From an uncultured Candidatus Saccharibacteria bacterium (GTDB taxonomy: Bacteria > Patescibacteriota > Doudnabacteria > UBA920): a stretch of 54,006 nt of DNA. The stretch spans positions 3,263-57,268 of the forward strand of contig CAZGEB010000003.1 in the NCBI GenBank assembly GCA_964524915.1, written 5' to 3'. Positions 1 through 54,006 of the stretch are shown here, one piece after another. Below the pieces are notes generated by a model. It saw only the letters and a list, made by a program, of their open reading frames with translations. It ran no database searches and had not been told where the DNA came from. The position numbers and the translations under genes were made by a program. The stretch's first letter is position 1, and every line of letters starts with the position of its first letter.

Positions 1-93
1 TATACCCCATTTATACCCATAGTTGTCAATAGCTGAGGAGAAAAATCGCTCATTTTACCATCATTTTACCTATAGAATAGGCACACAACACCA

Positions 94-1134
94 TTAAGCA
101 GGCTTTTTGCTAGTGTGCGTCAAAAAACCTACCAAAACTAGCATCAAAACCAAAAGGGCTGACAGGGCATAAAATTTGCCCTGGGACTGCAAAAACACGG
201 CAGTAAAGCCAAAAGCGCTAGATATAGCGTAATAGCACAAAACCGCCGCCTCGTGGCTAAAACCGGCATTTAAAAGCAAATGGTGGATATGCTCACGATC
301 CCCCCTAAAGGGGCTCTGGCGCCTGTAGAGACGTCGTAAAACCGCCCACGCCACATCTAGGATAGGCAGTCCCATTACCAGCACAGCAGTGGCTATTTTG
401 GCCCCAGAAAGCACAGAAAGGACCCCCAAAACAAACCCTACAAAAGTGCTACCACTTTCCCCCAAAAAGATCTTGGCAGGATGCCAGGCAAAAGGCAAAA
501 AACCCAAAAGGCTACCCGCCAAAATCAAGCTCAGAAGCGCAGTATCACTTTGTGCAATCTCTGGGCGCAAAGACAAAACAAACAAAACCAAGGCGGCGAT
601 AATCCCCACCCCAGACACTAGTCCATCTAAACCGTCCAAAATTTTTGTGGTGTAAGTAGTCGCCATTAGCCACACCCAAGTAAAGATTCCAGACAAGGGC
701 ACGCCGAGCCATACATAGTCTAAATTTATAATTCCTCCAAAAGGATTGGTTAAAAATTTTATCCCAACTCCTATACCAGACAAAACTATTACAAGCGAAG
801 CTAGAGCTGGAAAGACCCAAGCTCTTTTGGCAGACAAAGTAAATTTGTCATCCAAAAAGCCTCCAAACATCAAAATCACTCCCCCGCCAAAAATTCCAAA
901 AATAAATTTCAGCGGCAAGGATTGTAAATTTACTTGCCCTAAAAATAAAGCGGCACCCAAAGTCAAAACAAAAGCCCAGAAAATTGCAAACCCACCCAAA
1001 AGAGGTATGGGTTTTGTGTGAATTTTTCTTTTACCATCTGGTACGTCTACGCATCCAAAAGCAAAAGCCAGCTTGCCAATAACTGGAGTGAGCAAAAAAC
1101 TCAAAACCACAGCACCAAAAAAATAGCCGATCAT
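94..1134 (-). CDS. WecA/TagO-type polyprenyl-phosphate HexNAc-1-phosphate transferase (MraY superfamily, GT4)
   Basis: Multi-pass membrane protein with motifs KRKIHTKPIPLLGG, FLDDKF, ILDGLDGLVSG and DREHIHHLL. The ORF-track start at 1149 is TTG, so the first ATG (1134, MIGYFFG) is used. Confidence 0.8.
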   Translation of the reverse strand: MIGYFFGAVVLSFLLTPVIGKLAFAFGCVDVPDGKRKIHTKPIPLLGGFAIFWAFVLTLGAALFLGQVNLQSLPLKFIFGIFGGGVILMFGGFLDDKFTLSAKRAWVFPALASLVIVLSGIGVGIKFLTNPFGGIINLDYVWLGVPLSGIFTWVWLMATTYTTKILDGLDGLVSGVGIIAALVLFVLSLRPEIAQSDTALLSLILAGSLLGFLPFAWHPAKIFLGESGSTFVGFVLGVLSVLSGAKIATAVLVMGLPILDVAWAVLRRLYRRQSPFRGDREHIHHLLLNAGFSHEAAVLCYYAISSAFGFTAVFLQSQGKFYALSALLVLMLVLVGFLTHTSKKPA

Positions 1135-1162
1135 GAAATTAAATATCAAAAAATGAATATTT

Positions 1163-2839
1163 TTAATTAGCAGACTCGGGCCCGCCAGCTGTCCGCATCT
1201 CTTTCATGGTGTGAGCAGTGACTTCACCTTTGCGGGCTTTTGGAGTGACCCAAAAACCTAAATATTTACCCAACATTAAACGAGTCTGGGCGTCTATAGC
1301 TGGAATACTTCCAAAAACCAAAGACACTATAGGCACAAGCAACCACTGAGCATACATCATAAAACTTCTCCACCTGGTGTACTTTTGAGGGCGTGGCGGG
1401 AGCAAAATCAAGTTTACGTACACACTGGCTGCCAAAAAAATCAAAGAGGTGCGCAGCAAAAACTGTGTCATGCGTGGCAGATTATATGCCACCACTGTAT
1501 CCAAAAATTCCGCCCCACCCAAAAACAAAGGCAAAAGTCCCAAAACAGCAATCAAAAGACTGGCGGTAGCCCAATTGAAATTTCCTTCTACGTACTGGAA
1601 AAGCTTGAGGAACTTGTCGCGGAACGGCGCCTTGGATTTTATCAAAGGCCAAATCAAATGTGGATAGTACTCTACATTATACGCCCAACGCTGCTTTTGC
1701 TTGTACTGATTTTTCAAAGTTTGCCAAGTAGTGGAATCCAAACAGGTATCTAAACTGATAGGCAAAAAGAGCGGCACCACCTGAAAATCTCCCTGGTAAT
1801 GTAGATAACACTGCCAAAAAATAAACCCGTCTTCATTTACCAAATCCACTTTCCAAAACCCAACGTCCACCAAAGTCTTTAGTGGAATACTATGAGAAGA
1901 AAAAGTGCGCAATCTGTCCGGACGAGAGCTTTCCGTAAACTGCCAAAATGAATTGGAAACGGAAACTACGCGAATCAAAGCTGGGGCATCCCAGATATTA
2001 TTATTATAGACAGCGATCGGCTGGTAACTAGAGTTGTATGGTTTTTCTGCAGTCAAAAATTCATAAGTCACTCTAGCAAAATATTGCGGATGCACCACGG
2101 TATCACTATCAAAATTGGAAACAATCACGTTTTCTATAGGAATGCCAAGCTTTTCTAGCTCTGGTAGCTGTGCGCGCGCCGCCCAAGAAGCGTTTGCACT
2201 CTTGCCTTTGAGCTCCCCCACAATACCATCTGGGTGAACAGTCACCACTAGTCTTCCAAAAACATTTTGATATTTTTCCAAAATTTGTCTTGCGACCTCT
2301 TGTGCGCTTTCTCCCCCACGCTCTTCACTGGCAAGGACTACAAAAATTTTGTCCATTGGGTACTGAACTTTTGATAGAGCTTCTACAGTACTGGACAGTA
2401 TTTCAAAAGACTCATTATAAAAAGGCAACAGCACCAAATGATAAATCTCTTTGTAATCCCCCACTTGTCTACTGAATTTTTCTAAACGGATTTTTTCCCT
2501 GGCAAAATAATTTCTGGCTGTTCTTCTCGGGTCCTCTTTGGCTTCTTTTGCTAATTGTTTAATAAACTCCGGAGTATTACCAGACATATACTGCAAGCGC
2601 TCTAGCCAATTCAAAGTCGTATGAATCCGAAAAACCAAATAACTGGCCAAAAGATGCGTCGCAACATTGAGAGCTTTTAGCACCCAATACAAATCAAAAC
2701 AAATAATAAAAATAGAAGTCCAAAGCGGCTGATATTTGGCCATCAAAACCGCCAAAATCATGGTTCCCCAAAACATAATTCCAGGGAGAACTTCCCAAAA
2801 TCTTTCCGTCCGAGTCCTTTTTCTAAAAGCTTCACTCAT
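1163..2839 (-). CDS. Membrane-embedded processive family-2 glycosyltransferase
   Basis: TM segments flank a GT-A domain. Motifs: LLPFYNES, VSNFDSDT and QKQRWAYN (QxxRW). The track start at 2902 is TTG and translates a repeat, so ATG 2839 (MSEAFRK) is preferred. Confidence 0.75.
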   Translation of the reverse strand: MSEAFRKRTRTERFWEVLPGIMFWGTMILAVLMAKYQPLWTSIFIICFDLYWVLKALNVATHLLASYLVFRIHTTLNWLERLQYMSGNTPEFIKQLAKEAKEDPRRTARNYFAREKIRLEKFSRQVGDYKEIYHLVLLPFYNESFEILSSTVEALSKVQYPMDKIFVVLASEERGGESAQEVARQILEKYQNVFGRLVVTVHPDGIVGELKGKSANASWAARAQLPELEKLGIPIENVIVSNFDSDTVVHPQYFARVTYEFLTAEKPYNSSYQPIAVYNNNIWDAPALIRVVSVSNSFWQFTESSRPDRLRTFSSHSIPLKTLVDVGFWKVDLVNEDGFIFWQCYLHYQGDFQVVPLFLPISLDTCLDSTTWQTLKNQYKQKQRWAYNVEYYPHLIWPLIKSKAPFRDKFLKLFQYVEGNFNWATASLLIAVLGLLPLFLGGAEFLDTVVAYNLPRMTQFLLRTSLIFLAASVYVNLILLPPRPQKYTRWRSFMMYAQWLLVPIVSLVFGSIPAIDAQTRLMLGKYLGFWVTPKARKGEVTAHTMKEMRTAGGPESAN

Positions 2840-2860
2840 ATGTGATAAAATAAAAATATA

Positions 2861-2960
2861 GAAGTGAGGATTGAGCCTTGAGTGATGAGTTGTGCAATTC
2901 AAGCTGTATTGAAAAAGAAAAGGGTCTCACTCACTTCTCATCCCTCACTCCTCACTTCTG
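2861..2960. repeat. Inverted degenerate heptamer tracts in the divergent GT2 / GT-C intergenic region
   Basis: GAAGTGA GGATTGA GCCTTGA GTGATGA (2861-2888) faces CTCACTC ACTTCTC ATCCCTC ACTCCTC ACTTCTG (2926-2960). A related copy ACTCAAGGCTCACTCCTCAC lies in the CDS at about 3304-3323. Confidence 0.5.
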
Positions 2961-2984
2961 CTTATTATAATAAAACCACAAAAT

Positions 2985-5018
2985 ATGGAAAGAATCAAGC
3001 GGCATTTGTTTTGGGTACTCCCATCTCTAATTTTTCTGACAGCCCTAGCCTTTAGAACCTACAAACTTTTTATACTCCCAGCCGGACTTTTTCCCGATGA
3101 AGCAGCTAACGGACTGGACATTAATTTAATGGAGCAAGGCCATCTTCAGCCATTTTACGAAAGAGGTAATGGCAGAGAAGCCTTGTTTTTTTATATGCTT
3201 TGGGGTAGTGTAAAAATTTTTGGCAGAAGTCCTTTTGCCCATCATTTAGTCTCAGCCCTGGTTGGCACCCTGGCTGTAGCGGCTTGCTATTTTGTAACCA
3301 AAGAAATATTCAGACTCAAGGCTCACTCCTCACGTCTCACGGCTTATCTGGCCGCCTTCCTCATGGCCGTCTCTTCCTGGCACGTAGTTTTATCCCGCAC
3401 AGCCTTTAGGGCCAATTTAATTCCACTTTTGTCAGCCCTCACTCTGTGGGCGATGTTGAAAATAGTAACAAGAGACAAGCAAAAAGTAACAAGTAAACAG
3501 AATCCCGCTGCAAAATCGCTATTCGCTATTCGCTATTCGCTATTCCCCATCCTTTTCGGCATTTTCTTCGCCCTTGGATTTTATACCTACATAGCTTTTC
3601 GCATCATGATTCCGCTTGTGGGTATTTTGATTCTCTGGCCAACCGCGGCCTTTCTTCTGTCATCCCGTGCTACGACACGGGATCTTTACTTAATTTCTAA
3701 TAGCGAACAAAAAAGTGAAGCCGCCGAACTCCATACGGACAATAAAACAAAAAACGATTTCGGATCAAAACTCAAAATATTATTTCAAAATTTTTGGAAA
3801 CCTTTTTTGATTGCCGCAGTCAGTTTTGTAATAGTCATCTCCCCACTAGCTCATTATTTCTATACTCACCCAGGCAGCTTTGTTGGCCGAAGCGGACAAG
3901 TAAGTGTGTTTAATGTGGAATTAAATCATGGAGATCTAATCGGCACTATTTGGCAAGTAAGCAAGGACTCCATACTCGCCTACTTTACCCACGGAGATGT
4001 AAATTGGCGACACAATATTTCAGGCTTTCCTTTTCTTTCTCCTTTCATCTCGCCTTTTTTCGCCATTGGCTTAATTCTGTGTCTCTTGTTCGCTATTCGC
4101 TACACGCTAAGGCCTATACGCTATCGCCAGAACTACCCTGAATTTCTCCTTACTGGATGGTTTTTTGCCATGCTCTTGCCGGTGATCATGACGGCCGAAG
4201 GCATCCCTCACGGACTAAGAAGTATCGGCACTATTCCAGTAGTATTTATTATCACAGCTTATGGAATGTGTAAGGTTTATAATTGTCTCATGTTGTATGT
4301 CATCCCGGACAAGGCCGAGGCTTTGAGAGGCCGTGATCCGGGATCTTTATTAGAAAGCAAGGATACGGATGCTGAAAAAATATTGCAAGTAAGCAAAGAT
4401 CCCGGACATTTTCCCAAAGCGGAAAATTCCGGGATGACAGAAAAGATTGTCCGCGGGCTATCTTTTCTATATATTGCGTTTCTCCTCATCGCCTTACCCG
4501 TTCAAACTTATCAACTCTATTTTGTTACGGCTGCCAATTCTTCTGAAAACTACGAAGCTTTTCGTGGCGATCTGACAGTTGTCAGCGAATATTTAAAACA
4601 GTATGGACACAGAGAAACCACTTATTTAATTCTAGATAAATTTTCTGTGCAAACCACGGACTACCTCACTACCAAAGTCGGCAAGACTTCTTGCGACAGA
4701 GACTCCGCCTATCGCCCAAATAACTGTATAGATGATGCAAGTAACAAACCTTATACTCAAGTAGACCCAGAGGATTCTTGGCTAGGAGGTATGGCCCCCT
4801 CTCCTTCTGAGGAGAGGGCTGGGAAGAGGTTGGCTTCCGATAATACCAAACCTTCCCCTTACACTTATGGACTTAAAAGCGGAGACGAAATCGTTTTTAC
4901 CATGAGTTCACTTTTCGACATTAAAAAATTCAAACAGTACCACCCGAATGTAAAACTAAAACTTTTTGAAAAAAACACTGCGGGAAAATACATTATGGCA
5001 GTATATGTGGTTCAGTAA
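2985..5018 (+). CDS. GT-C fold glycosyltransferase, ArnT/PMT-like (GT39/GT83 type)
   Basis: N-terminal LFPDEAANGLD loop motif, many TM helices and a soluble C-terminal domain. The gene is interrupted by several repeat-derived peptide segments. Confidence 0.75.
   Translation: MERIKRHLFWVLPSLIFLTALAFRTYKLFILPAGLFPDEAANGLDINLMEQGHLQPFYERGNGREALFFYMLWGSVKIFGRSPFAHHLVSALVGTLAVAACYFVTKEIFRLKAHSSRLTAYLAAFLMAVSSWHVVLSRTAFRANLIPLLSALTLWAMLKIVTRDKQKVTSKQNPAAKSLFAIRYSLFPILFGIFFALGFYTYIAFRIMIPLVGILILWPTAAFLLSSRATTRDLYLISNSEQKSEAAELHTDNKTKNDFGSKLKILFQNFWKPFLIAAVSFVIVISPLAHYFYTHPGSFVGRSGQVSVFNVELNHGDLIGTIWQVSKDSILAYFTHGDVNWRHNISGFPFLSPFISPFFAIGLILCLLFAIRYTLRPIRYRQNYPEFLLTGWFFAMLLPVIMTAEGIPHGLRSIGTIPVVFIITAYGMCKVYNCLMLYVIPDKAEALRGRDPGSLLESKDTDAEKILQVSKDPGHFPKAENSGMTEKIVRGLSFLYIAFLLIALPVQTYQLYFVTAANSSENYEAFRGDLTVVSEYLKQYGHRETTYLILDKFSVQTTDYLTTKVGKTSCDRDSAYRPNNCIDDASNKPYTQVDPEDSWLGGMAPSPSEERAGKRLASDNTKPSPYTYGLKSGDEIVFTMSSLFDIKKFKQYHPNVKLKLFEKNTAGKYIMAVYVVQ
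3516..3543 (+). repeat. Heptamer tandem array (TCGCTAT)x4, in frame in GT-C gene 1
   Basis: Four perfect copies, translated as SLFAIRYSLF. A degenerate second tract lies at about 4087-4130. Confidence 0.9.
3657..3686. mobile_element. Family-A hairpin element, single module, in frame in a GT-C gene
   Basis: CTGTCATCCCGTG-CTACGA-CACGGGATCTTTA. It is 31 of 32 nt identical to the intergenic copy at 21767-21798 and is translated as LSSRATTRDL. Confidence 0.8.
4298..4440. mobile_element. Family-A composite mini-element (two inverted hairpin modules plus spacer), in frame
   Basis: Left end TGTCATCCCGGACAAGG..TCCGGGATC (4298-4346), right end GATCCCGGACA..TTCCGGGATGACA (4397-4439). The outward termini are a perfect 12-bp inverted repeat TGTCATCCCGGA. 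Translated as VIPDKAEALRGRDPGS..KDPGHFPKAENSGMT. Confidence 0.8.
4795..4833 (+). repeat. Family-B element, in frame in GT-C gene 1
   Basis: CCCTCTCC-TTCTGA-GGAGAGGG-CTGGGAAGAGGTTGG, translated as PSPSEERAGKRL. Confidence 0.8.
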
Positions 5019-5021
5019 GTC

Positions 5022-5049
5022 AAGAATAGCGAATAAAGAATAAAGAATT
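5022..5049 (+). repeat. Heptamer array (AAGAATA-like)x4 abutting the ATG of ORF 5050
   Basis: AAGAATA GCGAATA AAGAATA AAGAATT, followed directly by ATG. Confidence 0.8.
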
Positions 5050-5469
5050 ATGAAAAAAGAAACCCCACGAGCAAGCCAAGTGGAAAAACTCAGACAAATC
5101 GCCAAAGAACTGGCATATCGGGCGATAGAAATTTCTAATAAATACTGCGACGCGGAACAAGGGATGGATGGTTGGAGCATGCATGATTTGGTTGGCTCTA
5201 TTGCCGGGGGTGCTGCCGCGGCAGCAGAAATAGATGTTTTAGAAGAGACCCCAGGAAAACACGACGAAGAAATATCAGAAAGAATGCGATTAATGAACTT
5301 GTATTTAGAACTATTAGAAAGAAATGCAGAAGCTCGCCAGCAAGAATTGCAATCTGAAAAACGCGGCAATGAGCAAGCTTGGCTGGCAGCCCTCAAAGCT
5401 AGAGAACAAGGACTTTCACATCACACAGAATATATAAAAGCTGTATTAAAACAATTTAACTATCTATAG
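5050..5469 (+). CDS. Hypothetical helical/coiled-coil protein
   Basis: 139-aa ORF with an ATG start and a charged helical composition, lying between the two GT-C genes. The antisense ORF 4956..5396 looks like a shadow. Confidence 0.5.
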   Translation: MKKETPRASQVEKLRQIAKELAYRAIEISNKYCDAEQGMDGWSMHDLVGSIAGGAAAAAEIDVLEETPGKHDEEISERMRLMNLYLELLERNAEARQQELQSEKRGNEQAWLAALKAREQGLSHHTEYIKAVLKQFNYL

Positions 5470-5492
5470 ACCATCTACATAAAAACAAAACC

Positions 5493-7334
5493 ATGACCAA
5501 ATATAAAAACTATTTATTGTTGGGTATTATAGTTACTGTGGGACTAGGGATGCGGATTTTTCACAATCTAGATATTTCCCTTTGGCATGATGAGGCTTTT
5601 TCAGCACTGCTCATAAAATATCCATGGGGAGAAATGATGCATAGAATTGGTCTAGACGTGCATCCACCTATGTACTATATAGCTTTAAGATTTTGGAGTT
5701 ATATTTTTGGCGACTCACTGGCCGCTCTCCGAGGGTTTTCTATTTTCTTTGGAACAGCAACGATCATAGCAGTGTATGAATTGGTGAAGGCGATTACGAG
5801 TGGCGAGTGGCGAGTGACTAGCACAAAACAAAACTTTTCTGTCATCCCGACCTCCTCTTCTGTCATCCCGGCGGAGGCCGGGATCCACACAAAGCTGGAA
5901 AAATCAAAAGCAATAGATGATAAAGAAAAATACATGGATCCCGGTCTTCCCGCGGTCGCCCAAAGCAGCTCCCTTGTAGAAACCGGGATGACAAGAAATC
6001 TAGTCACTCACAATACGATATACGCTCCACTCCTGGCAGCTCTTCTTGTGGCGATCAATCCTTTTCAAATTGGTTTTTCTCTAGAGGCCCGCATGTATAC
6101 TTTTGGCGCTTTTTTGGCTGTACTAGCTGCGTATTTTCTTGTCCGTGCATTAAAAGCTACAAGCTACAAGCTACAAGCTACAAGCTATTTTATGTTTGCG
6201 GTAGCTTCCGGACTAGCCATACTTACTCATTATTATCTGATCTTCACTATAGCAGCACTATGTTTGTATGGACTCTTCCAAACAGCTACAAGCTACAAGC
6301 TACAAGCTACAAGCTTAAAAGCACAAATAGCAAATTACAAATCTAAAACTTGGCAATTAATCTTTTCTTATATTATTATCGGAGGATCCTTCCTTCCCTG
6401 GCTAAAAATATTTTTCTTTCAGTTCAAACAAGTAGGAAACGGGTACTGGATCCCAAAAATGGACCTCTGGAGCATGCCATCCACTATTTACGAAATGCTA
6501 GTAGGCGCTGGGGTAGATGCCCACAAAACCAGCACACAAATAATTCTGATTCTGGTAACGGCTGCGATTGTTTATATTACGATTTCATTTTTACGCAAAT
6601 CAAATCTCGCTTACAAAGGCTTGATTATTTTTGCCTGGCTAGCTCCTTTTGTGGGCTCGCTACTTTTTGCAGCGCTTGCCAAACTAAAAGGCAGCGATTC
6701 CTCTGTGTACTTGATTCGCTATTTTGCTTTTTCAGCTCCCTTTTTTAGTATAATGCTCGCCACGTGGCTAGGAGAATTACGGGTTATACCTGCCCGCTCG
6801 GATGGTGATAGTTACGGGTTACGGGTTGCAAAACTCAGGATCTTTATTCTTTATTCTTTATTCTTTATTCTGCTAATAACCAATCTCTACACTTTTTCAC
6901 ACTACTGGAAAGAACTAAATGTAAAAGAAAAACCAGGCATGAAAGCCGCCGTGGAACTTTTAAAAAATAATACCAAGCAAGGTGATATTTTGATCGTGGG
7001 AAGCAGCTTTGAATTTTTTAATCTGAAGTATTACTTGAACCAGCTATCAGCTAACAGCTATCAGCTAACAGCTAAGTTGTACAGTGGTGGACAAACAACT
7101 ATAGACAACATGCCGCACTTTGCTGGCACGGCAATTCTAACTAACGAGGATTTGCTTCCAAATTTTGAAAGCATTGATTCTGGTAATACTGTATGGCTGC
7201 TTTGGACCAATGGTTTTGGTGGAAATAAACCAGAAGTACCAAGTAATTGGACGCAAGAAGAAGAACACGGCTTCGCAGAAGTCAGACCATATGTAGGCAC
7301 TTGGATTGTAGTGGATAAATATAAAATCAAATAA
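5493..7334 (+). CDS. GT-C fold glycosyltransferase, ArnT/PMT-like (second paralog)
   Basis: ISLWHDEAFSALL motif after TM1, multiple TM helices and a soluble C-terminal domain. It carries many repeat-derived insertions. Confidence 0.75.
   Translation: MTKYKNYLLLGIIVTVGLGMRIFHNLDISLWHDEAFSALLIKYPWGEMMHRIGLDVHPPMYYIALRFWSYIFGDSLAALRGFSIFFGTATIIAVYELVKAITSGEWRVTSTKQNFSVIPTSSSVIPAEAGIHTKLEKSKAIDDKEKYMDPGLPAVAQSSSLVETGMTRNLVTHNTIYAPLLAALLVAINPFQIGFSLEARMYTFGAFLAVLAAYFLVRALKATSYKLQATSYFMFAVASGLAILTHYYLIFTIAALCLYGLFQTATSYKLQATSLKAQIANYKSKTWQLIFSYIIIGGSFLPWLKIFFFQFKQVGNGYWIPKMDLWSMPSTIYEMLVGAGVDAHKTSTQIILILVTAAIVYITISFLRKSNLAYKGLIIFAWLAPFVGSLLFAALAKLKGSDSSVYLIRYFAFSAPFFSIMLATWLGELRVIPARSDGDSYGLRVAKLRIFILYSLFFILLITNLYTFSHYWKELNVKEKPGMKAAVELLKNNTKQGDILIVGSSFEFFNLKYYLNQLSANSYQLTAKLYSGGQTTIDNMPHFAGTAILTNEDLLPNFESIDSGNTVWLLWTNGFGGNKPEVPSNWTQEEEHGFAEVRPYVGTWIVVDKYKIK
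5797..5817 (+). repeat. Heptamer array (CGAGTGG)x3, in frame in GT-C gene 2
   Basis: CGAGTGG CGAGTGG CGAGTGA, translated as SGEWRVT. Confidence 0.8.
5839..5995. mobile_element. Family-A composite mini-element with an extra partial terminus, in frame
   Basis: Partial CTGTCATCCCGA (5839-5850), then the full module TGTCATCCCGGC-GGAG-GCCGGGATCC (5861-5886). An AT-rich spacer follows, then the inverted module GGATCCCGGTCTTCCCGCGG..GAAACCGGGATGACA (5936-5993). Confidence 0.8.
6155..6187 (+). repeat. Heptamer array (AGCTACA)x4+, in frame in GT-C gene 2
   Basis: Four perfect copies plus a partial copy, translated as KATSYKLQATSY. Confidence 0.9.
6284..6316 (+). repeat. Heptamer array (AGCTACA)x4+, second copy in GT-C gene 2
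   Basis: Four perfect copies plus a partial copy, translated as TATSYKLQATSLK. Confidence 0.9.
6777..6868 (+). repeat. Composite of TTACGGG heptamers, a GC-rich core and (TCTTTAT)x4, in frame in GT-C gene 2
   Basis: TTACGGG TTATACC TGCCCGCTCGGATGGTGATAG TTACGGG TTACGGG .. TCTTTAT x4 (6841-6868), translated as LRVIPARSDGDSYGLRVAKLRIFILYSLFFIL. Confidence 0.8.
7041..7075 (+). repeat. Heptamer array (CAGCTAW)x5, in frame in GT-C gene 2
   Basis: CAGCTAT CAGCTAA CAGCTAT CAGCTAA CAGCTAA, translated as QLSANSYQLTAK. Confidence 0.85.
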
Positions 7335-7351
7335 ACTATCAAAATAGCCAT

Positions 7352-7378
7352 ACAAAAAGAGTCCGCCAGCTGGCGGAC
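7352..7378 (-). terminator. Intrinsic terminator after ftsQ, between convergent genes
   Basis: Perfect 18-nt palindrome GTCCGCCAGCTGGCGGAC, followed on the minus strand by TCTTTTTGTAT. Confidence 0.65.
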
Positions 7379-7391
7379 CCATATCTTACGA

Positions 7392-8456
7392 CTATTCAGC
7401 TACCTTCCAAGGCAATTTTTCTGCACACGGCGTAGACTCTAAGCAGAGATACCCTCTTCCAGCATACCGCATATCCAAATAAACGATTTTTTGTAAACGG
7501 TCACGAGACTGTTTACTCAAAACCAAATCCAGCTGAGATTTTAAATCATCTGGATTTTGTTTTAATTGCAAAAGCAAATAAAAACTCCTCTCCGTACCAA
7601 GAACGGACTTGGCCTCCAAAACCAGCTCCCCAGACAATTCATCTTGCTGTTTGTAAATAATATCACGGGGCAAGCTATTAGTCTGGATCAAAGGATCACC
7701 TGTAGTGACATCGTCGCCAAAAATCTTTTCTAACGCTTTTTCTTGAGGCTTTTCTAAAAGCACCAAAGGTAAAACTTCAATTCCCAAAACATTAGATATC
7801 CCAGACTGCACTACAGCACGAGTCAATCCAGACATCTTTATAGCCAAGTCCTTGTTTAAATTTTCCCCGGATATAACTCCACTGAGGCCAGCATTCCATC
7901 GTAACTTAGGCACTCCAGAAGAGGCAGGATCATTTAGATCATTCTGAAAAAGATAAAGACCATCCTCACCAAAAATTTTATTTTTTCCATCCTGCTCTAC
8001 TTTAAAAGTAGGGGTGCGTGGTTGTAATTGTATCAAGACTTTGCTGGGCCAATCCTCCTTTACAGAGATAACCTCCAAAACATCTGATCTTTTTTCCAGC
8101 AAACGAGTCAGATCATCTGTATCGAAAAGTAAGAGGCTCTGTTCACGCATACCAAAAAAACGACTGTTGGATAAATACTCTTTCACTTGAGAGACGACAC
8201 TCTGATTATTTTCACCCAAACCATCAACTACAATTTCTTTGATTTGAAAATAAGAACCAAAAATTAAATAATAAAAAATCAACAAAGTAGGCACAAGACA
8301 CCCCAGTAAAATATTTCTGAGTAGCTCCTTCTTTCCCCACTTCTTTTTCACCATTGGCAAAGTTGGCCTAGCCGCTGCACCAAAATTAAAAAATCTAGAG
8401 AGGAAGGAAACTCGAACTTTTTTATGATTGTCTGTTTTTACTTCATGTAAACGCAT
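7392..8456 (-). CDS. ftsQ: Cell-division protein FtsQ-like (single TM plus POTRA-like domain)
   Basis: Basic N-terminus, one TM (LLGCLVPTLLIFYYLIF), then IKEIVVDGL as at the start of a POTRA domain. The gene lies directly downstream of murF. Confidence 0.5.
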   Translation of the reverse strand: MRLHEVKTDNHKKVRVSFLSRFFNFGAAARPTLPMVKKKWGKKELLRNILLGCLVPTLLIFYYLIFGSYFQIKEIVVDGLGENNQSVVSQVKEYLSNSRFFGMREQSLLLFDTDDLTRLLEKRSDVLEVISVKEDWPSKVLIQLQPRTPTFKVEQDGKNKIFGEDGLYLFQNDLNDPASSGVPKLRWNAGLSGVISGENLNKDLAIKMSGLTRAVVQSGISNVLGIEVLPLVLLEKPQEKALEKIFGDDVTTGDPLIQTNSLPRDIIYKQQDELSGELVLEAKSVLGTERSFYLLLQLKQNPDDLKSQLDLVLSKQSRDRLQKIVYLDMRYAGRGYLCLESTPCAEKLPWKVAE

Positions 8457-8509
8457 GCGGTTTTGTTCTCAAAAAATATAACGCTGAATAAACGATACCA
8501 ATATTTTTA

Positions 8510-9808
8510 TTACAATTTCTTTTGCCAGCCCGCATTTTGACGACACAAAAGATCCACAGCCCTCATGGGTTCTGACATAATCTCTTTCACAATCTTTTCC
8601 ATACGCATACCTTGACTACCCTTCACCAAAACAATTGTGTTTTCTGTGATCATCTCCTGCAGCAAACTCACAGCCTCTAGTGATTTAGAAAACCAATGAA
8701 TAGCATCTTTTTTCATACCAGCCCGCTCTGCTGCAAGTGCCGTAGACTTGGACAAATCGCCCACACAAATCAGTGAGTCAAATTTTAGCTCTGCCACCCG
8801 CCTGCCAATATCTTCATGCATAGCAACAGTCTCACCACCCAATTCAAGCATATCTCCCAGAACAGCAATTCTTTTATAACTTTTCCAAATGGCAAAAGCT
8901 GTCTTTAATGTATCCAAAGCCACCAGCGCAGAAGACGGGGAAGAATTATAAGTATCGTCAATAATCAAACTTTTCTTAATACCAGAAATCACATTTAGCC
9001 TTCCTGGTTGCGGCCTATAATTCAAAAGCCCTTTTTTGATATCCTCAGAAGAAATCTTCAAAGCCTCTGCCACAGCCACCGCAGCGAGACCTGCCAATAC
9101 ATGAGCCTCACCTATAGCCCCCAAAGTAAACCTGGGCACCCTAGTTGGAGTTTTGACAAAAACCTCTGTTTCAATAGCACCCTCAAAAGACTCACTTACA
9201 TCATCTGCGTGAACTGCGGCATCTTCAAAACCATAAATAGCATAATCCAAAAACTTAATATCTTTCCTAGATTCAAAAATTTTCTTTGCCTGCAAAACCG
9301 CCGCTTCGTTACTCCGATTGATTATGGCAGTTCCTCCAGAGACCAAACTAGAAATCAATTTTCCTTTTTCATCCGCAAGATGCTCCCTACTTTCAAAAAA
9401 TTCTAAGTGCGACTCTCCAACTCCTGTCAAAATGGCAATATTTGGTCTTGCGATATTTATCAACATCTCCATTTCCCCCGGCTTGTCAATCCCGTACTCC
9501 AAAACCAAAACTTCTGGATATCTATATTTAAACAAAATCAAATACGCCCCCCACAAAAAAACTTTCAGCCACCCCAACAAATTTCTCTCAGGGCTATCTT
9601 GCATCAAAACTCCCAAAGGCAACCCAAGTAAAGTGTTTAGATTTCTAGCTGGCGTAAAACTTCTAAAATGCTCTTTGACCACACAAAAAACCGCCTGCCT
9701 TGTAGAGGTTTTTCCTACACTGCCAGTAATGCCTATAATCAAAGGCTTGTATTTTGCTAATACTCTTTTTGCCAAAAAGGCCAAGATTTTTTCTATAAAA
9801 TGTCGCAT
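8510..9808 (-). CDS. murF: Mur ligase, most like UDP-MurNAc-tripeptide--D-Ala-D-Ala ligase
   Basis: P-loop IIGITGSVGKTSTRQA, a central Mur ligase domain and a C-terminal domain (VLGDMLELG). The size of 432 aa fits MurF. Confidence 0.7.
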   Translation of the reverse strand: MRHFIEKILAFLAKRVLAKYKPLIIGITGSVGKTSTRQAVFCVVKEHFRSFTPARNLNTLLGLPLGVLMQDSPERNLLGWLKVFLWGAYLILFKYRYPEVLVLEYGIDKPGEMEMLINIARPNIAILTGVGESHLEFFESREHLADEKGKLISSLVSGGTAIINRSNEAAVLQAKKIFESRKDIKFLDYAIYGFEDAAVHADDVSESFEGAIETEVFVKTPTRVPRFTLGAIGEAHVLAGLAAVAVAEALKISSEDIKKGLLNYRPQPGRLNVISGIKKSLIIDDTYNSSPSSALVALDTLKTAFAIWKSYKRIAVLGDMLELGGETVAMHEDIGRRVAELKFDSLICVGDLSKSTALAAERAGMKKDAIHWFSKSLEAVSLLQEMITENTIVLVKGSQGMRMEKIVKEIMSEPMRAVDLLCRQNAGWQKKL

Positions 9809-9880
9809 TTCTTATTTCATAGCAAATAAAACCAGCCTCTGTATTATAACAGAAGCTGGAACTTTTAAAAATCTTAAAGT

Positions 9881-10363
9881 TTAAGGTTTGGGTCCGAGGT
9901 CGCTCATTTGTAATTCAATCTTCGCAGTCAAATCTGCATTTCCAGCAAATTTAGCCAACCCCAAACAGTTTTCCAACAAAAAACGCCTCGTGTTGTCACT
10001 TAAGCCAGCCTGCGGTAAATCTAAAAGTCTTTCCGCCTGCGTGACAGCATTGCTTGTTTGGCGACGCAATATTTGTGCCATTACCCGCACCATATCTTCT
10101 GAAACTTTTTCTGGATGATTTTGCCAGAAGCCAAAAAGTTCTACGTACGCTCTCTGGAAATACTCTTTGGCGGTAGTCTCATTTGTTGACACCTCTCCAA
10201 TAGTATAATTAGAGTGCACCCGAATAAATAATTCCCTAGCTTCTTTTTCTAAATCTTTAGAATCTTTTTCTGTGGTCGGTCCCTGTAAAACATCAAGACC
10301 GCCCAGCTTCACCACATGAGACACTTCGGCGAGTTGAAAATGTTGAGCTAAGCCTTCGAGCAT
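9881..10363 (-). CDS. Hypothetical protein
   Basis: 160-aa ORF with an ATG start, tightly packed between serS and murF on the same strand. I recognise no motif. Confidence 0.5.
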   Translation of the reverse strand: MLEGLAQHFQLAEVSHVVKLGGLDVLQGPTTEKDSKDLEKEARELFIRVHSNYTIGEVSTNETTAKEYFQRAYVELFGFWQNHPEKVSEDMVRVMAQILRRQTSNAVTQAERLLDLPQAGLSDNTRRFLLENCLGLAKFAGNADLTAKIELQMSDLGPKP

Positions 10364-10367
10364 AAAA

Positions 10368-11744
10368 TTATTTACCCTTAATTACTTCACTTCCAACATA
10401 CTTTTGCAAAATCTCAGGCACTTTCACAGATCCATCTGCTTGCTGATAGTTTTCCAAAATGGCGATCAAAATACGTGGAGATGCCACTGCGGTATTATTG
10501 AGAGTAAAAGCATATTTCACCTCACCTTTACTGTCGCGATAACGAATATTAAGCCTGCGAGCTTGCCAGTCAGTTAGATTTGAGTCTGAATGAGTTTCCC
10601 CGTAATTTTTTCTAGCTGGCATCCAAGTCTCTATGTCGTACATTTTATATTTACCCATACCCATATCGCCAGTACATACATGAATCACGCGGTATGGTAG
10701 CTTCAAATCTTGCAGCATTTCTTCGGCGATTTCTCTGAGTGCCTCATGGAGACGTTCACTTTCCTCCACCTCCGCTTTACACACAACCACCTGCTCCACC
10801 TTCATAAACTCATGAACACGATACAAACCCTTAGTGTCCTTACCGTAACTGCCAATCTCACTTCTATAGCAAGGGGAAACGCCACACACTTGAATTGGTA
10901 AATCTTTTTCTTCTAATATCTTATCTGCATAATAAGCAATCAAAGAAGGTTCAGATGTTCCCGCCAAAAACATCGGCTCCCTCCCCTTCTGAGGGGAGGG
11001 TTGGGGAGAGGTTGTATCATCATTAACCAAATCATGTTCTTCTGCCACTTGATAAATTTCTTCTCTACCCTGAGGCAACATACCAGCTCCCTGCAATGCA
11101 AATTCCCGAACAATCGTTGGAGTCGCCATCAAAGTAAAACCTTTGGCACGAAGTTTTTCTAGGGCATGCATCATGAGACCATAATGCATAAGCACTAATT
11201 CATTTTTCAAATAATACCCACGAAAACCCGCGGTCTTTACTCCAGCTTCCAAATCCATCAAATTTAAATTCACACCAATCTCTGCATGATCCTTAACTTC
11301 AAAATCAAATTTAGTTGGCACCTCGCTGACTTTGGGATCATCCGCAGACATAGCGCCAGTAGCCACACTCCAGTAACGCCAAGGAATATTTCCACTATCG
11401 TCTTTACCCACCGGCACTTCTGGTGCGGGAATATTTGGAATTTGCAACATCAGAGCATCAAACTGCTTTTGCACTTCGCGAAGTTTGGCTTCCATTTCTG
11501 TTTGCCTGGAATCCACTTCTTTCATCTCGAGCAGCTTTGACGCCTTCTCATCAGCAGACATTTTTGCAATATCCAAAGACACTGCGTTTTTGGCGGCCCG
11601 GAGAGCATCTACCCCCGCCACCAATTCACGTCTTTGCAAATCCCAATCCAAAAGTTGGTCTATCACATTTGCATCAATGCCTTTTTTGCTGCAAGCATCT
11701 TTGACCTTGTCCGCATTTTCTCTAATAAATTTGATATCGAGCAT
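10368..11744 (-). CDS. serS: Seryl-tRNA synthetase
   Basis: MLDIKFIRENADKV N-terminus, a coiled-coil arm, and class II motifs GLYRVHEFMKVEQ and TLNNTAVASPRILIAILENYQ. It contains an in-frame family-B element (TTSPQPSPQKGREP). Confidence 0.95.
   Translation of the reverse strand: MLDIKFIRENADKVKDACSKKGIDANVIDQLLDWDLQRRELVAGVDALRAAKNAVSLDIAKMSADEKASKLLEMKEVDSRQTEMEAKLREVQKQFDALMLQIPNIPAPEVPVGKDDSGNIPWRYWSVATGAMSADDPKVSEVPTKFDFEVKDHAEIGVNLNLMDLEAGVKTAGFRGYYLKNELVLMHYGLMMHALEKLRAKGFTLMATPTIVREFALQGAGMLPQGREEIYQVAEEHDLVNDDTTSPQPSPQKGREPMFLAGTSEPSLIAYYADKILEEKDLPIQVCGVSPCYRSEIGSYGKDTKGLYRVHEFMKVEQVVVCKAEVEESERLHEALREIAEEMLQDLKLPYRVIHVCTGDMGMGKYKMYDIETWMPARKNYGETHSDSNLTDWQARRLNIRYRDSKGEVKYAFTLNNTAVASPRILIAILENYQQADGSVKVPEILQKYVGSEVIKGK
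10977..11014 (+). repeat. Family-B element, in frame (antisense orientation) in serS
   Basis: CCCTCCCC-TTCTGA-GGGGAGGG-TTGGGGAGAGGTTG. It is read on the minus strand as TTSPQPSPQKGREP. Confidence 0.8.
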
Positions 11745-11798
11745 ATATGTTGATTGTAAGTAGTAAAGTTAGTAAGCTGTAAGTTAACTGCAAAAAAA

Positions 11799-12124
11799 TC
11801 ATTCTCTAGATTTCTTTATTTTGTTTATAGCATATTTCCTCAAAGTAGCCACATATGTTTCCTCGGCTATATGAAAATCACTCAATTGTTGAAATATAAA
11901 AGCATCTGAATACCCAAACAAAGAAAGCCTTAAAACCTCACCCTCCAACACAGAAATCACCCCCCCTTCACAAAAAGCAAGATATTTTCTTCATCGACCA
12001 GCCCTAGTCTATGCAAAGCCTCAACTTTCTTAGACACTTGAGAATGCACCGGCTTTGGATCTTCGTAATGCCCAGGCTCTAATTTGTCTATCAATTTTTT
12101 AATATTTGGACCCTTGTTTGCCAT
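11799..12124 (-). pseudogene. Small ORF (~108 aa if intact) disrupted at a G7 homopolymer
   Basis: The ATG at 12124 opens 55 codons ending at a TGA right after GGGGGGG (plus-strand C7 at 11960-11966). One extra G would join a further 53-codon frame ending at 11799-11801. Confidence 0.45.
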
Positions 12125-12130
12125 ATAGAC

Positions 12131-13603
12131 CTAATTAATACTTCGCATCGGCGGAAAAACCACTGTCTCTCTTATTGGCCTACCAGTAAGCATAGCAAAT
12201 AATCTCTCTGAAACTCCAAAGCCTGCAGCCGGCGGCATGCCGTATTCCATTGCCTCTACATAACCCTCATCAAACATTTGCGCCTCGCCATCTCCAGACT
12301 CACGCAAGCGAGCCTGTTCTTCAAAACGAGATCTTTGATCCAGCGGATCATTTAATTCACCAAAGCCTTTTCCAAGCTCACTTCCGAAAGCAATAATTTG
12401 CATTCTTTGTACAATCTTTGGGTTTTTTGCATCCCGCTTTGCCAGAGGTTCTAGTTCTATCGGCTGATTTATCAGAAATACGGGCTTGTCAGTTGGCAGT
12501 GAAATGCGGATCTTTTTAAATATCAAATCAATCAGCCTACCTCTTTGAGCAAAATCTTCAAAATGTAAGTGCTGCGCCTTTGCATATTTTTTCAACTCCT
12601 CATCACTACAACTCTCCAAGTCCAAACCAGTTTTTTCTTTAAATAATTCTATATAATCAACTCTCTGCCATGTACCTGACCAATCACAGACTTGCCCGTT
12701 TACCTCTATCTGCAAAGTCCCAAATGTTTCTAAAATTACATACTGATAAAGCCGCTCACTGAAATCCAAAAGCTTTTCAAAATCAGCATAAGCCCAATAC
12801 CACTCTATCTGAGTGTAATCTTGCAAATGGGTAGCGTCTATGCCTTCGTTGCGGAAAATTCTACCTATTTCAAAAACTTTTTCATAACCTGCCACCAGCA
12901 TCTTTTTCAGTGGCAGTTCCAAAGAAATGCGCAAATAAAAATCTTGATCCAGGGCATTGTGATGCGTCACAAAAGGCTCTGCCTCAGCCCCACCTGTTGA
13001 ATCTTCCAAAATAGGCATATACACTTCCAAAAAACCTTCGTGCAATAAAAAATCTCGGAAAGCCTGCCAAAACTTTGCCTTTTTGATAAATAAATCTTTT
13101 ACACTAGGATCAAACAAAATATCCAAATATCGCTTGCGAAGTTTGATTTCTTCATCTTCTAAACCAAAATGCTCAGATGGTAATGGGCGAATAGACTTAG
13201 CCAAAACCTTATACTTTATACCTGACAGGGTTTTTTCACCAGTTTTGGTAATAAATAAAGTACCAGTAGCTTCCAAAAAATCTCCTGTATCCAAAAGCTC
13301 TGAAAGTACAGAAAAATTTTCTGTCTCACCATCTTTAAACAAAACTTGAATGCGGGCTGTTCCGTCTTCAATATGAGCAAATATGATCTTACCCATATCT
13401 CGCATACCCCGCACACGTCCCACCAAAGTAATCACCTGCCCCGCAAGTGGGCCTGTTCCACCATCATCAGCACTAAAACCATCCAAGGCTTTTTGGTTTG
13501 TATGTGTGCGATTTGTGGATGAAGGATAAGGGTCCAGCCCCAAGCTCAACATCTTCTGCACCTTGGATTTTCTATTTTCAATTATTTCTTCTAAACGATC
13601 CAT
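12131..13603 (-). CDS. lysS: Lysyl-tRNA synthetase, class II
   Basis: N-terminal OB-fold domain, plus FEIGRIFRNEGID and PPAAGFGVSERLFAML class IIb motifs. Confidence 0.95.
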   Translation of the reverse strand: MDRLEEIIENRKSKVQKMLSLGLDPYPSSTNRTHTNQKALDGFSADDGGTGPLAGQVITLVGRVRGMRDMGKIIFAHIEDGTARIQVLFKDGETENFSVLSELLDTGDFLEATGTLFITKTGEKTLSGIKYKVLAKSIRPLPSEHFGLEDEEIKLRKRYLDILFDPSVKDLFIKKAKFWQAFRDFLLHEGFLEVYMPILEDSTGGAEAEPFVTHHNALDQDFYLRISLELPLKKMLVAGYEKVFEIGRIFRNEGIDATHLQDYTQIEWYWAYADFEKLLDFSERLYQYVILETFGTLQIEVNGQVCDWSGTWQRVDYIELFKEKTGLDLESCSDEELKKYAKAQHLHFEDFAQRGRLIDLIFKKIRISLPTDKPVFLINQPIELEPLAKRDAKNPKIVQRMQIIAFGSELGKGFGELNDPLDQRSRFEEQARLRESGDGEAQMFDEGYVEAMEYGMPPAAGFGVSERLFAMLTGRPIRETVVFPPMRSIN

Positions 13604-13613
13604 GATTTAATAT

Positions 13614-13655
13614 AGTGAATAGTGAATAGTGAATAGTGAATAGTGAATAGTGAAT
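13614..13655 (+). repeat. Heptamer array (AGTGAAT)x6, 10 nt upstream of the lysS start codon
   Basis: Six perfect copies, followed by the GC-rich segment CTGCCCGCC..GGCAGGCGGG and a further TGAATAGTGA. Confidence 0.9.
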
Positions 13656-13734
13656 AGACTGCCCGCCAGTGAAAGGCTCAGGCAGGCGGGTGAATAGTGA
13701 CGAACCTTGTCCACCACTCACTTCTTATAGCACA

Positions 13735-13760
13735 CCCGCCATAGCATTAGCGGCGACGGG
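13735..13760 (+). repeat. GC-rich CCGCC hairpin (family D) abutting a heptamer array
   Basis: CCCGCCATAGCATTAGCGGCGACGGG. 22 of 26 nt are identical to the reverse complement of 52401-52428. Confidence 0.7.
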
Positions 13761-13765
13761 CTTCT

Positions 13766-13814
13766 CTTACTTCTTACTTCTTACTTCTTACTTCTTACTT
13801 CTTACTTCTTACTT
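13766..13814 (+). repeat. Heptamer array (CTTACTT)x7
   Basis: Seven perfect copies directly after the family-D hairpin. Confidence 0.9.
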
Positions 13815-13820
13815 CAAACA

Positions 13821-13856
13821 GTATACCAAAAACCACCCAGTTTGCCTAGGTGGTTT
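13821..13856 (-). terminator. Intrinsic terminator after greA and the small ORF
   Basis: 8-bp stem AAACCACC/GGTGGTTT overlapping the stop codon at 13855-13857, followed on the minus strand by TTTTTGG. Confidence 0.5.
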
Positions 13857-14064
13857 ATCTATTTGAAAATCTGTCTATTCTTCTTCTTGGCGAGTCGGGA
13901 ACATCTGAAGAGTCAATCCCCAAAGCATGCCAATCTAGTCCTCCCAGAGAATCAATGCGAAACCTTAACTGTTTTGGGTCAACATAAAGCTGTAATCCAC
14001 CCTCAAGAGAATTTGCCAAAGAAATCAACTCCTGAACAAAACTTTGAGCAGAATATTCTGGCAT
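13855..14064 (-). CDS. Small hypothetical protein (69 aa)
   Basis: ATG start 22 nt after the greA stop, non-repetitive composition, and a terminator hairpin overlapping its stop codon. Confidence 0.3.
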   Translation of the reverse strand: MPEYSAQSFVQELISLANSLEGGLQLYVDPKQLRFRIDSLGGLDWHALGIDSSDVPDSPRRRIDRFSNR

Positions 14065-14086
14065 ATAAAATCACACTACATAAACC

Positions 14087-14566
14087 TTACTCAATCGTCA
14101 CAATCTCGTACTCTACTTGTCCTGCTGGAGCTTGGACCTTGGCTTTGTCGCCAACTTTTTTCCCAAGCAAAGCTTGACCTACAGTAGATTCATTTGAAAT
14201 CTTACCCAGACTTGGATTGGCTTCGTTGCTACCAACTATAGTATACTTTCTTTCCTTGCCAGAGATCTTGACTGTAACAGTAGAACCAATCGCCACGACC
14301 AAGTGACCTTTTGGGGTCACAATAATTTCACTATTGCGGATAATATCTTCAATCTCTTGAATTCTACCCTCCACAAAAGACTGCTCTTCACGTGCCTGTG
14401 CATAGTCTGCGTTCTCAGACAAATCGCCATGAGCTGCCGCTTCACGGATACGCTCAATGACCTCTTTTCGCCTGACGTTAATCAAAAACTCCAACTCTTC
14501 TTTGAGCTTTTTTAGGCCATCAGCAGTTAATAAAAACTTTTTTACGTTGTCTACTAAATCTCCCAT
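14087..14566 (-). CDS. greA: Transcription elongation factor GreA
   Basis: Coiled-coil N-domain with HGDLSENADYAQAREEQSFVEGRIQEIE, plus a C-terminal FKBP-like domain. Confidence 0.9.
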   Translation of the reverse strand: MGDLVDNVKKFLLTADGLKKLKEELEFLINVRRKEVIERIREAAAHGDLSENADYAQAREEQSFVEGRIQEIEDIIRNSEIIVTPKGHLVVAIGSTVTVKISGKERKYTIVGSNEANPSLGKISNESTVGQALLGKKVGDKAKVQAPAGQVEYEIVTIE

Positions 14567-14708
14567 AATTTACAATTTATTAGAAAAAAATTAAAAACCA
14601 TACAGCGCCACAAATAAGGTGGCGGTCAAAAAATATGTTTTACAGCTAGTGCATAATTCTACAAAAGAGACGGGCCTATGTCAACCCTCAAGTTGTGGAC
14701 AAGTATAT

Positions 14709-15548
14709 TTATCGCTTATACAAAGCACAATTCATCATCAAGCACGCTACAGAAACAGGTCCAACCCCGCCAGGCACAGGCGATAAAAAACTTGCCTTAC
14801 CCATTACAGAGCTACTTTCTACATCGCCAACAATCACCCCACCTGACTCAGAAGTGCCAGCGTCTATAACCACAGTACCGGATTTTAAAGCATCACCACT
14901 AATCAAATTCGGCCTGCCGACGCCCGTTACCACAACATCACTTTCAAGCAAAAGCTGTTTGACCCTCTCTTTGTCTGTATGTTCGTCTATTATCTCCACT
15001 TGTAGCCCCAGCCTTTTAAACAGCTCGTGCACAGGTCTACCCACCAAACCACCCTGACCGACAATCAAATATTTCAGACTCAAAGAAATCTTTTCTATTG
15101 ATTCCAAAATTTTCACCACCGCCATAGCAGTTGGAGGAGTAAACACATCTTCAAAACTTTGATAAAAAAGTTCGCGCTGCCGGATAGATAAACAATCTAC
15201 ATCTTTTTTCAAGTCAATAGCATTCAAAATATTCTCTGAAATATCTTGAGTAAAAGGCAATGGCATCTGCACCACCACACCACACACATCTTCTCTTTTA
15301 TTTAAACCATCAATACAAGATAAAATCTCAGAAGGGTCGACGCTGGAAGAAAACTTCAATAGCTCAAAACCTAGACCCACTCGCACTGCAGCGCGTCTCT
15401 TGACCTCCACAAACTTTTCTTGTACGGCGTCCTCCCCAACCAAAATATCACACAGAATATTACTCACTCCACTTGCTTGAATAATACCAGCCGCTGCTTT
15501 CTCTATTTCATCGGCTAGCTGTCTGCCTTTAATTAAAATTGTTTCCAT
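14709..15548 (-). CDS. folD: Bifunctional methylenetetrahydrofolate dehydrogenase/cyclohydrolase
   Basis: VVVTGVGRPNLI Rossmann segment and C-terminal PVPGGVGPVSVACLMMN. Confidence 0.9.
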   Translation of the reverse strand: METILIKGRQLADEIEKAAAGIIQASGVSNILCDILVGEDAVQEKFVEVKRRAAVRVGLGFELLKFSSSVDPSEILSCIDGLNKREDVCGVVVQMPLPFTQDISENILNAIDLKKDVDCLSIRQRELFYQSFEDVFTPPTAMAVVKILESIEKISLSLKYLIVGQGGLVGRPVHELFKRLGLQVEIIDEHTDKERVKQLLLESDVVVTGVGRPNLISGDALKSGTVVIDAGTSESGGVIVGDVESSSVMGKASFLSPVPGGVGPVSVACLMMNCALYKR

Positions 15549-15596
15549 GTAAAAATATCCTACAATACTGATTATTCAAAAAAATTAATTACAAAA

Positions 15597-17564
15597 TCAT
15601 TTACTGCATACAGACCCGGGCCGTACACAATAACGATTATTAGCCCACCAAGACAATGCTTCTTTTGCCACCGGCAAAGCAGCGGAGTGGCCTTCACCAC
15701 CAGATTCTACCAAAACAGTAACCACAATTTGCGGATCCTCAAAGGGTGCGTAAGAAGTAAACCAAGCGTGAGTGCGTGACAGATCACTATCATCAAATTG
15801 TGATGTGCCAGTTTTTCCAGCACTACTGATAGGCAGAGTCAAAAGCGGCTTCGCACTTCCGCTCAAAACTGTCTCCCTCATGGCTTTTTGCACAATCGCC
15901 ATATTCTTCTGCTCTACCCCCAAACTTTCCAAAAGTTTCTCTGGCACAGGCTCAAGAACCGTTCTCCCCTCATGATCAACTATTTTTTTAATAATGTGTG
16001 GCTTCATACCAATCCCATTATTGGCAATAGTAGCAGTCCACAGAGCCGCCTGCATAGGCGTCACCAATAAATAGCTTTGTCCAATGGATAAATGATAAGT
16101 ATCTCCAAGATACCATTTATCTAAATCCTTTACACCTTCAAACCTCTTGGCTTTCCAAGCTGCATCGGGAACAAGACCCGACACTTCGCCAGGCAAATCT
16201 ATGCCAGTAGGAGAACCCATACCAAACAATCTATAATACTTGGCCAGCCTTTCTACTCCAAGGCCTTCAATTTTAGAATTCGGATGCCCACCCCCCACAG
16301 TATAAAAGAAAATATCACTAGACCTAGCCACAGCATCATAAACATTCAAAGGCCCCAAACCTTCATGCTTCCAACCGTAAAACTTATAGATAATACTAGG
16401 ATTATATCTATGTGGAATAGACAAAAAACCATTATCAGTAATAATTGTTTTATCAGTGATCACGCCTTCTTGCAAAGCCCCAGCAGCCACCACTGGCTTT
16501 ACGATAGATCCAGGCGGGTATGTTCCCGCCAAAGCTCGGTTAAACAAAGGCTTGTTTGTATCAGTAAAAATCTTCGCCGACTCTTTTTTGTCCAAACCAC
16601 TCACCAATTTGTTATTATCAAATCCTGGCAAAGAGACCAAAGCCAAGACTGCCCCTGTTTTAGGGTTCAGAGCCACCGCGGCGCCTTTTTGTCCATGACT
16701 GGCCAGTGAATCATACAAAACCTTTTGAAGCCCCGAGTCCAACTCTAGCTCCAGAGTTTTGCCAATTTCTGCTTCCACGCTACCCAAGTCTTCCACCATC
16801 TTACCTTTGGCGTCCACTTCCACACGCCTAGCACCGTTTTTACCTTTTAAATATTTTTCATAGGTCGACTCAATTCCCGCTTTACCTATCAAATCCAAAC
16901 GCGAATAACCGCTTTTCAAAAGATCTGATATTTTTTCACTAGGAATAGAACCAGTATACCCCAAGACATGAGAAAACTTTTCCGCATCCACATAATGATG
17001 CGCAGGAACACTTTCAATCGCCACCCCAGGCCATTTTAGAGCCTTGGTCGCAACCAAAACTCTTTGGTCTGCAGTCAAATCATCCAAAACCACTACTGGG
17101 TCCAAAATATTTTTTGTCTTGGTTTGAAAAAGATTTAGCACATCCTCCCTGTTCAAAGACAAAAGATTGGACAACTCGCCAGCCAATTCCACTCTAAAAG
17201 AATTTGGCACATCAGCCAAAAAAACCACCACCCGATATCTTAAAATATTATCAGCCAAAACATCACCATTGGTATCTAAAATCATACCCCTGGGGGCCAA
17301 GTCCACTCTTTCTCGAATCCTGTTGTTGTCCGCCAACGCCAAATATTCATCACCCTTCACACCCTGGAGCCAAACCAACCTACTCAAAAAAATAACAAAT
17401 GTAAAAAACAAAACCAAAGGCAAAACCCATACTCTCCTCGGCTGGCTAGATTTAGGCATCACTGCCACACCCAAAGACGCACCCTCTTCCCAAGAAAGAG
17501 AATCAATAGCTCCGCCTCTACTAGAGACTTTTTGCTTTAAAGTTTTATAAGAAAAAATATCCAT
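15597..17564 (-). CDS. mrdA: Penicillin-binding protein 2 (elongasome transpeptidase)
   Basis: N-terminal TM, a dimerisation domain, transpeptidase motifs PGSIVKP (SxxK) and AGKTGTSQ (KTG), and position downstream of mreBCD. Confidence 0.85.
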   Translation of the reverse strand: MDIFSYKTLKQKVSSRGGAIDSLSWEEGASLGVAVMPKSSQPRRVWVLPLVLFFTFVIFLSRLVWLQGVKGDEYLALADNNRIRERVDLAPRGMILDTNGDVLADNILRYRVVVFLADVPNSFRVELAGELSNLLSLNREDVLNLFQTKTKNILDPVVVLDDLTADQRVLVATKALKWPGVAIESVPAHHYVDAEKFSHVLGYTGSIPSEKISDLLKSGYSRLDLIGKAGIESTYEKYLKGKNGARRVEVDAKGKMVEDLGSVEAEIGKTLELELDSGLQKVLYDSLASHGQKGAAVALNPKTGAVLALVSLPGFDNNKLVSGLDKKESAKIFTDTNKPLFNRALAGTYPPGSIVKPVVAAGALQEGVITDKTIITDNGFLSIPHRYNPSIIYKFYGWKHEGLGPLNVYDAVARSSDIFFYTVGGGHPNSKIEGLGVERLAKYYRLFGMGSPTGIDLPGEVSGLVPDAAWKAKRFEGVKDLDKWYLGDTYHLSIGQSYLLVTPMQAALWTATIANNGIGMKPHIIKKIVDHEGRTVLEPVPEKLLESLGVEQKNMAIVQKAMRETVLSGSAKPLLTLPISSAGKTGTSQFDDSDLSRTHAWFTSYAPFEDPQIVVTVLVESGGEGHSAALPVAKEALSWWANNRYCVRPGSVCSK

Positions 17565-17591
17565 ATCTACAATCTATCCATATCTACAATC
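17558..17591. repeat. Perfect 17-bp tandem duplication at the mreD stop / mrdA start junction
   Basis: TATCCATATCTACAATC x2. Each copy contains a CAT (ATG on the minus strand) and a CTA (TAG on the minus strand). Confidence 0.9.
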
Positions 17592-18093
17592 TTAGTCTCT
17601 GCTGGGTATCAACTTGCTTAAAAAAGTAACCGGCTACAGGAAAAATTATACCAGCCCAAATCACACCCACCAAAATTTCTTTACCAAGACTCACCCACCA
17701 AGCAAAAGACAAAAATAAACCCCAGGATGCGGATACCCCACCAGCAGAAAAGCTTACCCACAAAATATTCCATAGATTGAAAACTAATACGGCCACGATC
17801 ACAGAAAAACATAGTTTCAGCAGCCTCACATCAGACCAAAAATTATCCAAGGCTAAACTGCCCACCAAAAAAGCTAGCAAGTACCCGATGGTAAACAGTC
17901 CCAAAAAATCACCTGATAAGTCCTGAAAAATTCCAGAGGCCAAAACCAGCACCCACAAAAAACTTTTTTTGGCGCCGAGCAAGAGACAGACCAAAGATAA
18001 AATTACACCAAAATATATACCGCCAAAATGTGCGGAAAGAAAAAAACTTTCCAAGACCAAGACCAAGAATATTATTAAAATATTTTTCCACAT
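17584..18093 (-). CDS. mreD: Rod shape-determining protein MreD
   Basis: 169-aa polytopic membrane protein between mreC and mrdA. The call rests on synteny. Confidence 0.6.
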   Translation of the reverse strand: MWKNILIIFLVLVLESFFLSAHFGGIYFGVILSLVCLLLGAKKSFLWVLVLASGIFQDLSGDFLGLFTIGYLLAFLVGSLALDNFWSDVRLLKLCFSVIVAVLVFNLWNILWVSFSAGGVSASWGLFLSFAWWVSLGKEILVGVIWAGIIFPVAGYFFKQVDTQQRLRL

Positions 18094-18119
18094 ACATTTT
18101 GTTTGGTTTTTTAAATGCT

Positions 18120-18914
18120 TTACGGTCGCACAATCACAGCATAGTCGCCCATCTGAAAATCCACCAGGGAATCCACCACAAATTGCCTTTGTGGATCGTT
18201 TGGAGCAGAAATCTGCTCACCCACTCTTCCAACCACTAAACCAGAAACCAATTGCCCGTTTACTCCCGAGCTAGTCACCAAATCACCGATTGCCACAGAA
18301 CCGCCTTCTGGTACAAGATCCAAAACCAAACCATTACCAAAAGAACTACGCACCACCCCCACAGTTGCATTTTTGCCCTCGCCCACTACTACATCAATAG
18401 TATTCTGCAAACTATTCAAAAGCTTTACAGTACTCACCCCACCCACAACTGAGGAAACAGTGCCAATCAAAACCCCACCCCTCACCACACCCAAACCTTC
18501 AGACACTCCTGAACTAGTCCCACAATCAAGAGTTACAGTCCTGACAAATTTATTTTCTCCCAAAGCCAAAACCGAACAAGGTAAAAATTTTAATTGCGTT
18601 TTTTTCTGTAGTCCCAAATCTCTTCGCAAAGAAGCATTTTCTACTTCTAAGCTTTGTAAGTCGTTATTTTTTTGTACTAATTCAATCACCTGTCTACGAG
18701 AACTTTCCAATTCCGCAGAAAGTTTTCTGACTTTAAAAATATTAGCAAATGGAGAAATAACAGATTCAGTCAAGTGACCCAGGCGAGCAATTGGGCTATT
18801 AATTTTTACCACAAAAGATCTGGTATATCTATAAAATGGCGAGCCCTGCCAAAATATACCAGAAGCGAACAATAAAATAATCGCAATGAAAATTGATATT
18901 TTCCACCTATACAT
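18120..18914 (-). CDS. mreC: Rod shape-determining protein MreC
   Basis: N-terminal TM, a coiled coil (ELESSRRQVIELVQKNNDLQSLE), then Gly-rich beta domains (GDLVTSSG). Confidence 0.8.
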   Translation of the reverse strand: MYRWKISIFIAIILLFASGIFWQGSPFYRYTRSFVVKINSPIARLGHLTESVISPFANIFKVRKLSAELESSRRQVIELVQKNNDLQSLEVENASLRRDLGLQKKTQLKFLPCSVLALGENKFVRTVTLDCGTSSGVSEGLGVVRGGVLIGTVSSVVGGVSTVKLLNSLQNTIDVVVGEGKNATVGVVRSSFGNGLVLDLVPEGGSVAIGDLVTSSGVNGQLVSGLVVGRVGEQISAPNDPQRQFVVDSLVDFQMGDYAVIVRP

Positions 18915-19026
18915 AAACTCATCTCACAAAAAAATAAATTGCCTCTAGATAATCCCACGAGGTGTCAAGCAGAATTAACTACTGACACCGCCGCCGCGCT
19001 AAATATTTTACCCTAAAAAATAAAAT

Positions 19027-20079
19027 CTACTGTGCGCGAATAGGAGTATCCACACTCACCAACATCTCTCGCAAATTCTCCAAATCTTCTGCTACAGCTC
19101 CCGCACCACGTGCCACACAAGTCAAAGGATCATCTGCAATACTCACAGGCATATTGGTTGTATCCGACAAAAGTTTATCCAAACCACGCAGCATGGCTCC
19201 GCCGCCAGTCAAAAGAATACCTCTTTTCCACAAATCACTAATCACCTCTGGCGGAACAACTTCCACAATAGCCTTCACAGCTAAAGCAATATTTTTGACC
19301 ACAGGCGACATCGCCTCTCTTATATGTTGATCGGTCAAAATAATTTCTTTGGGTAATCCAGTTGCCGTATCTCTACCCCTAGCAGAAGCACTCATAGGCT
19401 CTGCCATTTCCAAGGCTGACCCTATAGAAATCTTCAGATTTTCAGCTGTTCTTTCCCCGATCAAAAGCCCAGCAACTTCTCTCACATAATCAATAATCGC
19501 GCTATTGAGCTTGTCTCCAGCCACCCGTAAACTATGGGCTGCTACAATGCCCCCCAAACTGATTACAGCAATCTCTGTAGTACCTCCCCCGATATCTACC
19601 ACCATACTGCCAGTAGCGTCCTGAACGGGCAACCTTGCCCCTATAGCGGCCGCTATGGGCTCTTCTATGAGGTACGCCTCGCTGGCCCCAGCCGACTTAG
19701 CAGCATCGTGAACAGCTCTTTTTTCCACCTCTGTGGCACCCGCAGGGATGCCAATCACCACGCGGCTACGACGCAAAATTCCAGGGCTTCCTGCGTGAAC
19801 TTTATCCAAGAAATACCTCAGCATTGCCTCAGTCACTTCAAAATCCGAGACTACCCCATCTACAAGTGGTCTTGCGGCTGTAATATGCCCAGGGGTTCTT
19901 CCCACCATTGCCTGCGCATCACTTCCTATGGCAAGGATTTGCTTGGTGCGATTATTAATCGCCACCACAGATGGTTCATTAATAACAATACCCTTGGTTT
20001 TTACATAAACCAGAGTGTTTGCTGTCCCCAAATCTATCCCAATATCTTTGGTAAAATTTTTTGTAAAAAAGTTATTCAT
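19027..20079 (-). CDS. mreB: Actin-like rod shape-determining protein MreB
   Basis: IGIDLGTANTLVYV, VVDIGGGTTEIAVISLGG and ILLTGGGAMLRGLD. Confidence 0.95.
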   Translation of the reverse strand: MNNFFTKNFTKDIGIDLGTANTLVYVKTKGIVINEPSVVAINNRTKQILAIGSDAQAMVGRTPGHITAARPLVDGVVSDFEVTEAMLRYFLDKVHAGSPGILRRSRVVIGIPAGATEVEKRAVHDAAKSAGASEAYLIEEPIAAAIGARLPVQDATGSMVVDIGGGTTEIAVISLGGIVAAHSLRVAGDKLNSAIIDYVREVAGLLIGERTAENLKISIGSALEMAEPMSASARGRDTATGLPKEIILTDQHIREAMSPVVKNIALAVKAIVEVVPPEVISDLWKRGILLTGGGAMLRGLDKLLSDTTNMPVSIADDPLTCVARGAGAVAEDLENLREMLVSVDTPIRAQ

Positions 20080-20096
20080 CTAGGATATAGGCTTTC

Positions 20097-20471
20097 TCAC
20101 CTGTTATGAAATAGATTAATTGCACGGCGCATGTCTTTTTGGTTATCTTTTAAGGACATTATCTGGCCGATTAACCATTCCATATGATCAGGCTGAGCAA
20201 ATTCGGTATACATATTTTCAATAATTTCCTCATCATCCACAAACTCTCTTGCCACAATTTTAAATTTGCTACGTAAAAAATATCCGACAGAGTTTGGTGA
20301 ATCAACGTCTTGTTTGTTTACAACTAGATTAATTAATCTTTCCTCCGTCTGGTAAAATGGCCTACTTGCAATATTTGATTCAGCTGCACTACCCGCTGCC
20401 AACTGCTTGACCAAAAGACGCACACCATTTAAACCATCAGACTCGCCAAGAATGTCTTTTTGTTTGACCAT
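20097..20471 (-). CDS. Hypothetical protein
   Basis: 124-aa ORF with an ATG start, between proS and mreB on the same strand. Confidence 0.5.
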   Translation of the reverse strand: MVKQKDILGESDGLNGVRLLVKQLAAGSAAESNIASRPFYQTEERLINLVVNKQDVDSPNSVGYFLRSKFKIVAREFVDDEEIIENMYTEFAQPDHMEWLIGQIMSLKDNQKDMRRAINLFHNR

Positions 20472-20503
20472 ATATTATCTTATAAGCAAGGAGTTATTAT
20501 CAG

Positions 20504-21754
20504 CTAAGATAGATAATCCACTAGATTTTCTATTGCCGTATTAGTAAAAAAGTTTTCTTGTCTCTTCTTCACTTCCACGCTTCCTTGCTCCAAAGTTTTT
20601 GTGGAAACCACTACGCGGTAAGGGATGCCGATGAGATCTGAATCCGCAAATTTTTCGCCAGCACTTACACCCTCCCTATCATCGTACAAGACTTCCACCC
20701 CGGCGTCCAGAAGCTCTTGATAAAGCTTATTTGTATGGGAAAAAACATTGTCTGCATCTTTCCCAGGTAGCGCTATTAAATGAACTTTAAAAGGCGCGAC
20801 CGCTTCTGGCCAAACAATCCCCTTTTCATCATTACTCTTTTCGGCAATTACACCCAAGAGTCTACTAATGCCAATTCCATAGCAGCCCATGACTGGATAT
20901 TGCAATTGTCCTGCTTCGTCCGTATACCCAAGCCCAAAATCCTTACCGTATTTTTGCCCCAAATCAAAAACATTACCAACTTCAGAAGCACGACCTATAT
21001 TTAAAACACCACCACACTCTTTAGGGCAAGTATCCCCCTCCTTTTGTTTACTAATTTCAGTATTAATACAGTAATCACATTTTTCACAATACAGAATATC
21101 ATCCTCACCAGCATCAGTTAGCACCATAAACTCGTAAGAAATCTTCTGAGTAAAATTACCGCCAGATGCCTCTGTCACTTTAGCCACCAGCCCAAGTCTT
21201 TTATAAATTTTCAAATACGCTTTCTTGACCTCTCCGTAAAATCGGTCAAAATCCTCCTGGCTAGAATGAAAACTATACATGTCTTTCATCAAAAATTCAC
21301 GGCCGCGAAGTAATCCGGATTTTGCACGCAGTTCATCTCGAAATTTCCACCCCACTTGATAAACAGCTACAGGCAAATCTTTGTACGACTGCACTCTTCC
21401 CAAAACTAAAGGCGTTACAACCTCTTCCTCGCTTTGTCCTAGCGCATAATCTTTTTCAGTACGACTCTTGATTTTGAATAAAACATCTATATTGTCCCAA
21501 CCCCCGGTAGTCTGCCATATTTCTTTTGGGTGCAAAGCTGGCATCAAAATTTCTTGTCCACCTACAGCATTCATTTCTTCCCGCACAATATTAGAAATCT
21601 TATTGAGCGACCTAAGTCCCAAAGGTAGGTAAGTATAAACACCTGCCATAAGTTTACTCACAAACCCAGCTTGTTCCAAAAGCCGACCATTTACAGTAGG
21701 CTCATCTTGTGAGACTGTCTTGCTAGTTTTTAAAAAATATTTTGATTGTCGCAT
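20504..21754 (-). CDS. proS: Prolyl-tRNA synthetase, compact form lacking the INS editing domain
   Basis: MAGVYTYLPLGLRSLNKI, motif 2 FRDELRAKSGLLRGREFLMKDMYSF, motif 3 MGCYGIGISRLLGVI and a C-terminal anticodon-binding domain. It is only 416 aa, with a CxxC..CxxxC segment where INS normally sits. Confidence 0.9.
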   Translation of the reverse strand: MRQSKYFLKTSKTVSQDEPTVNGRLLEQAGFVSKLMAGVYTYLPLGLRSLNKISNIVREEMNAVGGQEILMPALHPKEIWQTTGGWDNIDVLFKIKSRTEKDYALGQSEEEVVTPLVLGRVQSYKDLPVAVYQVGWKFRDELRAKSGLLRGREFLMKDMYSFHSSQEDFDRFYGEVKKAYLKIYKRLGLVAKVTEASGGNFTQKISYEFMVLTDAGEDDILYCEKCDYCINTEISKQKEGDTCPKECGGVLNIGRASEVGNVFDLGQKYGKDFGLGYTDEAGQLQYPVMGCYGIGISRLLGVIAEKSNDEKGIVWPEAVAPFKVHLIALPGKDADNVFSHTNKLYQELLDAGVEVLYDDREGVSAGEKFADSDLIGIPYRVVVSTKTLEQGSVEVKKRQENFFTNTAIENLVDYLS

Positions 21755-21766
21755 AAAGATAGGCTT

Positions 21767-21798
21767 CTGTCATCCCGTGCCACGACACGGGATCTTTA
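21767..21798. mobile_element. Family-A hairpin element, intergenic (proS start / GIY-YIG stop)
   Basis: CTGTCATCCCGTG-CCACGA-CACGGGATCTTTA. Confidence 0.8.
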
Positions 21799-21804
21799 AT
21801 TTAT

Positions 21805-22101
21805 TTACTGAATTATTTCACTATATAAATCTTTCCATTGAGAGTTAGACTTGTTAATCAGTTCCAATTTCCATTGCCTTTTCCACTCCTTGACTTGCTT
21901 TTCTTTTTTAATAGCTGTTTCTATTGAGTTTGTGGACTCAAACCAAACTAACAGGTGAACAAAATATTTTTCTGTAAATCCTTTTATCAGATTATGCTTA
22001 TGTTCATAAACCCTTCTGATCAGATCATTAGTCACGCCGACATGCAGAACTCCATAGGGTTTACTTGCCATGATATAGACATAATAGACATTGCTCTGCA
22101 T
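21805..22101 (-). CDS. Stand-alone GIY-YIG nuclease-domain protein (COG2827/YhbQ-like)
   Basis: YYVYIMASKPYGVLHVGVTNDLIRRVYEHK..FTEKY..LVWFE..AIKKEKQVKEWKRQWK. It is flanked on both sides by family-A hairpins. Confidence 0.85.
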   Translation of the reverse strand: MQSNVYYVYIMASKPYGVLHVGVTNDLIRRVYEHKHNLIKGFTEKYFVHLLVWFESTNSIETAIKKEKQVKEWKRQWKLELINKSNSQWKDLYSEIIQ

Positions 22102-22110
22102 TTGAGTAAA

Positions 22111-22173
22111 GATTCCGGCTCTGTCCCACTACGCTAAAGCTTCGCGGGATCTACGAGAGGCCGGAATGACAGA
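22111..22173. mobile_element. Family-A hairpin module in inverted orientation, just upstream of the GIY-YIG start
   Basis: GATTCCGGCTCTGTCCCACTACGCTAAAGCTTCGCGGGATCTACGAGAGGCCGGAATGACAGA. Stem ATTCCGGC(C)TCT / AGAGGCCGGAAT. Confidence 0.75.
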
Positions 22174-22201
22174 CATTATTTTTTAATTATTGTCATTTTT
22201 G

Positions 22202-23329
22202 TCAATTGAAGATGTTCTTCACAAATTCAAAACTTCTTATGTCGTTTATCGTCACTACACCCACCAGCAAAATCAAAAGCAAAAATCCAATTGCGTTTGC
22301 CCACTGCTCTACGGCTTGATTATTACGCTTGCCACGGATCCCCTCCACTATCAAGAAAAAGATTCTACCACCGTCCAAAGCTGGAAAAGGCAAAACATTT
22401 AGCACCGCTAAATTCAAAGACAGAAAGGCTGCAAACTGCAAAAGATAACCAAAGCCCAAATCTGCAGCTTGTCCAGTGATCTGGGCAATTTTAGCAGGCC
22501 CCGCCACATCTTTGAGTGCCACTCCACCACCGAAAAGTTGTCCCAAGCCTTTTATGATAGCCAGTAGCTGCTCGCCAGTAATCCTTGCCGCCACAATAGG
22601 CGCTTTATACCAAGGATAGCTCAAAGTACCCACCTGAGCCAACTCTACGCCGAGAGCACCACGCCCTTCTTTGGGAGATGGATCTGGCGTAACCTTCAGC
22701 ACTTTGAAATCCCCACCCCGCTTGATCGTAATTTCTATTTCTTTACCCAAACTTTCGGAAACTTTTTGCTGCACCTCAGAGGGAGCAGCCACGCTTTCAC
22801 CATTAACTGCAAAAATCACATCGCCACTCAAAAATCCAGCGGAGGACGCAGGACTACCATCCACAACAGAAGCTAGCGTAACCGCAACATCTTTTAAAGT
22901 TGCTCCACTGGGTAGTTTTGAACCCGCTTCCGCGGGAAGACCTAAGGTCAGGCCCACAGTAAACAAAACAAAAGCAGCGATCACATTCATTCCCACGCCC
23001 GCAAACAAAGTGGCAAACTTTTTTATCCAAGTGCTATTTGAAAAACTTTTGGGGTCAGTATTTCCACCATCCTCACCCCGAATTCTCACAAAAGCTCCAA
23101 ATGGAATCCAGTTGAGAGAATAGACAGTTTTGTCAGGATCTGTCTTTCCCATGCCAACTATTTTCCAGCCGCTCTCTAACTTCTGCACGCCAAAAATGCG
23201 CGGAGGAAAACCAAAGCCGAATTCTTCCGGCATCATCCCGCTCCACTTGGCAAGCAAAAAATGCCCCAGCTCATGTACAAACACAAGCACTCCTAAAACA
23301 ATTATAAAAATTAAAATAGTGGTTATCAT
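22202..23329 (-). CDS. rseP: Site-2 protease RseP (M50 zinc metalloprotease with PDZ)
   Basis: HELGHFLLAK (HExxH), a PDZ segment GSPASSAGFLSGDVIFAVNG, and NVLPFPALDGG. Confidence 0.85.
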   Translation of the reverse strand: MITTILIFIIVLGVLVFVHELGHFLLAKWSGMMPEEFGFGFPPRIFGVQKLESGWKIVGMGKTDPDKTVYSLNWIPFGAFVRIRGEDGGNTDPKSFSNSTWIKKFATLFAGVGMNVIAAFVLFTVGLTLGLPAEAGSKLPSGATLKDVAVTLASVVDGSPASSAGFLSGDVIFAVNGESVAAPSEVQQKVSESLGKEIEITIKRGGDFKVLKVTPDPSPKEGRGALGVELAQVGTLSYPWYKAPIVAARITGEQLLAIIKGLGQLFGGGVALKDVAGPAKIAQITGQAADLGFGYLLQFAAFLSLNLAVLNVLPFPALDGGRIFFLIVEGIRGKRNNQAVEQWANAIGFLLLILLVGVVTINDIRSFEFVKNIFN

Positions 23330-23331
23330 AA

Positions 23332-23430
23332 AAGTTGTAAGTTGTAAGCCTGCTCCACCGAGGCGGAGCAGATAAGTTGTAAGTAATAAAAAGTATTTAA
23401 CTTACTACTTACTAACTTAATACTTACAAC
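23332..23430. repeat. Composite of AAGTTGT heptamers, a hairpin and inverted heptamers, 2 nt upstream of the rseP start
   Basis: AAGTTGT AAGTTGT AAG, then hairpin CTGCTCC-ACCGAGGC-GGAGCAG, then AAGTTGT AAGTAAT, then inverted ACTTACT ACTTACT AACTTAA TACTTAC. Confidence 0.75.
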
Positions 23431-23433
23431 TAT

Positions 23434-23988
23434 CTACACTGTCATTACTTCCTTTTCTTTATCTTCTGCGATTTGTTTAATTTCGCCATTACACTTATCT
23501 ACCAAATCCTGCAAATGTTTTTGAAACTTTGCCAAATCATCTTCAGACATTTCTTTATCTGCTTCCATTTTTTTGGCCTGTTTCAAAACTTCTTCTCGCC
23601 CACCACGCACAGCTATACGAGCTTTTTCAGCCATCTGTCCCACCAATTTCACCAGTTCTTTTCTTCGCTCTTCTGTCATCTGCGGCATGTTGATGCGGAT
23701 GACATTACCGTCATTGTTTGGAGTAAGTCCCAAATTTGCAGCCAGAATTCCTTTTTCTACTTCACCGAGCTGAGACTTGTCCCAAGGAGTGACCGCCAAA
23801 GTTTTGGCATCTGGCACGCTAATATTTGCCACTTGATTGAGTGGCACTGTAGCCCCATAGCTATTTACTGTCACTGTAGCGAGCAAACCAGCGGATGCCC
23901 TGCCAGTCCTCAAAGTAGATAATTCGTGATGAAAAAATTCTATTGCTTTACCAAAATGTTCTTTTGCTTGGTTTAATAAATTATCCAT
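23434..23988 (-). CDS. frr: Ribosome recycling factor
   Basis: LSTLRTGRASAGLL and LGLTPNNDGNVIRINMPQMTEERRKELVK. Length 184 aa. Confidence 0.95.
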   Translation of the reverse strand: MDNLLNQAKEHFGKAIEFFHHELSTLRTGRASAGLLATVTVNSYGATVPLNQVANISVPDAKTLAVTPWDKSQLGEVEKGILAANLGLTPNNDGNVIRINMPQMTEERRKELVKLVGQMAEKARIAVRGGREEVLKQAKKMEADKEMSEDDLAKFQKHLQDLVDKCNGEIKQIAEDKEKEVMTV

Positions 23989-24033
23989 AATAATAAAATT
24001 TTTAATTAAATCTATTGTTTCTCTATAACCTAT

Positions 24034-24067
24034 AAGGTATAAGGTATAAGGTAATATTCTACCTTAT
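24034..24067. repeat. Heptamer array (AAGGTAT)x3 plus one inverted copy
   Basis: AAGGTAT AAGGTAT AAGGTAA TATTCT ACCTTAT. It lies between the frr start and the stop of the BNR lipoprotein gene. Confidence 0.8.
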
Positions 24068-25174
24068 CCTCTCCGCGCCCACATACAAGGTTTTTGGTTG
24101 ATCCCTATCAAGTAAAATATAGCGGATTCTACCCCCCTGCGCAACTGCATGCACTTCCCAAGATTGACCACCATTACTAGTAAAATAAACATTTCCTTCC
24201 ACAGCCGCCACCACCCTACCAGAAGAAAATCCAGAAGCAATAGCTCGCACCGCACTTTGATTACTGATATCTTTCACCGGCAAAGCCAAAAAATTCCAAT
24301 TTCCGCCCGAATTCTGTGTACTAAAAACTCCTACGTTGGTTGCCAGATAAATCACATTTCCAGAGTTTGGAGAAAAAGCAATTTGCCAAAATTCATCGGG
24401 CTTTGGCACTACATTGGCGGATTGAATCCTGGGGCCAGAAGAATCTGGTAAATTTGGAGAAGTTTTAATACTCGCCGTCAAGTCAACCAAATCCCCGCCA
24501 CCACCTTTTGCCACAAAAAGACCATCTTGTGATTGTAAAATATACAGATCGTTTCCTTGCCAATAAACTTGCGCTACATTTCGATCCAAATTATAAGCCA
24601 GTGTCCAGGATAGACCTTTGTCTTTGCTGATGAGCACACTACCAGTAGAAAGCCCAGCGGCTATCCAGGTGGCATTTGAGTGCACAGACAAAGTTTGTAC
24701 TATGCCTTGCTGACTATCCGCATAAACCACACCCCAAGTCTTCCCTCCATCTTGTGTGGTCAAAATTCTACCCGAAGCACCACTAGCACCTCCCACAAAA
24801 ATCTTTTGACTGTCAACTGGATCCGCTACCACCACACTCGCGTTTACACTAGGCAATAAAACTTTCCAAGACTCTCCCTCGTTTTCACTCACGTACACTC
24901 CTTTTTTTGCTGCGGCTGCATAGAGTCTTTTGGGGCCCGCCAAAGACCAAGCCAAGTTTCGTACATCAGCCTCCACCAAATCAGTCCCGACCTCGGTCGT
25001 AATCTTGCCATTTTTACCCACTGTTTCCACCGTAGTTTTGTTTATCGCCACCCAGTCCGCCCCAGAATTTGTGGTTTTGAAAATACCACCAGCCCCACCT
25101 GAGCTAAAAGGGGTTGAGCACGATACTGCCAAAAATGGCAGGAAACCCAAAAATAATAAATTACGAAATTTCAT
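24059..25174 (-). CDS. BNR/Asp-box repeat beta-propeller lipoprotein
   Basis: Lipobox LAVSCS and six Asp-box-like repeats (TNSGADW, SENEGESW, TQDGGKTW, SKDKGLSW, TQNSGGNW, TSNGGQSW). Confidence 0.7.
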   Translation of the reverse strand: MKFRNLLFLGFLPFLAVSCSTPFSSGGAGGIFKTTNSGADWVAINKTTVETVGKNGKITTEVGTDLVEADVRNLAWSLAGPKRLYAAAAKKGVYVSENEGESWKVLLPSVNASVVVADPVDSQKIFVGGASGASGRILTTQDGGKTWGVVYADSQQGIVQTLSVHSNATWIAAGLSTGSVLISKDKGLSWTLAYNLDRNVAQVYWQGNDLYILQSQDGLFVAKGGGGDLVDLTASIKTSPNLPDSSGPRIQSANVVPKPDEFWQIAFSPNSGNVIYLATNVGVFSTQNSGGNWNFLALPVKDISNQSAVRAIASGFSSGRVVAAVEGNVYFTSNGGQSWEVHAVAQGGRIRYILLDRDQPKTLYVGAERIR

Positions 25175-25177
25175 AAA

Positions 25178-25975
25178 TTACCAATTTATAACTACTTCTT
25201 CTAAAATAAATTTTTTATTAAAATTTGACCGAAGTCCACCATAAGCCTTCAGCAGCACCGCCAATCTACGCACCACATTTTTCTCTTGGCCTAAAAATTC
25301 AGACCTGCATTTCCACATCATCAACAAAATTTCAGAAAGCAAATCCCCAGAATCTTTTTCAGATGACTGGGTGGCCATGGCGAGCGCCTCGGTTTTAGAT
25401 ATACCAGATATTTTGAAAAAAAAGTTTTGACTCAAATCGTGACCTTGCGAGGCTTCAGTCAGAAATACAGCGGGGTTGCCAGATACAAAAGAAGCAAACT
25501 TTTCTGGGGTTTTTATTCCAGCACTGTCCGCAACTTCCCTCATCTGCTCCAAAGATAATTTTCCAAACCGCAAAGAAACACACCTAGAAACTATTGTATC
25601 AGGCAAAGAACCAGCGTGATCCGCTAATACAAAGACTACACCTTCTTTTGCTTCCTCCAAAGTCTTCAAAAGCGCGCTTACTGCAGTCAAAGAAAGCGAA
25701 GAAGCGTTGTCTATCAAAAAAAACTGCGTGGAAGAAAATTTGAAATTTGCAAAAGCCAAAAATTCTCTAAAACTATCTGTATCTCCCTCGTCCGCATCAA
25801 ATATCCTGTAAGGTTCGCTGCTGGCAAAGCCGGTAAATTCCTTGGCGAGAGACATCTTACCCAAACCTCGACTCCCCACAAAACGATAGGCATTCAAAAA
25901 CTTTTTGGATTGCAAATGCGACTCCAAAACTTTTTTGACTAGGCTATGCCCAACAATTTTCCATTTAATAACCAT
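25178..25975 (-). CDS. holB: DNA polymerase III delta-prime-like clamp-loader subunit
   Basis: YRFVGSRGLGKMSLAKEF and IDNASSLSLTAVSALLKTLEE. The track start at 26005 is TTG and overlaps the upstream gene, so ATG 25975 (MVIKWKIVGH) is used. Confidence 0.6.
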   Translation of the reverse strand: MVIKWKIVGHSLVKKVLESHLQSKKFLNAYRFVGSRGLGKMSLAKEFTGFASSEPYRIFDADEGDTDSFREFLAFANFKFSSTQFFLIDNASSLSLTAVSALLKTLEEAKEGVVFVLADHAGSLPDTIVSRCVSLRFGKLSLEQMREVADSAGIKTPEKFASFVSGNPAVFLTEASQGHDLSQNFFFKISGISKTEALAMATQSSEKDSGDLLSEILLMMWKCRSEFLGQEKNVVRRLAVLLKAYGGLRSNFNKKFILEEVVINW

Positions 25976-25991
25976 TGAGAATAATAGTGGG

Positions 25992-26528
25992 CTATTTTTG
26001 AACAACTATAACTCCAGTAGCAGTAGGGTTTAAATGATCGTGAAATTTCCAAGTGCCCTCTTTGGTAAATTTAAACTCAAAGGTTTGCCCAGCGGCAACA
26101 GCCTTTTTCGCATCAAATTCTGGGTAATCTGTATGCGCAGGGTGAGGATTGGAAGCTGGCCAAAAAGCCTTGGTGGATTTATTTCTAAAAATTACAATGT
26201 CTCCGGCTTTCACGGTCAAGCTAGACGGCTGAAAATTCTTTCCGTCATAAATCACTTCTTCCACCTGAATATCTGGAGCAGTCACATCACCTTCTTCGCT
26301 AAATGTCCCACCATTTGCATTTACCTCTGGAGTTTTTGACAAGTCCTCAGCTGGAGTTGTCGAATCCTTTGCATCACTCGCTGTTTCCACTCCTTTTTCT
26401 TGCACCTGAGGCGCACCAGAAGTCTTTTCGTCTTGAGGAGCTGAGGCGTTTTTACCAGGCATTAAAACTATCACCAAAATCACAGCCAAAGCTGCCACAA
26501 TACCACCGACAGTAAGTTTTTTTAACAT
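25992..26528 (-). CDS. Membrane-anchored cupredoxin-like domain protein
   Basis: N-terminal TM, a low-complexity linker, then LTVKAGDIVIFRNKS..WPASNPHPAHTDYPEF..GTWKFHDHLNP..GVIVV. Confidence 0.5.
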   Translation of the reverse strand: MLKKLTVGGIVAALAVILVIVLMPGKNASAPQDEKTSGAPQVQEKGVETASDAKDSTTPAEDLSKTPEVNANGGTFSEEGDVTAPDIQVEEVIYDGKNFQPSSLTVKAGDIVIFRNKSTKAFWPASNPHPAHTDYPEFDAKKAVAAGQTFEFKFTKEGTWKFHDHLNPTATGVIVVQK

Positions 26529-26567
26529 ATGAAAATAAATTGATTTAATGTTAAAATGTATTTTTAG

Positions 26568-26619
<52 letters not shown>

Positions 26620-26631
26620 AGTAATTATACC

Positions 26632-27795
26632 ATGCAAACTCCTCCCCCCAATTTAATAGTCATTGCCGGCCCCACATCCAGCGGAAAATCTGAGCTAGCG
26701 GTCAAAATCGCAAAAAAAATTGGCGGGGAAATCATTTCCGCAGATTCCCGCCAAGTTTACCGCGGTTTAAATATTGGAACAGGCAAAGTTGAGGGAGAAT
26801 GGCAGAAAGTATCCTTAATCCGTAATCCTTTATCCTTAACAAACACAAAACAGCAAACAGGAAAAGATAAAAATGTAATTTCAAATTCAAACCCCCCGCT
26901 CTTAGTCAAGGATCAAAGATTAAAGATTAAGGATAGCAATGTTTTTGTTTACAAAAAAGTATTACACCACTGTATAGACTTTGTAAACCCCAAAAAACAA
27001 TACACTGTCAATGATTTTAAAAAAGATGGACAAAAAGCCATTGAGGATATTTATTCTCGCGGAAAAATCCCGATCATCTGTGGCGGCACAGGCCACTATA
27101 TAGATGCACTGATTTTTGATCAAAATATTCCAGAAGTTCCACCAGATGAAAAATTTAGAAAAAAAATGGAAAAAAAATCCGCAGAAAATCTTTTCTTGCT
27201 ATTGAGCAAAAAAGATCCAGCCCGCGCGAGTAATATAGATAGAAATAATAAACGTCGCCTCATCCGCGCCCTAGAAATCATCCACCATACCAAAAAACCC
27301 GTCCCCTATTTTTCCCCCTCCCCTAGTGAGGGGAGGGCTGGGGAGAGGTTGCACCACGACCGCATAGACCTGCCCACTCCTGCTGACCGGGAATCCATAT
27401 TATCAAATCCTGGATCCTGGATCGCAGTCGCAGAGCCTCCTTTGTCCGGGACGACAAGATTAGAAATAATACTTTTGACTCCACCCCGCCAAGAACTTTA
27501 CCAAAAAATCGAAAAGCGCCTCATTCAAAGAGTGAAGATGGGCATGGTTGAAGAAGTGCTAAAGTTACACCAAAACGGCCTATCCTGGAAACGCATGGAG
27601 TCCCTCGGTCTAGAGTACCGTCACATTGCAAGATTTTTACAAGAAAATAAAAATGTATTCCTAAAAACTAAAAACTCGCAACTAAAAACTCAATTTCTAT
27701 CTTCCTCTCACTTTCAAACTCTCCTTCAAGAAAGCAAAAATTATAGTAAACGCCAAGAAACTTGGTTTAGAAAATATAAAACAGCCGCAAACTAA
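26632..27795 (+). CDS. miaA: tRNA dimethylallyltransferase
   Basis: IAGPTSSGKSELAV P-loop, ISADSRQVYRGLNIGTGK and GGTGHYIDALIF. At 387 aa it is enlarged by several repeat-derived insertions. Confidence 0.9.
   Translation: MQTPPPNLIVIAGPTSSGKSELAVKIAKKIGGEIISADSRQVYRGLNIGTGKVEGEWQKVSLIRNPLSLTNTKQQTGKDKNVISNSNPPLLVKDQRLKIKDSNVFVYKKVLHHCIDFVNPKKQYTVNDFKKDGQKAIEDIYSRGKIPIICGGTGHYIDALIFDQNIPEVPPDEKFRKKMEKKSAENLFLLLSKKDPARASNIDRNNKRRLIRALEIIHHTKKPVPYFSPSPSEGRAGERLHHDRIDLPTPADRESILSNPGSWIAVAEPPLSGTTRLEIILLTPPRQELYQKIEKRLIQRVKMGMVEEVLKLHQNGLSWKRMESLGLEYRHIARFLQENKNVFLKTKNSQLKTQFLSSSHFQTLLQESKNYSKRQETWFRKYKTAAN
26811..26934. repeat. Insertion in miaA bounded by inverted heptamer arrays
   Basis: ATCCTTA ATCCGTA ATCCTTT ATCCTTA (26811-26838) .. 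CAAGGAT CAAAGAT TAAAGAT TAAGGAT (26907-26934), translated as VSLIRNPLSLTN..KDQRLKIKDS. Confidence 0.8.
27314..27351 (+). repeat. Family-B element, in frame in miaA
   Basis: CCCTCCCC-TAGTGA-GGGGAGGG-CTGGGGAGAGGTTG, translated as PSPSEGRAGERL. Confidence 0.8.
27386..27458. mobile_element. Degenerate family-A-like module fused to heptamers, in frame in miaA
   Basis: ACCGGGAATCC..ATCCTGGATCCTGGATCGCAGTCGCAG..GTCCGGGACGACAAG, translated as DRESILSNPGSWIAVAEPPLSGTT. Confidence 0.45.
27661..27695 (+). repeat. Degenerate heptamer array (CTAAAAA-like)x5, in frame in miaA
   Basis: CTAAAAA CTAAAAA CTCGCAA CTAAAAA CTCAATT, translated as LKTKNSQLKTQF. Confidence 0.7.
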
Positions 27796-27806
27796 CGGCT
27801 GTTTTT
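27781..27806 (+). terminator. Intrinsic terminator of miaA
   Basis: ACAGCCG-CAAACTAA-CGGCTGT followed by TTTTC. The loop contains the miaA stop codon. Confidence 0.6.
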
Positions 27807-27826
27807 CTAAATAAAATGTTTAAATA

Positions 27827-28609
27827 CTACGGTTGCAACACCTGAGCGGGAATTGCCCACTTAGTGCCTACAATCTTCGCTGCCCGCCCACCGGCAACTG
27901 TAACTATGAAACTCGGATTTGTAACTATTTGATCCGTAACAAAAATATTTCCTTGTCTGGTCCAATGAATAGGTTGAGTATTCACACGACCATCTATAAC
28001 TGTAACAGTCTCAACAGTCCTAATCTCGCCCTCTTTTACAGCAGACTCAACGGCGGTTGTTCCTGGCACAGCTACAACCCGCTCGCGAGATGCCGATGTG
28101 GCAGCGGCATTACTACCCATTGGCCACGGCATCCCATTATTATCAGAAGAACTACTCTGGCCCTTCCTGTAAACAATCTTTCCACCCGTGTCAGTATTAT
28201 AAGCTGTATTATTAGAACCCACTACTGGACCAGTAGGTTGTTCTTGAGCGGCGGGCGACTGTCCTCTTTCAGCTGGAGTAAACTGTACGGCATCGGTCTT
28301 CTTAAGCTCAAAATGTTCAGTTTCAATTACTTCAGATGTAGGGGTGGTTTTTGGCTTATCACCACCAATCATACTCGCAGCCTTGTTATATAAACCAGAA
28401 ATGGACCACTCAGCACCACTCTTTCCATCTGGTGTTGGCGTAGGCTTCGCCTCAGTCTCTGCGACAGCAGACTTACCTTTTTTATCTTTAGTGTTCTCTG
28501 CATACTCAGCCCGTGCTGCATGCTTTACACTCTCACAAGAGGTTAACCCCACAGTAGACACTGTTGCAATAACCCCATACAAAAATGCCTTACGATATAG
28601 CTTGTCCAT
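27827..28609 (-). CDS. Hypothetical lipoprotein
   Basis: Signal peptide with a VGLTSC lipobox and a low-complexity Pro/Thr/Ser linker. Its own consensus promoter lies at 28648-28676. The region is visibly richer in G+C than its flanks. Confidence 0.65.
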   Translation of the reverse strand: MDKLYRKAFLYGVIATVSTVGLTSCESVKHAARAEYAENTKDKKGKSAVAETEAKPTPTPDGKSGAEWSISGLYNKAASMIGGDKPKTTPTSEVIETEHFELKKTDAVQFTPAERGQSPAAQEQPTGPVVGSNNTAYNTDTGGKIVYRKGQSSSSDNNGMPWPMGSNAAATSASRERVVAVPGTTAVESAVKEGEIRTVETVTVIDGRVNTQPIHWTRQGNIFVTDQIVTNPSFIVTVAGGRAAKIVGTKWAIPAQVLQP

Positions 28610-28647
28610 ATAATAAATAAAAGCTAAATTACTAGAAAAACAAGATA

Positions 28648-28676
28648 ATTATGCTCCTAAAAAAGCAATTTGTCAA
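28648..28676 (-). promoter_or_regulatory. Sigma-70-type promoter for the lipoprotein gene 27827..28609
   Basis: The minus strand reads TTGACA-N17-CATAAT (-35 at 28671-28676, -10 at 28648-28653). Confidence 0.6.
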
Positions 28677-28768
28677 AGGGAATAAATTTACAAAAAAACC
28701 GAAAAGTTTCATGACAACGCGCACATAAAAATGCATAAAAATGTCACAAAACTTTCCGGCAGGCACTT

Positions 28769-29077
28769 TCAGCCAAGAAAGTGCCCAATAAATCCCAGTA
28801 TGTCGCCCAAAATAGCGGCGGCGAAGTACGCCACCACAAATATCCAGGCGTACTCATTGGGCTCTATATCGATTCTTTTTCCGGCGAGAAAGTCCAAGAC
28901 CCAGGCCAGAAAAAGAACCTCGACAGCGACCAGTAGGCTGTAGCTGGTTCCGTCGAACCAGCTAGGTCTCCAAGAGCCTAGCAGGTAAAACGGTGACCAC
29001 CTCAGCCACCTCAGAACCAGCGCTGTAATAACCGCACCCGCCAACTGGCGGGCCGGTCCAGCAGAAGTTTCCTTCAT
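28769..29077 (-). CDS. Small hypothetical membrane protein (3 predicted TM, 102 aa)
   Basis: ATG at 29077 preceded by GGAAAGGAGAAAAAACA (a strong SD). The track start at 29113 adds 12 residues with no support. Confidence 0.55.
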   Translation of the reverse strand: MKETSAGPARQLAGAVITALVLRWLRWSPFYLLGSWRPSWFDGTSYSLLVAVEVLFLAWVLDFLAGKRIDIEPNEYAWIFVVAYFAAAILGDILGFIGHFLG

Positions 29078-29323
29078 TGTTTTTTCTCCTTTCCGACCTT
29101 TCCCTTGACACACGCGTCAAGGCGGTCCGAAAATTGGTCTGGGGTGCGCGTCCCAGCCGAGAAGAAAAAGTTTTTCTTCTGTTTGGTGTTTTTTTGACCA
29201 CTCCAATTCGGAACTGGAATGACAAAAAAACTAAAATAACCAAACAGCATCAGCCCTCTCGCATAAGAGGACCGGATTTCCCCGTTCGCCTAGGCGAACG
29301 GAGTGAATAGACAGAATATTCCC

Positions 29324-29420
29324 CTGTCATTGCGAGAAGTCGGCTCTGCGACGACGAAGCAATCCAGAAAAATACATGGATTGCCGCGTCCCTACGAAAC
29401 GTAGGGCCTCGCAATGACGG
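29324..29420. mobile_element. Family-A-related ~97-bp palindromic element (GTCATTGCGAG termini)
   Basis: CTGTCATTGCGAGA..CCTCGCAATGACGG with inner hairpins GCAATCCA..TGGATTGC and CCCTACG-AAA-CGTAGGG. Confidence 0.7.
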
Positions 29421-29502
29421 AAAGAAATTCCGTCATTCTTTGTTAAGCGTGGAGTTTAGGCCACGCCTTACCAAAACGGAATTAACCCGCCTTGGAACTA
29501 AA

Positions 29503-29543
29503 CACTCGCACGCCTGTGCAGTGCGAGTGGCATTTTATTTTTC
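29503..29543 (+). terminator. Orphan plus-strand intrinsic terminator with no upstream plus-strand ORF
   Basis: 9-bp stem CACTCGCAC/GTGCGAGTG, then GCATTTTATTTTTC. Confidence 0.55.
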
Positions 29544-29825
29544 TATCAAAGAGCTTTTGCTAATATCTGCCGAAACAGAAAATTAGCAAAGTGTAAGTTT
29601 TCTGTCTGTGTTACCACAAACAAAAAACAAACACGGACTTTTCGAGTCCAGGCATATTATAGCATTTTTATATAAAAAAGTCAATAATCTACTTTTGCCA
29701 AAAAGGCCAATAAAAACAATAGAAATAAAAGAAAAAAGACCTCTTGAGTACCACCCGGTAACACAAAAGGTCTTAAAATGTACGCAATAAAAATTCAATG
29801 AAAACCAACCACCATTTTTCTCTAT

Positions 29826-30914
29826 CTAATTCTTTCGCGGAATTTTTATAAAAAATTGACCGTTCGTGGCCTTGCAAACATTCTTGCCACTAGCACGCTG
29901 CGCTGGAGAATAATCATAATTGATATTATCTATCTTGCCACAATCCGAAACGATATTTCCACCACTCACATTTGAGCCTCCCGTTCCACCACGCCCCACA
30001 TCTTCAGACGGATTTTCCCTCCTCGTAATATTTCTATTATCCAAAGGCGCTACTTGTATCTGCGGATTTGCATTTTGCACTTCATCTACCCGGCGCATCA
30101 TTTCAGATTGAGACCGTTCGTTTGACCGAGGGAGCGGTATCTCCCTACCCCCTTCCCAATAAGTAGTCCCTGAACTGACAATGCTATTTTTAGTATCTTC
30201 AGATGTTCTGACATCATTTATACAATTTGGATTTGCGCAAGGATCTAATCTATAATTAAACTGACGTTTTGACACAGCTGCAGTATACAAACGGAAAAAT
30301 TTATACTCCGTATTCCCATTCATGTCAGTTATACCTAAGCAATATACATTAGTAGAATGTTTTGCGTCATAAATGGTTTGGCTGTGTACGGGGGTAGATT
30401 CCAACATTGCTTGATTTTCTCTGTATTGAGCAGTAGAACGATCTAGCTTGTAAACCGACACACTACATTTTGGATCTCTCAACTGACCATATTTACTAAA
30501 CATATCTTGCACAAGAGGAAGGGCCAAAGAAGCTGGCATTTCCTGTTCCAACCAAGGGCTTACAAAATATTTCGCAAGCGTTTTGCTCCTATTTTTGATG
30601 AAAGCATTCGACTCTGGCTCAGTAAGATTATCGAGTTTGGAGGCAGGGAAAGACAAAACCAAATCATGAAATTCCTCTGCTTTATCCGCAACACCGTGAG
30701 TAAGCCTACTTACCAACTTACTGGCGCCATCCAAAACTTGACCAACAGTAGATTCGTGAACTTGCTCGCCAAAAGAAAGATCTCCGGATCCTGCAAATTC
30801 TTGCTCTTTTTCAAACCGAATCTCAGGATTTGAACCCTTTAAATAGTTAGCAGACAAACTAGCAACGGCAAGAAGGCCTAAAGTCAACTGCCAACCCTTG
30901 ATCTCTCTAGACAT
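29826..30914 (-). CDS. Hypothetical N-terminally anchored or secreted protein
   Basis: N-terminal hydrophobic segment WQLTLGLLAVASLSA. Last gene of a three-gene same-strand cluster. I recognise no motif. Confidence 0.6.
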   Translation of the reverse strand: MSREIKGWQLTLGLLAVASLSANYLKGSNPEIRFEKEQEFAGSGDLSFGEQVHESTVGQVLDGASKLVSRLTHGVADKAEEFHDLVLSFPASKLDNLTEPESNAFIKNRSKTLAKYFVSPWLEQEMPASLALPLVQDMFSKYGQLRDPKCSVSVYKLDRSTAQYRENQAMLESTPVHSQTIYDAKHSTNVYCLGITDMNGNTEYKFFRLYTAAVSKRQFNYRLDPCANPNCINDVRTSEDTKNSIVSSGTTYWEGGREIPLPRSNERSQSEMMRRVDEVQNANPQIQVAPLDNRNITRRENPSEDVGRGGTGGSNVSGGNIVSDCGKIDNINYDYSPAQRASGKNVCKATNGQFFIKIPRKN

Positions 30915-30953
30915 AATCTATTCTCTAAAACCAATTTAATTACAAAACAATAA

Positions 30954-31340
30954 TTATTCAAAACCATTTTGACTCGCTAAATGCAAATTTATTCTTTTAA
31001 TCTTTTTATAAACACTCGCAAAGACTTCCTCGGGTTTCCTACAAATACTGACCTTTTTACCATTTGAATATACGCGCCCCATCTCGCCTGTAAGTAGTTT
31101 ATCCGCTTCATCTGCATGTTCTGGATACAAAGCCTCTATAGTGGCAGTCACATCAACTAATGCCTGCTCGTCTGGTTGAAATTCAGATTTTATAAGCCCT
31201 CTTTGTCTTTCAAATCTCTCACTCAACCGCGCCTGATACCCGGAGTCTTTATTTACAAAATCATTTGGGCCTGCTTCCACCACTGTTCCACTCCCATACA
31301 GAGGAAGCTCACGTGGTACTCCCTCACCAACTTCTTTCAT
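30954..31340 (-). CDS. Hypothetical protein (128 aa)
   Basis: ATG start. Middle gene of the 33154-29826 cluster, with 39-nt and 53-nt spacers to its neighbours. Confidence 0.55.
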   Translation of the reverse strand: MKEVGEGVPRELPLYGSGTVVEAGPNDFVNKDSGYQARLSERFERQRGLIKSEFQPDEQALVDVTATIEALYPEHADEADKLLTGEMGRVYSNGKKVSICRKPEEVFASVYKKIKRINLHLASQNGFE

Positions 31341-31393
31341 CTTCGGCCACCAGCCGTTATCAGCACTAAACCCAAACTGCCTTCTAGGCGTTA

Positions 31394-33154
31394 CTAACGT
31401 TTTTTTTTAGGATTAGCAGAATCACTGCTAACATCCACCTTAAACATATCTGTGTCCACATCAATCTGTAAATTACACATAACACAAAGTTTGACACGCA
31501 GTTCATCCAACTGCTCTTCTGTCATGGTGTTCAAATTATTCTTATCTACACGACCAACCCCACCCACAATCATTTCGGATAAATTAATATTGTTACTATC
31601 TACTAATGCGATTATCTCAGCAATAATAGACACTTTATCTAATTTATAACGTTCAATTAAATCTTTACGCTTCCACCCATTAGCTAATTCTCTCATGGTG
31701 GTGCGCTCCATAATCGCTTGCTCTATTTGCATTTTTGAATTCGCCAGAGCGTTCGCCCTTGTAAGGTCCATAATTGCATCAGTGGTAAAACCAACCGCAG
31801 CGGCTTCTACAAAATCCAGGACGTCATCCCATCGCTGAATAGCAGAGACCGCTCCAGCCACTTCAGCTAAATAATCTTTCATTAAGCTCATTACGGTCTC
31901 CTCTTGGCCACTAATGGCCCTAGCGGAATGTGCTAATGCAGCCAAAGCTTCAGCCTTGACTTTCGCAGCATCTTTAACACGCTGTGCTAACGCCCTAGAA
32001 TGAAGAGAAGACGCCGAAGCAGGCAAGGTATTTTCATTCATACTTTGCAGCCTCGCCATTTTTGCCTGGTCTGCTTTTAAAGCCAATTGAGCTTGCTTTT
32101 CTGCCAAAACTGCTAGATGAACCCTAGAAAGCAAGCTGGCTAAAACATCACCCTCTCCAGGATTAATACTTTCTATCATCTCTTTTAGCTGAATCTCCAA
32201 CGATGCAACCTCTCTAATATGGGATTCTAAGTTTCCAATCAATTGCAAATCAGCCGCCACAATCAAATCATCAGCCGCCTGTAAAGCCCTACCCATTTCT
32301 CCAGTAGCAAAATAAAACTGTGTAAAATTAGTAAGTGTTACCCTGCTTGGTATATGATCTGCCACAGATTCACTCACTTTCCCAACTAAATTCTTTGTTT
32401 TTATGGCCAAACTAGTGGCTGCGCCAGATGCTGATATATCTGCCCATCTAAAAGCTCGTCTTAAAAAAGGCAATTTCTCCCCGACACGCTTCTTGGCAGC
32501 ATCCAGATAAACCAAATTAATATCATTCACCTTTTTAGACAAGCTGTCAGCAAACACAGTAGTTATCTCTAACTGCTGGCTATTCTCATTTGGGGCTATA
32601 TCAGTAATATCTGATAATTTTATAATGGCAGCTCGTCTCTTACTGGCCTCTTGAACAATAGACTTTCGCACTGCACGACTTGACTTAAGAAAACTGTCAA
32701 TAAGAACTCCGGACCTAGCACTATTACCAGCTCTTCGCGCAGCTTGTGCCACCCTCATGGGAAGCTTGCCGATAACAACTTCTTGGCCGTCTGTATCTAG
32801 CTCATAAAATTCTACATTTTGACCATTATCAACTATTTTATAAGATGCTTCAGCATCCATAACCATCGATATCATCTTTGACTGCTCTCTATGCGCATGT
32901 ATAAAAGACAATGTGGTGTTCCAGATTAAATCATGTAATTCCTGCGCAGCTTTAACTTGTCCTTCATGATCAGCACCACTAATTTTCCTACGAGCACCTG
33001 CAATATCCTCCTCATCTTTTTCTTCACCAGAAAACAATGAGGCCTTCTCCCGAACAGCCAGTGGAGCAAACTCAGAATTGGCTTCCTGAAACCCCTGGTA
33101 ATATTCTCTAGGGATAGGTCCCGTATGAACTTTTTTTTTCGATATCTCTGGCAT
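31394..33154 (-). CDS. Hypothetical large alpha-helical cytoplasmic protein (586 aa)
   Basis: No signal peptide or TM, an Ala/Leu/Glu/Lys-rich helical composition and no nucleotide-binding motif. A consensus promoter lies upstream at 33252-33280. Confidence 0.6.
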   Translation of the reverse strand: MPEISKKKVHTGPIPREYYQGFQEANSEFAPLAVREKASLFSGEEKDEEDIAGARRKISGADHEGQVKAAQELHDLIWNTTLSFIHAHREQSKMISMVMDAEASYKIVDNGQNVEFYELDTDGQEVVIGKLPMRVAQAARRAGNSARSGVLIDSFLKSSRAVRKSIVQEASKRRAAIIKLSDITDIAPNENSQQLEITTVFADSLSKKVNDINLVYLDAAKKRVGEKLPFLRRAFRWADISASGAATSLAIKTKNLVGKVSESVADHIPSRVTLTNFTQFYFATGEMGRALQAADDLIVAADLQLIGNLESHIREVASLEIQLKEMIESINPGEGDVLASLLSRVHLAVLAEKQAQLALKADQAKMARLQSMNENTLPASASSLHSRALAQRVKDAAKVKAEALAALAHSARAISGQEETVMSLMKDYLAEVAGAVSAIQRWDDVLDFVEAAAVGFTTDAIMDLTRANALANSKMQIEQAIMERTTMRELANGWKRKDLIERYKLDKVSIIAEIIALVDSNNINLSEMIVGGVGRVDKNNLNTMTEEQLDELRVKLCVMCNLQIDVDTDMFKVDVSSDSANPKKKR

Positions 33155-33243
33155 AAAAATATTTATACAAAAATCACAAAAACCCTAAAGGCAGATGAAG
33201 AGTATTCAAAAGCTTTTCGGGTTTTTATTTTAAAAACTTATTC

Positions 33244-33272
33244 TTGACAATATTGTACTCCCGTGGAGTAAT
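33244..33272 (+). promoter_or_regulatory. Promoter for the DUF11-like gene 33445..34404
   Basis: TTGACA (33244-33249), N17, AGTAAT (33267-33272). Confidence 0.5.
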
Positions 33273-33280
33273 TTTGTAAA
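33252..33280 (-). promoter_or_regulatory. Promoter for the three-gene operon 33154..29826, overlapping the plus-strand promoter
   Basis: The minus strand reads TTTACA-N17-TACAAT (-35 at 33275-33280, -10 at 33252-33257). Confidence 0.55.
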
Positions 33281-33444
33281 TAGCAAAATACCTCTATTTT
33301 AAGCCAGAATAATGCAAACTTATTGACTTAAGCACTAAACTATCGCACAAAAAAGACTTCGTATAGTTACACCGGGACGGATATTTGCCTCAGAAAATCA
33401 AACATGCTATGTTATCAATACATTGTAAGTAATTAAAAAAGAAC

Positions 33445-34404
33445 ATGAAAAATCATAAATTTCAGTCTCTCAAGACTTTTCTGGCTATCAGCATCATTGC
33501 ATCTGTAAGCCTGGCAGCCGTCACAGAATCAGCCAAAGCCGATTTTATTATTCAAGGCAATGGCAATTTTAGCAAAACCGTCTCCACAGATGAATGCCAA
33601 GGACTCACTCAGGTAGACGTCGGGGAAATTCAGATCAACAGCAATCAAACCGCTACTGTAAACGTAGCAAACAACAATCTTTGCGAAGTTAAAGTTTCTA
33701 TGTCCAGCTACAAAATAATGGACGAAAGATTATCTCATCAAAAATTTATCAGTGGAGTAGGTGCTTTCACCTTGCAACCATACGAAAACAAAACCATGAC
33801 TGTAAGCATAGCTCCATGCGCTACTCAAATAGACGTATGGAACGGACAATACCCAACTATTTTGGATGACAGCAACCCCTACTCTTTTCCAAATGATCCT
33901 TACGTGATCGGCTGGAAAATAGTAAACAAAGGTGCATCTTGTGACCAAACCCCTGTATGCAAATTGCAAGTCAACAAAACTTCAGACAAAGCCATAATTG
34001 GCACAAACGAAGAAGTTACTTTTACTATCCAATTTACAAATGTTGGCACAGCAAACTGCACTGGCAGTGGGGTACATGTAATTGACCAGCTAGATAATCG
34101 CATGACTTTCGTCCGCGAAGACCACTCTGACAATGTCACCTCTAGCTACAACCACGAAGGCACCCACTTCCCTATCTTTGACTATACGACCAACACCTCT
34201 CACTGGGGAGCTGGCACTATAGTCCCAGGACAAACCGAGTGGGTTTCTGTAACCGCAAGACCAGCTTCTGCGAACAGGTTTGTATGCGGACAAAGCATGG
34301 TGTTTAACCAAGCCAAGGCAACCGCATTTGAGCTGGACAATTTCAGTACTTGGATCCCAAGTAATACTGTAATGTTCAAGGTCAAAAAAGATTGCAGAAG
34401 ATAA
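33445..34404 (+). CDS. Secreted protein with DUF11/CARDB-like beta-sandwich domain
   Basis: Signal peptide (ISIIASVSLAAVTESAKA). C-terminal half VNKTSDKAIIGTNEEVTFTIQFTNVGTANCTGSGVHVIDQLDNRMTFV resembles the conserved repeat domain of surface proteins. Confidence 0.6.
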   Translation: MKNHKFQSLKTFLAISIIASVSLAAVTESAKADFIIQGNGNFSKTVSTDECQGLTQVDVGEIQINSNQTATVNVANNNLCEVKVSMSSYKIMDERLSHQKFISGVGAFTLQPYENKTMTVSIAPCATQIDVWNGQYPTILDDSNPYSFPNDPYVIGWKIVNKGASCDQTPVCKLQVNKTSDKAIIGTNEEVTFTIQFTNVGTANCTGSGVHVIDQLDNRMTFVREDHSDNVTSSYNHEGTHFPIFDYTTNTSHWGAGTIVPGQTEWVSVTARPASANRFVCGQSMVFNQAKATAFELDNFSTWIPSNTVMFKVKKDCRR

Positions 34405-34421
34405 AAAAATTTCAAGGCTAA

Positions 34422-34453
34422 TAAAAGACTCCCTTAAAATGGGAGTCTTTTTT
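34422..34453. terminator. Bidirectional terminator between the convergent DUF11-like gene and gatB
   Basis: AAAAGACTCCC-TTAAAAT-GGGAGTCTTTTTT. Confidence 0.7.
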
Positions 34454-34469
34454 CACGCTGATCTAATAC

Positions 34470-36086
34470 TTACTGTAATTTTTTACGCAAGACTTCATTT
34501 ACTAGACTGGGATTGCCCTGGCCTTTCAATTCTTTCATACACTGCCCCACCAAAAAACCAAAAGATTTTTCTTGTCCAGCTTTAAAGTCCTGCACAGCCT
34601 TTTCATTTTCCGATAAAACTTTGTCTATAGCGGCTTCAATTACAGTAGCATCACTCACCTGAGACAGCCCAAGATCTTTGACTATTTCACTTGGATCGCC
34701 ACCCTTTTCAAACATCACTTTGAAAATTTGCTTTGCGGCCGCAGAAGACACTTCTCCCCGGCTTATCATCAAAATCAATTCCGCTAAATTTTCTGGCGTT
34801 ACAAAAGTTTCATCTGGATTTTTTCCTGCAATTTTCAATGCTGCAGAAAAATCCTGCAAACACCAGTTGGCGGCAAGTTTGATCAGCTTGACCAGATTTG
34901 AATCAATGCTGGATTCCGGTCTTCCCGCGCTCGAGGACTCGCTTGTGGAAACCGGAATGACGGGAGAGGGTGACAGATCAGACAGCCATGCGACTATTTC
35001 ACTCACAACATTTTCAAAATAAAAAGTTAATTCTTTCCAATTCAAAAGATTTTCAATGTCTGCAGCGGGAAGTGCGTATTCACCAGCAAACCTCAGTCTT
35101 TTTGCAGACGGCAATTCAGGCAATTCTGCACGCAATTTTTCTAAATACTCTTTGGTAAAATGCAGTGGTGGTAAATCTGGATCTGGTAAATATCTATAGT
35201 CATTTGCTTCTTCTTTGCTTCTCTGCTCTACAGTTTTATTTAGCTTCTCGTTCCACCCCATGGTAACTTGCTTAGGGGTCACGCCCTGAAGTCGCAATTC
35301 ACTTTGCCTTACTATTTCGTAATTAATCGCTTGCTCTACAAATTTAAAAGAATTAATATTTTTCACTTCCACTTTATAAGGCGGCAAACCCTCTTCACCA
35401 GGAAGCCTCACAGAAATACTTGGCTCGCACCTCATACTCCCCTTTTCCATATCTGCATCGCTGGCCCCCACATAGCGAGCAATGCGCTGTAATTCTTCCA
35501 AATATTTTCTAGCTTCTTCAGCTGACTCTATAACTGGATGAGTAACTATTTCCAAAAGTGGTGTACCGGCACGATTATAATCAACCAAAGAATAAGGCAA
35601 GCCATCTGGGTGCATATTTTTGCCCGCATCCTCTTCTAAATGCGCGCGTTGAATCAGCACCCGCTTTGCATGTACATTTTTCCTCTCTCCTTGTGAGGAG
35701 AGAGCGCCGCCGCCTTGGGCGGGAGAGAGGTTGTCTGAAACTTGTATTTCTATCCACCCCTCTTGGGCGATCGGCTGATCCAACTGAGAAATCTGATAAC
35801 CTTTTGGTAAATCAGGATAAAAATAATGCTTACGATCAAATTTACTCCACTCGTCTATTCTGCAATTCAAAGCCAAACCCATCATAGCAGCCAACCTCAC
35901 GGCTTCTTCATTAATCACAGGCAACGTCCCTGGATGCGCCAAAACCACTTCATCAATATTGGTATTTGGATCTTTTACGCTTTGATCATTTGGGGCAGAA
36001 GAGAACATCTTCGACTTGGTACGAAGTTGAATATGCACCTCAAGCCCAATCACTGGTTTTAATAATTGTATATTATTGTCTATCAT
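34470..36086 (-). CDS. gatB: Asp/Glu-tRNA amidotransferase subunit B
   Basis: IGLEVHIQL, RAHLEEDAGK, VEVKNINSF, EANDYRYLPDPDLPP and a C-terminal YqeY-like domain. It carries two in-frame repeat elements. Confidence 0.95.
   Translation of the reverse strand: MIDNNIQLLKPVIGLEVHIQLRTKSKMFSSAPNDQSVKDPNTNIDEVVLAHPGTLPVINEEAVRLAAMMGLALNCRIDEWSKFDRKHYFYPDLPKGYQISQLDQPIAQEGWIEIQVSDNLSPAQGGGALSSQGERKNVHAKRVLIQRAHLEEDAGKNMHPDGLPYSLVDYNRAGTPLLEIVTHPVIESAEEARKYLEELQRIARYVGASDADMEKGSMRCEPSISVRLPGEEGLPPYKVEVKNINSFKFVEQAINYEIVRQSELRLQGVTPKQVTMGWNEKLNKTVEQRSKEEANDYRYLPDPDLPPLHFTKEYLEKLRAELPELPSAKRLRFAGEYALPAADIENLLNWKELTFYFENVVSEIVAWLSDLSPSPVIPVSTSESSSAGRPESSIDSNLVKLIKLAANWCLQDFSAALKIAGKNPDETFVTPENLAELILMISRGEVSSAAAKQIFKVMFEKGGDPSEIVKDLGLSQVSDATVIEAAIDKVLSENEKAVQDFKAGQEKSFGFLVGQCMKELKGQGNPSLVNEVLRKKLQ
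34911..34962. mobile_element. Family-A hairpin module, in frame in gatB
   Basis: GGATTCCGGTCTTCCCGCGCTCGAGGACTCGCTTGTGGAAACCGGAATGACGG. It has the same architecture as 5936-5993 and is translated on the minus strand as PVIPVSTSESSSAGRPESS. Confidence 0.8.
35682..35733 (+). repeat. Family-B element variant with an extra CCGCC hairpin, in frame (antisense) in gatB
   Basis: CTCTCTCC-TTGTGA-GGAGAGAG-CGCCGCCGCCTTGGGCGGGAGAGAGGTTG. It is read on the minus strand as NLSPAQGGGALSSQGER. Confidence 0.7.
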
Positions 36087-36268
36087 AAATAAAAAATCAA
36101 AAACTATAATTCAAAACTGCAACTAAAAACTTATAACTTGGATTTGAGCTTCTTAACCCCAGAAGCCAACATATTTGCCAACTCTACAGCCAGCCCAAAT
36201 TTATAAGCCCTCAGCTTTAAATTAGTTTTCAGTTCTTCGTTGAAGTTTTGCATTATGACTTATAACTT

Positions 36269-37744
36269 TCAACTTAACTTTGGAAAATTCTTATGCCAAT
36301 CTGTTGCTTCTTGGAAGGCCATGCCTACATCAAACAAAACTTGCTCGCCCCACTGCGGACCAATCAATTGCAATCCTACTGGTAGATCCACGTCTCCACC
36401 ATCCACAGGCCTACCAAAACCGCAAGGCAAAGACAAAGCAGGGAGCCCCGCCAAAGAAGATGGGATATTGAGCTGATCTGCAATATAACCAAAAAGAGGA
36501 TCATCAGCTGCACCTTCTATTTTCACCGCCACATTTGGACTACTTGGAGCTGCCAAAACATCTACTTTTTTAAATACTTCTGCAAATTCATCTATAATGA
36601 GTCGCCGCACTTTCTGCGCCCGTTTGTAATAAGCATCGTAATAACCAGAAGACAATACATAAGTACCAGTCAAAATTCTTCTCTTTGCCTCATCGCCAAA
36701 ACCCTCGTCGCGAGTTTTTTCGTACACATCCAAAAGACTATTCGCCTCACTAGACACATGACCATAACGAATACCATCAAAGCGAGACAAATTTGAAGCT
36801 ATCTCAGCCGGGGCTACAATAGCATAAACCAAAGATCCGTATTTTGTATTTGGTAAATCCACCTCCACAAGCTCGGCCCCCAATTTTTCTAATTCTCTGA
36901 TACCATCCATAACCCTTTCTCTTACATCCCCCTCCATACCATCTACAAAGTACTGTTTGGGAACCCCAACCTTAAGCCCCTGCAAGCTTGTAGCTTGTAG
37001 CTTGTAGCTTGTAGCCTTATCTCCAGTCGTGGAGTCTTTCGGGTCTCTTCCAGACATAACATTTGCCAAAACTATCAAGTCTTTTACAGAGTAAGCATGA
37101 GCTCCAGGACTATCCAAAGAAGATCCCATAGCAATCACTCCATATCTAGAAACTCTTCCATAGGTAGGCTTCCAACCACTTACTCCGCAAAGCGAAGAAG
37201 GCTGACGAATACTTCCGCCAGTTTCCGTACCCAAAGTCCAAGGAGCCAAGCCCGCCGCCAAAGAAGCCGCGCTTCCACCACTAGATCCACCAGGAATTCG
37301 AGATTTATCCCATGGATTTTTACTGGGACCAAAAGCAGAAGTAGCAGTAGAAGATCCGTGAGCAAACTGGTCCAAATTAGTTTTACCCAAAAGTACACCT
37401 TTTTGTTCTTTGATTTTTGCAATCACAGTAGCATCAAAAGGCGGTGTATAATTTTCCAAAATTTTGGAGGCGGCTGTGGTTTTCACTCCACGAGTGACAA
37501 ATAAATCCTTTGCTGCATACGGAATTCCACAAAGCAGTGGATTTTCTCCAGACAATTTCATAAACTCATCTGCTTGTCTTGCCTCTTCTAGAGCTTCATT
37601 TTCACAAACTGTAATAAAAGAATTTAATTCCCCATCGAGCTTTTGAATACGCGCCAAAAAATACTTCGTCATTTCCACTGACGAAATTTCTTTATCGTCC
37701 AACAACTTTCTTAATTCAGAAATTCCTAAATACTCTAATTGCAT
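36269..37744 (-). CDS. gatA: Asp/Glu-tRNA amidotransferase subunit A
   Basis: Amidase signature GGSSGGSAASLAAG and GTETGGSIRQPSSLCGV. It carries an in-frame heptamer array (KATSYKLQATS). Confidence 0.95.
   Translation of the reverse strand: MQLEYLGISELRKLLDDKEISSVEMTKYFLARIQKLDGELNSFITVCENEALEEARQADEFMKLSGENPLLCGIPYAAKDLFVTRGVKTTAASKILENYTPPFDATVIAKIKEQKGVLLGKTNLDQFAHGSSTATSAFGPSKNPWDKSRIPGGSSGGSAASLAAGLAPWTLGTETGGSIRQPSSLCGVSGWKPTYGRVSRYGVIAMGSSLDSPGAHAYSVKDLIVLANVMSGRDPKDSTTGDKATSYKLQATSLQGLKVGVPKQYFVDGMEGDVRERVMDGIRELEKLGAELVEVDLPNTKYGSLVYAIVAPAEIASNLSRFDGIRYGHVSSEANSLLDVYEKTRDEGFGDEAKRRILTGTYVLSSGYYDAYYKRAQKVRRLIIDEFAEVFKKVDVLAAPSSPNVAVKIEGAADDPLFGYIADQLNIPSSLAGLPALSLPCGFGRPVDGGDVDLPVGLQLIGPQWGEQVLFDVGMAFQEATDWHKNFPKLS
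36985..37012 (-). repeat. Heptamer array (AGCTTGT)x4, the reverse complement of the AGCTACA arrays, in frame in gatA
   Basis: Four perfect copies, read on the minus strand as KATSYKLQATS. This is the same peptide as in GT-C gene 2. Confidence 0.9.
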
Positions 37745-37836
37745 AAAAAAATAATTTCAAATAATAAACTCCAAACCAAACTCAAAATTTAAACTGACCA
37801 TCATTGATTTAAAATTTGAAATTTATAATTTGTCAT

Positions 37837-38118
37837 TTACAATATCGCTTTTACTTTCAAATATCCATCTTTCACAGCTGGCGCCTGTGCCAAAATCTCT
37901 TCACGGGAGCTAGTCAGCACAGCTTCGTCGCGCCTCTGCACATTCACCAAGCCCGTCACCTGGGAGACTTCTTCTACCCCATCTATATCTACCTGCATTA
38001 AAGCGTCTATATAATCAAAAATCGCGGACAAATCCTTTTGGAATTTTTCCACTTCTTCATCAGTTAATTTAATGCGAGCCAAAGTCGCCAATTTTTTCAC
38101 ATCATCTTTTGTCAGCAT
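37837..38118 (-). CDS. gatC: Asp/Glu-tRNA amidotransferase subunit C
   Basis: 93 aa with LARIKLTDEEVEKFQKDLSAIFDYIDAL, lying upstream of gatA. Confidence 0.9.
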   Translation of the reverse strand: MLTKDDVKKLATLARIKLTDEEVEKFQKDLSAIFDYIDALMQVDIDGVEEVSQVTGLVNVQRRDEAVLTSSREEILAQAPAVKDGYLKVKAIL

Positions 38119-38130
38119 GAATAAAATAAA

Positions 38131-38373
38131 TTAAGTTGTTAGATGAAATTCTGTATCAATATCAACCTCATACAAAGATCGAACACTAAAATCCGGATTC
38201 TTTATAATCGTGGCAATACTTTCATTAGAAACAAATGATGTATCTTCTTCTCCAACTCCAACATAAACAACTGCACCCTCCGCGCTATTAGATTTAATCG
38301 GTAAAAAACCAAGACCTGAAATAACTGCTAAGTTAGGACAAAACTCATGTGGTTTTGAATGAAAATTAGTCAT
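38131..38373 (-). CDS. Small hypothetical protein (80 aa)
   Basis: ATG start. Its stop lies 12 nt upstream of the gatC start on the same strand. No motif recognised. Confidence 0.4.
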   Translation of the reverse strand: MTNFHSKPHEFCPNLAVISGLGFLPIKSNSAEGAVVYVGVGEEDTSFVSNESIATIIKNPDFSVRSLYEVDIDTEFHLTT

Positions 38374-38464
38374 AACATGAAATACTGATTTGTTAATTCT
38401 GACAAATACAACTTTTTACATTATACCAAAATCCTTAATATTTACCAGCCCAAAAACCCAACAA

Positions 38465-39208
38465 TTAATTACTCAAAAGTCTTTGATTCATCCTCAAAAT
38501 CCAATCCAAAAGGCCGCTTTTTTGTGGCAAATCCCCCACAAATCCACCCAAACCAAACACCAAACTCACCCCCAAAAAGAAAAATATCAGGCCAGATAAT
38601 ATTTGAGAAACAGTCCAACTAAACTGCCTAGAAAACACGGTCATCTCCACTCTATATACAAAAAACCTGGTGATGACAAATCCAAATCTTTGTATCAAAA
38701 TAGCCAAAACTATTAGCGGCACCCACATCCCTAAAAAGAAAAACACAGCCAGCCAAAAAGCCCCACCCATGCCGGCAGTAGACGCCACCGCCAAAACTCC
38801 ACCAAAAATCGGCGCACTACAAGCAGTAGAAGTCAATCCCATCACTAAGCCCAAAACCAAAGGCGACCAAAGACTTTGTATTTTTGGCCTATGAGAAAAT
38901 CTAAAAAACTGAAAACTTCCTCCGAATAATATCCAGACAGCATTCAAAATCAAAAAAAGCCCCGCCCCACGAAAAAGCCATACTCTATGGAATATCAAAA
39001 AATCTCCAAGTGCGGCTACACCCAAAACAAAAGGCAAAAAAACCAAAGCAAAGCCCAAAGAAAAAAGTGCGGTAGAAAAAACCAATTTGCTCGGGTTTTT
39101 AAAACTCAAGGCAAAAAAAGTGGGCACCAAAGCTGGCCCACAAGCTGGCAGCAAAGACAGAGCTCCGCCCAAAAAAGCTACCCACAAAGATATATGCAAA
39201 AGATACAT
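38465..39208 (-). CDS. ccdA: CcdA/DsbD-family thiol-disulfide transporter
   Basis: Six TM helices with Cys in LSLLPACGPALVP and LTSTACSAPIFGG, paired with the adjacent thioredoxin-fold gene. Confidence 0.7.
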   Translation of the reverse strand: MYLLHISLWVAFLGGALSLLPACGPALVPTFFALSFKNPSKLVFSTALFSLGFALVFLPFVLGVAALGDFLIFHRVWLFRGAGLFLILNAVWILFGGSFQFFRFSHRPKIQSLWSPLVLGLVMGLTSTACSAPIFGGVLAVASTAGMGGAFWLAVFFFLGMWVPLIVLAILIQRFGFVITRFFVYRVEMTVFSRQFSWTVSQILSGLIFFFLGVSLVFGLGGFVGDLPQKSGLLDWILRMNQRLLSN

Positions 39209-39221
39209 GAGTACGAATGCG

Positions 39222-39256
39222 GAATAGAATAAAGAAGTAAGAATAGAGAATAGAGA
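39222..39256 (+). repeat. Degenerate heptamer array (AATAGAG-like)x5, 13 nt upstream of the ccdA start
   Basis: GAATAGA ATAAAGA AGTAAGA ATAGAGA ATAGAGA. Confidence 0.7.
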
Positions 39257-39284
39257 ATGGGGGGAAAAAACGGGATTACTAAAA

Positions 39285-40136
39285 TTATTCCTTCAAGGCT
39301 TGTTCAATAGTATCTTTAAATGTTTCAAAGCTCTGAGCTCCCACCAGACGATACCCATTTACAAAGACGGTTGGGGTACCACTTACACCAAAATCTCGGC
39401 CAGCACCCCATTCGTTATCTACTAACTGTCTGTATTTTGCAGAATCAAAACAAGCATTGAATTCTTTTGTATCTAGACCAGCTTTGAGCGCAAGTTTGCG
39501 TAAATTTTTATCTGAAAAAGTTCCCTTGTTTTCACCTTTTTGATTATTAAACAAAATGTCGTGAAATTCCCAAAACTTTCCTTGATCTTTGGCACAAAAA
39601 CTCGCTTCAGAAGCTCTTTTTGATTCTTCGCCCAAAAAAGGAAAGCTTTGATACACAAAACTAGCTTTTCCAGTGTCTACATACTCGGTTTTAATTTTTT
39701 GAAAAGCATCAGTGAAAAACTTATGGCAATACGGACACTGAAAATCGCTGTATTCCACTATCTCCACTTTGGCGTCTTTATTGCCTAGTCTTGGAGAATC
39801 TTCAGCGACTTTGACTTCCACTCTAGCAGGAGCAGTTTCTCCAGCCACCAAGCCCCGTTGGTTTTTTTGCAACCAAGTCATTTTGGCACTGTTTTCAGAA
39901 CGAATTTCAGAAATTTGAATATCCATCTTTGCTCTTTCAAAGAAAAGCAAGGCTATGGAAAGGCCCGCCACAACCAAAGCCGCTATAGCAATCCAAAATG
40001 TCACATTGTGGTTCCTATGAACGCTCAATTTCGCATCCATGGCATCTGCAGACGCTACCATATCTTGCAAAACTTTTCCGTCACCAGATTCCAATAAACT
40101 CTTTTCTGTATCCTTAAAAAGCCTAATTTTTATCAT
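39285..40136 (-). CDS. Membrane-anchored DsbA-like thioredoxin-fold oxidoreductase
   Basis: TM anchor, active site FQCPYCHKF and C-terminal GTPTVFVNG. The track start at 40193 is TTG and would include a terminator-like hairpin, so ATG 40136 (MIKIRLF) is used. Confidence 0.8.
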   Translation of the reverse strand: MIKIRLFKDTEKSLLESGDGKVLQDMVASADAMDAKLSVHRNHNVTFWIAIAALVVAGLSIALLFFERAKMDIQISEIRSENSAKMTWLQKNQRGLVAGETAPARVEVKVAEDSPRLGNKDAKVEIVEYSDFQCPYCHKFFTDAFQKIKTEYVDTGKASFVYQSFPFLGEESKRASEASFCAKDQGKFWEFHDILFNNQKGENKGTFSDKNLRKLALKAGLDTKEFNACFDSAKYRQLVDNEWGAGRDFGVSGTPTVFVNGYRLVGAQSFETFKDTIEQALKE

Positions 40137-40219
40137 AAAATAATTATAACATACAAAAAAGACTCTCTTGTAGGCACTATTTACAGCACCCAAAAAGAGT
40201 CTTTTAATAAAATATAATT

Positions 40220-40948
40220 TTATCGCTTTGGATCTTCTAGTCCAGGAAGCGACACACCATAAAAACCAAGGAAAGATTGCACCACGCCCAAATCAACACT
40301 TGTATCAGCCCCGCCACTGCCCAATCCATCGGGAGTTTGAACGTCTGGCAACTTCGGGCTAATCAGTCCGGCCGTTAATGTACTTTTGACCATACTCACG
40401 AGATCACTAAATCTTATAGTATGATTGGTAGCGCCAATATTTCTAACAAGAACATCCATGTCTTGCCCGGCAGCTATTTGGATTTCTGCTGCTAGAATAT
40501 AACGCCGACAAAAATCTAACAGCCTTAAATTACTCGTTGAATCTTCCTTACCCGCTCTAAAAGCAAGTAAAACAGATCTTTGCCAATCAGGACTGCTTCC
40601 TAAAATATTCTGATTCGTTCCAAAAACAGCAACCCCTCTATTTATAGGCAAAACTAATTCCCCTCTAGAAATCATATTTTCTATCTTACCTATAGAAAGC
40701 ACCTCACCCAAAGCCACCACTGTTTCTTGACGCTCAACCGCTCCCATACGTGACGCATCTCTTGCAGGCCTCACTGGAGCAACTGGATCTTGAACAGTTT
40801 TAAGGCTAACCAATTCAACCGCCTTATCAGGTGAAGAACTACCATATATTCGCTGGATGTCTTGCGCATTCCCAATATTCTCACCACCAAAAAACAAAGC
40901 TCCAGCTAATACAAAATTTCTAACCACTCTACTTCCAGATCTAGACAT
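40220..40948 (-). CDS. Hypothetical secreted protein
   Basis: Signal-like N-terminus (VRNFVLAGALFFGGENIGNAQD) and its own consensus promoter at 41056-41084. The track start at 40957 is TTG, so ATG 40948 is used. Confidence 0.6.
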   Translation of the reverse strand: MSRSGSRVVRNFVLAGALFFGGENIGNAQDIQRIYGSSSPDKAVELVSLKTVQDPVAPVRPARDASRMGAVERQETVVALGEVLSIGKIENMISRGELVLPINRGVAVFGTNQNILGSSPDWQRSVLLAFRAGKEDSTSNLRLLDFCRRYILAAEIQIAAGQDMDVLVRNIGATNHTIRFSDLVSMVKSTLTAGLISPKLPDVQTPDGLGSGGADTSVDLGVVQSFLGFYGVSLPGLEDPKR

Positions 40949-41047
40949 AAAAAACAAAATTCTAATTATTTAAATCTCTACAGGTAGTTTGAAATGTACT
41001 TTCGTCTTTCCAGCCACCAAATTTACAACAAATAATTTGTAAATAAA

Positions 41048-41076
41048 TTGACCTAATTATAGCATAAAAATAGAAT
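41048..41076 (+). promoter_or_regulatory. Overlapping plus-strand promoter-like site with no downstream plus-strand ORF
   Basis: TTGACC (41048-41053), N17, TAGAAT (41071-41076). Confidence 0.35.
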
Positions 41077-41084
41077 AAAGTCAA
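41056..41084 (-). promoter_or_regulatory. Consensus promoter for the secreted-protein gene 40220..40948
   Basis: The minus strand reads TTGACT-N17-TATAAT (-35 at 41079-41084, -10 at 41056-41061). Confidence 0.7.
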
Positions 41085-41236
41085 TACCTCTGCTTGCCCA
41101 TTATCTATTGGGGATTATCATAATTTTGAGGGTATAAACATACGTATAAATATATGCAAGTTAAACCCAAAAAAGCTTGCTTGATACTAGATTTCCTAGA
41201 AAAAACCAAACGTCAATAATATTTTTAAATATTTAC

Positions 41237-41274
41237 TTTTTAATATTATTTTTTTAAAAAAATAATATTAAAAA
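41237..41274. repeat. 38-nt perfect A/T-only palindrome
   Basis: TTTTTAATATTATTTTTTT|AAAAAAATAATATTAAAAA, immediately next to the terminator at 41277-41298. Confidence 0.9.
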
Positions 41275-41310
41275 AATCCCCTCGCATACGCGAGAGGATT
41301 TTTATTTTAC
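41271..41310. terminator. Bidirectional terminator after gene 41307..41852
   Basis: AAAAAA-TCCCCTCGC-ATAC-GCGAGAGGA-TTTTTATTTT, with one mismatch in the stem. Confidence 0.7.
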
Positions 41311-41852
41311 TGCAAGCTTTCGTATTGACTTGGTAGCGCGGCTTCAGCCAGCACTGTACCAGGTTTTTCTTGACTATTGGATCTCTTGGTGACTATAAAC
41401 TTGGTCGCATCAAACCAAGAAACTTGCCCTGCCCCACCCCACAAATACTTGGCATTTGGACTGGTAAATGTCTGCAAAGTTCCAGCATAAACAGGATCAC
41501 CAGTTTTGAGCACCACGTACACTTCATACTGAGTACCAGCTGGCAAAGCAGGCGCTGAAGTTAATCTCACTGCAGCCGAAGTCAATTTGTCTTTCAAGGT
41601 TATGCTGCCATCCCCTGCAATTGTACTGTCACCCACGGCTTTCAAAGTAAATCTTTTTATGCCTTTTTTTTCATTTGTAGTAACTTCACCATCTTTTTTA
41701 TCCTTGCCGTCTGGCACGCCTATTACGCCTTGCATGTCGTCTTTGCCGCCAGCCCCACCAGGATTTTCTGGCGACTTCATTGCCCAGATTATCCCCACAA
41801 CACCTGCAACTATCAAAACTAATAAAATACCAATTATATATTTTTTATTCAT
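41307..41852 (-). CDS. Membrane-anchored protein resembling the anti-sigma-K RskA C-terminal domain
   Basis: N-terminal TM (IIGILLVLIVAGVVGIIW). C-terminal LPAGTQYEVYVVL..GDPVYAG..FIVTKRSNSQEKPGTVL is reminiscent of RskA_C. Last gene after the giant ORF, followed by a terminator. Confidence 0.45.
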   Translation of the reverse strand: MNKKYIIGILLVLIVAGVVGIIWAMKSPENPGGAGGKDDMQGVIGVPDGKDKKDGEVTTNEKKGIKRFTLKAVGDSTIAGDGSITLKDKLTSAAVRLTSAPALPAGTQYEVYVVLKTGDPVYAGTLQTFTSPNAKYLWGGAGQVSWFDATKFIVTKRSNSQEKPGTVLAEAALPSQYESLQ

Positions 41853-41903
41853 AATGCTTTATATTTTTCAAAACTTAAATTGTTTTTTTAATTATATCAT
41901 GCT

Positions 41904-44900
41904 TTACCTGGTTTCTTTGATATCTGGTGCGGTAGCCCCACGCAAAACCAAAATAGCCGGAGTACGTCTATCACAAGGAACAGCTGGGTCGTCTACGCAT
42001 TGAAGACCTATATCTGGATAATTTATCCACGCTTCTGCTTGAAATCTATAAGCTCCCCCAGTAGCATTTGGGGCCAAAGTTTTGGCTTCCAAATTGAAAC
42101 TCCAAGTAGCACCAGCCACTAGCCCAGCGCCTTTTGGTGTAACACTAAAATCTAAAACATAAGGATTGCTACCACTTACAGTCACCCCACTCACTCCGCA
42201 ACTAGAGCTACACACAGGTACCACACTCCATGCGCCAGTTGCTGCAGTCAAATTCCTGACAGTCATCCGCACATCAAATGGTTCAGTATAGCTAGAAGTG
42301 CCGTTGTTGTGGAAATTTAGTTTCAGTTGAATAGCGTCTCCATCATAAATCGGCATAACTGATTGCGGACAGCCATTATCTGGATCACCACCAACTTTTG
42401 CGTCATTATCTGAAATAGCAGAATAACAAAGTGGAATACCACGCACAGCAGTGATGTCTAAGTTTGGCTGGGTACTACCTATAGTTACTGGTGGCGGAGG
42501 CGGAGGAGGCATAGCGCCTACGGTTACAAATTCGCTATCATTTAAAACAGTAATAGTAGTTGTTCCCGACTCAAAGCAAGTCAAACCAAATTCTACAGCT
42601 GGTGGAGAAGGAGTCAAAAGTGGTCCGGAATTTACTGGAGAAGAGCTGTTTGTGGCACCATTGGTAGCAAAAGGATAACTAGTAGTAGAAGCATAACACT
42701 GACTAGTATTTGTAGAAGTCCAAGTCAAATTTACAGAGCCGCCATAAGGCACAGAGTGGGTATCTACTACTAAATCCCATGTAGTTGCAACTGGTGGCAC
42801 CACAATCACAGTAATAGAGTCAGACACCGTAAGCCCAGCTCCGGTTACAAAATACTCAATGGTAAAAATTTTACCTGCCTGGCAAGCTTTGACTACAGCA
42901 CCCAGACTTTGCCCGGCACTATTCCCAGCCACCCATGCACCACTTGGCGGTACCCCACCCGGGACCACAGTATCACAATACCTTACAGCCGGGTTTACAC
43001 TATAAGTAGAAGAAAAAGCTGTGCCATTTTCTGAGGACCATTGATAATTCAAGACTGTCCCAGGAGTTACGGTCACGGTTTTTGACCAACTAGCACTGCC
43101 AGCAACTTGAACTTCTAGTTTTGCCTTAGGCGTACCAGCTGGAGGATTTCCCACGGTCACAGTTTCGGTGTCGTAAACTTGATTACCAGTACCACTTTCT
43201 AGACAAACCAAAGTAAATGTAGTTGGGTTGGTAGTGAGTGATCCTGAATTTACAGGGGATGAACTATTTGTGCCACTTGCAGGAAAATCACCACTACTAC
43301 AAGAAGAAGTATTTGTAGAAGTCCAAGTCAAGTTTACAGAGCCACCCCACGCAACAGAGTTGCTACTTACAGATAAATTCACAGAAGTTACAGGAGCTGG
43401 AGGTGGTGGAGGTGGCGGTAAACTAGAGACTGTTATAGAAACCGGAACGCTGACTGGAGCATAATAGCTCATAGTACTCAAACATGTCACAGAATAATTA
43501 TACGTGCCTGTTGTGAAAGGACCCACTGTATCCGCCCCACTACTAGCGCCACCAGTAGAAAAACCAGTCCCTGAACCACTACAACTAGCTATGGGACCAC
43601 TTCCCGAAACTGGACCCCAAGTCAAAACAGAAGAATTCAAAGGCGACATTCCAGAAGAAGGATTGGCATCCAAGAAAATATTTGGCCCTGCTACTACGTC
43701 TACACTACAATTACCACTTAAGCCTGCAGATGTCACGGTAACAGTTTTAAGTCCGCTGGTGTTATAAGAAACCGAGCTACCACTTCCAGAGCCGCTACCT
43801 AAATTGCCACCAGGAGCAGACCAGGTGTAGGTATTATTTCCACCTGAAGCAGAAAGACCAGCTGTTTCACCTATTGCCACAGAAGAAGGATTTGCGGAAC
43901 AGCTTGGTGCGCCCACAGGTGGTGGAGGTGGTGGAGGTGGTGCGGGAGGATTTGTGATAGTCGCAGACACTGTATCTGAACTTGCACCATAGCTATTTGT
44001 ACAGGTCAAGGTATAACTATAAAAATCAGCGGGCTGATTATAAAAAGTTTCGCCACCAACTGAAGAAGATTTAGTACCAGACCAAGACCCGCTAGCAACA
44101 CAGGAGATTGGCGCCGTACCAGACACAGGACCCCAACTTAATGTGATATTGTTTGGAGCAAGGGCAGTTGTTGGATTGAGAGAAATATTTAAAGATACCG
44201 TCGGCGCTACACCAGCTGGTGGGGGTGGTGGAGGAGGTGGGTTTACGCTTACAGAGTCTGAAGCAGAAACCACATCGTCTTGATCTGTACAAACAACCAC
44301 AAAAGTATAAGGACTACCAGAATTTAAAAGAGTGCTGGATGTAGCATATCCGGTCACGCCACCACCAGACATACTCCAAGGACCACCACCAGAATGACAC
44401 TCCATCGGTGACTGTGCATTTAGTGTGGTCCAATTCAAACTAGAAGTTTGGCCATTATTTACTGGAGAAGTAGCCGACAAACTTACTGACATGTGAATAG
44501 CCGCTGGTGGGGGTGGTGGTGGAAGCGCATTCACAGTAATCGTCTCACTATCACACCCACTTGAAGTTGCCATATTTCCACAGGTGCCGCCTGGTCCAGT
44601 ACAAGCACCACTAATAGTAATAGAACCAGGTGTATTTAAAGCACCTGTATCATAATTAGTACCACCAGTGCCACCCCAAGAACCACCATTTAAACTACAA
44701 CTGGTGGCATTAGTAGAAGACCAGCTGACAAGAGAGTGCCCGCCCACAAGGACGCTCGTGGGGTTTGCTGTAATAGTAAGAGTTGGAAGAGGCTGGGCTG
44801 GATTGGAAGCCATCACAGAAGCAGCGGCACTGGCCACACCCGCTGAGTTCATACAAGTAATATCAAAAGTATAAGTACCTGGGCTGGAAAAAGTTAGAGT

Positions 44901-46394
44901 TTGACTACTATCACTGCCAGAAGGAGCAAAGCCATTTCCACCACCATAAGTAGAAATAGTTGAGCCATTTGTGCAAGTCCATTTCAAACTACTAGGAAAT
45001 GTAACTGTTCCACCAGTCGGATCTGCTGTCAGTGTGGCAGTTGGTGGTGACTGCGTTGGAGGAGGAGCTGAAATATACACATCGCACGCACTAGAAACAC
45101 TTTCATAAACAGCCACGACAGTGTGAATACCAGTTGTACCAAAACTAGTTGGGTGACTAGAACCACTACCATCCGGGGCGCCATCCTTAAACCAATTAAT
45201 AGCAGATCCAGTGCCGCCAGATTTAGTGGCACTGAAAGACAGTGTTTGGCCTGTTTGTCCACTGGTGGGGCCACTGCAGGTGACGAAAGGAGGGGGTAAG
45301 CTTACCGTAATCGTAACACTACCTGTGCCAGTACCACCTGGACCAACACAAGTTCCGGAAATAGTTATGGCACTAGATAAAGCTCCGGTATTGTAGCCAC
45401 TACCAGAAGTGCCATTCCAAGCACCACCGTTTAAGCTACAGCTAGTGGCATCTGTGGATGTCCAACTCACAGAAGAATTGTATCCAGATGCTGCATTTAC
45501 TGGATTTGGATTTGCTGTAATAGTAAGGGTCGGAGCAGGCTGCGTTGGAGGAGGTTCTGAAATATACACATCGCAAGCACTGGAAACACTTTCATAAACA
45601 GCTGTAACAACATGTATGCCGGTTGTATCAAAACTTGTTGGGTAGCTATTACCACTACCGCCCTGCATACCATCCTTAAACCAATTAACAGCGGATCCAC
45701 TGCCACCAGATTTAGTAGCACTGAAAGACAGTGTTTGCCCTTTTAATCCGCTGGTGGGGCCGCTGCAGGTGACGAAAGGAGGGGTGGGTTGTGGTGGTGG
45801 AGAAACTGGGCTTGTAGCAGAAACAGCAGTTGTGGCAGTACCAGTACCCGCAGAATTTAAACAAGTAATGTCAAAAAAATGATCACCAAAAGAATCCACA
45901 GTTACATTTTGAGAGCCGCCCGAACCAGATGGAGAAAAACCAAAAGGTCCACCAAAAGTGGCCACGGTGCCGCCATTACTACAGCTCCAAGACAAAGTAC
46001 TAGAATATGGATATGTACCACTAGAAGGACTAGCGGACAAACTAGCAACAGGAGGTTGTACTGATGGTGGTGGTGGAGGACCTGCCACACACGTACACCG
46101 CTGAATCGCCCCACAAAAATCGCTGCCGCAATACTGATAAGATACGTCTTGGCAAGCTGCTACTTGCCCACTACCACAGCTAGAGTCCAAACATGTTTCA
46201 TAAGTAAAACCACCGCATTCAAAATTTGGTCCACAAAAAGTCGGGCCACCATTATAGTTATCCCGACCAGTGGCACACCCTTCCACATCTGCATTGGTCG
46301 AACGAGCCAAAACGAAAAAACTCAAAAAGGCTAGGAAAAAGCTAGCCGCGAGCAAAACTCCTCTAAAACTAAATAGTTTTTGTTTCAAAGACAT
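41904..46394 (-). CDS. Giant secreted surface protein (1496 aa): Cys-rich head, about 12 Ig/PKD-like modules joined by poly-Pro linkers, DUF11-like C-terminal module
   Basis: Signal peptide (LLAASFFLAFLSFFVLARS) and a Cys-rich N-domain (CATGRDNYNGGPTFCGPNFECGG..). Repeated modules contain LSW/LNW..C..G motifs separated by PPPPPP runs. Internal DNA repeats are present. Confidence 0.85.
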   Translation of the reverse strand: MSLKQKLFSFRGVLLAASFFLAFLSFFVLARSTNADVEGCATGRDNYNGGPTFCGPNFECGGFTYETCLDSSCGSGQVAACQDVSYQYCGSDFCGAIQRCTCVAGPPPPPSVQPPVASLSASPSSGTYPYSSTLSWSCSNGGTVATFGGPFGFSPSGSGGSQNVTVDSFGDHFFDITCLNSAGTGTATTAVSATSPVSPPPQPTPPFVTCSGPTSGLKGQTLSFSATKSGGSGSAVNWFKDGMQGGSGNSYPTSFDTTGIHVVTAVYESVSSACDVYISEPPPTQPAPTLTITANPNPVNAASGYNSSVSWTSTDATSCSLNGGAWNGTSGSGYNTGALSSAITISGTCVGPGGTGTGSVTITVSLPPPFVTCSGPTSGQTGQTLSFSATKSGGTGSAINWFKDGAPDGSGSSHPTSFGTTGIHTVVAVYESVSSACDVYISAPPPTQSPPTATLTADPTGGTVTFPSSLKWTCTNGSTISTYGGGNGFAPSGSDSSQTLTFSSPGTYTFDITCMNSAGVASAAASVMASNPAQPLPTLTITANPTSVLVGGHSLVSWSSTNATSCSLNGGSWGGTGGTNYDTGALNTPGSITISGACTGPGGTCGNMATSSGCDSETITVNALPPPPPPAAIHMSVSLSATSPVNNGQTSSLNWTTLNAQSPMECHSGGGPWSMSGGGVTGYATSSTLLNSGSPYTFVVVCTDQDDVVSASDSVSVNPPPPPPPPAGVAPTVSLNISLNPTTALAPNNITLSWGPVSGTAPISCVASGSWSGTKSSSVGGETFYNQPADFYSYTLTCTNSYGASSDTVSATITNPPAPPPPPPPPVGAPSCSANPSSVAIGETAGLSASGGNNTYTWSAPGGNLGSGSGSGSSVSYNTSGLKTVTVTSAGLSGNCSVDVVAGPNIFLDANPSSGMSPLNSSVLTWGPVSGSGPIASCSGSGTGFSTGGASSGADTVGPFTTGTYNYSVTCLSTMSYYAPVSVPVSITVSSLPPPPPPPAPVTSVNLSVSSNSVAWGGSVNLTWTSTNTSSCSSGDFPASGTNSSSPVNSGSLTTNPTTFTLVCLESGTGNQVYDTETVTVGNPPAGTPKAKLEVQVAGSASWSKTVTVTPGTVLNYQWSSENGTAFSSTYSVNPAVRYCDTVVPGGVPPSGAWVAGNSAGQSLGAVVKACQAGKIFTIEYFVTGAGLTVSDSITVIVVPPVATTWDLVVDTHSVPYGGSVNLTWTSTNTSQCYASTTSYPFATNGATNSSSPVNSGPLLTPSPPAVEFGLTCFESGTTTITVLNDSEFVTVGAMPPPPPPPVTIGSTQPNLDITAVRGIPLCYSAISDNDAKVGGDPDNGCPQSVMPIYDGDAIQLKLNFHNNGTSSYTEPFDVRMTVRNLTAATGAWSVVPVCSSSCGVSGVTVSGSNPYVLDFSVTPKGAGLVAGATWSFNLEAKTLAPNATGGAYRFQAEAWINYPDIGLQCVDDPAVPCDRRTPAILVLRGATAPDIKETR
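45051..45297 (-). repeat. Internal ~247-bp repeat copy 1 within the giant surface protein gene
   Basis: It starts TGCGTTGGAGGAGG and ends GCAGGTGACGAAAGGAGGGG. It encodes PPFVTCSGPTSG..SFSATKSGG..NWFKDG..VYESVSSACDVYIS. Confidence 0.85.
45541..45786 (-). repeat. Internal ~247-bp repeat copy 2 (offset 490 bp)
   Basis: It has the same boundaries as copy 1. By eye the two copies are roughly 80-85 percent identical, with substitutions involving all four bases. Confidence 0.85.
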
Positions 46395-46466
46395 TTATAC
46401 AAAACAAAACACAATACAGTGGATATAATTTATTATACCACGACCATAATTTGTCAATATAAAAAA

Positions 46467-47459
46467 TTAGTTTTTTGCCAAGTTTACAGGCTTAGCCTCT
46501 TCGGCTTTTAATCTGTCCACGATCTTCAAATATTTACCCCTAAGTTCAAGCAACCAATTTATATATTTTCCTATGACCACATCGCTTTTGCGTGCCTGGT
46601 AAAGCTCAGTAGATTTGTCTATTAAATAATTCAAAAACCCCACAGTCCCCAATTCGTAAACAACTGAATGCTTGGGTTGTTCTAGGAAAACACCAGGCAT
46701 ATGCAATACTTCATGAGCCGCATGAAGACCAAAACCTCCTCTTACTGGAAGAATAAAATCTGGAGTGGCCATGCTGGCAGAAAGCTGATAAAAATTTGGT
46801 CCACTGACCACACCAGAAGTGGTTAATGCATTTCCTGGAGGCGGCATCCTATTATCAAGATTTATAGTAACCAGGTCAGAGGTAGAAAAAGCTGGATTCA
46901 TTCGCCTTTTTTCTACCTCTCTAACCTTCTCAACCTGACTAGCTTTTGAATACATAGAATCCACCCATGCTGGCATATGTGACACAGCAGTAATATTAAA
47001 TTTGGGAATGTTTATGATCCCCTGATTATCCGGAGTATTTTCTAGCTGCTGCCTAATACACAGATCTCGCAAATACTCCAAGGCCATACTCACACCACTC
47101 GATATTTCATTTTGCAAAAACTCTGCGGCGGGCAATTCACCTGGATACTTTTTTGGTACAAACAATTTAGCCATATTATCAGGCAAAGTATATTTTAAGG
47201 CAGTATCAGGATTGTCGTCCAAAGTATGCCTAGCACCAGAAGAAGCTAATTCCTTAAATTTAGCTTCGGTATTACCCTCGGAGGATTCCAAACTTGCAAA
47301 AGACACCTCAGCCGCAGAAACAGGCTTTATAGAATCACAGCCAGAAGCAAAAATATCTACCGCAACAACTGTAAAAACACCAAACGTGATCTTGCGGCGT
47401 TGTTGCCCAAAATCAGACAGACCATGCTCACCACCAGCTTGTCTTCCCGTACCTTCCAT
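46467..47459 (-). CDS. Putative zincin-like lipoprotein (HExxH)
   Basis: Lipobox-like IFASGC after a hydrophobic segment, plus an HEVLH motif (GLHAAHEVLHMPG). It lies immediately upstream of the giant surface protein gene. Confidence 0.55.
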   Translation of the reverse strand: MEGTGRQAGGEHGLSDFGQQRRKITFGVFTVVAVDIFASGCDSIKPVSAAEVSFASLESSEGNTEAKFKELASSGARHTLDDNPDTALKYTLPDNMAKLFVPKKYPGELPAAEFLQNEISSGVSMALEYLRDLCIRQQLENTPDNQGIINIPKFNITAVSHMPAWVDSMYSKASQVEKVREVEKRRMNPAFSTSDLVTINLDNRMPPPGNALTTSGVVSGPNFYQLSASMATPDFILPVRGGFGLHAAHEVLHMPGVFLEQPKHSVVYELGTVGFLNYLIDKSTELYQARKSDVVIGKYINWLLELRGKYLKIVDRLKAEEAKPVNLAKN

Positions 47460-47490
47460 AAAATAAAAGTTTATGCTTATAAATACACAA

Positions 47491-47521
47491 AATCCCGCAA
47501 GGACGCGGGATTTTTATTTTT
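47491..47521. terminator. Terminator/attenuator-like hairpin between promoter 47660-47688 and ORF 47459
   Basis: AATCCCGC-AAGGAC-GCGGGATT, with a T-run on the plus strand (TTTTTATTTTTT) and TTTTGTGTATTT on the minus strand. Confidence 0.55.
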
Positions 47522-47630
47522 TAATTTTGGCAGTAGCAGGCACAAACAAGCTCAAGCGTCTTTCAAAAAAAATTTCAAAAGACAAGAAAAGTTGTCCGCC
47601 GCCCACAAGTTGAAAAGGATATTTTTCCAC
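47514..47630 (-). CDS. Possible 38-aa leader/micro-ORF between a consensus promoter and a terminator hairpin
   Basis: GTG start at 47630, peptide (M)EKYPFQLVGGGQLFLSFEIFFERRLSLFVPATAKIKK, and a TAA abutting the hairpin at 47491-47512. The SD is weak. Confidence 0.2.
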   Translation of the reverse strand: MEKYPFQLVGGGQLFLSFEIFFERRLSLFVPATAKIKK

Positions 47631-47659
47631 TTCTCTACCAATTAAAGTATATTAGATAT

Positions 47660-47688
47660 ATTGTAGTACAAAATATATATTTTGTCAA
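47660..47688 (-). promoter_or_regulatory. Consensus promoter upstream of the HExxH lipoprotein / giant surface protein genes
   Basis: The minus strand reads TTGACA-N17-TACAAT (-35 at 47683-47688, -10 at 47660-47665). Confidence 0.65.
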
Positions 47689-47744
47689 TAGAAAATGCTA
47701 ATTTAAAGCTCAGATAAGCCATAAAATGGCTATAACTCAAAAGC

Positions 47745-49214
47745 CTAAAGTCTTGGGAATAGTCCGATTTCTGGTTTTTTGTTCTCTACTATATATTTAT
47801 GCAGCGCTGCATAAGTAGCTGGCAAAAAAAGACTTAAATGTTCATTAATGGAATAGAGTTCGACGACAGATTTACAGATCACTTCCCTACCCTTTTGTTC
47901 GTCCACTTTTATTACTTTAAATGGTTCTTGCTCAGAAATATATTCATTGAGTAAATCTATTTTTTTCCAAACCAAATCCAAAGCTTTTCCAAATTCACCA
48001 CTTTCTAAATATTCCACAAAATCTGGTTCAGGTACAACCTCTTCAAAAGTTTGTGGGGCCAAATATTTTTCCGATAAGTTCAAAATTCTACTAGCAAGGT
48101 TGCCGAGCCCATTGACCAAATGTGCTGTGTAATATTCATGGAACATCTCCATAGACATTTCCCCATCTTCAAAAGCTGGGATATGACGAAGTAAGAAATA
48201 CCTCAAGGCGTCTGTGCCGTATTTCTCCACAACATCAAAGGGAGAAATGACATTGCCCAAAGATTTGCTCATTTTCACACCACCACTGCCATTGATAAAA
48301 CCATTGATGCGAATTTTTTTAGTAGTTGGAAGTCCTGCTGCCATCAGCATCGCCTGCCACATAGCGGACTGCTGTCTTAGGTTATCTTTGCCAGCATATT
48401 GAAAAGCCTGACCTTGTTTCCAATATTTTTCAAAATTTTCTGTATCCTCAGGCCAGCCCAAAGTAGAAATGTAGTTCACCAAAGCATCAAACCACACATA
48501 CATGACATGCTCATCATCACCGGGTACTGGTATACCCCAAGGCATTTTGGTTTTCAAGCGCGAAATAGAAAAATCCTGCAGTTCCCCTTGCACAAAAGAC
48601 TTGATTTCTTTAAACCTGCCCGGACCCATGACATATTCTGAATCGCTTGCGTACAGGTCTTGCAATTTTTGTGTAAATTTAGAAAAAAGAAAAAAGTAAT
48701 TTTCTTCATCTACTATTTCTATTTCTCTAGAAGGATGTAAAGGACATTTGCCGTCCACCAGCTCAGAATCTTTTTTCTCTAACTCACAACCTACGCAATA
48801 TTTAGCACTGTATGCTCTTTTTTCTATATAGCCATTGGCTTTTACTAAATCCCAAAAATATTGAGCTGCTTTTATGTGATGCGCGTCAGTAGTGCGAATA
48901 AAATGCACGTCCTTGCTAATCCCCAAAAGAGGAATGAGTTTTTTGTATTCTTCTGCAAGCCCATCACAATACTCCTGAACTCCCACACCTTTTTCTTTGG
49001 CGGATTCATAAATCTTTTGTCCATGCTCGTCTGTACCGGTATTGAAAAATACTTCCCTACCACGTAAATGTGCGTATCTCGCCAGTACATCAGCACGAAT
49101 AAATTCCATAGCAAAACCCACGTGTGGTTTTGCATTTATATATGGCAAAGTAGTAGTGATATAAACTGCACTTTCCCCCAAACTTCTAGAAGCGTCTGTG
49201 AAGTGTAAAGGCAT
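47745..49214 (-). CDS. metG: Methionyl-tRNA synthetase (catalytic core form)
   Basis: ITTTLPYINAKPHVGFA (HIGH region reads HVGF), a Zn knuckle CVGC..CPLH, and KMSKSLGN. Confidence 0.9.
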   Translation of the reverse strand: MPLHFTDASRSLGESAVYITTTLPYINAKPHVGFAMEFIRADVLARYAHLRGREVFFNTGTDEHGQKIYESAKEKGVGVQEYCDGLAEEYKKLIPLLGISKDVHFIRTTDAHHIKAAQYFWDLVKANGYIEKRAYSAKYCVGCELEKKDSELVDGKCPLHPSREIEIVDEENYFFLFSKFTQKLQDLYASDSEYVMGPGRFKEIKSFVQGELQDFSISRLKTKMPWGIPVPGDDEHVMYVWFDALVNYISTLGWPEDTENFEKYWKQGQAFQYAGKDNLRQQSAMWQAMLMAAGLPTTKKIRINGFINGSGGVKMSKSLGNVISPFDVVEKYGTDALRYFLLRHIPAFEDGEMSMEMFHEYYTAHLVNGLGNLASRILNLSEKYLAPQTFEEVVPEPDFVEYLESGEFGKALDLVWKKIDLLNEYISEQEPFKVIKVDEQKGREVICKSVVELYSINEHLSLFLPATYAALHKYIVENKKPEIGLFPRL

Positions 49215-49245
49215 CTTTTTCAGTTTTTAAATATATGTAAGTATT

Positions 49246-51162
49246 TTAACGAATTTCTTCGTATTTGGGTACCCCCAAATTTCGAACCACTGGGATGACT
49301 GGAGTTTTGAGGGCGCTAGAGGTAAAACCATTTAAATAAGCGGTGCTTTGCATACGGAAAATCTCCCCACTCCCCAAAGGTGCTACGGTTTTTCCAGTAA
49401 ACTCCACAGACCACACTCCACCTGAAGGCAAAGTCTTGCCACCTTGCGGCTCTAAGATAAACGACAAGGTGTTTGAACCTCTAGCGTAACTCGTAGAGCT
49501 GACGCGCAAGTCTTTGCACTCCACTTGGCTGTCGCCACACAAAACCCTAGCCCCCCAATCCAATTCTTTTTTGGCATTGACAGGACCAAGTCCAGTTAAG
49601 AGGACTTTCATAGAAATTTCTTCGGTATAATCAGCGGTACCACCATTTACAATATGAACCCGGAAAGACACTTGATCATTTTCGGCAATCGGCATGACCT
49701 TGGCCACCTCTGCATCACTTTGGAAATTGCGAATATGGGCAGGAGAAAAAATACTCACTCCACGCACGGAAACAATATCTTGATTTGATTGATTTAAATC
49801 TGGACCACAAGGCCAAACCACGGCCACTTGACCAGCTGGAAGTCTTGAAGTTTTACCGCCAGCAAAAGCTTCTATAGCATAAGAATACAAAGACTGCGGA
49901 CTTCCCGCTCCAGAAAGCTGGTTTGGCAAAAAGCCCAAGTGAACAGCTTTGGGATCACTTACAACCAAAGTCATGCCGCTGTCGGTGTTTATAATTCTAA
50001 ATCCTTCCACAGGAGCGGAAGTGGATGCTAATTTCCACACGGCCAAAAGTTCTCCACAGGGTACCTCACCATAACTTTGAGAAATGTTGCCAGGCACGGT
50101 CTTGGTGTTGTAAACAGCCGCTGATTCTAATTTTATATTGGAATCATCTGTATTGGAACAATCTTTTTCTTGCAAACTCACAGTAACGCTACCCAGCTCT
50201 AAATCTCCATCAAAAGGAGCAATTAGCTTGAGTATTGTACCGTTTTTTATAATATCACCAGTGTTATGAGTGGCTAGTGTGTTGGCTGGCACAGAAACTA
50301 CTACTGAATTATCAGAAACTCCAGCACCACCAAAAATACGCACCTCGGAAAACACATTGGCGTTGGCTCGCAAAACCAAACTACCAACAGTGTTACCCTT
50401 GCATACAGAAATAGAAGAAGGGGCATCCAAAAGACCAACCGCATCACCACGAACACTTAAAATAGCGCCGGATAAATTGCAACCAGTGGCTCCATTGGGC
50501 AAATTCCAACCTTTGCCAGATACTGTAGTGATACCTTTTTTCAAACCAATAATTTTTGCAGAAGAGCCGCTCGCATCAGTTACTTTGGCTACAACAGGAT
50601 TTTCTACTATGAATTGTCCGCCCGTCCAACCATCTGGGGCAAAAGCCGTAACATTATCACCCACCACTACTTCACTACTAGACAAAAAAACAGCAGCAAA
50701 AGAAGAAGGGCAATTCCCACCAGGAGGAGGGTTTATCGGTGGCGGTGGACCACCAGGTGGTGGGTTTGGAGGGCTTATGGGTGGAGGTGGAGGCATGCCA
50801 TCTGGATTACCATCATTTGATGCATTCGGTGCAAAACCAGCACAGCTTTCTTGAGTCCCAGCAAACCCAGGTATCTGATCAACTGAATAAGTATAAGAAT
50901 AATTTCCACCCTCTGGACCAAGAGTAGTTGGTCCACCAGAAATAAATCCTCGGGCATTTTGATCATTTGAACCAGTAGCACTAGTGGAATAACCAACTAT
51001 TTTAGTAGGATTAAATTGATCGTATATAGGCGTATGACTACATGAAATAGTAGCCTGAATAGTACCAGCGGCAGACAAAGGAGTCACTAAAACTCCAAAG
51101 GAAAGACAAGCTCCGATTATTGCAACCAAAAAATTGTAAATAGGATGGGACTTAAAATACAT
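49246..51162 (-). CDS. Secreted surface protein (638 aa) sharing its C-terminal module with the 1496-aa protein
   Basis: Signal peptide (FLVAIIGACLSFGVLVTPLSAAG) and a poly-Pro linker (PPPPPISPPNPPPGGPPPPINPPPGG). The C-terminal ~190 aa align with the end of ORF 41904..46394. The track start at 51210 is GTG, so ATG 51162 is used. Confidence 0.75.
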   Translation of the reverse strand: MYFKSHPIYNFLVAIIGACLSFGVLVTPLSAAGTIQATISCSHTPIYDQFNPTKIVGYSTSATGSNDQNARGFISGGPTTLGPEGGNYSYTYSVDQIPGFAGTQESCAGFAPNASNDGNPDGMPPPPPISPPNPPPGGPPPPINPPPGGNCPSSFAAVFLSSSEVVVGDNVTAFAPDGWTGGQFIVENPVVAKVTDASGSSAKIIGLKKGITTVSGKGWNLPNGATGCNLSGAILSVRGDAVGLLDAPSSISVCKGNTVGSLVLRANANVFSEVRIFGGAGVSDNSVVVSVPANTLATHNTGDIIKNGTILKLIAPFDGDLELGSVTVSLQEKDCSNTDDSNIKLESAAVYNTKTVPGNISQSYGEVPCGELLAVWKLASTSAPVEGFRIINTDSGMTLVVSDPKAVHLGFLPNQLSGAGSPQSLYSYAIEAFAGGKTSRLPAGQVAVVWPCGPDLNQSNQDIVSVRGVSIFSPAHIRNFQSDAEVAKVMPIAENDQVSFRVHIVNGGTADYTEEISMKVLLTGLGPVNAKKELDWGARVLCGDSQVECKDLRVSSTSYARGSNTLSFILEPQGGKTLPSGGVWSVEFTGKTVAPLGSGEIFRMQSTAYLNGFTSSALKTPVIPVVRNLGVPKYEEIR

Positions 51163-51187
51163 GCGATAAAATAATTTCAATAAAAAA

Positions 51188-51718
51188 TTAAATCTTTGGA
51201 CTAGTGGCACTAGCCTCTACGATAAAGGTATTTTTTTCTACACCTTCTGACAAAACGATAGACAAAGAGGTCCCGTTTAGAGAAGCCCCCAAAAGCGTAA
51301 ACTTATCTTGTTCCGAAAAAGTCAAAATCTGCCAACCACCTGATTCTAAAAACTTTTTAAAATCCTGTACTGCACTCTTTCGGTCGCCCGAAGACTCCCA
51401 TTTTCTTACAGAAAAATGAGAACCTGAAGGTGAATCAGCTACGTAATTATAAAGAACCCGACCCTGACTCAAAAAAGGCATGTCCTGAGGAATACCATCG
51501 GGAATTACGGATGATTCTATATCAAGCTTTTGTATATCAGTAACCACTTCAGAAGATCTTCCATCTCTTCCCTGCCACCAACTAATAAAAACACCGGAGC
51601 CAACCAAAAGCAATACCACTAAAACAAAAACCAAGCCCCGTTTCAACCTACCGCCAGAAAAAGAAGAAAAAGATTTGGTAAGTACACTAGAAGAATCTAA
51701 AAGTGGATGTTCAATCAT
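51188..51718 (-). CDS. Hypothetical membrane-anchored protein
   Basis: Single TM (LVFVLVVLLLVGSGVFISWW) plus a ~120-aa extracytoplasmic domain. The track start is TTG, so ATG 51718 is used. Confidence 0.5.
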   Translation of the reverse strand: MIEHPLLDSSSVLTKSFSSFSGGRLKRGLVFVLVVLLLVGSGVFISWWQGRDGRSSEVVTDIQKLDIESSVIPDGIPQDMPFLSQGRVLYNYVADSPSGSHFSVRKWESSGDRKSAVQDFKKFLESGGWQILTFSEQDKFTLLGASLNGTSLSIVLSEGVEKNTFIVEASATSPKI

Positions 51719-51745
51719 GCATTTATTATACCACAAAAGAGCGAA

Positions 51746-52357
51746 TCAATTTAAGGAATGTTTTTTCTGACTCTTGCCAAGCCATTTCCAAAAAATGGCT
51801 GAGGAAACTATACCAAGGACGATCAAAATAAGCACCACCCCAAAATATTCAGTGGCACGGAGCCATTGCTGCCCGAACCACCAGCCAAGCGCCACAGCAA
51901 CCGCAACTTCCAAAACTTCGCCTGAGCCCTCAAAAATCCAAAATTTACCATAAGGATAACGAGAAAGGCCGGCTACCACGTTTACAGAAGGGGCCACTGC
52001 TGTCATAAATCGACTAAGTACGATAGTAACCCAAGGATGATCGTGCACCTGAGAGGCGACGGTTTTGAATCGTTTATGCGCTACAAGTTTTCCCAAAAGA
52101 GGCAGTTTTTCTACATTGCCATGCAGACGTCTAGCTAGCCAGTAGCCGGCATGGTCACCGGCTAAATTGCCAAGAATACCAACGATCAAAAGCCCGGTCA
52201 AATCAAACACGCCTATGGTTGCCAAAAAACCACAAGCAATCATCATGCTACCGGTCGGAATAGGCAAAGCAAAAGCCCCCAAAAAAGTAAAGATGAAAAT
52301 GGCAACATAACCATAAATATCTACCAATTTCAGCATGTCCATCAAAATTGGATTCAT
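51746..52357 (-). CDS. dedA: DedA-family membrane protein
   Basis: FALPIPTGSMMIACG and GNLAGDHAGYWLARRL motifs, with 4-5 TM helices. Confidence 0.8.
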   Translation of the reverse strand: MNPILMDMLKLVDIYGYVAIFIFTFLGAFALPIPTGSMMIACGFLATIGVFDLTGLLIVGILGNLAGDHAGYWLARRLHGNVEKLPLLGKLVAHKRFKTVASQVHDHPWVTIVLSRFMTAVAPSVNVVAGLSRYPYGKFWIFEGSGEVLEVAVAVALGWWFGQQWLRATEYFGVVLILIVLGIVSSAIFWKWLGKSQKKHSLN

Positions 52358-52374
52358 GGTATTATTATAGCATT

Positions 52375-52401
52375 AGCAGTAAGTAGTAAGTAGTAAGTAG
52401 T
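52375..52401 (+). repeat. Heptamer array (AGTAGTA-like)x4, 17 nt upstream of the dedA start, fused to a family-D hairpin
   Basis: AGCAGTA AGTAGTA AGTAGTA AGTAGT, then CCGCCGCCGCTAAAGCTATGGCGG. Confidence 0.85.
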
Positions 52402-52428
52402 CCGCCGCCGCTAAAGCTATGGCGGATG
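52401..52428 (-). repeat. GC-rich CCGCC hairpin (family D) abutting a heptamer array
   Basis: TCCGCCGCCGCTAAAGCTATGGCGGATG, whose reverse complement is CATCCGCCATAGCTTTAGCGGCGGCGGA. Confidence 0.7.
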
Positions 52429-52451
52429 CACCATAAGCAGTAGGCAAAAAG

Positions 52452-52775
52452 ATGTTAGATGAAAGTACATTTTTTAAACAAGTCTATGAATTAGTAAAAA
52501 CTATCCCCAAGGGAAAGGTGGTAAGTTATGGACAAATAGCGAGCGCGCTCGGAAATCCTAGAGGAGCTAGAAGTGTTGGCTGGGCACTACATTTACTTGA
52601 TGGAGGCAATAACGCAGTTCCGTGGTGGAGAGTGGTAAATAACGAGGGTCGGATTTCTATTCGCGGCAATTTTGAAGCCACGACTGAATTACAAAAGCAG
52701 TTGCTAATAAATGAGGGAATAGAAATAAACCAGGAAATGAAATTTGATATTGAAAAATATAGGTTTAGTTTTTAA
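52452..52775 (+). CDS. atl: Alkyltransferase-like protein (MGMT DNA-binding fold without the active-site Cys)
   Basis: IPKGKVVSYGQIA..GNPRGARSVGWAL..VPWWRVVN. The PCHRV cysteine is replaced by Trp. Confidence 0.8.
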   Translation: MLDESTFFKQVYELVKTIPKGKVVSYGQIASALGNPRGARSVGWALHLLDGGNNAVPWWRVVNNEGRISIRGNFEATTELQKQLLINEGIEINQEMKFDIEKYRFSF

Positions 52776-52794
52776 GACAACCACCCACCCATTT

Positions 52795-52846
52795 CCTGTC
52801 ATCCCGAATCCCGCCGACGGCGGGACGAACGCGATCCGGAATCCAG
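52795..52846. mobile_element. Family-A hairpin element, intergenic (atl / HAD)
   Basis: CCTGTCATCCCGAATCCCGCCGACGGCGGGACGAACGCGATCCGGAATCCAG, with inner hairpin TCCCGCC-GAC-GGCGGGA. Confidence 0.75.
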
Positions 52847-52883
52847 TTTTTAAAAATTAATATTATTAATACGAAAATTCTTT

Positions 52884-53489
52884 ATGATAAAAGCAATAAC
52901 ATTTGACTTAGACGGTGTTTATTTTATAAATGGTAAATCAAATTTCATCAAAACTCTAGGGGAAATGGGAGTTGATGAAGCGGAGGCCAAAAGAGTATTC
53001 CTCTCAAGCCCTGAAATGAATTTTCAGTACAAAACAGGAAAAATGACAGATGAACAATTTTGGTCTTGGGCTTTAGCAGAATGGAAACTAGACATAACCG
53101 TAGAAGAAATTATCAATTTACTAATAAAAGGCTATGAAGTAGATGATAATGTTGTTAATGTAGTTAAAAAAGCAAGGGCTAACGGTTATAAAACACTTAT
53201 TTGCACAAATAATTTTCCCGCTCGCATAAATGGACTGCAAAAAAGGTTTGGGTTTTTAGATAACTTTGATGTAACTGTAATTTCAAGTGAAGTGGGCGCA
53301 ATTAAACCCCAAAAAGAATTATTTGAAGCGCTAATAAACCAATCTGGAGTAAAACCTTCTGAAATATTTTACGCTGATGATTATGACGAAGCAATAGAAA
53401 CCGCGAAAAATCTTAACATTGAGACATTGCATTACACTGACTTTCCAAGTTTTTTAGATAAATTAAAAGAATTAGGTGTAAATCTATAA
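52884..53489 (+). CDS. HAD-superfamily hydrolase
   Basis: Motif I ITFDLDGV, motif II LICTNN, motif IV FYADDYDEA. Confidence 0.8.
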   Translation: MIKAITFDLDGVYFINGKSNFIKTLGEMGVDEAEAKRVFLSSPEMNFQYKTGKMTDEQFWSWALAEWKLDITVEEIINLLIKGYEVDDNVVNVVKKARANGYKTLICTNNFPARINGLQKRFGFLDNFDVTVISSEVGAIKPQKELFEALINQSGVKPSEIFYADDYDEAIETAKNLNIETLHYTDFPSFLDKLKELGVNL

Positions 53490-53497
53490 CGTAACTG

Positions 53498-53526
53498 GAT
53501 CCCGTGTCGCGGCACGGGATGACAGA
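53498..53526. mobile_element. Family-A hairpin element, inverted orientation, intergenic
   Basis: GGATCCCGTGTCGCGGCACGGGATGACAG, the reverse complement of CTGTCATCCCGTGCCGCGACACGGGATCC. Confidence 0.8.
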
Positions 53527-53533
53527 AAATAAT

Positions 53534-53911
53534 ATGAATCCAAACACAAAATTAGAACAAGAAATTTCGGAATACGCCCAAATAGCCAAAGAAAATAAAA
53601 ATATAGACGTAGCAAGCTTGATGATGAACGCCCTTCAAAGAGACGAGAGTAACAAAGTGCCGGCAAAATCCAAAAGATGGGCGTATATAATTTCCCTAGG
53701 CTTTCCACCATTTGGACTACTCTATGCCCTGAAATATTACTTTAGTGACAAAAGTGACGCCAAAAGTGTGGCGAATGTTTGTATAGTGCTCACGGGAGTA
53801 GCCTTGCTAGGGCTATGGATTTTCAGTAAACTGCTATTATCTGGCAGCGGCGCTAGCCTAGAACAAATCCAGCAAATCAAACCCCAAGACATTCAAGAAT
53901 TGTATCAGTAA
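53534..53911 (+). CDS. Hypothetical membrane protein
   Basis: Two predicted TM helices (YIISLGFPPFGLLYAL, VCIVLTGVALLGLWIF). The track start at 53504 translates a family-A hairpin, so ATG 53534 (MNPNTK) is used. Confidence 0.5.
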   Translation: MNPNTKLEQEISEYAQIAKENKNIDVASLMMNALQRDESNKVPAKSKRWAYIISLGFPPFGLLYALKYYFSDKSDAKSVANVCIVLTGVALLGLWIFSKLLLSGSGASLEQIQQIKPQDIQELYQ

Positions 53912-53924
53912 ATTCTAATACTTT

Positions 53925-54006
53925 ATGGCAATAAAACCCATCACGCAAATTGGCGAGCCAGTTTTGAGAGCAAAAGCAAAGACAGTGCTGCCAAAAGATA
54001 AATTAA
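53925..54006 (+). CDS. def: Peptide deformylase, 5' fragment running off the window
   Basis: MAIKPITQIGEPVLRAKAKTVLPKDKL matches the usual Def N-terminus (xIxxxGxPVLRxKAxxV). Confidence 0.55.
   Translation, partial: MAIKPITQIGEPVLRAKAKTVLPKDKL

Follow-up and report, generated by a model that had tools for sequence, protein, structure and literature searches.

How can two genes for membrane glycosyltransferases stay open while short genomic repeats run through them, and what becomes of the repeats once the genes are expressed? The locus that raises this question lies in a 54,006-nt stretch of DNA (the window) whose host is a lineage of Candidatus Doudnabacteria (Patescibacteria/CPR) where small repeats of three kinds have proliferated. 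An earlier note, made from the letters of the DNA, had described two adjacent GT-C glycosyltransferase genes as hot spots of at least a dozen in-frame repeat insertions, kept up either by selection on insertion length and phase or by removal at the RNA or protein level.

The GT-C identity of both genes stands. Gene 2 scores 33.9 bits against Pfam PMT_2, above the cutoff of 26.1, and gene 1 falls just under it (24 bits) because the insertions split the domain; homologues of both carry PF13231 or PF02366. AlphaFold and Foldseek predict for both a multi-pass GT-C membrane fold with a C-terminal soluble domain: the model of gene 1 (pTM 0.81) matches AglB, STT3 and ArnT, that of gene 2 (pTM 0.85) ArnT, STT3 and Pmt4, and the best matches of the two are ArnT 5f15, AglB 5gmy/3waj, STT3 and Pmt4 at probability 1.00. 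An acidic D-E motif in the first extracytoplasmic loop (D38-E39 in gene 1, D33-E34 in gene 2) is invariant in the homologue alignments. Purifying selection is evident in gene 2, with a dN/dS of 0.107 against strain L001, and the 3' end of gene 1 gives 0.145. Judged from sequence and models, both genes thus encode predicted functional GT-C glycosyltransferases. They are not strictly adjacent, since a 139-aa ORF (5050-5469) lies between them; for this ORF, as for the GIY-YIG protein discussed below, sequence searches of NCBIfam, PHROGs and PDB were uninformative, the PHROG search of the two proteins returning one chance-level match of unknown function (E 0.009).

Alignment with about 120 homologues of each protein demonstrates the insertion status of most tracts. 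Gene 1 is ~120 aa longer than its homologues (120 aligned) and gene 2 ~90 aa longer, the excess length maps onto 13 repeat-derived segments (Table 1), and about one-fifth (~20%) of both genes consists of short genomic repeats. Most of the tracts listed in the earlier note are insertions or replacements, and one of the twelve is native: its "degenerate TCGCTAY heptamers" at 4087-4130 encode A(I/V)RY..P.K, found in the same columns in all aligned homologues. The CTCAAGGCTCACTCCTCAC tract is a real repeat that lies about 10 nt from the ~3304-3323 first assigned to it; a reverse-complement copy stands at 2864-2883 (0.01 chance matches expected), and the loop concerned differs in length among homologues. 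The others were recovered as listed in Table 1, namely, in gene 1, the AGTAACA/TCGCTAT heptamers as two arrays, the family-A hairpin (previously 3657-3686), the family-A composite (4298-4440) and the family-B element (4795-4833, now 4797-4833), and, in gene 2, CGAGTGG x3, the family-A composite (5839-5995), the two AGCTACA x4 tracts as AAGCTAC x4.9 and AGCTACA x4.6, the TTACGGG/TCTTTAT composite (6777-6868) as GTTACGG and TCTTTAT arrays spanning 6777-6871, and CAGCTAW x5.

When mapped onto loops and helices, as the earlier note had suggested, most segments fall in low-confidence loops and two T-rich heptamer arrays on transmembrane helices. Stretches of gene 1 with pLDDT <50 largely coincide with the SRM and family-B insertions, the one exception being the short aa 406-411, and in gene 2 such residues (aa 106-170) coincide with the SRM insertion. 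The 34-aa insertion of gene 1 (pLDDT 48-64) occurs in none of the homologues, which likewise lack the composite (pLDDT 45-56) and the family-B copy (pLDDT 44-57) of that gene; the composite of gene 2 (pLDDT 35-44) is present, among homologues, in strain L001 only. The alignment places a further gene 1 insertion at aa 165-177, overlapping the AGTAACA array, and at the CAGCTAW site the loop is 63 nt longer in L001 and other homologues. That the insertions might be assembly artefacts, which the earlier note had named as grounds for refutation, is contradicted by two other assemblies: a separate ENA assembly (L002) is 99.75% identical over 3089-7419 with zero gaps, and the ~90% identical strain L001, from another sample, carries the same insertions, which are therefore not artefacts. 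The closest sister lineages (L217, L218) have synteny and GC content in common with the window, and their GT-C genes are without these elements.

Table 1 Repeat segments, host genes and related features of the window
Feature	Position	Strand	Remarks
Gene 1, GT-C glycosyltransferase	2985-5018	+	open ORF, 677 aa; homologues ~555 aa
20-nt dispersed repeat ACTCAAGGCTCAnTCCTCAC	3314-3333	+	variable loop, aa 111-117
Degenerate AGTAACA array	3464-3496	+	aa 161-171; within insertion of at least 13 aa (TRF)
TCGCTAT x4.3	3516-3545	+	encodes SLFAIRYSLF, transmembrane helix start (predicted H174-199)
NTS/SRM hairpin 3658-3687 and tail	3657-3764	+	34-aa insertion, aa 227-260
Native motif LFAIRYTLRPIRY, no insertion	4087-4130	+	conserved in homologues
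SRM composite: forward hairpin, 52-nt spacer, inverted hairpin	4298-4442	+	aa ~439-486
Family-B element and tail	4797-4859	+	C-terminal soluble domain, aa 605-625
Gene 2, GT-C glycosyltransferase	5493-7334	+	open ORF, 613 aa; homologues ~525 aa
CGAGTGG x3 (2.9)	5797-5817	+	aa 102-109; large disordered insert begins here
SRM composite	5839-5997	+	aa 116-169; 51-nt spacer
AAGCTAC x4.9 KATSYKLQATSY	6154-6187	+	loop and helix start
AGCTACA x4.6	6284-6316	+	10-aa insertion, short inter-helix loop
GTTACGG array with 28-nt insertion (6786-6813) inside	6777-6830	+	L001 comparison
TCTTTAT x4.4	6841-6871	+	IFILYSLFFI, within transmembrane helix (predicted H441-475)
CAGCTAW x5	7041-7075	+	substitutes for longer native loop
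Family-B element in SerRS	10979-11015	+ (gene on -)	clean 10-aa insertion
ssnA homologue and flanking SRM hairpins	21768-22170	-	gene 21805-22101; hairpins 21768-21797, 22112-22170
Inverted heptamer-array element in MiaA	26808-26937	+	MiaA also holds family B
Family-B element in MiaA	27316-27352		
SRM-type hairpin in GatB	34913-34961	-	read in frame as VIPVSTSESSSAGRPE
(ACAAGCT)n block in GatA	36985-37015	-	peptide ATSYKLQATS, identical to that of gene 2

In sequence, family A corresponds to a hairpin already published as NTS/SRM (dRS3-type), which the single-strand DNA nuclease SsnA targets; the earlier note had missed both this known element and the ssnA homologue in the same window. Each hairpin consists of a stem-loop between a GTCAT tag and an ATC tag; some copies stand alone, and others form inverted pairs with a ~51-nt spacer in between. 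The strict SRM search pattern, HGTCWYN(0-2)YYVSBRHN(0-5)WNVSBRGN(0-2)RNCYNB (PMC11893778), matches at 3658-3687, 21768-21797 and 53495-53524, three matches against 0.13 expected by chance, and the first of these is 93% identical to the ssnA-adjoining hairpin at 21764-21806. The other family-A copies (4299, 4399, 5862, 5938, 22112 and 34913) have a CCCGG stem and no match to the strict pattern; they have both tags (GTCAT and ATC) and the stem in common, one of them flanks ssnA itself, and on these features we file them as SRM-like relatives rather than strict matches. The composite of gene 1 folds at -34.9 kcal/mol (z = -7.4), and that of gene 2 (z = -4.0) comprises a duplicated left end (5839-5859), a hairpin (5862-5884) and an inverted hairpin (5938-5992). 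As a discrete element the composite layout recurs in >120 metagenome contigs, whose GC spans 0.31-0.71 (~0.2 occurrences expected by chance), and a terminal CCGGRATGAC, outside the search pattern, is found in 102/120 composite loci; an exact 32-nt piece of the gene 2 spacer had zero matches in JGI metagenomes.

The ssnA homologue encodes a single-domain protein of 98 aa, with GIY-YIG as its only Pfam match, that is 50% identical (E = 4e-25) to the NTS-flanked homologue of N. gonorrhoeae, and >4600 homologues at 60-70% identity are spread across phyla. In 10/10 other loci examined, hairpins adjoin ssnA; most of these loci have them both 5' and 3' of the gene, L214/L215 (Dadabacteria) a pair solely downstream, and the adjacency is consistent with PMC11893778. 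The protein is thus the likely cognate nuclease of family A. The association of GIY-YIG genes with hairpins is not a new finding, as it is already contained in PMC11893778. The composite spacers have no clear similarity to the ssnA gene, and their descent from ssnA cassettes by deletion is therefore unproven.

The composite of gene 2 is identical in L001 at 159/159 nt, against 90.3% for native sequence (p = 3.6e-7), and the identity extends ~20 nt past either end. At a synonymous divergence of 0.37 between the two gene 2 sequences, this is not what a passively decaying insert would show, and suggests either a recent exchange or a constraint acting on the DNA itself.

Family B is a second hairpin, CCCTCTCC/GGAGAGGG, with a G-rich tail and copies at 4797 (gene 1), 10979 (SerRS) and 27316 (MiaA); related elements are present in high-GC metagenome loci, and the SerRS copy makes the sole sizeable gap against the 71%-identical SerRS of L218. 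The third kind of repeat consists of heptanucleotide tandem arrays: among perfect tandem arrays of at least three copies in the window, ten have period 7 and one in total any other period from 4 to 12. Heptamer arrays are ~20-fold denser here than in 80 other Doudnabacteria loci, and a search for the heptamer blocks in 221 loci gave matches confined to the same lineage. They are spread over the whole window and occur as inverted pairs, and small hairpins are inserted within them (13659-13690; 6786-6813); the 28-nt insert at 6786-6813 has no significant fold and no second copy, and only the hairpin at 13659-13690 is loosely similar to it. In L001 the site of the TCTTTAT array holds TCGCTAT x5.4, built of the same unit as the gene 1 array, and the AAGCTAC site an AAGGTAT array of equal length. 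The AGCTACA block of gene 2 recurs in GatA in the same frame. The phenomenon is thus not specific to the two GT-C genes, as the same families occur in SerRS, MiaA, GatA and GatB.

The two genes are a hot spot all the same, as the earlier note had held: 13 of the 18 intragenic repeat segments lie in 7.8% of the coding DNA (p = 2e-11), at a density of 3.35 segments/kb, equal to that of intergenic DNA (3.24/kb), versus 0.11/kb in other coding DNA. Faster-evolving neighbours, such as an FtsQ-like gene (27% identical to L218), hold no repeats, and tolerance alone does not account for the concentration.

Every segment is open in the frame of its host gene, as had been claimed, and the probability that 12 segments are jointly open by chance is about 3e-5. 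Each composite has a single open frame on its strand, the one in use; for that of gene 1 this is one of the three same-strand frames (VIPDKAEAL...). Four arrays have a unit with a stop triplet in it, and in all four a mutation sits precisely where that triplet would fall in frame; the five arrays with stop-free units are perfect (p = 0.008). The perfect intragenic arrays, six out of six, stand in the stop-free orientation. A perfect AGTAACA array would place TAA in frame, and the actual array is mutated there; in the CAGCTAW array an A-to-T variant abolishes an in-frame TAA. Furthermore, the 28-nt insertion in the GTTACGG array is missing from L001, whose adjoining array is one unit longer, so that the insertion is offset by a 7-nt array difference to a net 21 nt. 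Stop-site mutations and indel compensation therefore assign the in-frame state to selection on translated sequence, and selection on insertion length and phase is the favoured of the two readings in the earlier note.

It is accordingly our confident reading that the repeats lie in permissive regions, are translated and are kept in frame by selection. Copies would have entered, or replaced parts of, permissive regions of the GT-C genes and of several housekeeping genes, and would be transcribed and then translated as parts of the protein, most segments giving disordered loops and the two T-rich arrays hydrophobic residues of transmembrane helices. Purifying selection would have cleared out-of-frame and stop-containing insertions, in-frame stops would have been repaired by point mutation, and frameshifting indels offset by indels nearby; together these would explain why every segment is in frame and stop-free. 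The SRMs may have spread by ssDNA-based movement or by recombination involving SsnA, and the heptamers by polymerase slippage and en-bloc copying; the extra residues are presumably neutral for function.

Removal of the segments before the proteins function, whether by excision from the mRNA (as with introns or by RNase processing) or from the protein (as with inteins), is hardly credible. CPR bacteria are known for intervening sequences in rRNA genes, and the strong hairpin folding of the SRM composites could be read in the same sense. However, Rfam gave no match at gathering score and two chance-level matches at E <= 1, neither of them to an intron or ribozyme family; segments of 7-50 aa are below intein size, with neither intein motifs nor splicing-junction residues; and an mRNA cut at the hairpins would be destroyed, because we know of no ligation system that would rejoin it. 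Excision would also leave the stop-freedom of 12-13 segments, the stop-site mutations and the compensated indels unmaintained, and two arrays take the place of residues that in the aligned homologues belong to transmembrane helices. An origin in place, by local slippage expansion and ordinary variation of native loops, is very unlikely, although the tract at 4087-4130 proved native, several arrays lie within loops of variable length among homologues, and bacteria are known to have an excess of heptamer repeats, for which polymerase slippage may be the cause (PMC4692102). Near-identical copies of families A and B stand elsewhere in the window and across phyla, an (AGCTACA)4.4 block is repeated at three sites, distributed over two genes, without change of length or frame, units of the TCGCTAT, TATAAGG and TCTTTAT types recur at unrelated sites, and the sister lineages are without the arrays.

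The 30-fold enrichment, which evolutionary rate leaves unexplained, is the point at which adaptive diversification has to be weighed, in which repeats are concentrated in surface-glycosylation genes because they are useful there, with SRM pairs, SsnA and natural transformation exchanging loop cassettes or with heptamers as contingency (phase-variation) switches. The identical composite in strains diverged by 10% resembles a short recombination or co-conversion tract, orthologous arrays vary between strains in unit and not in length, the large insert of gene 2 follows TM3 and by helix counting probably lies on the outer face, and Neisseria NTS clusters adjoin membrane-protein genes while SsnA modulates transformation (PMC11893778). 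We nevertheless regard it as unlikely. The strain variation in copy number that the earlier note had proposed to look for is absent between the window and L002, so that frame-switching polymorphism is not seen there, and the single unit difference against L001 is compensated; the comparison covers two strains. Known phase-variation switches differ from these arrays, which have just 3-5 units and of which one gene holds several, and the same elements occur in cytoplasmic SerRS, MiaA, GatA and GatB, for which a surface role is irrelevant. That SRM pairs, SsnA and DNA uptake make up a homing-like exchange of cassettes, with ~33-nt heptamer blocks mobile too, is similarly doubtful. If it were true, short in-frame modules would be swapped between strains into outward-facing loops of glycosylation enzymes, the perfectly conserved composite would be the footprint of an exchange, and pre-formed ~33-nt blocks (e.g., ATSYKLQATS) would be the smallest known in-frame mobile units.

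With translation and selection for frame as the preferred reading, the window shows to an extreme degree how small repeats can colonise coding sequence in nature: in a CPR genome that is tiny and dense in genes, they make up ~20% of two membrane-enzyme genes under selection and also parts of four essential enzymes. It extends the Ssn/SRM system to Patescibacteria and to an intragenic, predictedly translated setting, and links it conceptually with the palindromic elements of Rickettsia. Stop-avoiding mutations, orientation bias and compensated frameshifts provide sequence-level evidence of selection on inserts, and the elements offer natural substrates for work on SsnA specificity and on the origin of 7-nt periodicity. 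For annotation they are a warning that such inserts can cause weak Pfam scores and over-long CPR proteins.

Compared with known systems, the locus adds a striking case to kinds of element already known and involves no new mechanism. The NTS/SRM hairpins and their SsnA (GIY-YIG, cd10448) nuclease, including Neisseria dRS3 (Chenal et al., Nat Commun 2025, PMC11893778), are matched by the oriented hairpin with its 5' (C)GTCAT and 3' ATC tags, by a ~95-aa single-domain GIY-YIG gene with hairpins on both sides, and by many clustered copies per genome. In N. meningitidis 2% of NTS are intragenic (PMC11893778), whereas 6 of ~10 copies in the window are intragenic and in frame. Moreover, the CCCGG stem is found in most window copies, whose loops fall short of or exceed the lengths that the published pattern allows; the host belongs to the CPR, and the nuclease is predicted from sequence. 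The inverted hairpin, ~51-nt spacer and inverted hairpin of the window resemble the NIMEs of Neisseria and the RIMEs of Rhizobium, and ssnA of N. gonorrhoeae and S. meliloti is likewise surrounded by this layout. NIMEs were reportedly described by Parkhill et al. in 2000 as intergenic mosaic elements with 50-150-bp units between dRS3 inverted repeats; they form intergenic arrays, whereas the window units are single, lie within coding sequence and would be translated.

The parallel that the earlier note had drawn with Rickettsia palindromic elements is apt. These elements, attributed to Ogata et al. in 2000, are said to be ~100-150 nt long and to sit in frame within functional protein genes, adding surface loops. 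The likeness is one of working, palindromic elements standing in frame in functional ORFs, and implies no relationship in sequence; the phylum is another, and in the window the hairpins are joined by heptamer arrays and a second hairpin family. Rickettsia is among the SRM-rich genera (PMC11893778), and a link between RPE and SRM is therefore possible. REP/BIME and REPIN elements with their RAYT (IS200/IS605-like) transposases also form short hairpin repeats and inverted doublets genome-wide (PMC3116915; PMC11893778), with a single-copy nuclease or transposase gene between the same hairpins. Their enzyme is HUH-Y1, in contrast to GIY-YIG in the window, and REPs, almost by definition, lie outside genes. 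Small dispersed repeats of Nostoc were reportedly described by Elhai et al. in 2008. Together with cyanobacterial STRRs and the heptamers of Xanthomonas and Nostoc (PMC4692102), they have in common with the window the preference for period 7, many units, inverted array pairs, hairpins inside arrays, and a length or unit that varies between close relatives. The reported cases are mostly intergenic, whereas in the window, in a CPR host, six perfect arrays lie inside ORFs and two arrays encode parts of transmembrane helices.

Two open reading frames on the + strand of the window (41.6% GC, about 92% coding), gene 1 and gene 2, encode proteins that match Pfam PMT_2, and the relatives of both in Candidatus Doudnabacteria/Patescibacteria are annotated as family-39 glycosyltransferases. 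The best structural matches of the AlphaFold models (pTM 0.81 for gene 1 and 0.85 for gene 2) are ArnT, AglB/STT3, Pmt4 and ALG9, and an acidic D-E pair in the first loop is invariant between both proteins and their homologues. The predicted fold is GT-C, and the Pfam and structural matches bear out the assignment as GT-C glycosyltransferases made in an earlier note from the sequence alone. Relative to L001, a strain of ~90% identity, dS is 0.37, dN 0.040 and dN/dS 0.107 in the native sequence of gene 2, and dN/dS is 0.145 at the 3' end of gene 1; the genes are therefore functional and not pseudogenes. They lie close together on the same strand, but are not strictly adjacent in the way described in the note, since a 139-aa ORF lies between them. 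This ORF has no match in Pfam, NCBIfam or PHROG, is absent from the nearest sister lineages L217 and L218, whose two GT-C genes abut, and shares only 50% identity with its counterpart in L001 (gene 2, 89%). Preceded by AAGAATA-type heptamers, it looks like a fast-evolving, lineage-specific insert.

The repeats far exceed chance: of the perfect tandem arrays in the window with three or more copies, ten have period 7 and one has any other period from 4 to 12. Tandem Repeats Finder and a repeat finder agree within a few bases on the tracts listed earlier, with two corrections. The CTCAAGGCTCACTCCTCAC tract is real and has a reverse-complement copy at 2864-2883, but is located at 3314-3333, not where it had been placed; and the "degenerate TCGCTAY" stretch at 4087-4130 is rejected as an inserted repeat, as it encodes a native motif, A-I/V-R-Y..P.K, conserved in every homologue. 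The insertions are not assembly artefacts, because they are also present in L002, an ENA assembly 99.75% identical over 3089-7419 with zero gaps, and in L001, a Logan contig from a different sample. Alignment with about 120 homologues per gene, usually ~555 aa long for gene 1 and ~525 aa for gene 2, maps the excess to discrete segments (table). No such elements occur within either GT-C gene of L217 and L218, in which gene 1 is 52-55% identical and which share gene order and GC content with the window.

Mapping of the inserts onto loops and helices, as the note had proposed, places the hairpin insertions (family A, i.e., SRM, and family B) mostly in low-confidence segments. Stretches with pLDDT <50 fall within them in gene 1 (aa 235-242, 449-479 and 612-619) and within the SRM insertion in gene 2 (aa 106-170), the sole exception being a short gene 1 stretch, aa 406-411. 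Two T-rich arrays (SLFAIRYSLF and IFILYSLFFI) coincide with portions of transmembrane helices, both in the homologue alignments and in the predicted structures; the remaining arrays are in loops or at helix ends.

Positions of the two GT-C genes, their excess segments from homologue alignment, and repeat elements in the window
Feature	Position	Detail
Gene 1	2985-5018, +	677 aa
ORF between the GT-C genes	5050-5469	139 aa
Gene 2	5493-7334, +	613 aa
Gene 1 excess	aa 165-177	with adjoining TCGCTAT array
Gene 1 excess	aa 227-260	
Gene 1 excess	aa ~440-481	
Gene 1 excess	aa 605-625	
Gene 2 excess	aa ~103-170	
Gene 2 excess		10-aa insert, second AGCTACA array
Gene 2 excess	6777-6871	
Gene 2 replacement	7041-7075	array in place of longer native loop
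Family A, solitary hairpin	3658-3687	
Family A, inverted pair	4298-4442	51-52-nt spacer
Family A, inverted pair	5860-5997	51-52-nt spacer; extra left end 5839-5859
GIY-YIG gene	21805-22101	98 aa; family A hairpins on its flanks
HAD-type hydrolase gene	52884-53489	inverted SRM hairpin pair at 52797-52850 and 53495-53524
MiaA gene	26632-27795	tRNA isopentenyltransferase
MiaA inverted heptamer-array element	26808-26937	~125 nt
MiaA family-B element	27316-27352	
Intergenic block	13612-13815	ATAGTGA x6.6, broken by 32-nt hairpin 13659-13690
Intergenic block	13612-13815	46-nt repeat (inverted copy 52396-52441) and TCTTACT x7.3

For the in-frame state of the inserts, the earlier note had offered selection on insertion length and phase or, alternatively, removal at the RNA or protein level. 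Each SRM composite, an inverted hairpin pair with its spacer, has one of the three frames on its strand open, and the open frame is the one used (VIP...); the SRM copy in GatB is read in the same frame. All six perfect intragenic arrays are in an orientation whose seven cyclic triplets are free of stops; the opposite strand would hold a stop in five of them. Arrays with stop-free units are perfect (5/5), and the intragenic arrays with a stop triplet in the unit are imperfect (4/4; p = 0.008), with a substitution exactly where a perfect array would give a stop in the host frame. Between the window and L001, a 28-nt insertion in a GTTACGG array is offset in the next array, which is shorter by one unit, leaving a net difference of 21 nt. 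If the twelve segments were removed before translation, the chance of all being open would be about 3e-5; an Rfam scan of the segments gave no family match, and they are far too small for inteins. Given the open frames, stop avoidance and strain compensation together with these last two results, removal is unsupported. Stop avoidance, array orientation and the compensated insertion favour selection on length and phase, and the sequence evidence points to selection acting on the translated product.

Of 18 intragenic repeat segments, 13 lie in genes 1 and 2, which comprise 7.8% of the coding DNA (p = 2e-11); the density there is 3.35 segments per kb, compared with 0.11 in other genes and 3.24 in intergenic DNA. 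The proposed hot spot is thus real, but not exclusive, as SerRS, MiaA, GatA and GatB also carry repeats. Both proteins are membrane proteins that are rich in loops and only moderately conserved, so that tolerance accounts for part of the enrichment, but it is not the whole cause, because much faster-evolving neighbours have no repeats. A possible parallel is Neisseria, where clusters of NTS adjoin genes for membrane proteins (PMC11893778). Elsewhere, a - strand ORF at 41904-46394 (1496 aa), with 9-nt GGTGGAGG-type repeats and 277-nt internal duplications (45019-45295 and 45508-45784), probably encodes a repetitive surface protein.

Heptamer arrays are ~20-fold denser in the window than in 80 other Doudnabacteria loci. 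They comprise many different units, often in inverted pairs (2860-2959; 26808-26937), and some contain small inserts, namely a hairpin in the intergenic block (table) and a hairpin-like 28-nt segment at 6786-6813. The 2860-2959 pair, whose arms are heptamer-like tracts of GTGAGGA and CTCACTC type, lies in the divergent promoter region that separates a GT2 gene from gene 1, and one arm is a source-like copy of the gene 1 tract at 3314-3333. The intergenic block borders a LysRS-like gene; its TCTTACT array may be old or functional, because this unit also stands at the syntenic site of L218, a distant relative (TTCTTAC x4.3, 17598-17627).

Family B consists of CCCTCYCC-loop-GGRGAGGG followed by YTGGGRAGAGGTT, and its three copies in the window are all intragenic (gene 1, SerRS and MiaA); relatives occur in high-GC soil contigs. 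The SerRS copy is a 10-aa insertion, the sole sizeable gap relative to a 71%-identical orthologue. MiaA exceeds its usual length by ~80 aa, has further short arrays besides its two listed elements, and matches Pfam in two separate pieces. Another Doudnabacteria genome, 46% identical, has a family-B-like CCCTCTCCGTCTGGGAGAGGGCAGGGTGAGGG in its gene-1 orthologue (L007, ~7650-7720), a few codons past the PEDSW motif that the window also has and in almost the same loop, which suggests recurrent insertion at one loop or an old insert.

Family A hairpins are marked by a constant (C)TGTCAT tag on the 5' side and by ATC on the 3' side, and folding is strong for both composites (z = -7.4 and -4.0). When metagenomes were scanned for the left three-quarters of the composite, at least 120 contigs matched, compared with an estimated ~0.2 by chance. 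The terminal CCGGRATGAC, which lies outside the search pattern, is present in 102 of the 120 matched loci listed, and among these matches GC ranges from 0.31 to 0.71 and the flanks are unrelated, which marks the composite as a discrete element present across phyla. The GIY-YIG protein has >4600 homologues at 60-70% identity (Omnitrophota, Betaproteobacteria, Dehalococcoidia, Dadabacteria and others), and hairpins adjoin the gene in 10 of 10 contexts inspected, including cultured Planktothrix, Neisseria gonorrhoeae and Sinorhizobium meliloti. This hairpin/GIY-YIG system is already described as NTS/SRM-SsnA: the name of the hairpin, which includes the Neisseria dRS3 repeat, comes from Chenal et al. 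(Nat Commun 2025, PMC11893778), who showed SsnA, a GIY-YIG protein of ~94 aa, to be a site-specific single-strand DNA nuclease that cuts beside it, and who remarked on the IS-like NTS-ssnA-NTS layout and its resemblance to REP/RAYT. The published degenerate SRM search sequence has three exact matches in the window (0.13 expected); CCCGG-stem copies, one of which flanks ssnA itself, fall outside the strict pattern, yet have both tags. Homologues of ssnA also lie between cas7 and cas5 of a type I CRISPR-Cas operon (Dadabacteria L214/L215, 1201-1491) and immediately upstream of a large serine recombinase (Omnitrophota L204, 444-734). At the homologue loci L210/L211, the ssnA homologue (1501-1794) is flanked on either side by tandem arrays of a ~24-nt unit whose end, GGCGGGAATGAC, is half an SRM hairpin, which shows that SRM halves can form tandem arrays themselves.

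The gene-2 composite is identical between the window and L001 at 159 of 159 positions, compared with 90.3% for native gene-2 DNA (p = 3.6e-7), and the identity runs ~20 nt past either end. Such identity points to a recent exchange or co-conversion event, or else to constraint on the DNA itself. The (AGCTACA)4.4 block recurs at three sites, in two genes, always with one length, one phase and one reading frame; copying of a ~33-nt unit en bloc accounts for this more readily than separate slippage events would. Between the window and L001, orthologous arrays are equally long but built of different units.

The finding holds and was well observed, but its components are of known kinds, namely NTS/SRM-SsnA elements, heptameric repeats and Rickettsia-type palindromic inserts in frame. 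A bacterial excess of heptameric repeats, with polymerase slippage as explanation, is already published (PMC4692102). New are the setting and the degree, i.e., a CPR genome in which the majority of SRM copies are intragenic and, judged from their open frames, translated, and heptamer arrays that form parts of predicted transmembrane helices. The HAD hydrolase bracketed by an SRM pair has the "NTS-gene-NTS" layout described in Neisseria, and the inserts of the window resemble the in-frame palindromic inserts of Rickettsia.

Follow-up and report, generated by a model that had tools for sequence, protein, structure and literature searches.

A translated insertion in a Patescibacteria glycosyltransferase gene with the anatomy of a head-to-head dimer of Ssn-related hairpin repeats

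The stretch of DNA that we analysed, called the window here, comprises 54,006 nucleotides of an uncultured, Doudnabacteria-like member of the Patescibacteria (assembly GCA_964524915.1, contig CAZGEB010000003.1, positions 3,263 to 57,268). Near its start lies a glycosyltransferase gene (Table 1) whose product has hundreds of homologues at E < 1e-140, several of which carry the name GT39 or ArnT-like, and scores 24 bits against Pfam PMT_2, slightly under the curated cut-off of 26.1 bits. An earlier note, made from the sequence alone, had singled out a 143-bp composite element within this gene as MITE-like, with perfect 12-bp termini and a translation into a 47-residue loop of a membrane glycosyltransferase. 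The coding part of this description is accurate: GTC (4299) to ACA (4439) spans exactly 47 codons, and the proposed peptide is the true translation of ORF 2985..5018. Only one sense and one antisense frame of the 143-bp unit are free of stop codons.

The termini, TGTCATCCCGGA at 4298-4309 and TCCGGGATGACA at 4428-4439, are exact reverse complements as claimed, and they enclose a second perfect inverted repeat of 12 nt (4337-4348 and 4395-4406). Each half of the unit is a hairpin of its own, formed by ATCCCGGA and TCCGGGAT at 4302-4309 and 4337-4344 on the left and at 4399-4406 and 4428-4435 on the right. Of the earlier division into two palindromic modules and a spacer, both hairpins stand, while the module boundaries shift to 4298-4348 and 4395-4439 and the spacer measures 46 nt instead of 50. 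In both modules TGTC directly precedes a perfect 8-bp stem that opens with A and T (ATCCCGGA), and the palindrome is followed by C and a 3-nt tail (...TCCGGGAT-C-TTT). The tags lie on the outside, at 4298 and 4439, so that the modules form a head-to-head (HH, tags outward) dimer, and the apparent perfect 12-bp terminal inverted repeat arises because two tagged palindromic hairpins are placed tags outward.

Folding, proposed in the earlier note as a check, showed pronounced structure. As single-stranded DNA (ssDNA), the left module forms a hairpin of -13.2 kcal/mol (z = -3.9) and the right module one with z = -4.7, TTCTGTC remaining unpaired in each. For positions 4292-4446, the RNA fold reaches -57.7 kcal/mol (z = -5.7) and the DNA fold z = -7.7, and in either case 0 of 200 shuffles folded as well. 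The terminal 12-mer, allowing up to two mismatches, occurs 12 times compared with 2.2 expected and a maximum of 5 in 100 shuffles; the further copies with matching termini sought in the earlier note are thus present in the window. Scanning the whole window against Rfam at gathering thresholds gave zero matches, no terminator emerged when 4150-4600 was scanned for terminators and promoters, and a plasmid BLASTN search in distant mode with the 143-bp unit as query matched nothing. A known RNA family, intron or riboswitch was considered and rejected, a permissive Rfam scan of 4200-6100 yielding sub-threshold noise only (mir-166, snoU54).

The window contains 14 modules of this type, 8 of them intragenic (in two GT39 paralogues, GatB and MiaA). 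A single register is common to the ssDNA folds of all modules, and nine are canonical, with GTCAT and an 8-bp stem whose first base is the A of that motif, followed by C. The published search motif for Ssn-related motifs (SRMs), HGTCWYN(0-2)YYVSBRHN(0-5)WNVSBRGN(0-2)RNCYNB, is matched by three modules (at 3658, 21768 and 53495), against 0.13 expected in shuffles. Neither module of the 143-bp unit matches it, and their loops, 27 and 21 nt long, exceed the 4-5 nt typical of CGTC-tagged REPs. An additional conserved yTTC was observed 5' of the tag in the window's modules.

Table 1. Coordinates of the repeat modules and associated genes in the window
Feature	Position	Strand	Description
Host gene, GT39/ArnT-like membrane glycosyltransferase, 677 aa	2985..5018	+	dimer = aa 439-485
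Solo SRM M1	3658..3687	+	6-nt loop; fits published SRM motif; opens second insertion in host gene, aa ~225-258
Left SRM module M2	4298..4348	+	TGTC tag, 8-bp stem ATCCCGGA/TCCGGGAT, 27-nt loop with inner GGCC stem, C, TTT tail
Spacer between M2 and M3	4349..4394		46 nt, A-rich; sequence unique within window
Right SRM module M3, inverted	4395..4439	-	tag, stem and C+TTT tail as M2; 21-nt loop with 7-bp inner stem
Inserted block in paralogous GT39 gene (5493..7334)	5793..6017	+	heptamer array, partial head (5840-5851), HH dimer B
Module M4 of HH dimer B	5861-5887	+	inside block 5793..6017
Module M5 of HH dimer B	5935-5993	-	inside block 5793..6017
SRM M6 beside nuclease gene	21768..21797	+	tag outward, C+TTT tail, published motif
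ssn homologue, 98-aa single-domain GIY-YIG protein	21805..22101	-	Pfam PF01541, residues 6-78, E = 2.8e-11
SRM M7, opposite side of nuclease gene	22109..22172	-	tag outward, stem ATTCCGGC, structured 40-nt loop, C+TTT tail
Degenerate SRM-like remnant M8 (tentative)	27395..27457	-	tag TGTCGT; within MiaA insertion, aa 225-276
Variant HH dimer, intergenic	29326..29419		TGCGAG-type stem (GTCATTGCGAG...CTCGCAATGAC)
Solo long-loop SRM M11	34913..34962	-	translated as VIPVSTSESSSAGRPES; in ~35-aa insertion of GatB interdomain linker
Long-loop SRM M12, imperfect, intergenic	52797..52851	+	upstream of HAD hydrolase ORF
SRM M13, intergenic	53495..53524	-	downstream of HAD hydrolase ORF; published motif

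The solo module of the host gene is translated in another frame than the dimer (LSSRATTRD), and both GatB and MiaA contain additional segments that their solved homologues lack. A HAD hydrolase gene is bracketed by two modules with their tags outward. The second full dimer, dimer B, interrupts a paralogous GT39 gene and is missing from 9 more distant orthologues of that gene (GT39b); its plus-strand module, with a 4-nt loop, is almost an exact match to SRMs adjoining ssn genes, the closest of which is 4 substitutions away. The spacer of the variant intergenic dimer has AGAAAAATACATGGAT in common with dimer B. The two full dimers are not close copies of each other, and the window shows no sign of a recent burst of dimers. 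It is true that palindromic repeats can mis-assemble in metagenomes, but a chance palindrome or assembly artefact is barely conceivable here: the statistics are far above chance, the reading frame is intact, the sequence of the segment recurs in an independent fragment (P0241) of the protein collection, and dimer B is also present in an independent assembly from another sample (L201).

Two further modules, tags outward and of the same ATC-TTT tail class as the 143-bp unit, bracket a small gene whose product is 50% identical over aa 8-97 to that of the Neisseria gonorrhoeae ssnA locus (tblastn, E = 4e-25), where 10 NTS repeats lie within 1.67 kb around the gene. The gonococcal chromosome was used for this comparison because a locus from a Neisseria MAG (L073) was too short for NTS repeats to show. 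The ORF falls within the threshold used for SsnA homology by Chenal et al. (E < 1e-10) and has the single-domain, ~95-aa GIY-YIG architecture of the Ssn family (cd10448); searches of NCBIfam and of PDB sequences with the nuclease gave no match. SsnA itself, a ~95-aa single-domain GIY-YIG nuclease, binds its hairpin as ssDNA only, and its nick falls a few nucleotides to the 5' side of the tag (Chenal et al., Nat Commun 2025, PMC11893778). Its catalytic residues are Y6, Y17 and E64, cleavage being abolished by Y17A, and on the repeat (NTS/SRM) side binding depends critically on the C that follows the palindrome, with loop identity and extensions tolerated in vitro (PMC11893778). Residues Y9, R30, H34, E67 and N86 are conserved in the window's nuclease. 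Position 20 is H, which is found in 5 of 81 homologues compared with 73 that have Y (the second catalytic Tyr), and position 66 is K, where 78 of the 81 have R. Judged by its sequence, the enzyme may be weakened or inactive.

The association of repeat and nuclease recurs across phyla. At 80 loci from many phyla, SRM density was 1.78/kb within 250 nt of the homologue genes versus 0.07/kb farther out, an enrichment of about 25-fold, and tags-outward modules were found upstream at 38 and downstream at 28 of the 80 loci. Dimers are also dispersed as units in other assemblies, as seen in an all-against-all BLAST of 120 metagenomic dimer loci; in one assembly, the homology among three loci is limited to a 92-nt dimer and stops exactly at TGTCAT and ATGACA. 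None of 38 metagenomic dimers had a target-site duplication.

These observations bear on the proposal of a classical MITE, a deletion derivative of an IS whose 12-bp termini would be recognised as double-stranded DNA by a DDE-type transposase acting in trans. Like classical bacterial MITEs (Correia/NEMIS, RUP), the unit is short and non-coding, has perfect inverted termini and lies in or beside genes; its 143 bp are within the MITE range, its termini occur in several copies in the window, and orthologues exist without the segment. Classical MITEs, however, are IS-derived, with DDE transposases and target-site duplications, neither of which is seen here, the dispersed dimers included. The termini are SRM tag plus stem, and the layout of the dimer accounts for their inverted symmetry. 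The only gene that such ends enclose in the window encodes a GIY-YIG nuclease, likewise in the 80 loci of other phyla, and solo modules are common, as is usual for REPs but not for MITEs. We therefore consider a classical MITE very improbable, and replace the MITE-like label of the earlier note by TGTC-tagged REP hairpins whose described partner is a small GIY-YIG ssDNA nuclease and not a transposase with terminal inverted repeats.

All 18 aligned orthologues of the host gene (GT39a) are without the 47-codon segment. Neither outcome named in the earlier note as refuting its reading, a lack of further copies with matching termini or orthologues in which the segment is ancestral, applies. The columns invariant among the orthologues are all intact in the host gene. 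In the predicted structure, the insert has a pLDDT of about 47-60 and is flanked by confident helices (418-439 and 482-515). No direct repeat is present at the junctions of the copy at 4298 (GTA/TGTCAT...ATGACA/GAA), a copy at which exact insertion boundaries and target duplication cannot be read because the best orthologue is only 55% identical and offers no near-identical empty site. The evidence supports a translated insertion derived from non-coding DNA that is real, repeated and in frame. The length of such dimers is not always a multiple of three, a possibility raised earlier: metagenomic dimers range from 81 to 149 nt, with a length divisible by three in only 12 of 38. Since dimers have neither a fixed length nor an intrinsic 3n length, the in-frame state of intragenic copies is a matter of survivorship and not a property of the element.

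We conclude, with a probability of roughly 85%, that the 143-bp unit is an intragenic HH dimer of Ssn-related motifs, that is, of CGTC/TGTC-tagged REP hairpins or NTS-like repeats, which was inserted into the glycosyltransferase gene and whose translation is a by-product. Each half folds, as ssDNA, into a hairpin in which the 5' tag, (T)TC-TGTC, stays unpaired, the 8-bp stem opens with AT, a long loop is tolerated and C follows directly on the 3' side; the window's nuclease would bind and cut these modules, and it, or a relative, would mobilise them. Because the nuclease is bracketed by modules of the same tail class and in the same arrangement, the 143-bp unit can be understood as the ends of an SRM-ssn-SRM unit minus the gene, comparable to the relation of REPIN to RAYT or of MITE to IS. 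On this reading, the dimer or a precursor entered the glycosyltransferase gene at a variable loop, in a stretch between two transmembrane helices that tolerates a disordered excursion. The insertion survived because it is stop-free in the frame used, has a whole number of codons and sits at this tolerated position between helices, the translation of the loop being a side effect.

The dimer need not have arrived as a unit: a complete SRM-ssn-SRM could later have lost its nuclease gene in place, or two solo SRMs could have arrived independently. The ssn unit and the 143-bp dimer share the tags-outward layout and the ATC-TTT tail class, solo modules are present in the host gene (3658) and in GatB, and a temporary knockout might have been compensated by the paralogous GT39 gene. 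We nevertheless regard such a history as unlikely, since another assembly has sharp-edged dimers dispersed as units, HH dimers predominate in this superfamily, and a 400-bp insert containing stop codons would need to have endured within a gene that retains all of its invariant residues; alignment of dimer spacers to ssn-proximal sequence also gave no convincing similarity.

The closest known system is SRM/NTS-SsnA (Chenal et al., PMC11893778). Both have a (C/T)GTCAT tag overlapping a hairpin whose stem opens with AT and is followed immediately by C, in both the repeats lie on either side of a ~95-aa single-domain GIY-YIG gene, and the pair is spread across phyla. The present case differs in its Patescibacteria host, which is not mentioned in the text of Chenal et al., in its loops of 21-40 nt with inner stems compared with ~4 nt, in the intragenic position of 8 of 14 modules compared with 2% in N. 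meningitidis (PMC11893778), in the H that replaces the second catalytic Y, and in the extra yTTC. The CGTC REPs (Di Nocera et al., BMC Genomics 2013, PMC3733652), which include Neisseria dRS3 and Rickettsia RPE-4/RPE-6, have 8-9 bp stems beginning with AT, a 3-bp tail and TGTC variants, occur mainly as HH dimers with 20-100 bp spacers, and are known to include intragenic units (PMC3733652). The 143-bp unit shares with them the TGTC tag variant, the 8-bp AT-first stem, the 3-bp tail, a dimer layout with outward tags and a spacer within 20-100 bp, and the in-frame intragenic copies encoding tens of residues; their loops are 4-5 nt long, in contrast, and their intragenic dimers encode 20-30 residues compared with 47 here. 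What is new in the present case is its Patescibacteria host, its long structured loops, its large share of intragenic modules and the puzzling identity of the block that carries dimer B.

REPIN-RAYT is analogous to Ssn/SRM, not homologous. In both, inverted doublets of a tagged hairpin are dispersed, these hairpins also flank a single small nuclease gene, the hairpin is recognised as ssDNA, and target duplication is absent. RAYT is IS200/IS605-like, however, with a GTAG tag instead of (C/T)GTC and an HUH-Y1 fold instead of GIY-YIG, and the TGTC tag and GIY-YIG partner of the 143-bp unit place it outside REPIN-RAYT. Ogata and colleagues reportedly described in 2000 the Rickettsia palindromic elements, RPE-1 and relatives, as in-frame insertions in functional protein-coding genes that are translated. 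The likeness lies in palindromic repeats tolerated in frame, in loops, in a small host-dependent genome; by description, RPE-1 is longer and belongs to a different sequence family, and we know of no nuclease partner described for it.

The inserted block with dimer B is identical to that of a relative at 224 of 225 positions, with a mismatch-free run of 198 nt, although identity of the surrounding gene is only 85%. This run ends approximately where the insertion does, exactly on the right and about 27 nt inside the left edge. Among the 120 metagenomic dimer loci, the all-against-all BLAST yielded no pairs with homologous flanks, so the comparison of dimer with flank conservation draws on block B and not on those loci. 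Clustering SRM-bearing proteins at 90% gave near-identical fragments only, with zero presence/absence variants, and when the translated frames of both dimers were concatenated and searched against the protein database, the sole match was the window's own fragment; as even the block-B carriers P0121 and P0122 were missed, this search is silent on copies in other proteins.

The near-identity of block B could reflect selection at the nucleotide level, and the segment in the host gene might likewise be retained for a function of its own, as an mRNA or DNA structure (a translation pause, or a recombination or transformation barrier like the Neisseria NTS) or as a selected surface loop. Its predicted structure is very stable, and Neisseria NTS repeats together with SsnA do restrict integration of transforming ssDNA. 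We think retained function quite improbable, given that all orthologues manage without the segment, that there is neither an Rfam match nor a terminator signal, that the peptide is predicted to be disordered, and that the repeat family also occurs in unrelated genes and in intergenic DNA, which speaks against a gene-specific role.

The near-perfect conservation of block B in a diverged gene bears on repeat mobility, a question that dates from the description of CGTC REPs, whose survey covered five phyla, CPR not among them, and stated that a dedicated enzyme was not known (PMC3733652). Mobility of SRMs is a hypothesis only in Chenal et al., given without experimental demonstration (PMC11893778). 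As a tentative and somewhat doubtful possibility, SRM dimers in this Patescibacteria lineage may at present be active as replicators, with entire blocks being mobilised, or passing from one lineage to another through site-specific re-insertion or conversion. If so, comparative evidence that Ssn-associated repeats move as units would exist for the first time, and Ssn would stand beside RAYT as its GIY-YIG counterpart. It would represent a new enzymatic class of ssDNA-hairpin mobile element, one that also reshapes essential proteins.

For annotation, an odd translated palindrome is given a known identity, and a recurrent source of spurious-looking low-complexity loops in CPR proteins (VIP...GMT and SSR...RDD peptides) is flagged. 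The Ssn/SRM system is extended to a Patescibacteria genome in which coding density is about 90%, yet over half of the repeats are intragenic, with the housekeeping genes GatB and MiaA included, a parallel with the Rickettsia palindromic elements of another reduced, host-dependent lineage. Natural SRM variants with structured loops of 21-40 nt, together with a Y-to-H nuclease, offer useful material for testing the rules of specificity in an enzyme family that has been put forward as an ssDNA tool.

The 143-bp unit at 4298-4440 is an intragenic HH dimer (two modules with their tags outward) of Ssn-related, TGTC-tagged REP hairpins, a system that has already been described. The palindromic, translated unit reported in an earlier note is confirmed: 4298-4309 (TGTCATCCCGGA) and 4428-4439 are exact reverse complements, giving the perfect 12-bp terminal inverted repeat claimed, and a further perfect 12-nt inverted repeat pairs 4337-4348 with 4395-4406. 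Both halves are independent hairpins with an 8-bp stem (ATCCCGGA/TCCGGGAT); the two palindromic modules stand with slightly shifted limits (4298-4348 and 4395-4439), and the spacer measures 46 nt, not 50. The unit folds far more stably than shuffled sequences (RNA z = -5.7, DNA z = -7.7). As the note had it, 47 residues are translated within a membrane glycosyltransferase: GTC at 4299 to ACA at 4439 is exactly 47 codons in the frame of ORF 2985..5018 (677 aa), and the only stop-free frames of the unit are this one and one antisense.

The product of this ORF, GT39a, is a GT39/ArnT-like glycosyltransferase with relatives in Candidatus Doudnabacteria and other Patescibacteria (best 55% identical). 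The 47 residues lie opposite a gap in 18/18 aligned orthologues, a comparison that the note had proposed, and GT39a retains all invariant columns of the alignment, which indicates that the unit is an insertion. A second extra segment (residues ~225-258), absent in 17/18 orthologues, opens with a solo module at 3658. In an AlphaFold model of GT39a (mean pLDDT 74, pTM 0.79), the 47 residues, with pLDDT of about 47-60, lie between helix 418-439 and helix 482-515. The unit is unlikely to be an RNA structure or a protein loop under selection, given its absence from orthologues, the disorder of the peptide, and Rfam and terminator searches without signals.

Scanning the window for GTCAT followed by a stem, we found nine canonical modules, each with an 8-bp stem starting from the A of the tag and then C. 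Counting degenerate copies and one partial head, the total is 14, of which eight lie in coding sequence; coding density is about 90%. Further copies with matching termini are also present: the terminal 12-mer occurs 12 times with at most two mismatches (2.2 expected), and a second full dimer, dimer B, lies in the paralogous glycosyltransferase gene GT39b. Directly 5' of the tag this genome has a pyrimidine run, mostly TTC, and ssDNA folds give all modules one common register in which TTCTGTC stays unpaired. The long-loop modules are a separate sub-family, with TTCyACAAG...GCGGGAAG common to M5 (in dimer B) and M11 (in GatB). Partial heads (TCTGTCATCCCGAC, TCTGTCACCC) lie 15-21 nt 5' of complete modules in GT39b and GatB, and may be traces left by earlier, or abortive, insertion events at one and the same site.

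Locations of modules and other repeats in the window
Feature	Position	Remark
Modules in GT39a		three
Modules in GT39b	5493..7334 (gene)	three, one of them a partial head
Module in GatB interdomain linker		one; about 35 residues extra vs PDB 3al0_B
Module in MiaA insertion		one, tentatively assigned degenerate copy
Dimer B	5861-5993	GT39b
Partial heads	5840-5851, 34975-34985	GT39b, GatB
Nuclease gene with two modules	21768-22172	ORF 21805-22101, minus strand
HAD-family hydrolase with modules M12 and M13	52797-53524	ORF 52884..53489
Heptamer arrays	3516-3545, 5797-5816, 6154-6187, 6284-6315, 6841-6871, 7041-7075, 13612-13657, 13765-13815, 24031-24053, 26568-26619, 26811-26839, 36985-37015, 52378-52401
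MiaA palindrome	26810-26935	MiaA residues 56-110
Third hairpin family	4793-4831, 27314-27352, ~10979
GatB insertion	34470-36086 (gene)	residues ~116-136
AT-only palindrome	41237-41274	intergenic

CGTC-tagged REPs were defined by a CGTC or TGTC tag, 8-9 bp stems starting AT, 4-5 nt loops and a 3-bp tail; they are predominantly HH dimers with spacers of 20-100 bp, include recorded copies inside genes, and were taken to be the same repeats as Neisseria dRS3 and Rickettsia RPE-4/RPE-6 (Di Nocera et al., 2013, PMC3733652). Relatives of the Neisseria repeat NTS (CGTCATTCCCGCGMAVGCGGGAATCYRG), the Ssn-related motifs (SRM), flank ssnA, whose 94-aa GIY-YIG product binds this hairpin in its single-stranded DNA form only and cleaves a few nucleotides to its 5' side (Chenal et al., 2025, PMC11893778). 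Binding depends most strongly on the C that follows the palindrome, and cleavage on the three bases before it; Y17 is essential, loop identity is dispensable and loop extensions are tolerated. The same authors point to an IS-like NTS-ssnA-NTS layout and a REP/RAYT analogy, with mobility as a hypothesis (PMC11893778). Unlike in the described systems, the host here is a Patescibacteria genome, a group for which our literature search found no paper reporting SRM or CGTC REP repeats. The loops of the 143-bp dimer are 27 and 21 nt with inner stems rather than 4-5 nt, and the published motif therefore misses both modules. Over half of the window's modules are intragenic, compared with 2% of NTS repeats in N. 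meningitidis (PMC11893778), and the resident nuclease diverges from the SsnA family at H20 and K66.

This nuclease gene, of the cognate type, lies 17 kb from the 143-bp unit and encodes 98 residues with a single GIY-YIG domain; a module stands on each side of it, tags outward. Scanning one genome per species with this protein gave 80 homologue loci (43-63% identity) in Methylotenera, Legionella, Coxiellaceae, Rickettsiales, Sphingomonas, Ignavibacteria, Dehalococcoidales, Wolfebacteria and others. A GTCATyCCGG-loop-CCGGrATCCAG hairpin stands about 50-100 nt 5' of the homologue in 38 of these loci, an inverted copy 3' of it in 28, and both in 22; the published motif has a density of 1.78/kb up to 250 nt from the gene vs 0.07/kb farther out in the same loci. 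The window's stem (ATCCCGTG...CACGGGAT) is present identically at one Wolfebacteria locus (L020), and the protein has a match (50% identity, E = 4e-25) at a gonococcal locus with 10 canonical NTS repeats around it. The 143-bp unit and the modules flanking the resident gene have the ATC-TTT tail class in common. Since modules bracket nuclease homologues, the 143-bp unit corresponds to both ends of a gene-bearing unit without the gene. A full ssn unit that decayed in place is possible, but the spacer holds no trace of one.

Residue 20 of the resident nuclease, equivalent to SsnA Y17, is H (Y in 73/81 homologues) and residue 66 is K (R in 78/81), while Y9, R30, H34, E67 and N86 are retained; judged from sequence, the enzyme may be weakened. 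Besides Y20H and R66K it departs from the family consensus at N16Y, T18V, P87S and E83N, which may reflect a relaxation of selection or a change in specificity. M12 and M13, tags outward, enclose a HAD-family hydrolase in the layout seen around the nuclease gene, resembling the NTS-gene-NTS arrangement described in Neisseria.

At least 120 loci with dimers of this stem type were found in a metagenome scan. Among the matches listed, 38 complete dimers range from 81 to 149 nt, with length modulo 3 of 0 in 12, 1 in 9 and 2 in 17; the SRM dimer has no fixed size, and its length is not tied to multiples of three, a point that the note had raised for elements lying in a CDS. Also among the matches listed, a 92-nt dimer is the sole sequence common to three loci of one assembly (86-91% identity): homology ends exactly at TGTCAT and ATGACA, flanks are unrelated, stems differ by two-sided changes, and no target duplication was found at the three loci. 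The note's interpretation is partly supported. Its MITE-like reading holds for a repeated insertion absent from orthologues, but a classical MITE is unlikely, as the hairpin dimer explains the symmetry of the ends, the partner enzyme is a GIY-YIG nuclease and target duplications were not found. Given variable lengths, few open frames and an about 90% coding genome, the in-frame, stop-free copies in tolerant loops are those that selection spares. An assembly artefact was rejected, as independent assemblies carry the same sequences.

A close relative of GT39b, P0122 (85% identical), is encoded on Logan contig L201 from another sample; both contain an inserted block (residues 101-175, nt 5793-6017) missing in nine more distant orthologues. 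The two genes are 85% identical in DNA (218 differences, 123 at third codon positions) vs 224/225 in the block and 139/139 in dimer B. The longest mismatch-free run is 198 nt (5820-6017; next longest 86 nt), a length reached in 0/20,000 random placements of the mismatches. Its right end is exactly the insertion edge and its left start about 27 nt inside, the edges having been set independently from the protein alignment. From this comparison of one pair of genomes, the block may have come in, or been exchanged, once the lineages had separated, or it may be under nucleotide-level constraint; homogenisation against other copies is also possible, though weakened because paralogous modules in the window differ by 7-25%. 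Given this conservation, a DNA-level role is possible.

The window also contains at least 13 perfect or near-perfect heptanucleotide tandem arrays (3-7 copies), no two of which share a unit. Many are translated inside coding sequence (ATSYKLQATSYKLQ in GT39b, for example), and since 7 is not divisible by 3, one unit more or less would shift the frame. At the 6154 array (patch 6143-6204), L201 diverges strongly from the window. The arrays are similar to the STRR heptamers known from cyanobacteria. Another palindrome, in MiaA, has 34-nt arms of ATCCTTA-type heptamers (82% complementary, 58-nt spacer) and is read as a ~49-residue insertion relative to solved homologues. A third translated hairpin family, CCCCTCTCC-N6-GGAGAGGG followed by CTGGGrAGAGGTTG, yields the peptides PSPSEERAGKRL in GT39a and PSPSEGRAGERL in MiaA. 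Compared with PDB homologues, GatB has an extra insertion of ~20 residues (SDNLSPAQGGGALSSQGERKNVH), which is not an SRM, and a perfect AT-only palindrome has arms of 19+19 nt (TTTTTAATATTATTTTTTT / AAAAAAATAATATTAAAAA).

What is of note in this instance of a described system is its CPR host, the unusual anatomy of its modules, the burden of translated repeats within essential genes and the puzzle of the conserved block.

Follow-up and report, generated by a model that had tools for sequence, protein, structure and literature searches.

Tandem heptanucleotide arrays in Patescibacteria/CPR DNA are likely hypermutable microsatellites remodeled in place

Heptanucleotide arrays at the locus

The window (the whole 54,006-nucleotide stretch of Patescibacteria/CPR DNA that we analyzed) carries a GT2 gene, two PMT_2/GT39-like envelope glycosyltransferase genes, and housekeeping genes such as lysS, frr, rseP, miaA, gatA, and gatB. 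Tandem arrays of 7-nt units lie in and between these genes (Table 1). TRF returned about 30 period-7 rows between positions 486 and 52401, and in total we count 18 clear period-7 arrays in the window and about 8 degenerate ones. They run from 2.4 to 7.4 copies and the majority are perfect, in agreement with an earlier sequence-only reading that had described arrays of 3 to 7 often perfect copies. All the units named in that reading sit where it had placed them, while its list missed the arrays at 36985 (in gatA), 27407, 2930, 3464, and 4091.

Table 1. Heptanucleotide arrays and associated features of the window
Position	Strand	Feature	Setting	Related strains
2860..2959	.	Inverted pair I2 of degenerate heptamer arrays; arms AGTGAGG-like and CTCACTC-like, 31 nt each, 38 nt apart; TRF row 2930-2956	Covers GT2 start and spacer ahead of first PMT_2 gene	
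3464..3545	+	Compound site: degenerate (AGTAACA)4.7 at 3464-3496, then perfect (TCGCTAT)4.3-4.6 at 3514-3545	First PMT_2/GT39-like gene, in frame; peptide SLFAIRYSLF	
4091..4124	+	Degenerate (CGCTATA)4.9	First PMT_2 gene, in frame; peptide LFAIRYTLRPIRY	
5022..5061	+	(AAGAATA)n, perfect core 5031-5048	Intergenic; ends 1 nt upstream of start codon of 139-aa ORF	Identical across seven strains and the 84% strain
5797..5816	+	(CGAGTGG)2.9	Second PMT_2 gene, in frame; opens ~70-aa lineage-specific insertion	
6151..6187	+	(AAGCTAC)5.3	Second PMT_2 gene, in frame; peptide ATSYKLQATSY	L177: degenerate (AAGGTAT)n, length unchanged
6284..6326	+	(AGCTACA)4.6, then decayed units	Second PMT_2 gene, in frame	In L177, one substitution apart
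6782..6809	+	28-nt GC-rich insert	Splits (ATTACGG/GTTACGG)n array	Missing from L177
6811..6871	+	(GTTACGG)2.4 at 6811-6827; (TCTTTAT)4.4 at 6841-6871	In frame	L177: (TCGCTAT)5.4 at position of TCTTTAT array
7039..7075	+	(CAGCTAA/CAGCTAT)5.3, effectively period 14	Avoids in-frame TAA	L177: non-repetitive stretch, 63 nt longer
13612..13700	.	(ATAGTGA)6.6, broken by 32-nt GC-rich hairpin (13658-13689), resuming as GTGAATAGTGA	Ends 8 nt from LysRS start codon	3.6, 6.6, 7.6 copies
13765..13815	.	(TCTTACT)7.3	Intergenic; adjoins GC-rich segment 13738-13764	6.3, 7.3 copies
23330..23433	-	Compound hairpin: (AAGTTGT)n, complement (ACTTACT/ACTTACA)n, and GC hairpin 23350-23371	Entire frr-rseP spacer	Unrelated hairpin in L156, L159
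24031..24069	.	(TATAAGG)3.3 and short complementary arm ACCTTATCC	Hairpin at BNR gene stop codon	3.3, 4.3 copies
26568..26619	.	(CTAGCCA)7.4	Between divergent cupredoxin and miaA genes; ends 12 nt ahead of miaA start codon	6.4, 7.4 copies; two short-read contigs terminate inside
26810..26935	+	Inverted pair I1, (ATCCTTA)n/(TAAGGAT-like)n, degenerate; 34-nt arms, 58 nt apart	126-nt in-frame MiaA insertion	Hot spot hypervariable clade-wide
27407..27423	+	(ATCCTGG)2.4	MiaA composite insertion, in frame	
27661..27690	+	Degenerate (CTAAAAA)4.3 (TRF)	MiaA, in frame	
36082..36103	.	Degenerate (ATCAAAA)3.1 (TRF)	Overlaps gatB start codon	
36985..37015	-	Perfect (GCTACAA)4.4 on coding strand	Essential gatA gene, in frame; linker ATSYKLQATS	Other units in L178, L179, L181, L182
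37753..37843	-	Decayed inverted heptamer-periodic repeat I22, AAATTTC/ATTTAAA-like	gatC-gatA spacer	Inverted pairs of other units in L179, L181
39226..39258	.	(AGAATAA/AGAATAG)4.7	Intergenic, between DsbA-like and CcdA-like genes	
52375..52401	.	(AGTAAGT)3.9	Between divergent DedA and MGMT-like genes; directly abuts GC-rich hairpin-like segment 52402-52427	

Period 7 is specifically over-represented, and adjacent periods are flat. In an exact scan, 13 period-7 arrays were perfect over 2.5 or more copies, whereas second-order Markov simulations predicted 0.02. At three or more copies, the scan gave 10 arrays of period 7, one of period 6, and none of periods 4, 5, or 8 to 15. A mismatch-tolerant, period-controlled census counted 2, 1, 18, 0, 1, 0, and 0 arrays of periods 5 to 11 in the window, compared to 46, 45, 14, 7, 2, 0, and 0 in 1.85 Mb from other bacteria. 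Non-coding DNA makes up 10.5% of the window but holds 8 of the 18 arrays (P = 2e-4). Those within genes are limited to four, encoding GatA, MiaA, and the two GT39-type glycosyltransferases, where they lie in frame in variable loops or insertions that have no counterpart in distant homologues.

Short-read contigs tend to stop in arrays, and the ends of two JGI contigs are chimeric, as could be expected of an assembly or sequencing artifact. However, at least 12 independent assemblies (JGI, ENA, and Logan runs) carry these arrays at matching positions, several of them being 100% identical, and reading frames are open through the in-gene arrays. Given these assemblies from other samples and the orthologous arrays present in other species, we rejected an artifact as vanishingly improbable.

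Gain and loss of whole units

We compared independent assemblies of strains with 98% identity or more. Of the 10 real indels, nine measured 7 nt and one 21 nt, and every one fell inside an array, with identical flanks and no element present. Whole 7-nt units are gained and lost much faster than point substitutions build up. Variability was highest in the longest arrays (6 to 7 copies). In-gene arrays had zero copy-number changes among close strains, although the intergenic arrays with which they contrast are also longer (6 to 7 copies versus 4 to 5 in genes), which confounds the comparison.

Polymorphism between near-identical strains is also what adaptive contingency loci would give, with copy number altering the spacing of promoters or 5′ leaders and thereby tuning or switching neighboring genes, and with in-gene frameshifts switching envelope glycosyltransferases, giving phase variation. 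Many arrays lie 1 to 17 nt from start codons or between divergent genes, and the two GT39/PMT_2 genes hold at least nine. Envelope glycosyltransferases are a gene class that is typically phase-variable in pathogens (see also the introduction of PMC4679880). Nevertheless, we consider contingency loci quite unlikely. Housekeeping genes (lysS, frr, rseP, miaA, gatA, and gatB) are equally flanked or occupied, and on/off switching would be harmful there. Among seven strain contigs, there was no frameshifted allele of an in-gene array, and the gatA array has a constant copy number across the whole clade. Since intergenic DNA is so short, an array in a spacer is necessarily near a start codon, and without Shine-Dalgarno sites there are none for arrays to displace.

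Unit replacement at orthologous sites

The gatA array has counterparts at the orthologous site in four other lineages (L178, L179, L181, and L182) at 73 to 78% GatA identity. Position, frame, and a length of about 4.4 copies are shared, while the units are GCTACAA, GTTACAG, ATTGCAG, ATTTCAA, and CCTACAA in the five lineages. In GatA proteins at greater distance, the linker is 17 aa long and non-repetitive. In the second PMT_2 gene, all units changed between the window and the 84% strain (AAGCTAC versus AAGGTAT and TCTTTAT versus TCGCTAT). Orthologous arrays persist long-term and hold their site, their period, and roughly their number of copies, yet the unit is replaced throughout the array, which is concerted evolution.

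Arrays are also able to overwrite adjacent unique sequence. L177, which lacks the 7039 array, carries the seed CAGCAAA at the left edge of the site. With the seed at the same flank and a 63-nt-longer stretch replaced, this implies that arrays originate in place. Within the 7039 array, alternation of CAGCTAA with CAGCTAT avoids an in-frame TAA stop. The 28-nt insert at 6782 is accompanied by a -7-nt change downstream relative to L177 (MAFFT), so that the net +21 nt preserves the frame.

The earlier view that each locus has its own unit was an overstatement. The unit vocabulary is significantly restricted: AAGCTAC occurs at three loci of the window and AAAGAAT at two, units group into families within one mismatch, and there are 4 identical-unit pairs among arrays versus 0.24 expected (P about 0.0005). 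Because of this restriction, arrays would also be copied or converted from one another to some extent, or particular sequences would be preferred. In L177, orthologous sites reuse units known from other places in the window. Together with the restricted vocabulary, such reuse is not predicted by purely local slippage.

Hairpins and candidate mobile elements

The four inverted array pairs reported earlier are real, and we recovered them as repeats I1, I2, I19, and I24. Inverted pairs fold far better than shuffled sequence (z = -2.5, -2.7, -6.7, and -3.4, respectively). The frr-rseP spacer hairpin reaches z = -8.9 as RNA; in L156 and L159 it is replaced by an unrelated hairpin (z = -5.3). In the gatC-gatA spacer, where the repeat of the window is decayed, strong inverted pairs of arrays with other units occur in L179 and L181 (z = -4.9 and -6.6).

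Exchange of a whole hairpin spacer between strains could point to very small mobile elements (SDR-, MITE-, or REP-like) that repeatedly leave a 7-bp target duplication or footprint, or that transpose as hairpins with heptamer-array arms. In-register GC-rich inserts of 23 to 32 nt break the arrays at 13658, 23349, and 6782, and the last is missing from a sister strain. Recurrence of one unit at three loci within a restricted vocabulary would fit such elements, and other in-frame palindromic insert families exist in the genome. Elhai et al. 2008 reportedly described mobile SDRs of 21 to 27 nt in Nostoc. However, copy number shifts without any element between flanks that match perfectly, orthologous arrays have evolved at their own sites for long periods, and arrays that share a unit have no flank similarity outside the unit itself. 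The window was searched for terminal inverted repeats, for target duplications separate from the array itself, and for genes of the transposase, reverse transcriptase, or RAYT-like type, and none were found. We therefore regard mobile elements as an unlikely source of the arrays. The small GC-rich inserts, which several arrays contain, hint at an element-related process; most have no significant predicted structure.

Origin of the arrays

The sequence-only reading had offered the heptameric STRRs of heterocystous cyanobacteria as the only established analogue. The comparison is fair. STRRs, long known from Nostoc-like cyanobacteria, share the 7-nt unit, fold into hairpins that lie between genes transcribed together (PMC2670836), and, by the title of Vioque 1997 as cited in PMC2858038, occur inside a functional gene, although their hosts are cyanobacteria and not Patescibacteria/CPR. 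They are not the sole analogue, since Mrazek et al. 2007, as summarized in PMC4679880 and PMC4692102, found heptanucleotide SSRs over-represented in scattered bacterial lineages and invoked polymerase slippage.

Taken together, we believe that the arrays are likely hypermutable heptanucleotide microsatellites of the STRR or long-SSR kind, made and homogenized in place and then selected. A local chance repeat would seed an array, followed by expansion, contraction, and homogenization. The generator would be strand slippage in replication or repair, with a strong, lineage-specific preference for the 7-nt register. Occasional conversion between arrays could account for recurring units, and quasi-palindrome template switching, selection for an intercistronic hairpin, or both may keep inverted pairs matched. 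Selection acts as a filter, with spacers tolerating any copy number and in-gene arrays present only in variation-tolerant loops and only with net length changes in multiples of 21 nt. This counts as awkward for homogenization by simple slippage in the essential gatA gene, since its array of 4.4 copies can change viably only by three units at a time; homogenization there needs +3/-3 excursions or conversion at constant length.

Generic slippage also leaves unexplained why only period 7 is inflated and why this is restricted to some lineages, which counts against it. The arrays had been attributed to a length-measuring mechanism rather than to the spread of one repeat. Period-7 specificity and in-place remodeling uphold this in part, while the ruler would be an inference from them. 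A dedicated or variant enzyme could instead write the heptamers, whether a replisome or repair variant or a horizontally transferable factor, and would be common to the scattered array-rich lineages (Nostocales, Xanthomonas, Beggiatoaceae, and some CPR). Its appeal lies in the very sharp 7-specificity, the overwriting of unique sequence, and a patchy distribution: arrays are abundant in the clade of the window and in a distant contig with shared synteny (L115) but scarce at other CPR loci, and the nearest GTDB representatives, L001 and L002, have none in the 21 kb examined in each. Patchiness of heptamers across phyla has been reported, and horizontal transfer discussed (PMC4679880). However, the window yielded no candidate gene, and because units derive from local sequence, a fixed template is not used. 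We find this enzyme rather improbable and favor the microsatellites, most of which are probably by-products of little function. STRR hairpins of cyanobacteria have been proposed to serve in transcript stabilization or processing, and by analogy the strong frr-rseP and gatC-gatA intercistronic hairpins may have been co-opted as such structures.

Period-7 excess and unit vocabulary

TRF gave about 30 period-7 rows between positions 486 and 52401, among them every unit named in the sequence-only reading, each where that reading had placed it. The heptamer arrays are thus real. An exact scan of the window found 13 perfect arrays of period 7 with 2.5 or more copies, compared to 0.02 per run expected from second-order Markov simulations of the window. 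At three or more copies, the exact scan gave 10 arrays of period 7, one of period 6, and none of periods 4, 5, or 8 to 15. A mismatch-tolerant, period-controlled census of the window for periods 5 to 11 yielded 2, 1, 18, 0, 1, 0, and 0 arrays, respectively. Together, the 18 core arrays occupy 532 nt, or about 1% of the window, at 0.33 arrays per kb; their mean GC is 38% versus 41.6% for the window. Several arrays had been missed in the first list, notably the one inside gatA (36985-37015).

The units had also been taken to differ at every locus, which is not so. Among the 18 arrays, there are 4 identical-unit pairs where 0.24 were expected (P about 0.0005) and 12 pairs within one mismatch where 4.0 were expected (P about 0.007), under a null model that samples 7-mers from the window and ignores coding constraints. 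In addition, AAGGTAT and TCGCTAT, the alternative units of an 84%-identical strain (L177), are in use at other loci of the window (24031 and 3514). This reuse suggests, from the sequences, conversion between arrays or a sequence preference, neither of which is predicted by purely local slippage. Arrays with the same unit have no common flanking sequence and no termini; only the unit families recur.

Selection for heptads at the protein level was ruled out as the source of the arrays, as half of them are noncoding and, in those that are coding, the codons of the three frames are related exactly as expected from a heptamer at the DNA level. The window contains no tRNA and no Rfam match at the gathering threshold, leaving a structured-RNA or tRNA origin without support.

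Host and placement of the arrays

A cyanobacterial origin of the DNA was excluded by gene content and nearest homologues, which are those of CPR bacteria. The window encodes aminoacyl-tRNA synthetases, MreBCD, PBP2, GreA, FolD, Frr, RseP, MiaA, GatA/GatB, the delta-prime subunit of DNA polymerase III (HolB), two GT39/PMT_2-type glycosyltransferases, and very large proline-rich surface proteins, and many of its proteins have no Pfam match. Among GTDB species representatives, the closest GatA proteins (68% and 63% identity) belong to MAGs that bear the label “Candidatus Saccharibacteria,” as do L001 and L002, the nearest representatives; the named GatA matches in a large protein database are “Candidatus Doudnabacteria” or “Patescibacteria group.” From this gene content and these homologues, we treat the host as a Patescibacteria/CPR bacterium in the broad sense; its gene set is that of a small genome. 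At about 1 Mb, CPR genomes have minimal sets for replication and repair. An RseP query against metagenome contigs found no close relative (best match, 51% identity), and no recorded protein matched the MGMT-like one exactly.

About 41 of the 46 window genes have no Shine-Dalgarno-like motif upstream. Some genes (DedA, the first PMT_2 gene, and miaA/cupredoxin) have a TATAAT-like box as close as 7 to 19 nt to the start codon. Together, these features of the sequence suggest leaderless or very-short-leader mRNAs. Displacement of ribosome-binding sites by the arrays was rejected, since the organism has almost no Shine-Dalgarno motifs.

Noncoding DNA makes up 10.5% of the window yet holds 8 of the 18 core arrays (binomial P = 2e-4). 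Several arrays end 1 to 17 nt from a start codon, which is almost automatic because the spacers are so short. Four genes alone (both PMT_2 genes, miaA, and gatA) hold the ten in-gene arrays, all of them in frame, so that all three phases of the heptamer are read and a 7-residue peptide repeat results; (GCTACAA)n, for example, codes for ATSYKLQ. In homologue alignments, these arrays fall in loops that vary or in insertions specific to a lineage. A pure CAGCTAA array would contain an in-frame TAA, which is removed here by alternation of the unit with CAGCTAT.

In the second PMT_2 gene, the starts of the two AAGCTAC arrays (6151 and 6284) are 133 nt (19 x 7) apart, so that both are in one 7-nt register; a conserved transmembrane segment is encoded by the intervening DNA. 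The shared register could be coincidence (1 in 7) or a trace of long-range slippage or conversion.

Copy-number instability between strains

Exact-protein look-up with Frr, GreA, the cupredoxin, a 139-aa open reading frame (ORF), and a PMT_2 variant retrieved 24 contigs, from other samples and assembled independently (JGI, ENA, and Logan), that are 84 to 100% identical to the window. The same array sites are occupied in all 24. This recurrence in independent assemblies refutes an assembly artefact, which the sequence-only reading had named among the outcomes that would refute it. In the close-strain contigs, four spacer arrays vary by whole units between identical flanks. In alignments to strains of at least 98% identity, all real indels fall within arrays and have lengths divisible by 7 (nine of 7 nt, one of 21 nt); apart from these, the alignments have gaps only at runs of N. 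This is direct population evidence that the arrays account for all indels seen between the close strains compared.

Within genes, no copy-number change and no frameshift allele was found in the small sample of close strains L170 to L176. The in-gene arrays have 4 to 5 copies compared to 6 to 7 in the variable spacer arrays, so selection and length are confounded in this contrast.

Array interiors are the end points of several short-read contigs. In practical terms, heptamer arrays break up short-read CPR assemblies and are possible strain markers. Two JGI metagenome contigs switch abruptly to unrelated high-GC sequence (L154, 4450-5069; L165, 1-207), which we interpret as chimeric assembly joins and not strain variation. 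The L165 junction adjoins one small repeat element in miaA. For the nonaligning end of another strain contig, L172, we could not decide between a chimera and real variation.

Coordinates and states of arrays, spacers, upstream regions, and other repeats. Single positions of arrays are starts; z, folding score against shuffles.
Feature	Contig	Position	State
TATAAGG array	window and close strains	24031	3.3 / 4.3 copies
AAGTAAG array	window and close strains	13765	6.3 / 7.3 copies
CTATTCA array	window and close strains	13612	3.6 / 6.6 / 7.6 copies
TAGTGGC array	window and close strains	26568	6.4 / 7.4 copies
Second PMT_2 array	window; L177	6151	(AAGCTAC)5; degenerate (AAGGTAT)n in L177
Second PMT_2 array	window; L177	6284	present; shared by L177 with one substitution
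Second PMT_2 array	window; L177	6841	(TCTTTAT)4.4; (TCGCTAT)5.4 in L177
gatA array	window		(GCTACAA), perfect
gatA array	L179		(GTTACAG), perfect
gatA array	L181		(ATTGCAG), one mismatch
gatA array	L178		(ATTTCAA), degenerate
gatA array	L182		(CCTACAA), degenerate
gatC-gatA spacer	window		inverted heptamer arrays, decayed; z = -1.7
gatC-gatA spacer	L179		inverted AATTTTC arrays; z = -4.9
gatC-gatA spacer	L181		inverted AGTAATT arrays; z = -6.6
Example of region upstream of gene	window	52358-52375
Example of region upstream of gene	window	2960-2984
Example of region upstream of gene	window	26620-26631
~45-nt element	window	4797-4832	+ orientation
~45-nt element	window	10965-11000	- orientation
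~45-nt element	window	27316-27351	+ orientation
~140-150-nt palindromic insertion	window	4299-4438
~140-150-nt palindromic insertion	window	5841-5992
Further GTCATCCCG copy	window	3659
Further GTCATCCCG copy	window	21769
Further GTCATCCCG copy	window	52798
Reverse-complement copy CGGGATGAC	window	53515
23S_rRNA_IVP-matching gene	L178	4653-5024
23S_rRNA_IVP-matching gene	L179	1927-2295
23S_rRNA_IVP-matching gene	L179	10173-10562
23S_rRNA_IVP-matching gene	L182	11576-11947

Evolution at orthologous sites

A check of orthologous sites, proposed earlier, found arrays with differing units at the same gatA site in related genomes. In GatA, the array adds no length and takes the place of a variable linker between DPKDSTT and GLKVG. 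Among the best 120 GatA homologues, the closest clade (73 to 78% identity) has 7-residue periodic linkers (ATSYKLQ/ATS, VTDYRLQ/VTD, IADFRLQ/IAD, and ISNFKFQ/ISN), and more distant proteins have a nonrepetitive 17-residue linker of the form VPxYSKNLxxDIK. The underlying DNA arrays share position and frame and have about 4.4 copies. As they are orthologous and their units differ, we read them as one old array that stayed homogeneous while its unit drifted. This makes gatA a clear case of concerted evolution of a nontriplet repeat, clade-wide and read in three frames, in an essential gene.

The second PMT_2 gene, compared with the 84%-identical strain L177, adds unit replacement and local origin. 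The window array at 7039 corresponds in L177 to nonrepetitive sequence that is 63 nt longer, and CAGCAAA, the likely seed of this array, occurs at the matching flank in L177, which points to a local origin of the unit. Between 6782 and 6841, MAFFT places gaps of +28 and -7 nt, a net +21 nt; because alignment within arrays can shift by whole units, certainty is limited to the net 21-nt difference. About 16 to 30 nt of homologous DNA nearby is apparently read in different frames in the two strains. Nontriplet repeats can thus remodel protein loops, overwrite ancestral sequence, and yield compensated frameshifts.

Taken together, the arrays are unstable in unit steps, persist for long at orthologous sites, and have all their copies homogenized. 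They are seeded locally, overwrite what was there, and are filtered by reading frame and loop tolerance.

Inverted arrays, hairpins, and GC-rich inserts

All four inverted pairs described earlier were confirmed and outscore shuffled sequence in folding. Simple direct arrays show no structure. The frr-rseP spacer (23330-23433) is one compound hairpin formed by (AAGTTGT)n, its complement, and an inner GC hairpin (z = -6.7 as DNA and -8.9 as RNA of the transcribed strand). In two strains (L156 and L159), this spacer is swapped for unrelated sequence that is likewise a strong hairpin (z = -5.3). In the gatC-gatA spacers, the unit is always common to both arms. [quoted passage not shown]

A hot spot in MiaA, with different content in each lineage, is occupied in the window by an inverted array pair that amounts to an in-frame insertion of 126 nt. 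In the MiaA gene of one relative (L182, 17382-18620), the hot spot has no heptamer arrays and carries a tandem repeat of about 10 residues (SNLSLHRQAP / SNLSLQRQAF / SNLSLRGSF), so the site hosts different repeat types by lineage.

GC-rich inserts of 23 to 32 nt lie inside or beside arrays at 13658, 13738, 23349, 6782, and 52402. Beyond two of them, the array picks up again in register. Folded alone, most of these inserts show no significant structure. Differences between strains were seen in the 28-nt insert at 6782 and in the frr-rseP spacer; the arrays persist and change by whole units.

Distribution in relatives and other bacteria

The nearest GTDB representatives, L001 and L002, have no period-7 arrays in 21 kb each. 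The relatives at 73 to 78% GatA identity have 1 to 3 each in 8 to 21 kb, and arrays of no other period. The 84%-identical strain L177 has 6 in 2.6 kb. A distant contig, L115, has 11 in 21 kb, 8 of them perfect and 7 of these intergenic, and keeps the gene order frr-rseP-proS-mreB at protein identities to the window of 29% (Frr), 39% (RseP), 51% (ProRS), and 60% (MreB). Across 1.85 Mb of other bacterial loci, there are 14 period-7 arrays, a density about 44-fold lower than in the window, and periods 5 and 6 are commoner than 7. These counts imply that the trait is lineage-specific, patchy, and sharply period-7.

Relation to known repeat systems

We conclude that the arrays are STRR-like heptanucleotide microsatellites in a CPR lineage. 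The likeness to cyanobacterial STRR, proposed from sequence alone, holds for every structural feature that could be tested and fails for host and unit sequence; of the wider interpretation, which is partly supported, generation in place rather than the spread of one repeat stands, and the claim that all units differ does not. Heptanucleotide tandem repeats were described in Calothrix (Mazel et al. 1990, cited in PMC4692102). Both systems have tandem 7-nt units, several unit families per genome, and mostly intergenic positions. In both, an array and its complement form hairpins between cotranscribed genes (here, frr-rseP and gatC-gatA; for STRR, hupS-hupL, where transcript stability or translational coupling was proposed [PMC2670836]). 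STRR may also lie in a functional gene, the example being the RNase P RNA gene (title of Vioque 1997, cited in PMC2858038), as arrays do here, and both vary between strains, STRR enough for fingerprinting (PMC5088731). However, STRR hosts are filamentous, heterocyst-forming cyanobacteria and not Patescibacteria/CPR. Here, many arrays are translated in frame in protein genes, including the essential gatA, and concerted evolution of an orthologous array is documented across a clade. CCCCAGT, TTGGTCA, and CAACAGT, reportedly the classical STRR units, are nowhere in tandem in the window. The named heptamer families STRR1-3, TAACTGA, GGGAATC/GGGGAYT, and GTGATTA were likewise rejected, as none occurs there in tandem.

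The arrays also resemble the heptanucleotide long simple sequence repeats (LSSR) of prokaryotes (Mrazek, Guo and Shah 2007; Huang and Mrazek 2014): they exceed chance length, 7-nt units lead among those of 5 to 11 nt, and their phylogenetic distribution is scattered. Heptanucleotides are over-represented among bacterial simple sequence repeats (SSRs), a finding attributed to Mrazek et al. 2007 (PMC4679880, PMC4692102). The unit-step indels of the close strains, all 10 of them, fit the slippage invoked for LSSR. Rehm et al. 2015 reported a strong intergenic heptamer excess in Nostoc and Xanthomonas, with inverted pairs and with length and sequence varying among close relatives, as here, and stated that detailed literature on heptameric repeats was then absent (PMC4692102). 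In contrast to LSSR, the density here is very high, and in-frame coding arrays run against the reported tendency of coding SSRs to triplet-multiple units (PMC4679880). The literature searched contained no paper on such repeats in CPR/Patescibacteria, an absence that is not proof of novelty.

TAACTGA repeats are known from marine Beggiatoaceae, some cyanobacteria, and some Bacteroidetes, where they lie just upstream of start codons and rarely inside ORFs (MacGregor 2015; PMC4679880). Like the arrays, they are heptamer direct repeats of 2 to 6 copies, mostly a few nucleotides upstream of start codons in leaders without Shine-Dalgarno sites, with few arrays in ORFs at peripheral or variable positions and a patchy distribution. 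They have essentially one unit, which suggests a sequence-specific binding protein for that system, whereas the many units here and the lack of tandem TAACTGA in the window make a single sequence-specific regulator unlikely.

Phase variation is the reading that the contingency loci of host-adapted pathogens (Haemophilus, Neisseria, and Moraxella) would favor: there, too, slippage changes copy number in promoters, leaders, and coding regions, the positions that the window arrays occupy, and envelope glycosyltransferases are common targets. Most units there have 1 to 5 nt, with some heptanucleotide cases known from H. influenzae (PMC8262952). Those loci show on/off alleles; none was seen here, with no frameshift alleles in the in-gene arrays of the small sample L170 to L176, and housekeeping genes are affected here, all of which weakens phase variation.

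Footprints of mobile elements are brought to mind by the small palindromic or mobile repeats of the REP/BIME, RPE, and SDR types, which share intercistronic hairpins with conserved position and content turnover between strains. Unlike these, the heptamer arrays have no fixed sequence or termini and change by unit slippage instead of insertion or excision. The resemblance to Rickettsia palindromic elements, with in-frame palindromic insertions in conserved genes, belongs to other repeat families of the window and not to the heptamers. Pfam scans of 20 window ORFs found no transposase, RAYT-like protein, reverse transcriptase, or recombinase. With units changing without an element and arrays evolving in place, this origin is also weakened.

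Proposed mechanism

To our knowledge, neither the cause of the 7-nt period nor a function has been established for heptanucleotide repeats, either for STRR since 1990 or for the SSR excess since 2007. Polymerase slippage with a contact length of about 7 nt was proposed as the origin of LSSR (Mrazek et al. 2007, as summarised in PMC4679880 and PMC4692102). For the CPR arrays, we envisage strand slippage in replication or repair, which would have a strong 7-nt register preference peculiar to these lineages. The arms of inverted arrays would be kept matched by template switching within quasi-palindromes, an established mutational mechanism, and/or by selection for the hairpin, and occasional conversion between arrays may contribute. 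We consider most arrays nonadaptive.

A dedicated heptamer-writing factor is the most interesting possibility. Pfam scans gave no enzyme candidate for it among 20 window ORFs. A broader and rather unlikely idea is that array-rich lineages have a 7-nt molecular ruler, in the form of an altered replisome or repair component or of a factor that can be transferred, common to STRRs in Nostocales, heptamer SSRs in Xanthomonas and Beggiatoaceae, and the CPR arrays. The heptamer phenomenon now extends to the candidate phyla radiation, with its very small genomes and minimal replication and repair machinery. Since array-rich (window clade and L115) and array-poor (L001 and L002) relatives both exist, a comparative search for the cause is practical, and gene-content comparison could pinpoint such a factor.

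Other repeats and genes

Three conserved genes (the first PMT_2 gene, SerRS, and MiaA) each have an in-frame insertion of an element of about 45 nt. The element has a perfect 22-nt hairpin, CCCTCCCC-N6-GGGGAGGG, and then CTGGGGAGAGGTTG, and its encoded peptides are of the type “PSPSEGRAGERL”; the PMT_2 copy is also present in the 84%-identical strain L177. Both PMT_2 genes carry palindromic in-frame insertions of about 140 to 150 nt, bounded by GTCATCCCGG...CCGGGATGAC and encoding peptides such as VIPAEAGIH. They are absent from homologues at 45 to 50% identity and recall Rickettsia palindromic elements. One GTCATCCCG copy adjoins a small stand-alone ORF of the GIY-YIG nuclease family (21755-22201, - strand; 88 aa in L154) between proS and rseP.

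The 1.2 kb at 28610-29825 has a single short ORF (114 aa), several GC-rich hairpins, no Rfam match at the gathering threshold, and an inverted TCATTGCGAG pair (29310-29336 / 29408-29434). A perfect 17-nt direct repeat of 2.1 copies, TATCCATATCTACAATC (17558-17592), overlaps the PBP2 start codon and the mreD-PBP2 spacer. Between gatA and gatB, three relatives (L178, L179, and L182) have small genes matching 23S_rRNA_IVP, one of which also weakly matches bAvd; the window has only a 182-nt spacer there and no gene of this type. Finally, 9-nt GGTGGTGGA-type repeats (43398-44241) encode poly-proline linkers between repeated domains of a putative surface protein of 1496 aa (41904-46394, - strand), and a second large protein (49246-51210) has similar proline-rich runs.

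Follow-up and report, generated by a model that had tools for sequence, protein, structure and literature searches.

The window, that is, the whole stretch of 54,006 nt that was analysed, comes from an ultra-small bacterium (Patescibacteria/CPR) and contains four copies of a short hairpin repeat (family B), each of them located inside a different housekeeping gene. The host genes and the copies are as follows.

2985..5018, + strand: host gene 1, a 677-aa membrane glycosyltransferase-like protein with a weak PMT_2 match
4795..4834, + strand: family-B copy 1, short "Y" type; arms 4797-4805/4810-4818, loop TCTG, tail 4819-4832 CTGGGAAGAGGTTG, 59.6 bits
10368..11744, - strand: host gene 2, serS (seryl-tRNA synthetase), 458 aa, by Pfam
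10977..11016, + strand: family-B copy 2, in serS; arms 10979-10987/10992-11000, loop TCTG, tail 11001-11014, 67.5 bits
26632..27795, + strand: host gene 3, miaA (tRNA isopentenyltransferase), 387 aa with two large inserts, by Pfam
27314..27353, + strand: family-B copy 3, in miaA; arms 27316-27324/27329-27337, loop AGTG, tail 27338-27351, 64.6 bits
34470..36086, - strand: host gene 4, gatB, 538 aa with two hypervariable inserts, by Pfam
35682..35733, + strand: family-B copy 4, long "X" sub-type, in gatB; hairpin 35683-35691/35696-35704 (CTCTCTCCT/AGGAGAGAG)
35705-35722 and 35723-35733: remainder of copy 4, a spacer with its own GC hairpin (CCGCC/GGCGG) and then the tail GAGAGAGGTTG

Pfam confirmed the identities that had been given to SerRS, MiaA and GatB. 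The remaining host, originally called a GT-C gene, is less securely named: its PMT_2 match is below threshold (24 bits against a cutoff of 26.1) and NCBIfam gave no match. An exact look-up returned no record for the window SerRS, and GatB is recorded as P0121. No tRNAs were found in the window, and an Rfam scan at gathering thresholds matched zero families.

The original prediction described a dispersed element present in four genes, and the searches confirmed it. The consensus pattern, allowing up to three mismatches, matched the window exactly three times, each time with 0 mismatches and on the + strand (4797-4832, 10979-11014 and 27316-27351), and it matched none of 100 shuffled sequences, which puts the chance expectation for family-B copies at 0. 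The hairpin part (CTCYCC-N6-GGRGAG) occurs four times, the fourth at 35685-35702. A covariance model made from 25 CPR-type copies, run on the window with the filters off, recovered three full copies with 60-68 bits and matched the gatB copy in two pieces (hairpin 21.6 bits, tail 12.1 bits), while no further match was better than E = 0.3. Thus, the window holds three copies plus one, and no hidden decayed ones.

In each copy, a hairpin of 9 bp, closed by a 4-nt loop, precedes a G-rich tail, GGGGAGAGGTTG, which nearly repeats the 3' arm; the tail of copy 1 carries one G>A change relative to the consensus. The stem is present in every copy, with a DNA dG of -11 to -14.4 kcal/mol and z = -2.1 to -3.8. 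The three near-identical copies are 36-38 nt long. The gatB copy, previously noted as a variant, proved to be a distinct sub-type of 52 nt, in which the hairpin TCTCTCC/GGAGAGA is followed by an 18-nt spacer with a small GC hairpin and by its own tail; composites at four other loci (L142, L135, L146 and L147) are built in this way in their second half. Further matches to GAGAGGTTG at 21418, 32206 and 48035 lack the hairpin and were discarded as chance. A CRISPR repeat was also rejected, since the copies are 6-16 kb apart, inside genes, and regular spacing is absent.

The element had been claimed to lie in frame in four unrelated genes, and translation reproduced both this and the quoted peptides. 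Read in sense, copy 1 encodes APSPSEERAGKRL (the quoted peptide being recovered as PSPSEERAGKRL in the ORF 2985-5018, + strand) and copy 3 encodes SPSPSEGRAGERL (PSPSEGRAGERL, in miaA 26632-27795, + strand). Read antisense, copy 2 encodes TTSPQPSPQKGRE (TTSPQPSPQKGREP, immediately ahead of the FLAGTSEP strand of serS) and copy 4 encodes NLSPAQGGGALSSQGER (LSPAQGGGALSSQGER, ahead of RAHLEEDAGK in gatB), both positions being those originally indicated. Strings of the kind ...DDTTSPQPSPQK, ...PSPSEGR and ...SPQPSPQK are found among the encoded peptides. Note that all four copies are on the + strand of the DNA, so the "both orientations" of the original prediction hold relative to the genes, reflect gene direction only, and do not apply to the DNA.

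How much selection does this arrangement require? The 36-nt length is a multiple of three, which preserves the downstream frame automatically, and five of the six frames of the element are stop-free. The remaining one (sense frame 3, with a TGA in the loop) is used by none of the genic copies examined, every one of which is open through the element. With this length and so many open frames, being in frame needs little selection beyond a tolerant site. Similarly, 91% of the window is coding, so the finding of four genic copies out of four is unsurprising (p ~0.68). The absence of intergenic copies stands for the window but not for the family, in which about half of the CPR-type copies are intergenic and half genic. 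Moreover, the copies use three different reading frames in both gene orientations, and hence the common factor is the DNA and not the peptide.

The inserts had been placed in loops from family knowledge, and the comparison with structures supported this for SerRS, GatB and MiaA, whose insertion sites have no counterpart in the solved structures. In the alignment, SerRS residues ~237-256 are absent from 2dq0/2dq3. MiaA residues 226-275 form a 50-residue insert relative to 2qgn, with copy 3 inside it, and the GatB insert maps to the tip of the hairpin reading EIDG-DEG-RKKVRI in T. maritima 3al0_B, within a hypervariable loop of CPR GatB. An AlphaFold model of the window SerRS, run with a 120-sequence alignment, had a pLDDT of 88, a pTM of 0.85 and TM scores of 0.87-0.92 to solved SerRS. 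The insert is the main disordered stretch of this predicted model, residues 242-249 being the only ones below 50 besides residues 299-301. An earlier run with a 15-sequence alignment (pLDDT 61) was too poor and was discarded.

Some loops are hit recurrently, including the one before the TxE strand of SerRS, the β-hairpin tip of GatB and the Kbl loop before RMLIATDG. In other lineages, unrelated hairpin inserts occupy these same loops, and in close relatives the loops carry quite different inserts or none; the Kbl loop turns over faster than the protein diverges.

Presence and absence among relatives was informative. The SerRS of one relative (L001), 97% identical in protein, does not have the element, with a net +30 nt in the window serS, and just one of 120 SerRS homologues carries it. 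The three glycosyltransferase homologues that align across the region (54-58% identical) all lack it, and a 93%-identical glycosyltransferase fragment (P0506) has it. Judged from these alignments, a recent insertion in serS, and not an ancestral sequence, is supported. The serS/L001 pair was the one close-range filled/empty comparison, and 33 nt of ~52% identity, in a gene otherwise 97% identical (protein), obscure its junction on the tail side, so it does not demonstrate a clean cut-and-paste or copy-in event; no target-site duplication was definable. In fact, the difference from L001 goes beyond the 36 nt and takes in the whole variable loop that two conserved blocks of serS enclose, and the Kbl proteins of L129 and L155 show the same cassette-like difference.

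The same behaviour was seen elsewhere. We collected 29 loci from metagenomes and at least 119 from genomes, compared with 4 copies in the 54 kb of the window; L124-L147 derive from Hainich groundwater and peat samples. The 36-mer appears in more than a dozen non-homologous genes as well as in intergenic DNA. Other CPR-like contigs have intact in-frame copies in pyrF, uvrA, pepN, ligA, kbl, tatD, tkt and tsaD; the pyrF, uvrA, ligA, kbl, tkt and tsaD hosts pass the curated NCBIfam equivalog cut-off, the tatD host passes a subfamily model and the pepN host is below its cut-offs. The frames giving PSPSEGRxGER and TSPQPSPxxGR account for 11 of the 13 independent genic sites. A predominance of intergenic copies with many disrupted genes had been named as the sign of ordinary decay; a non-exhaustive look at the related contigs revealed instead many in-frame copies and no obviously disrupted genes. 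As regards the "tolerated exaptation" that had been proposed, our results support the tolerance alone.

All four window copies, like most of the genic ones, occur singly. Intergenic copies are often inverted doublets, REPIN/BIME-like and with 7-nt terminal complementarity (L135, L142, L146, L147, L011 and L070), and in-frame doublets occur in TatD and LigA. The composites, of ~150 nt, end in GCGGAGC...GCTCCGC or GTGCAGT...ACTGCAC. Diverged copies are found beside intact ones, in a decay series from 68 to ~20 bits, with up to 5 copies within 5.9 kb at one locus (L151).

A 33-nt core, CCCTCYCC-N6-GGRGAGGG-YTGGGGAGAGG, recurs in at least seven phyla, almost unchanged in Patescibacteria, Bacteroidota, Pseudomonadota, Planctomycetota, Chloroflexota, Verrucomicrobiota and Cyanobacteriota, whereas the loops and flanks differ from lineage to lineage. 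In Pseudomonas, most copies appear to be intergenic. Information content over 27 CPR copies shows conservation in the flanks solely at C-Y (5' side) and TTR (3' side). The one variable stem position covaries (C:G or T:A) in 158 of 161 copies, and this switch is seen between same-position copies (L130 vs L136, and from one Kbl gene to another). Same-position copies in Kbl, PepN and TatD have identical stems and tail although their flanks are merely 67-92% identical, which could reflect selection on the element itself; this comparison is biased, most loci having been retrieved by exact pattern, and we set it aside as evidence of selection. Two other leads were abandoned. Placement like a Shine-Dalgarno (SD) sequence, 8-10 nt before a start codon, was seen in a few intergenic cases (for example L011) and is not general. 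As for a replication-strand bias, 20 of 30 copies (all four in the window) have their G-rich strand on the C-rich strand of the DNA, a bias without statistical significance for which gene orientation is a confounder. Literature searches with DNA strings, encoded peptides and CPR plus REP/MITE terms found no description of the element. BLAST against annotated collections gave no plasmid matches and chance-level phage matches only, and a scan of viral contigs found just two loci, both of the Bacteroidaceae subtype.

Among known systems, the nearest in behaviour are the Rickettsia palindromic elements (RPEs), which are Rickettsia-specific families (RPE-1 to RPE-8) of ~100-150 bp. According to two papers (PMC5896051 and PMC3733652, the first citing Ogata et al. 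2000, Science, and 2002, Genome Res), these palindromic repeats are dispersed over a reduced genome and sit in frame within unrelated genes, often essential ones, where their translation adds surface segments that the fold can accommodate; they also occur between genes. As occurs with the RPEs, family B lies in frame in unrelated genes without disruption and has intergenic copies too; its inserts also appear to occupy surface or loop sites compatible with the fold, to judge from sequence alignment and a predicted model. Family B differs in being 36-52 nt long, in residing in Patescibacteria with a core present in many phyla, and probably in sequence. Since size and host phylum differ, we claim an analogy with RPEs and not membership.

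REPs are normally species-specific, whereas the family-B core crosses phyla; this near-identity is atypical of REPs and counts against a REP-like reading. REP, BIME and REPIN sequences are 20-40 nt imperfect palindromes, dispersed as singletons and inverted doublets (PMC3733652; Bertels & Rainey 2011, PMC3116915), and Di Nocera et al. 2013 (PMC3733652) report REPs within coding sequence, tRNA synthetase genes among them. Family B likewise is a short (20-40 nt) imperfect palindrome with many dispersed copies. Unlike REPs, it lacks the GTAG/CGTC tag, having C-Y and TTG at its ends, and it is not predominantly extragenic (all four window copies are genic, as are about half of those of the CPR type). 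A further difference concerns the mobilising enzyme: no transposase linked to family B, and no RAYT gene flanked by it, was found by a regex motif scan of all six frames of ~155 loci (~1.3 Mb fetched) plus the window, an absence that is weak evidence because the scan was regex-based and covered only ~8 kb around each copy. The single RAYT-like ORF detected (L127, 8411-9085) is flanked by a different 25-nt repeat, and was rejected as the mobiliser since it belongs to that other repeat.

MITEs measure 70-400 bp and have TIRs and direct repeats; the family-B unit by itself is much too short for a MITE, and direct repeats were not observed. Family B would resemble MITEs in being non-autonomous and in overlapping ORFs and altering protein ends or interiors, and its composites have short terminal inverted complementarity. 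The small dispersed repeats (SDRs) of Nostoc and relatives (Elhai et al. 2008, Genome Res) are reportedly mobile-looking, hairpin-embedded repeats with a core of <30 nt, in genomes rich in tandem heptamers; family B is similarly a very small hairpin repeat, with other sequences and in another phylum. Heptamer repeats are abundant in this window too. The translational bypass elements (byps) or GC clusters of yeast mitochondria (Lang et al. 2014, PNAS), likewise short GC-rich hairpin-forming inserts in protein genes of an AT-rich compact genome, are reportedly mobile and skipped by the ribosome, and need not hold the frame; genic family-B copies, in contrast, keep an open frame, and none was found in a frame or with a stop incompatible with read-through. 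Bacterial MITEs with in-frame insertions are known in Coxiella (QMITE1/2; PMC5896051).

In our view, family B, comparable to the Rickettsia RPEs, is probably a REP/MITE-like non-autonomous selfish hairpin repeat, tolerated where its translation product forms a loop. The element would be copied, now or recently, to new places in Patescibacteria genomes, and, these genomes being ~90% coding, most new copies would land in genes. A genic copy would simply be translated, adding 10-12 residues rich in Pro, Ser, Gly, Glu and Arg, and would persist where this stretch falls in a surface loop or at a β-hairpin tip. Once in a loop, an element may also pass from strain to strain when the entire variable loop is exchanged by homologous recombination between its conserved flanks.

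This last route might suffice by itself, without dedicated mobility, if the element spread as variable-loop "cassettes" recombining between diverged alleles, or by local template switching at hairpins. The serS loop that differs as a whole from its close relative, the Kbl loops of L129 and L155 and the rapid turnover of the Kbl loop are in line with it, but the same 36-mer in non-homologous genes and intergenic DNA requires at least one non-homologous insertion step per site, and we regard this explanation as quite improbable. Somewhat less improbable, although still unlikely, is that the element is no passenger but a functional structure, in DNA or RNA, that selection maintains. It might act as a binding site for a host factor common to all bacteria, a hairpin/G-quadruplex switch, a ribosome-pausing or mRNA-stability signal, or an SD/anti-SD mimic. 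In support of this, the core is near-invariant across phyla, the same-position copies in Kbl, PepN and TatD conserve stems and tail fully, with compensatory changes, and, on reading the sequences, the arms contain CCTCC/GGAGG and the non-CPR form GGGAGAGGGCTGGGGAGAGGG looks like a textbook four-tract G-quadruplex motif. However, the 97%-identical SerRS and 119 of 120 SerRS homologues lack the element, the loops of close relatives hold quite different inserts or none, the element's position relative to gene starts, ends and domains is inconsistent, decayed copies are numerous, and the conservation test has the retrieval bias mentioned above.

Two further alternatives concern the inserted peptide. 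It is very improbable that the insert stays untranslated, through ribosome bypass (as for the yeast mitochondrial byps or T4 gene 60) or removal from the mRNA. A stable hairpin within the coding sequence, in a small GC-rich element of an AT-rich genome, would fit such a scheme, but each genic copy examined is open throughout, the stop-bearing frame goes unused, and the serS filled/empty change is a multiple of three. Least credible of all is a selected Pro/Ser-rich motif, a linker or binding site, arising convergently in different proteins. The encoded peptides are hydrophilic and loop-friendly, and two frames dominate; nevertheless, the same DNA yields at least three unrelated peptides in differing frames and orientations and is also found intergenically, and the frame and orientation data effectively refute this explanation already.

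The selfish-repeat reading that we favour, in which family B resembles by analogy the "selfish DNA inside genes" of Rickettsia, differs from it in that the core is common to many phyla. This is unusual for REP-like repeats and points to a conserved partner. A broader reading is possible, although doubtful: the ~33-nt core would be a DNA element found throughout bacteria, mobile or recognised, which conserved machinery moves or binds; it would colonise protein loops in gene-dense genomes (CPR and some rumen Bacteroidaceae) and, with related hairpin families, make fast-evolving "landing pads". If true, the loops of SerRS, GatB, Kbl, TsaD, LigA and others would be such landing pads, a general means by which otherwise highly conserved proteins diversify their loops.

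Puzzling extra segments are a known feature of CPR proteins, and at least some of them now appear to be translated tiny palindromic repeats and not lineage-specific functional domains; through their DNA signature, such segments can be masked or flagged in annotation and structure prediction. The 36-nt unit is among the smallest repeats seen colonising essential genes, its length and stop-free frames making it almost harmless by construction, and the loops that it hits recurrently provide a natural map of insertion-tolerant positions in essential enzymes.

The original prediction of an element in frame in four unrelated genes (family B, a hairpin repeat with a G-rich tail) was borne out. A pattern search of the window with its consensus returned three exact matches, all on the + strand, compared with none in 100 shuffles; where a fourth copy had been claimed, in gatB, the hairpin part alone matches at 35685-35702. 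The peptides quoted for these copies are correct translations. With its filters switched off, a covariance model trained on 25 copies from Patescibacteria-type (CPR-type) contigs scored those three as full copies (60-68 bits) and split the gatB copy into separate hits for hairpin and tail; nothing else in the entire window rose above noise. The copies are:

4797-4832, + strand, exact copy in a 677-aa membrane glycosyltransferase-like ORF
10979-11014, + strand, exact copy in serS
27316-27351, + strand, exact copy in miaA
35682-35733, + strand, variant copy in gatB

The family-B fold is a 9-bp stem (CCCTCYCCT/AGGRGAGGG) with a 4-nt loop (DNA dG of -11 to -14.4 kcal/mol for the window copies), followed by YT and the tail GGGGAGAGGTTG, which nearly repeats the 3' arm. 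Judged from 27 copies in low-GC contigs, no two identical, the conserved stretch runs from C-Y, two bases 5' of the stem, to TTR, so the unit is 36-38 nt; the flanks beyond it have nothing in common. The gatB copy represents a second sub-type, with hairpin TCTCTCC/GGAGAGA, an 18-nt spacer carrying its own small GC hairpin, and then GAGAGAGGTTG. This is the layout of the second, inverted half of composite elements in other contigs.

The claim that the element occurs in both orientations holds relative to the genes and not for the DNA: all four copies lie on the + strand; the "sense" pair falls in two genes of that strand, which has few, and the "antisense" pair in genes of the - strand. The window is about 91% coding, with 41 of its 48 ORFs on the - strand and a strongly negative GC skew on the + strand. 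Only one of the six frames of the 36-mer contains a stop (sense frame 3, a TGA in the loop), and since the length is a multiple of three, any insertion keeps the downstream frame. The 677-aa ORF is putatively glycosyltransferase-like, from a sub-threshold PMT_2 match. The window comes from a Patescibacteria/CPR bacterium; where relatives of its proteins bear a name, it is "Patescibacteria group bacterium" or "Candidatus Doudnabacteria".

The family-B copies are insertions, and they sit at loops. In the closest SerRS (P0001, on contig L001, 97% identity), ten residues are missing at precisely the position of the element. The DNA gap is 30 nt and the junction is sharp on the hairpin side; on the tail side, 33 nt are only about 52% identical (counted from the alignment), the protein being otherwise 97% identical. 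The element is unique to the window's protein in a set of 120 SerRS homologues, whose loop spans 23 to 43 residues between fixed anchors. Residues ~237-256 have no counterpart in solved SerRS structures and directly precede the strand bearing the TxE motif, FLAGTSEP. An AlphaFold model of the window SerRS (120 sequences; pLDDT 88, pTM 0.85) superposed on solved SerRS structures at a target-normalised TM of 0.87-0.92, and its pLDDT fell below 50 only at 242-249, within the insert, and at 299-301. A different double hairpin occupies the same loop in 5 of the 120 homologues, from another CPR lineage:

L002 (retrieved contig) 10001-11494, C/G-tract double hairpin ACCCCCCTGTATCCCCCCTCGAAGAGGGGGGAGGTAAGGGGGGT in SerRS homologue P0041, read as NPPVSPLEEGGGKGGE

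In GatB, the insert takes the place of a hairpin tip (EIDG-DEG-RKKVRI in T. maritima), at which CPR homologues carry 0 to ~50 residues, unrelated to each other. In MiaA, the element lies inside a 50-residue insert relative to 2qgn. The family-B segment is absent from the three glycosyltransferase homologues aligned across the region (54-58% identical) and present in a 93%-identical fragment. Two of these proteins have a further insert. That of GatB (~34880-35000, aa ~363-402, LSDLSPSPVIPVSTSESSSAGRPESS) is hypervariable, partly common to homologue P0125 and absent or different in others. That of MiaA (53 residues, aa 57-109, window 26800-26958) has no counterpart in solved structures and coincides with a 126-nt imperfect palindrome (arms 26810-26843 and 26902-26935); it has the look of a further palindrome inserted in frame.

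In metagenomes, a scan with the CPR form gave 29 loci, mostly of 34-50% GC. Intact in-frame copies were found in pyrF, uvrA, pepN, ligA, kbl, tatD, tkt, tsaD and a RibD_C-like ORF, flanked on both sides by long open reading frames. The pyrF, uvrA, ligA, kbl, tkt and tsaD hosts pass curated NCBIfam equivalog cut-offs, the tatD host passes a subfamily model, and the pepN host falls below its cut-offs. The copies are read in three frames (PSPSEGRxGER, TSPQPSPxxGR and NLSPTLPxxGE), so family B recurs as DNA and not as peptide. Intergenic copies are about as numerous as genic ones and are often composites of ~150 nt, which pair the short module with the long one in inverse orientation between 7-nt complementary ends (GCGGAGC...GCTCCGC or GTGCAGT...ACTGCAC), a layout similar to REP doublets, BIMEs and REPINs. 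Both tatD and ligA contain composites in frame. A non-exhaustive look at these contigs revealed no obvious broken host gene. The covariance model also detected diverged copies, graded from 20 to 56 bits, in the same contigs:

L151 998-5198, diverged relatives (five family-B copies in 5.9 kb, at least two inside tsaD)
L128 927-1016, diverged relatives
L140 10192-10232, diverged relatives
L136 6352-7002, diverged relatives

Several are again in frame; their hosts include tsaD, pepN and ligA, the last with an inverted doublet. Diverged tails include GGGGTGAGGG and TAGGGAGAGG. Such copies suggest that family B belongs to a superfamily of related hairpin repeats.

Turnover was apparent in 120 Kbl homologues gathered by protein similarity. 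Some have nothing in the loop from LKEFTSR to RMLIATDG; in others it is filled by a wide variety of inserts, of hairpin or tandem-repeat type. At least four kbl genes carry intact family-B copies with an identical tail, compensatory stem changes and four different loops. In a closer relative (91% identical), their place is taken by a tandem-repeat insert that begins and ends sharply at the conserved flanks. These alignments and the serS junction suggest that whole variable loops may be exchanged or replaced.

The 33-nt core (CCCTCYCC-N6-GGRGAGGG-YTGGGGAGAGG) was found at no fewer than 119 loci in a scan of one genome per species; the pattern holds an estimated ~58 bits of information, which excludes chance. 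Among the matches listed, hosts include the Pseudomonas nitroreducens/citronellolis group, rumen Bacteroidaceae and Prevotellaceae, Saccharibacteria, Dehalococcoidia, Pirellulales, Planctomycetaceae, Verrucomicrobiaceae, Bradyrhizobium, a cyanobacterium and others. The loop, tail end and 5' flank are particular to each lineage. At the sole variable stem position, 158 of the 161 core copies show covariation; these are copies and not independent events. Pseudomonas copies are apparently mostly intergenic; in rumen Bacteroidaceae the core forms inverted doublets, in frame in ORFs identified by eye as MutY, Mfd, aspartokinase-homoserine dehydrogenase, RNase HII, CobQ and threonine synthase. The Bacteroidaceae subtype (loop ATTACG, tail ..AGAGGGTCT) also occurs on two IMG/VR viral contigs, L153 and L154, with three copies in one, of 48.6 kb, and one in the other; we speculate that such contigs could be a vehicle for its spread.

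Family B is most likely a very small REP/MITE-like selfish hairpin repeat. It departs from REPs in that the 27 non-identical copies have no terminal tag, no RAYT association was found in the scanned loci or the window, and many copies are genic where REPs are mainly extragenic; we therefore claim that it works like a REP, and not membership. REPs within genes, tRNA synthetase genes included, are on record (PMC3733652). Translated palindromic inserts tolerated in genes were first described for Rickettsia palindromic elements, according to PMC5896051, and family B is in the same situation, a repeat persisting in genes as a tolerated loop. We propose that its copies stay in genes because they would be translated into short, hydrophilic loops where the protein can accommodate them. 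The suggested interpretation is supported for an in-frame, loop-sited element, which is tolerated rather than exapted. A functional or host-factor explanation is a live alternative to the selfish repeat, kept in play by the conservation of the core across phyla; a common machinery behind that core, if true, would make family B clearly more interesting. No description of family B was matched in the searchable literature, which is not proof of novelty.

Other repeats and ORFs were also observed, in the window unless a contig is named:

3654-3696 and 21764-21806, and 53498-53527 (- strand), second hairpin repeat family TTCTGTCATCCCGTGCYACGACACGGGATC
3516-3551, 5017-5061, 6152-6200, 6281-6329, 13765-13815, 26574-26608 and 36984-37018, tandem heptamer repeats
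13720-13765 and 52396-52441, 46-nt inverted pair ACTTCTTATAGCACACCCGCCATAGCATTAGCGGCGACGGGCTTCT, 80% complementary, 38.6 kb apart
41904-46394, - strand, 1496-aa ORF with internal 277-nt and 85-nt repeats
L127 (retrieved contig) 8411-9085, RAYT-like Y1 (HUH) transposase ORF in an element at 8327-9093, with its own 25-nt inverted repeats TAAAGGGGTCAGGCACCTTTGATTT on both sides

The first TTCTGTCATCCCGTGCYACGACACGGGATC copy is in frame in the family-B-bearing glycosyltransferase-like gene, read as LLSSRATTRDLYLI; the remaining two fall within, or border on, the spaces that separate listed ORFs. The 46-nt pair is probably yet another dispersed repeat family. The L127 element, in a 34%-GC CPR-like contig, looks like a REPtron of a different repeat family. 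The 1496-aa ORF, with many GGTGGTGGAGG-type runs (+ strand), is at a guess a large repetitive surface protein. The heptamer units are (TCGCTAT)n, (GAATAAA)n, (AGCTACA)n and its inverse, (TCTTACT)n and (ACTAGCC)n; arrays occur between genes and, in several cases, inside long ORFs, and they recall the heptamer repeats known from Nostoc.
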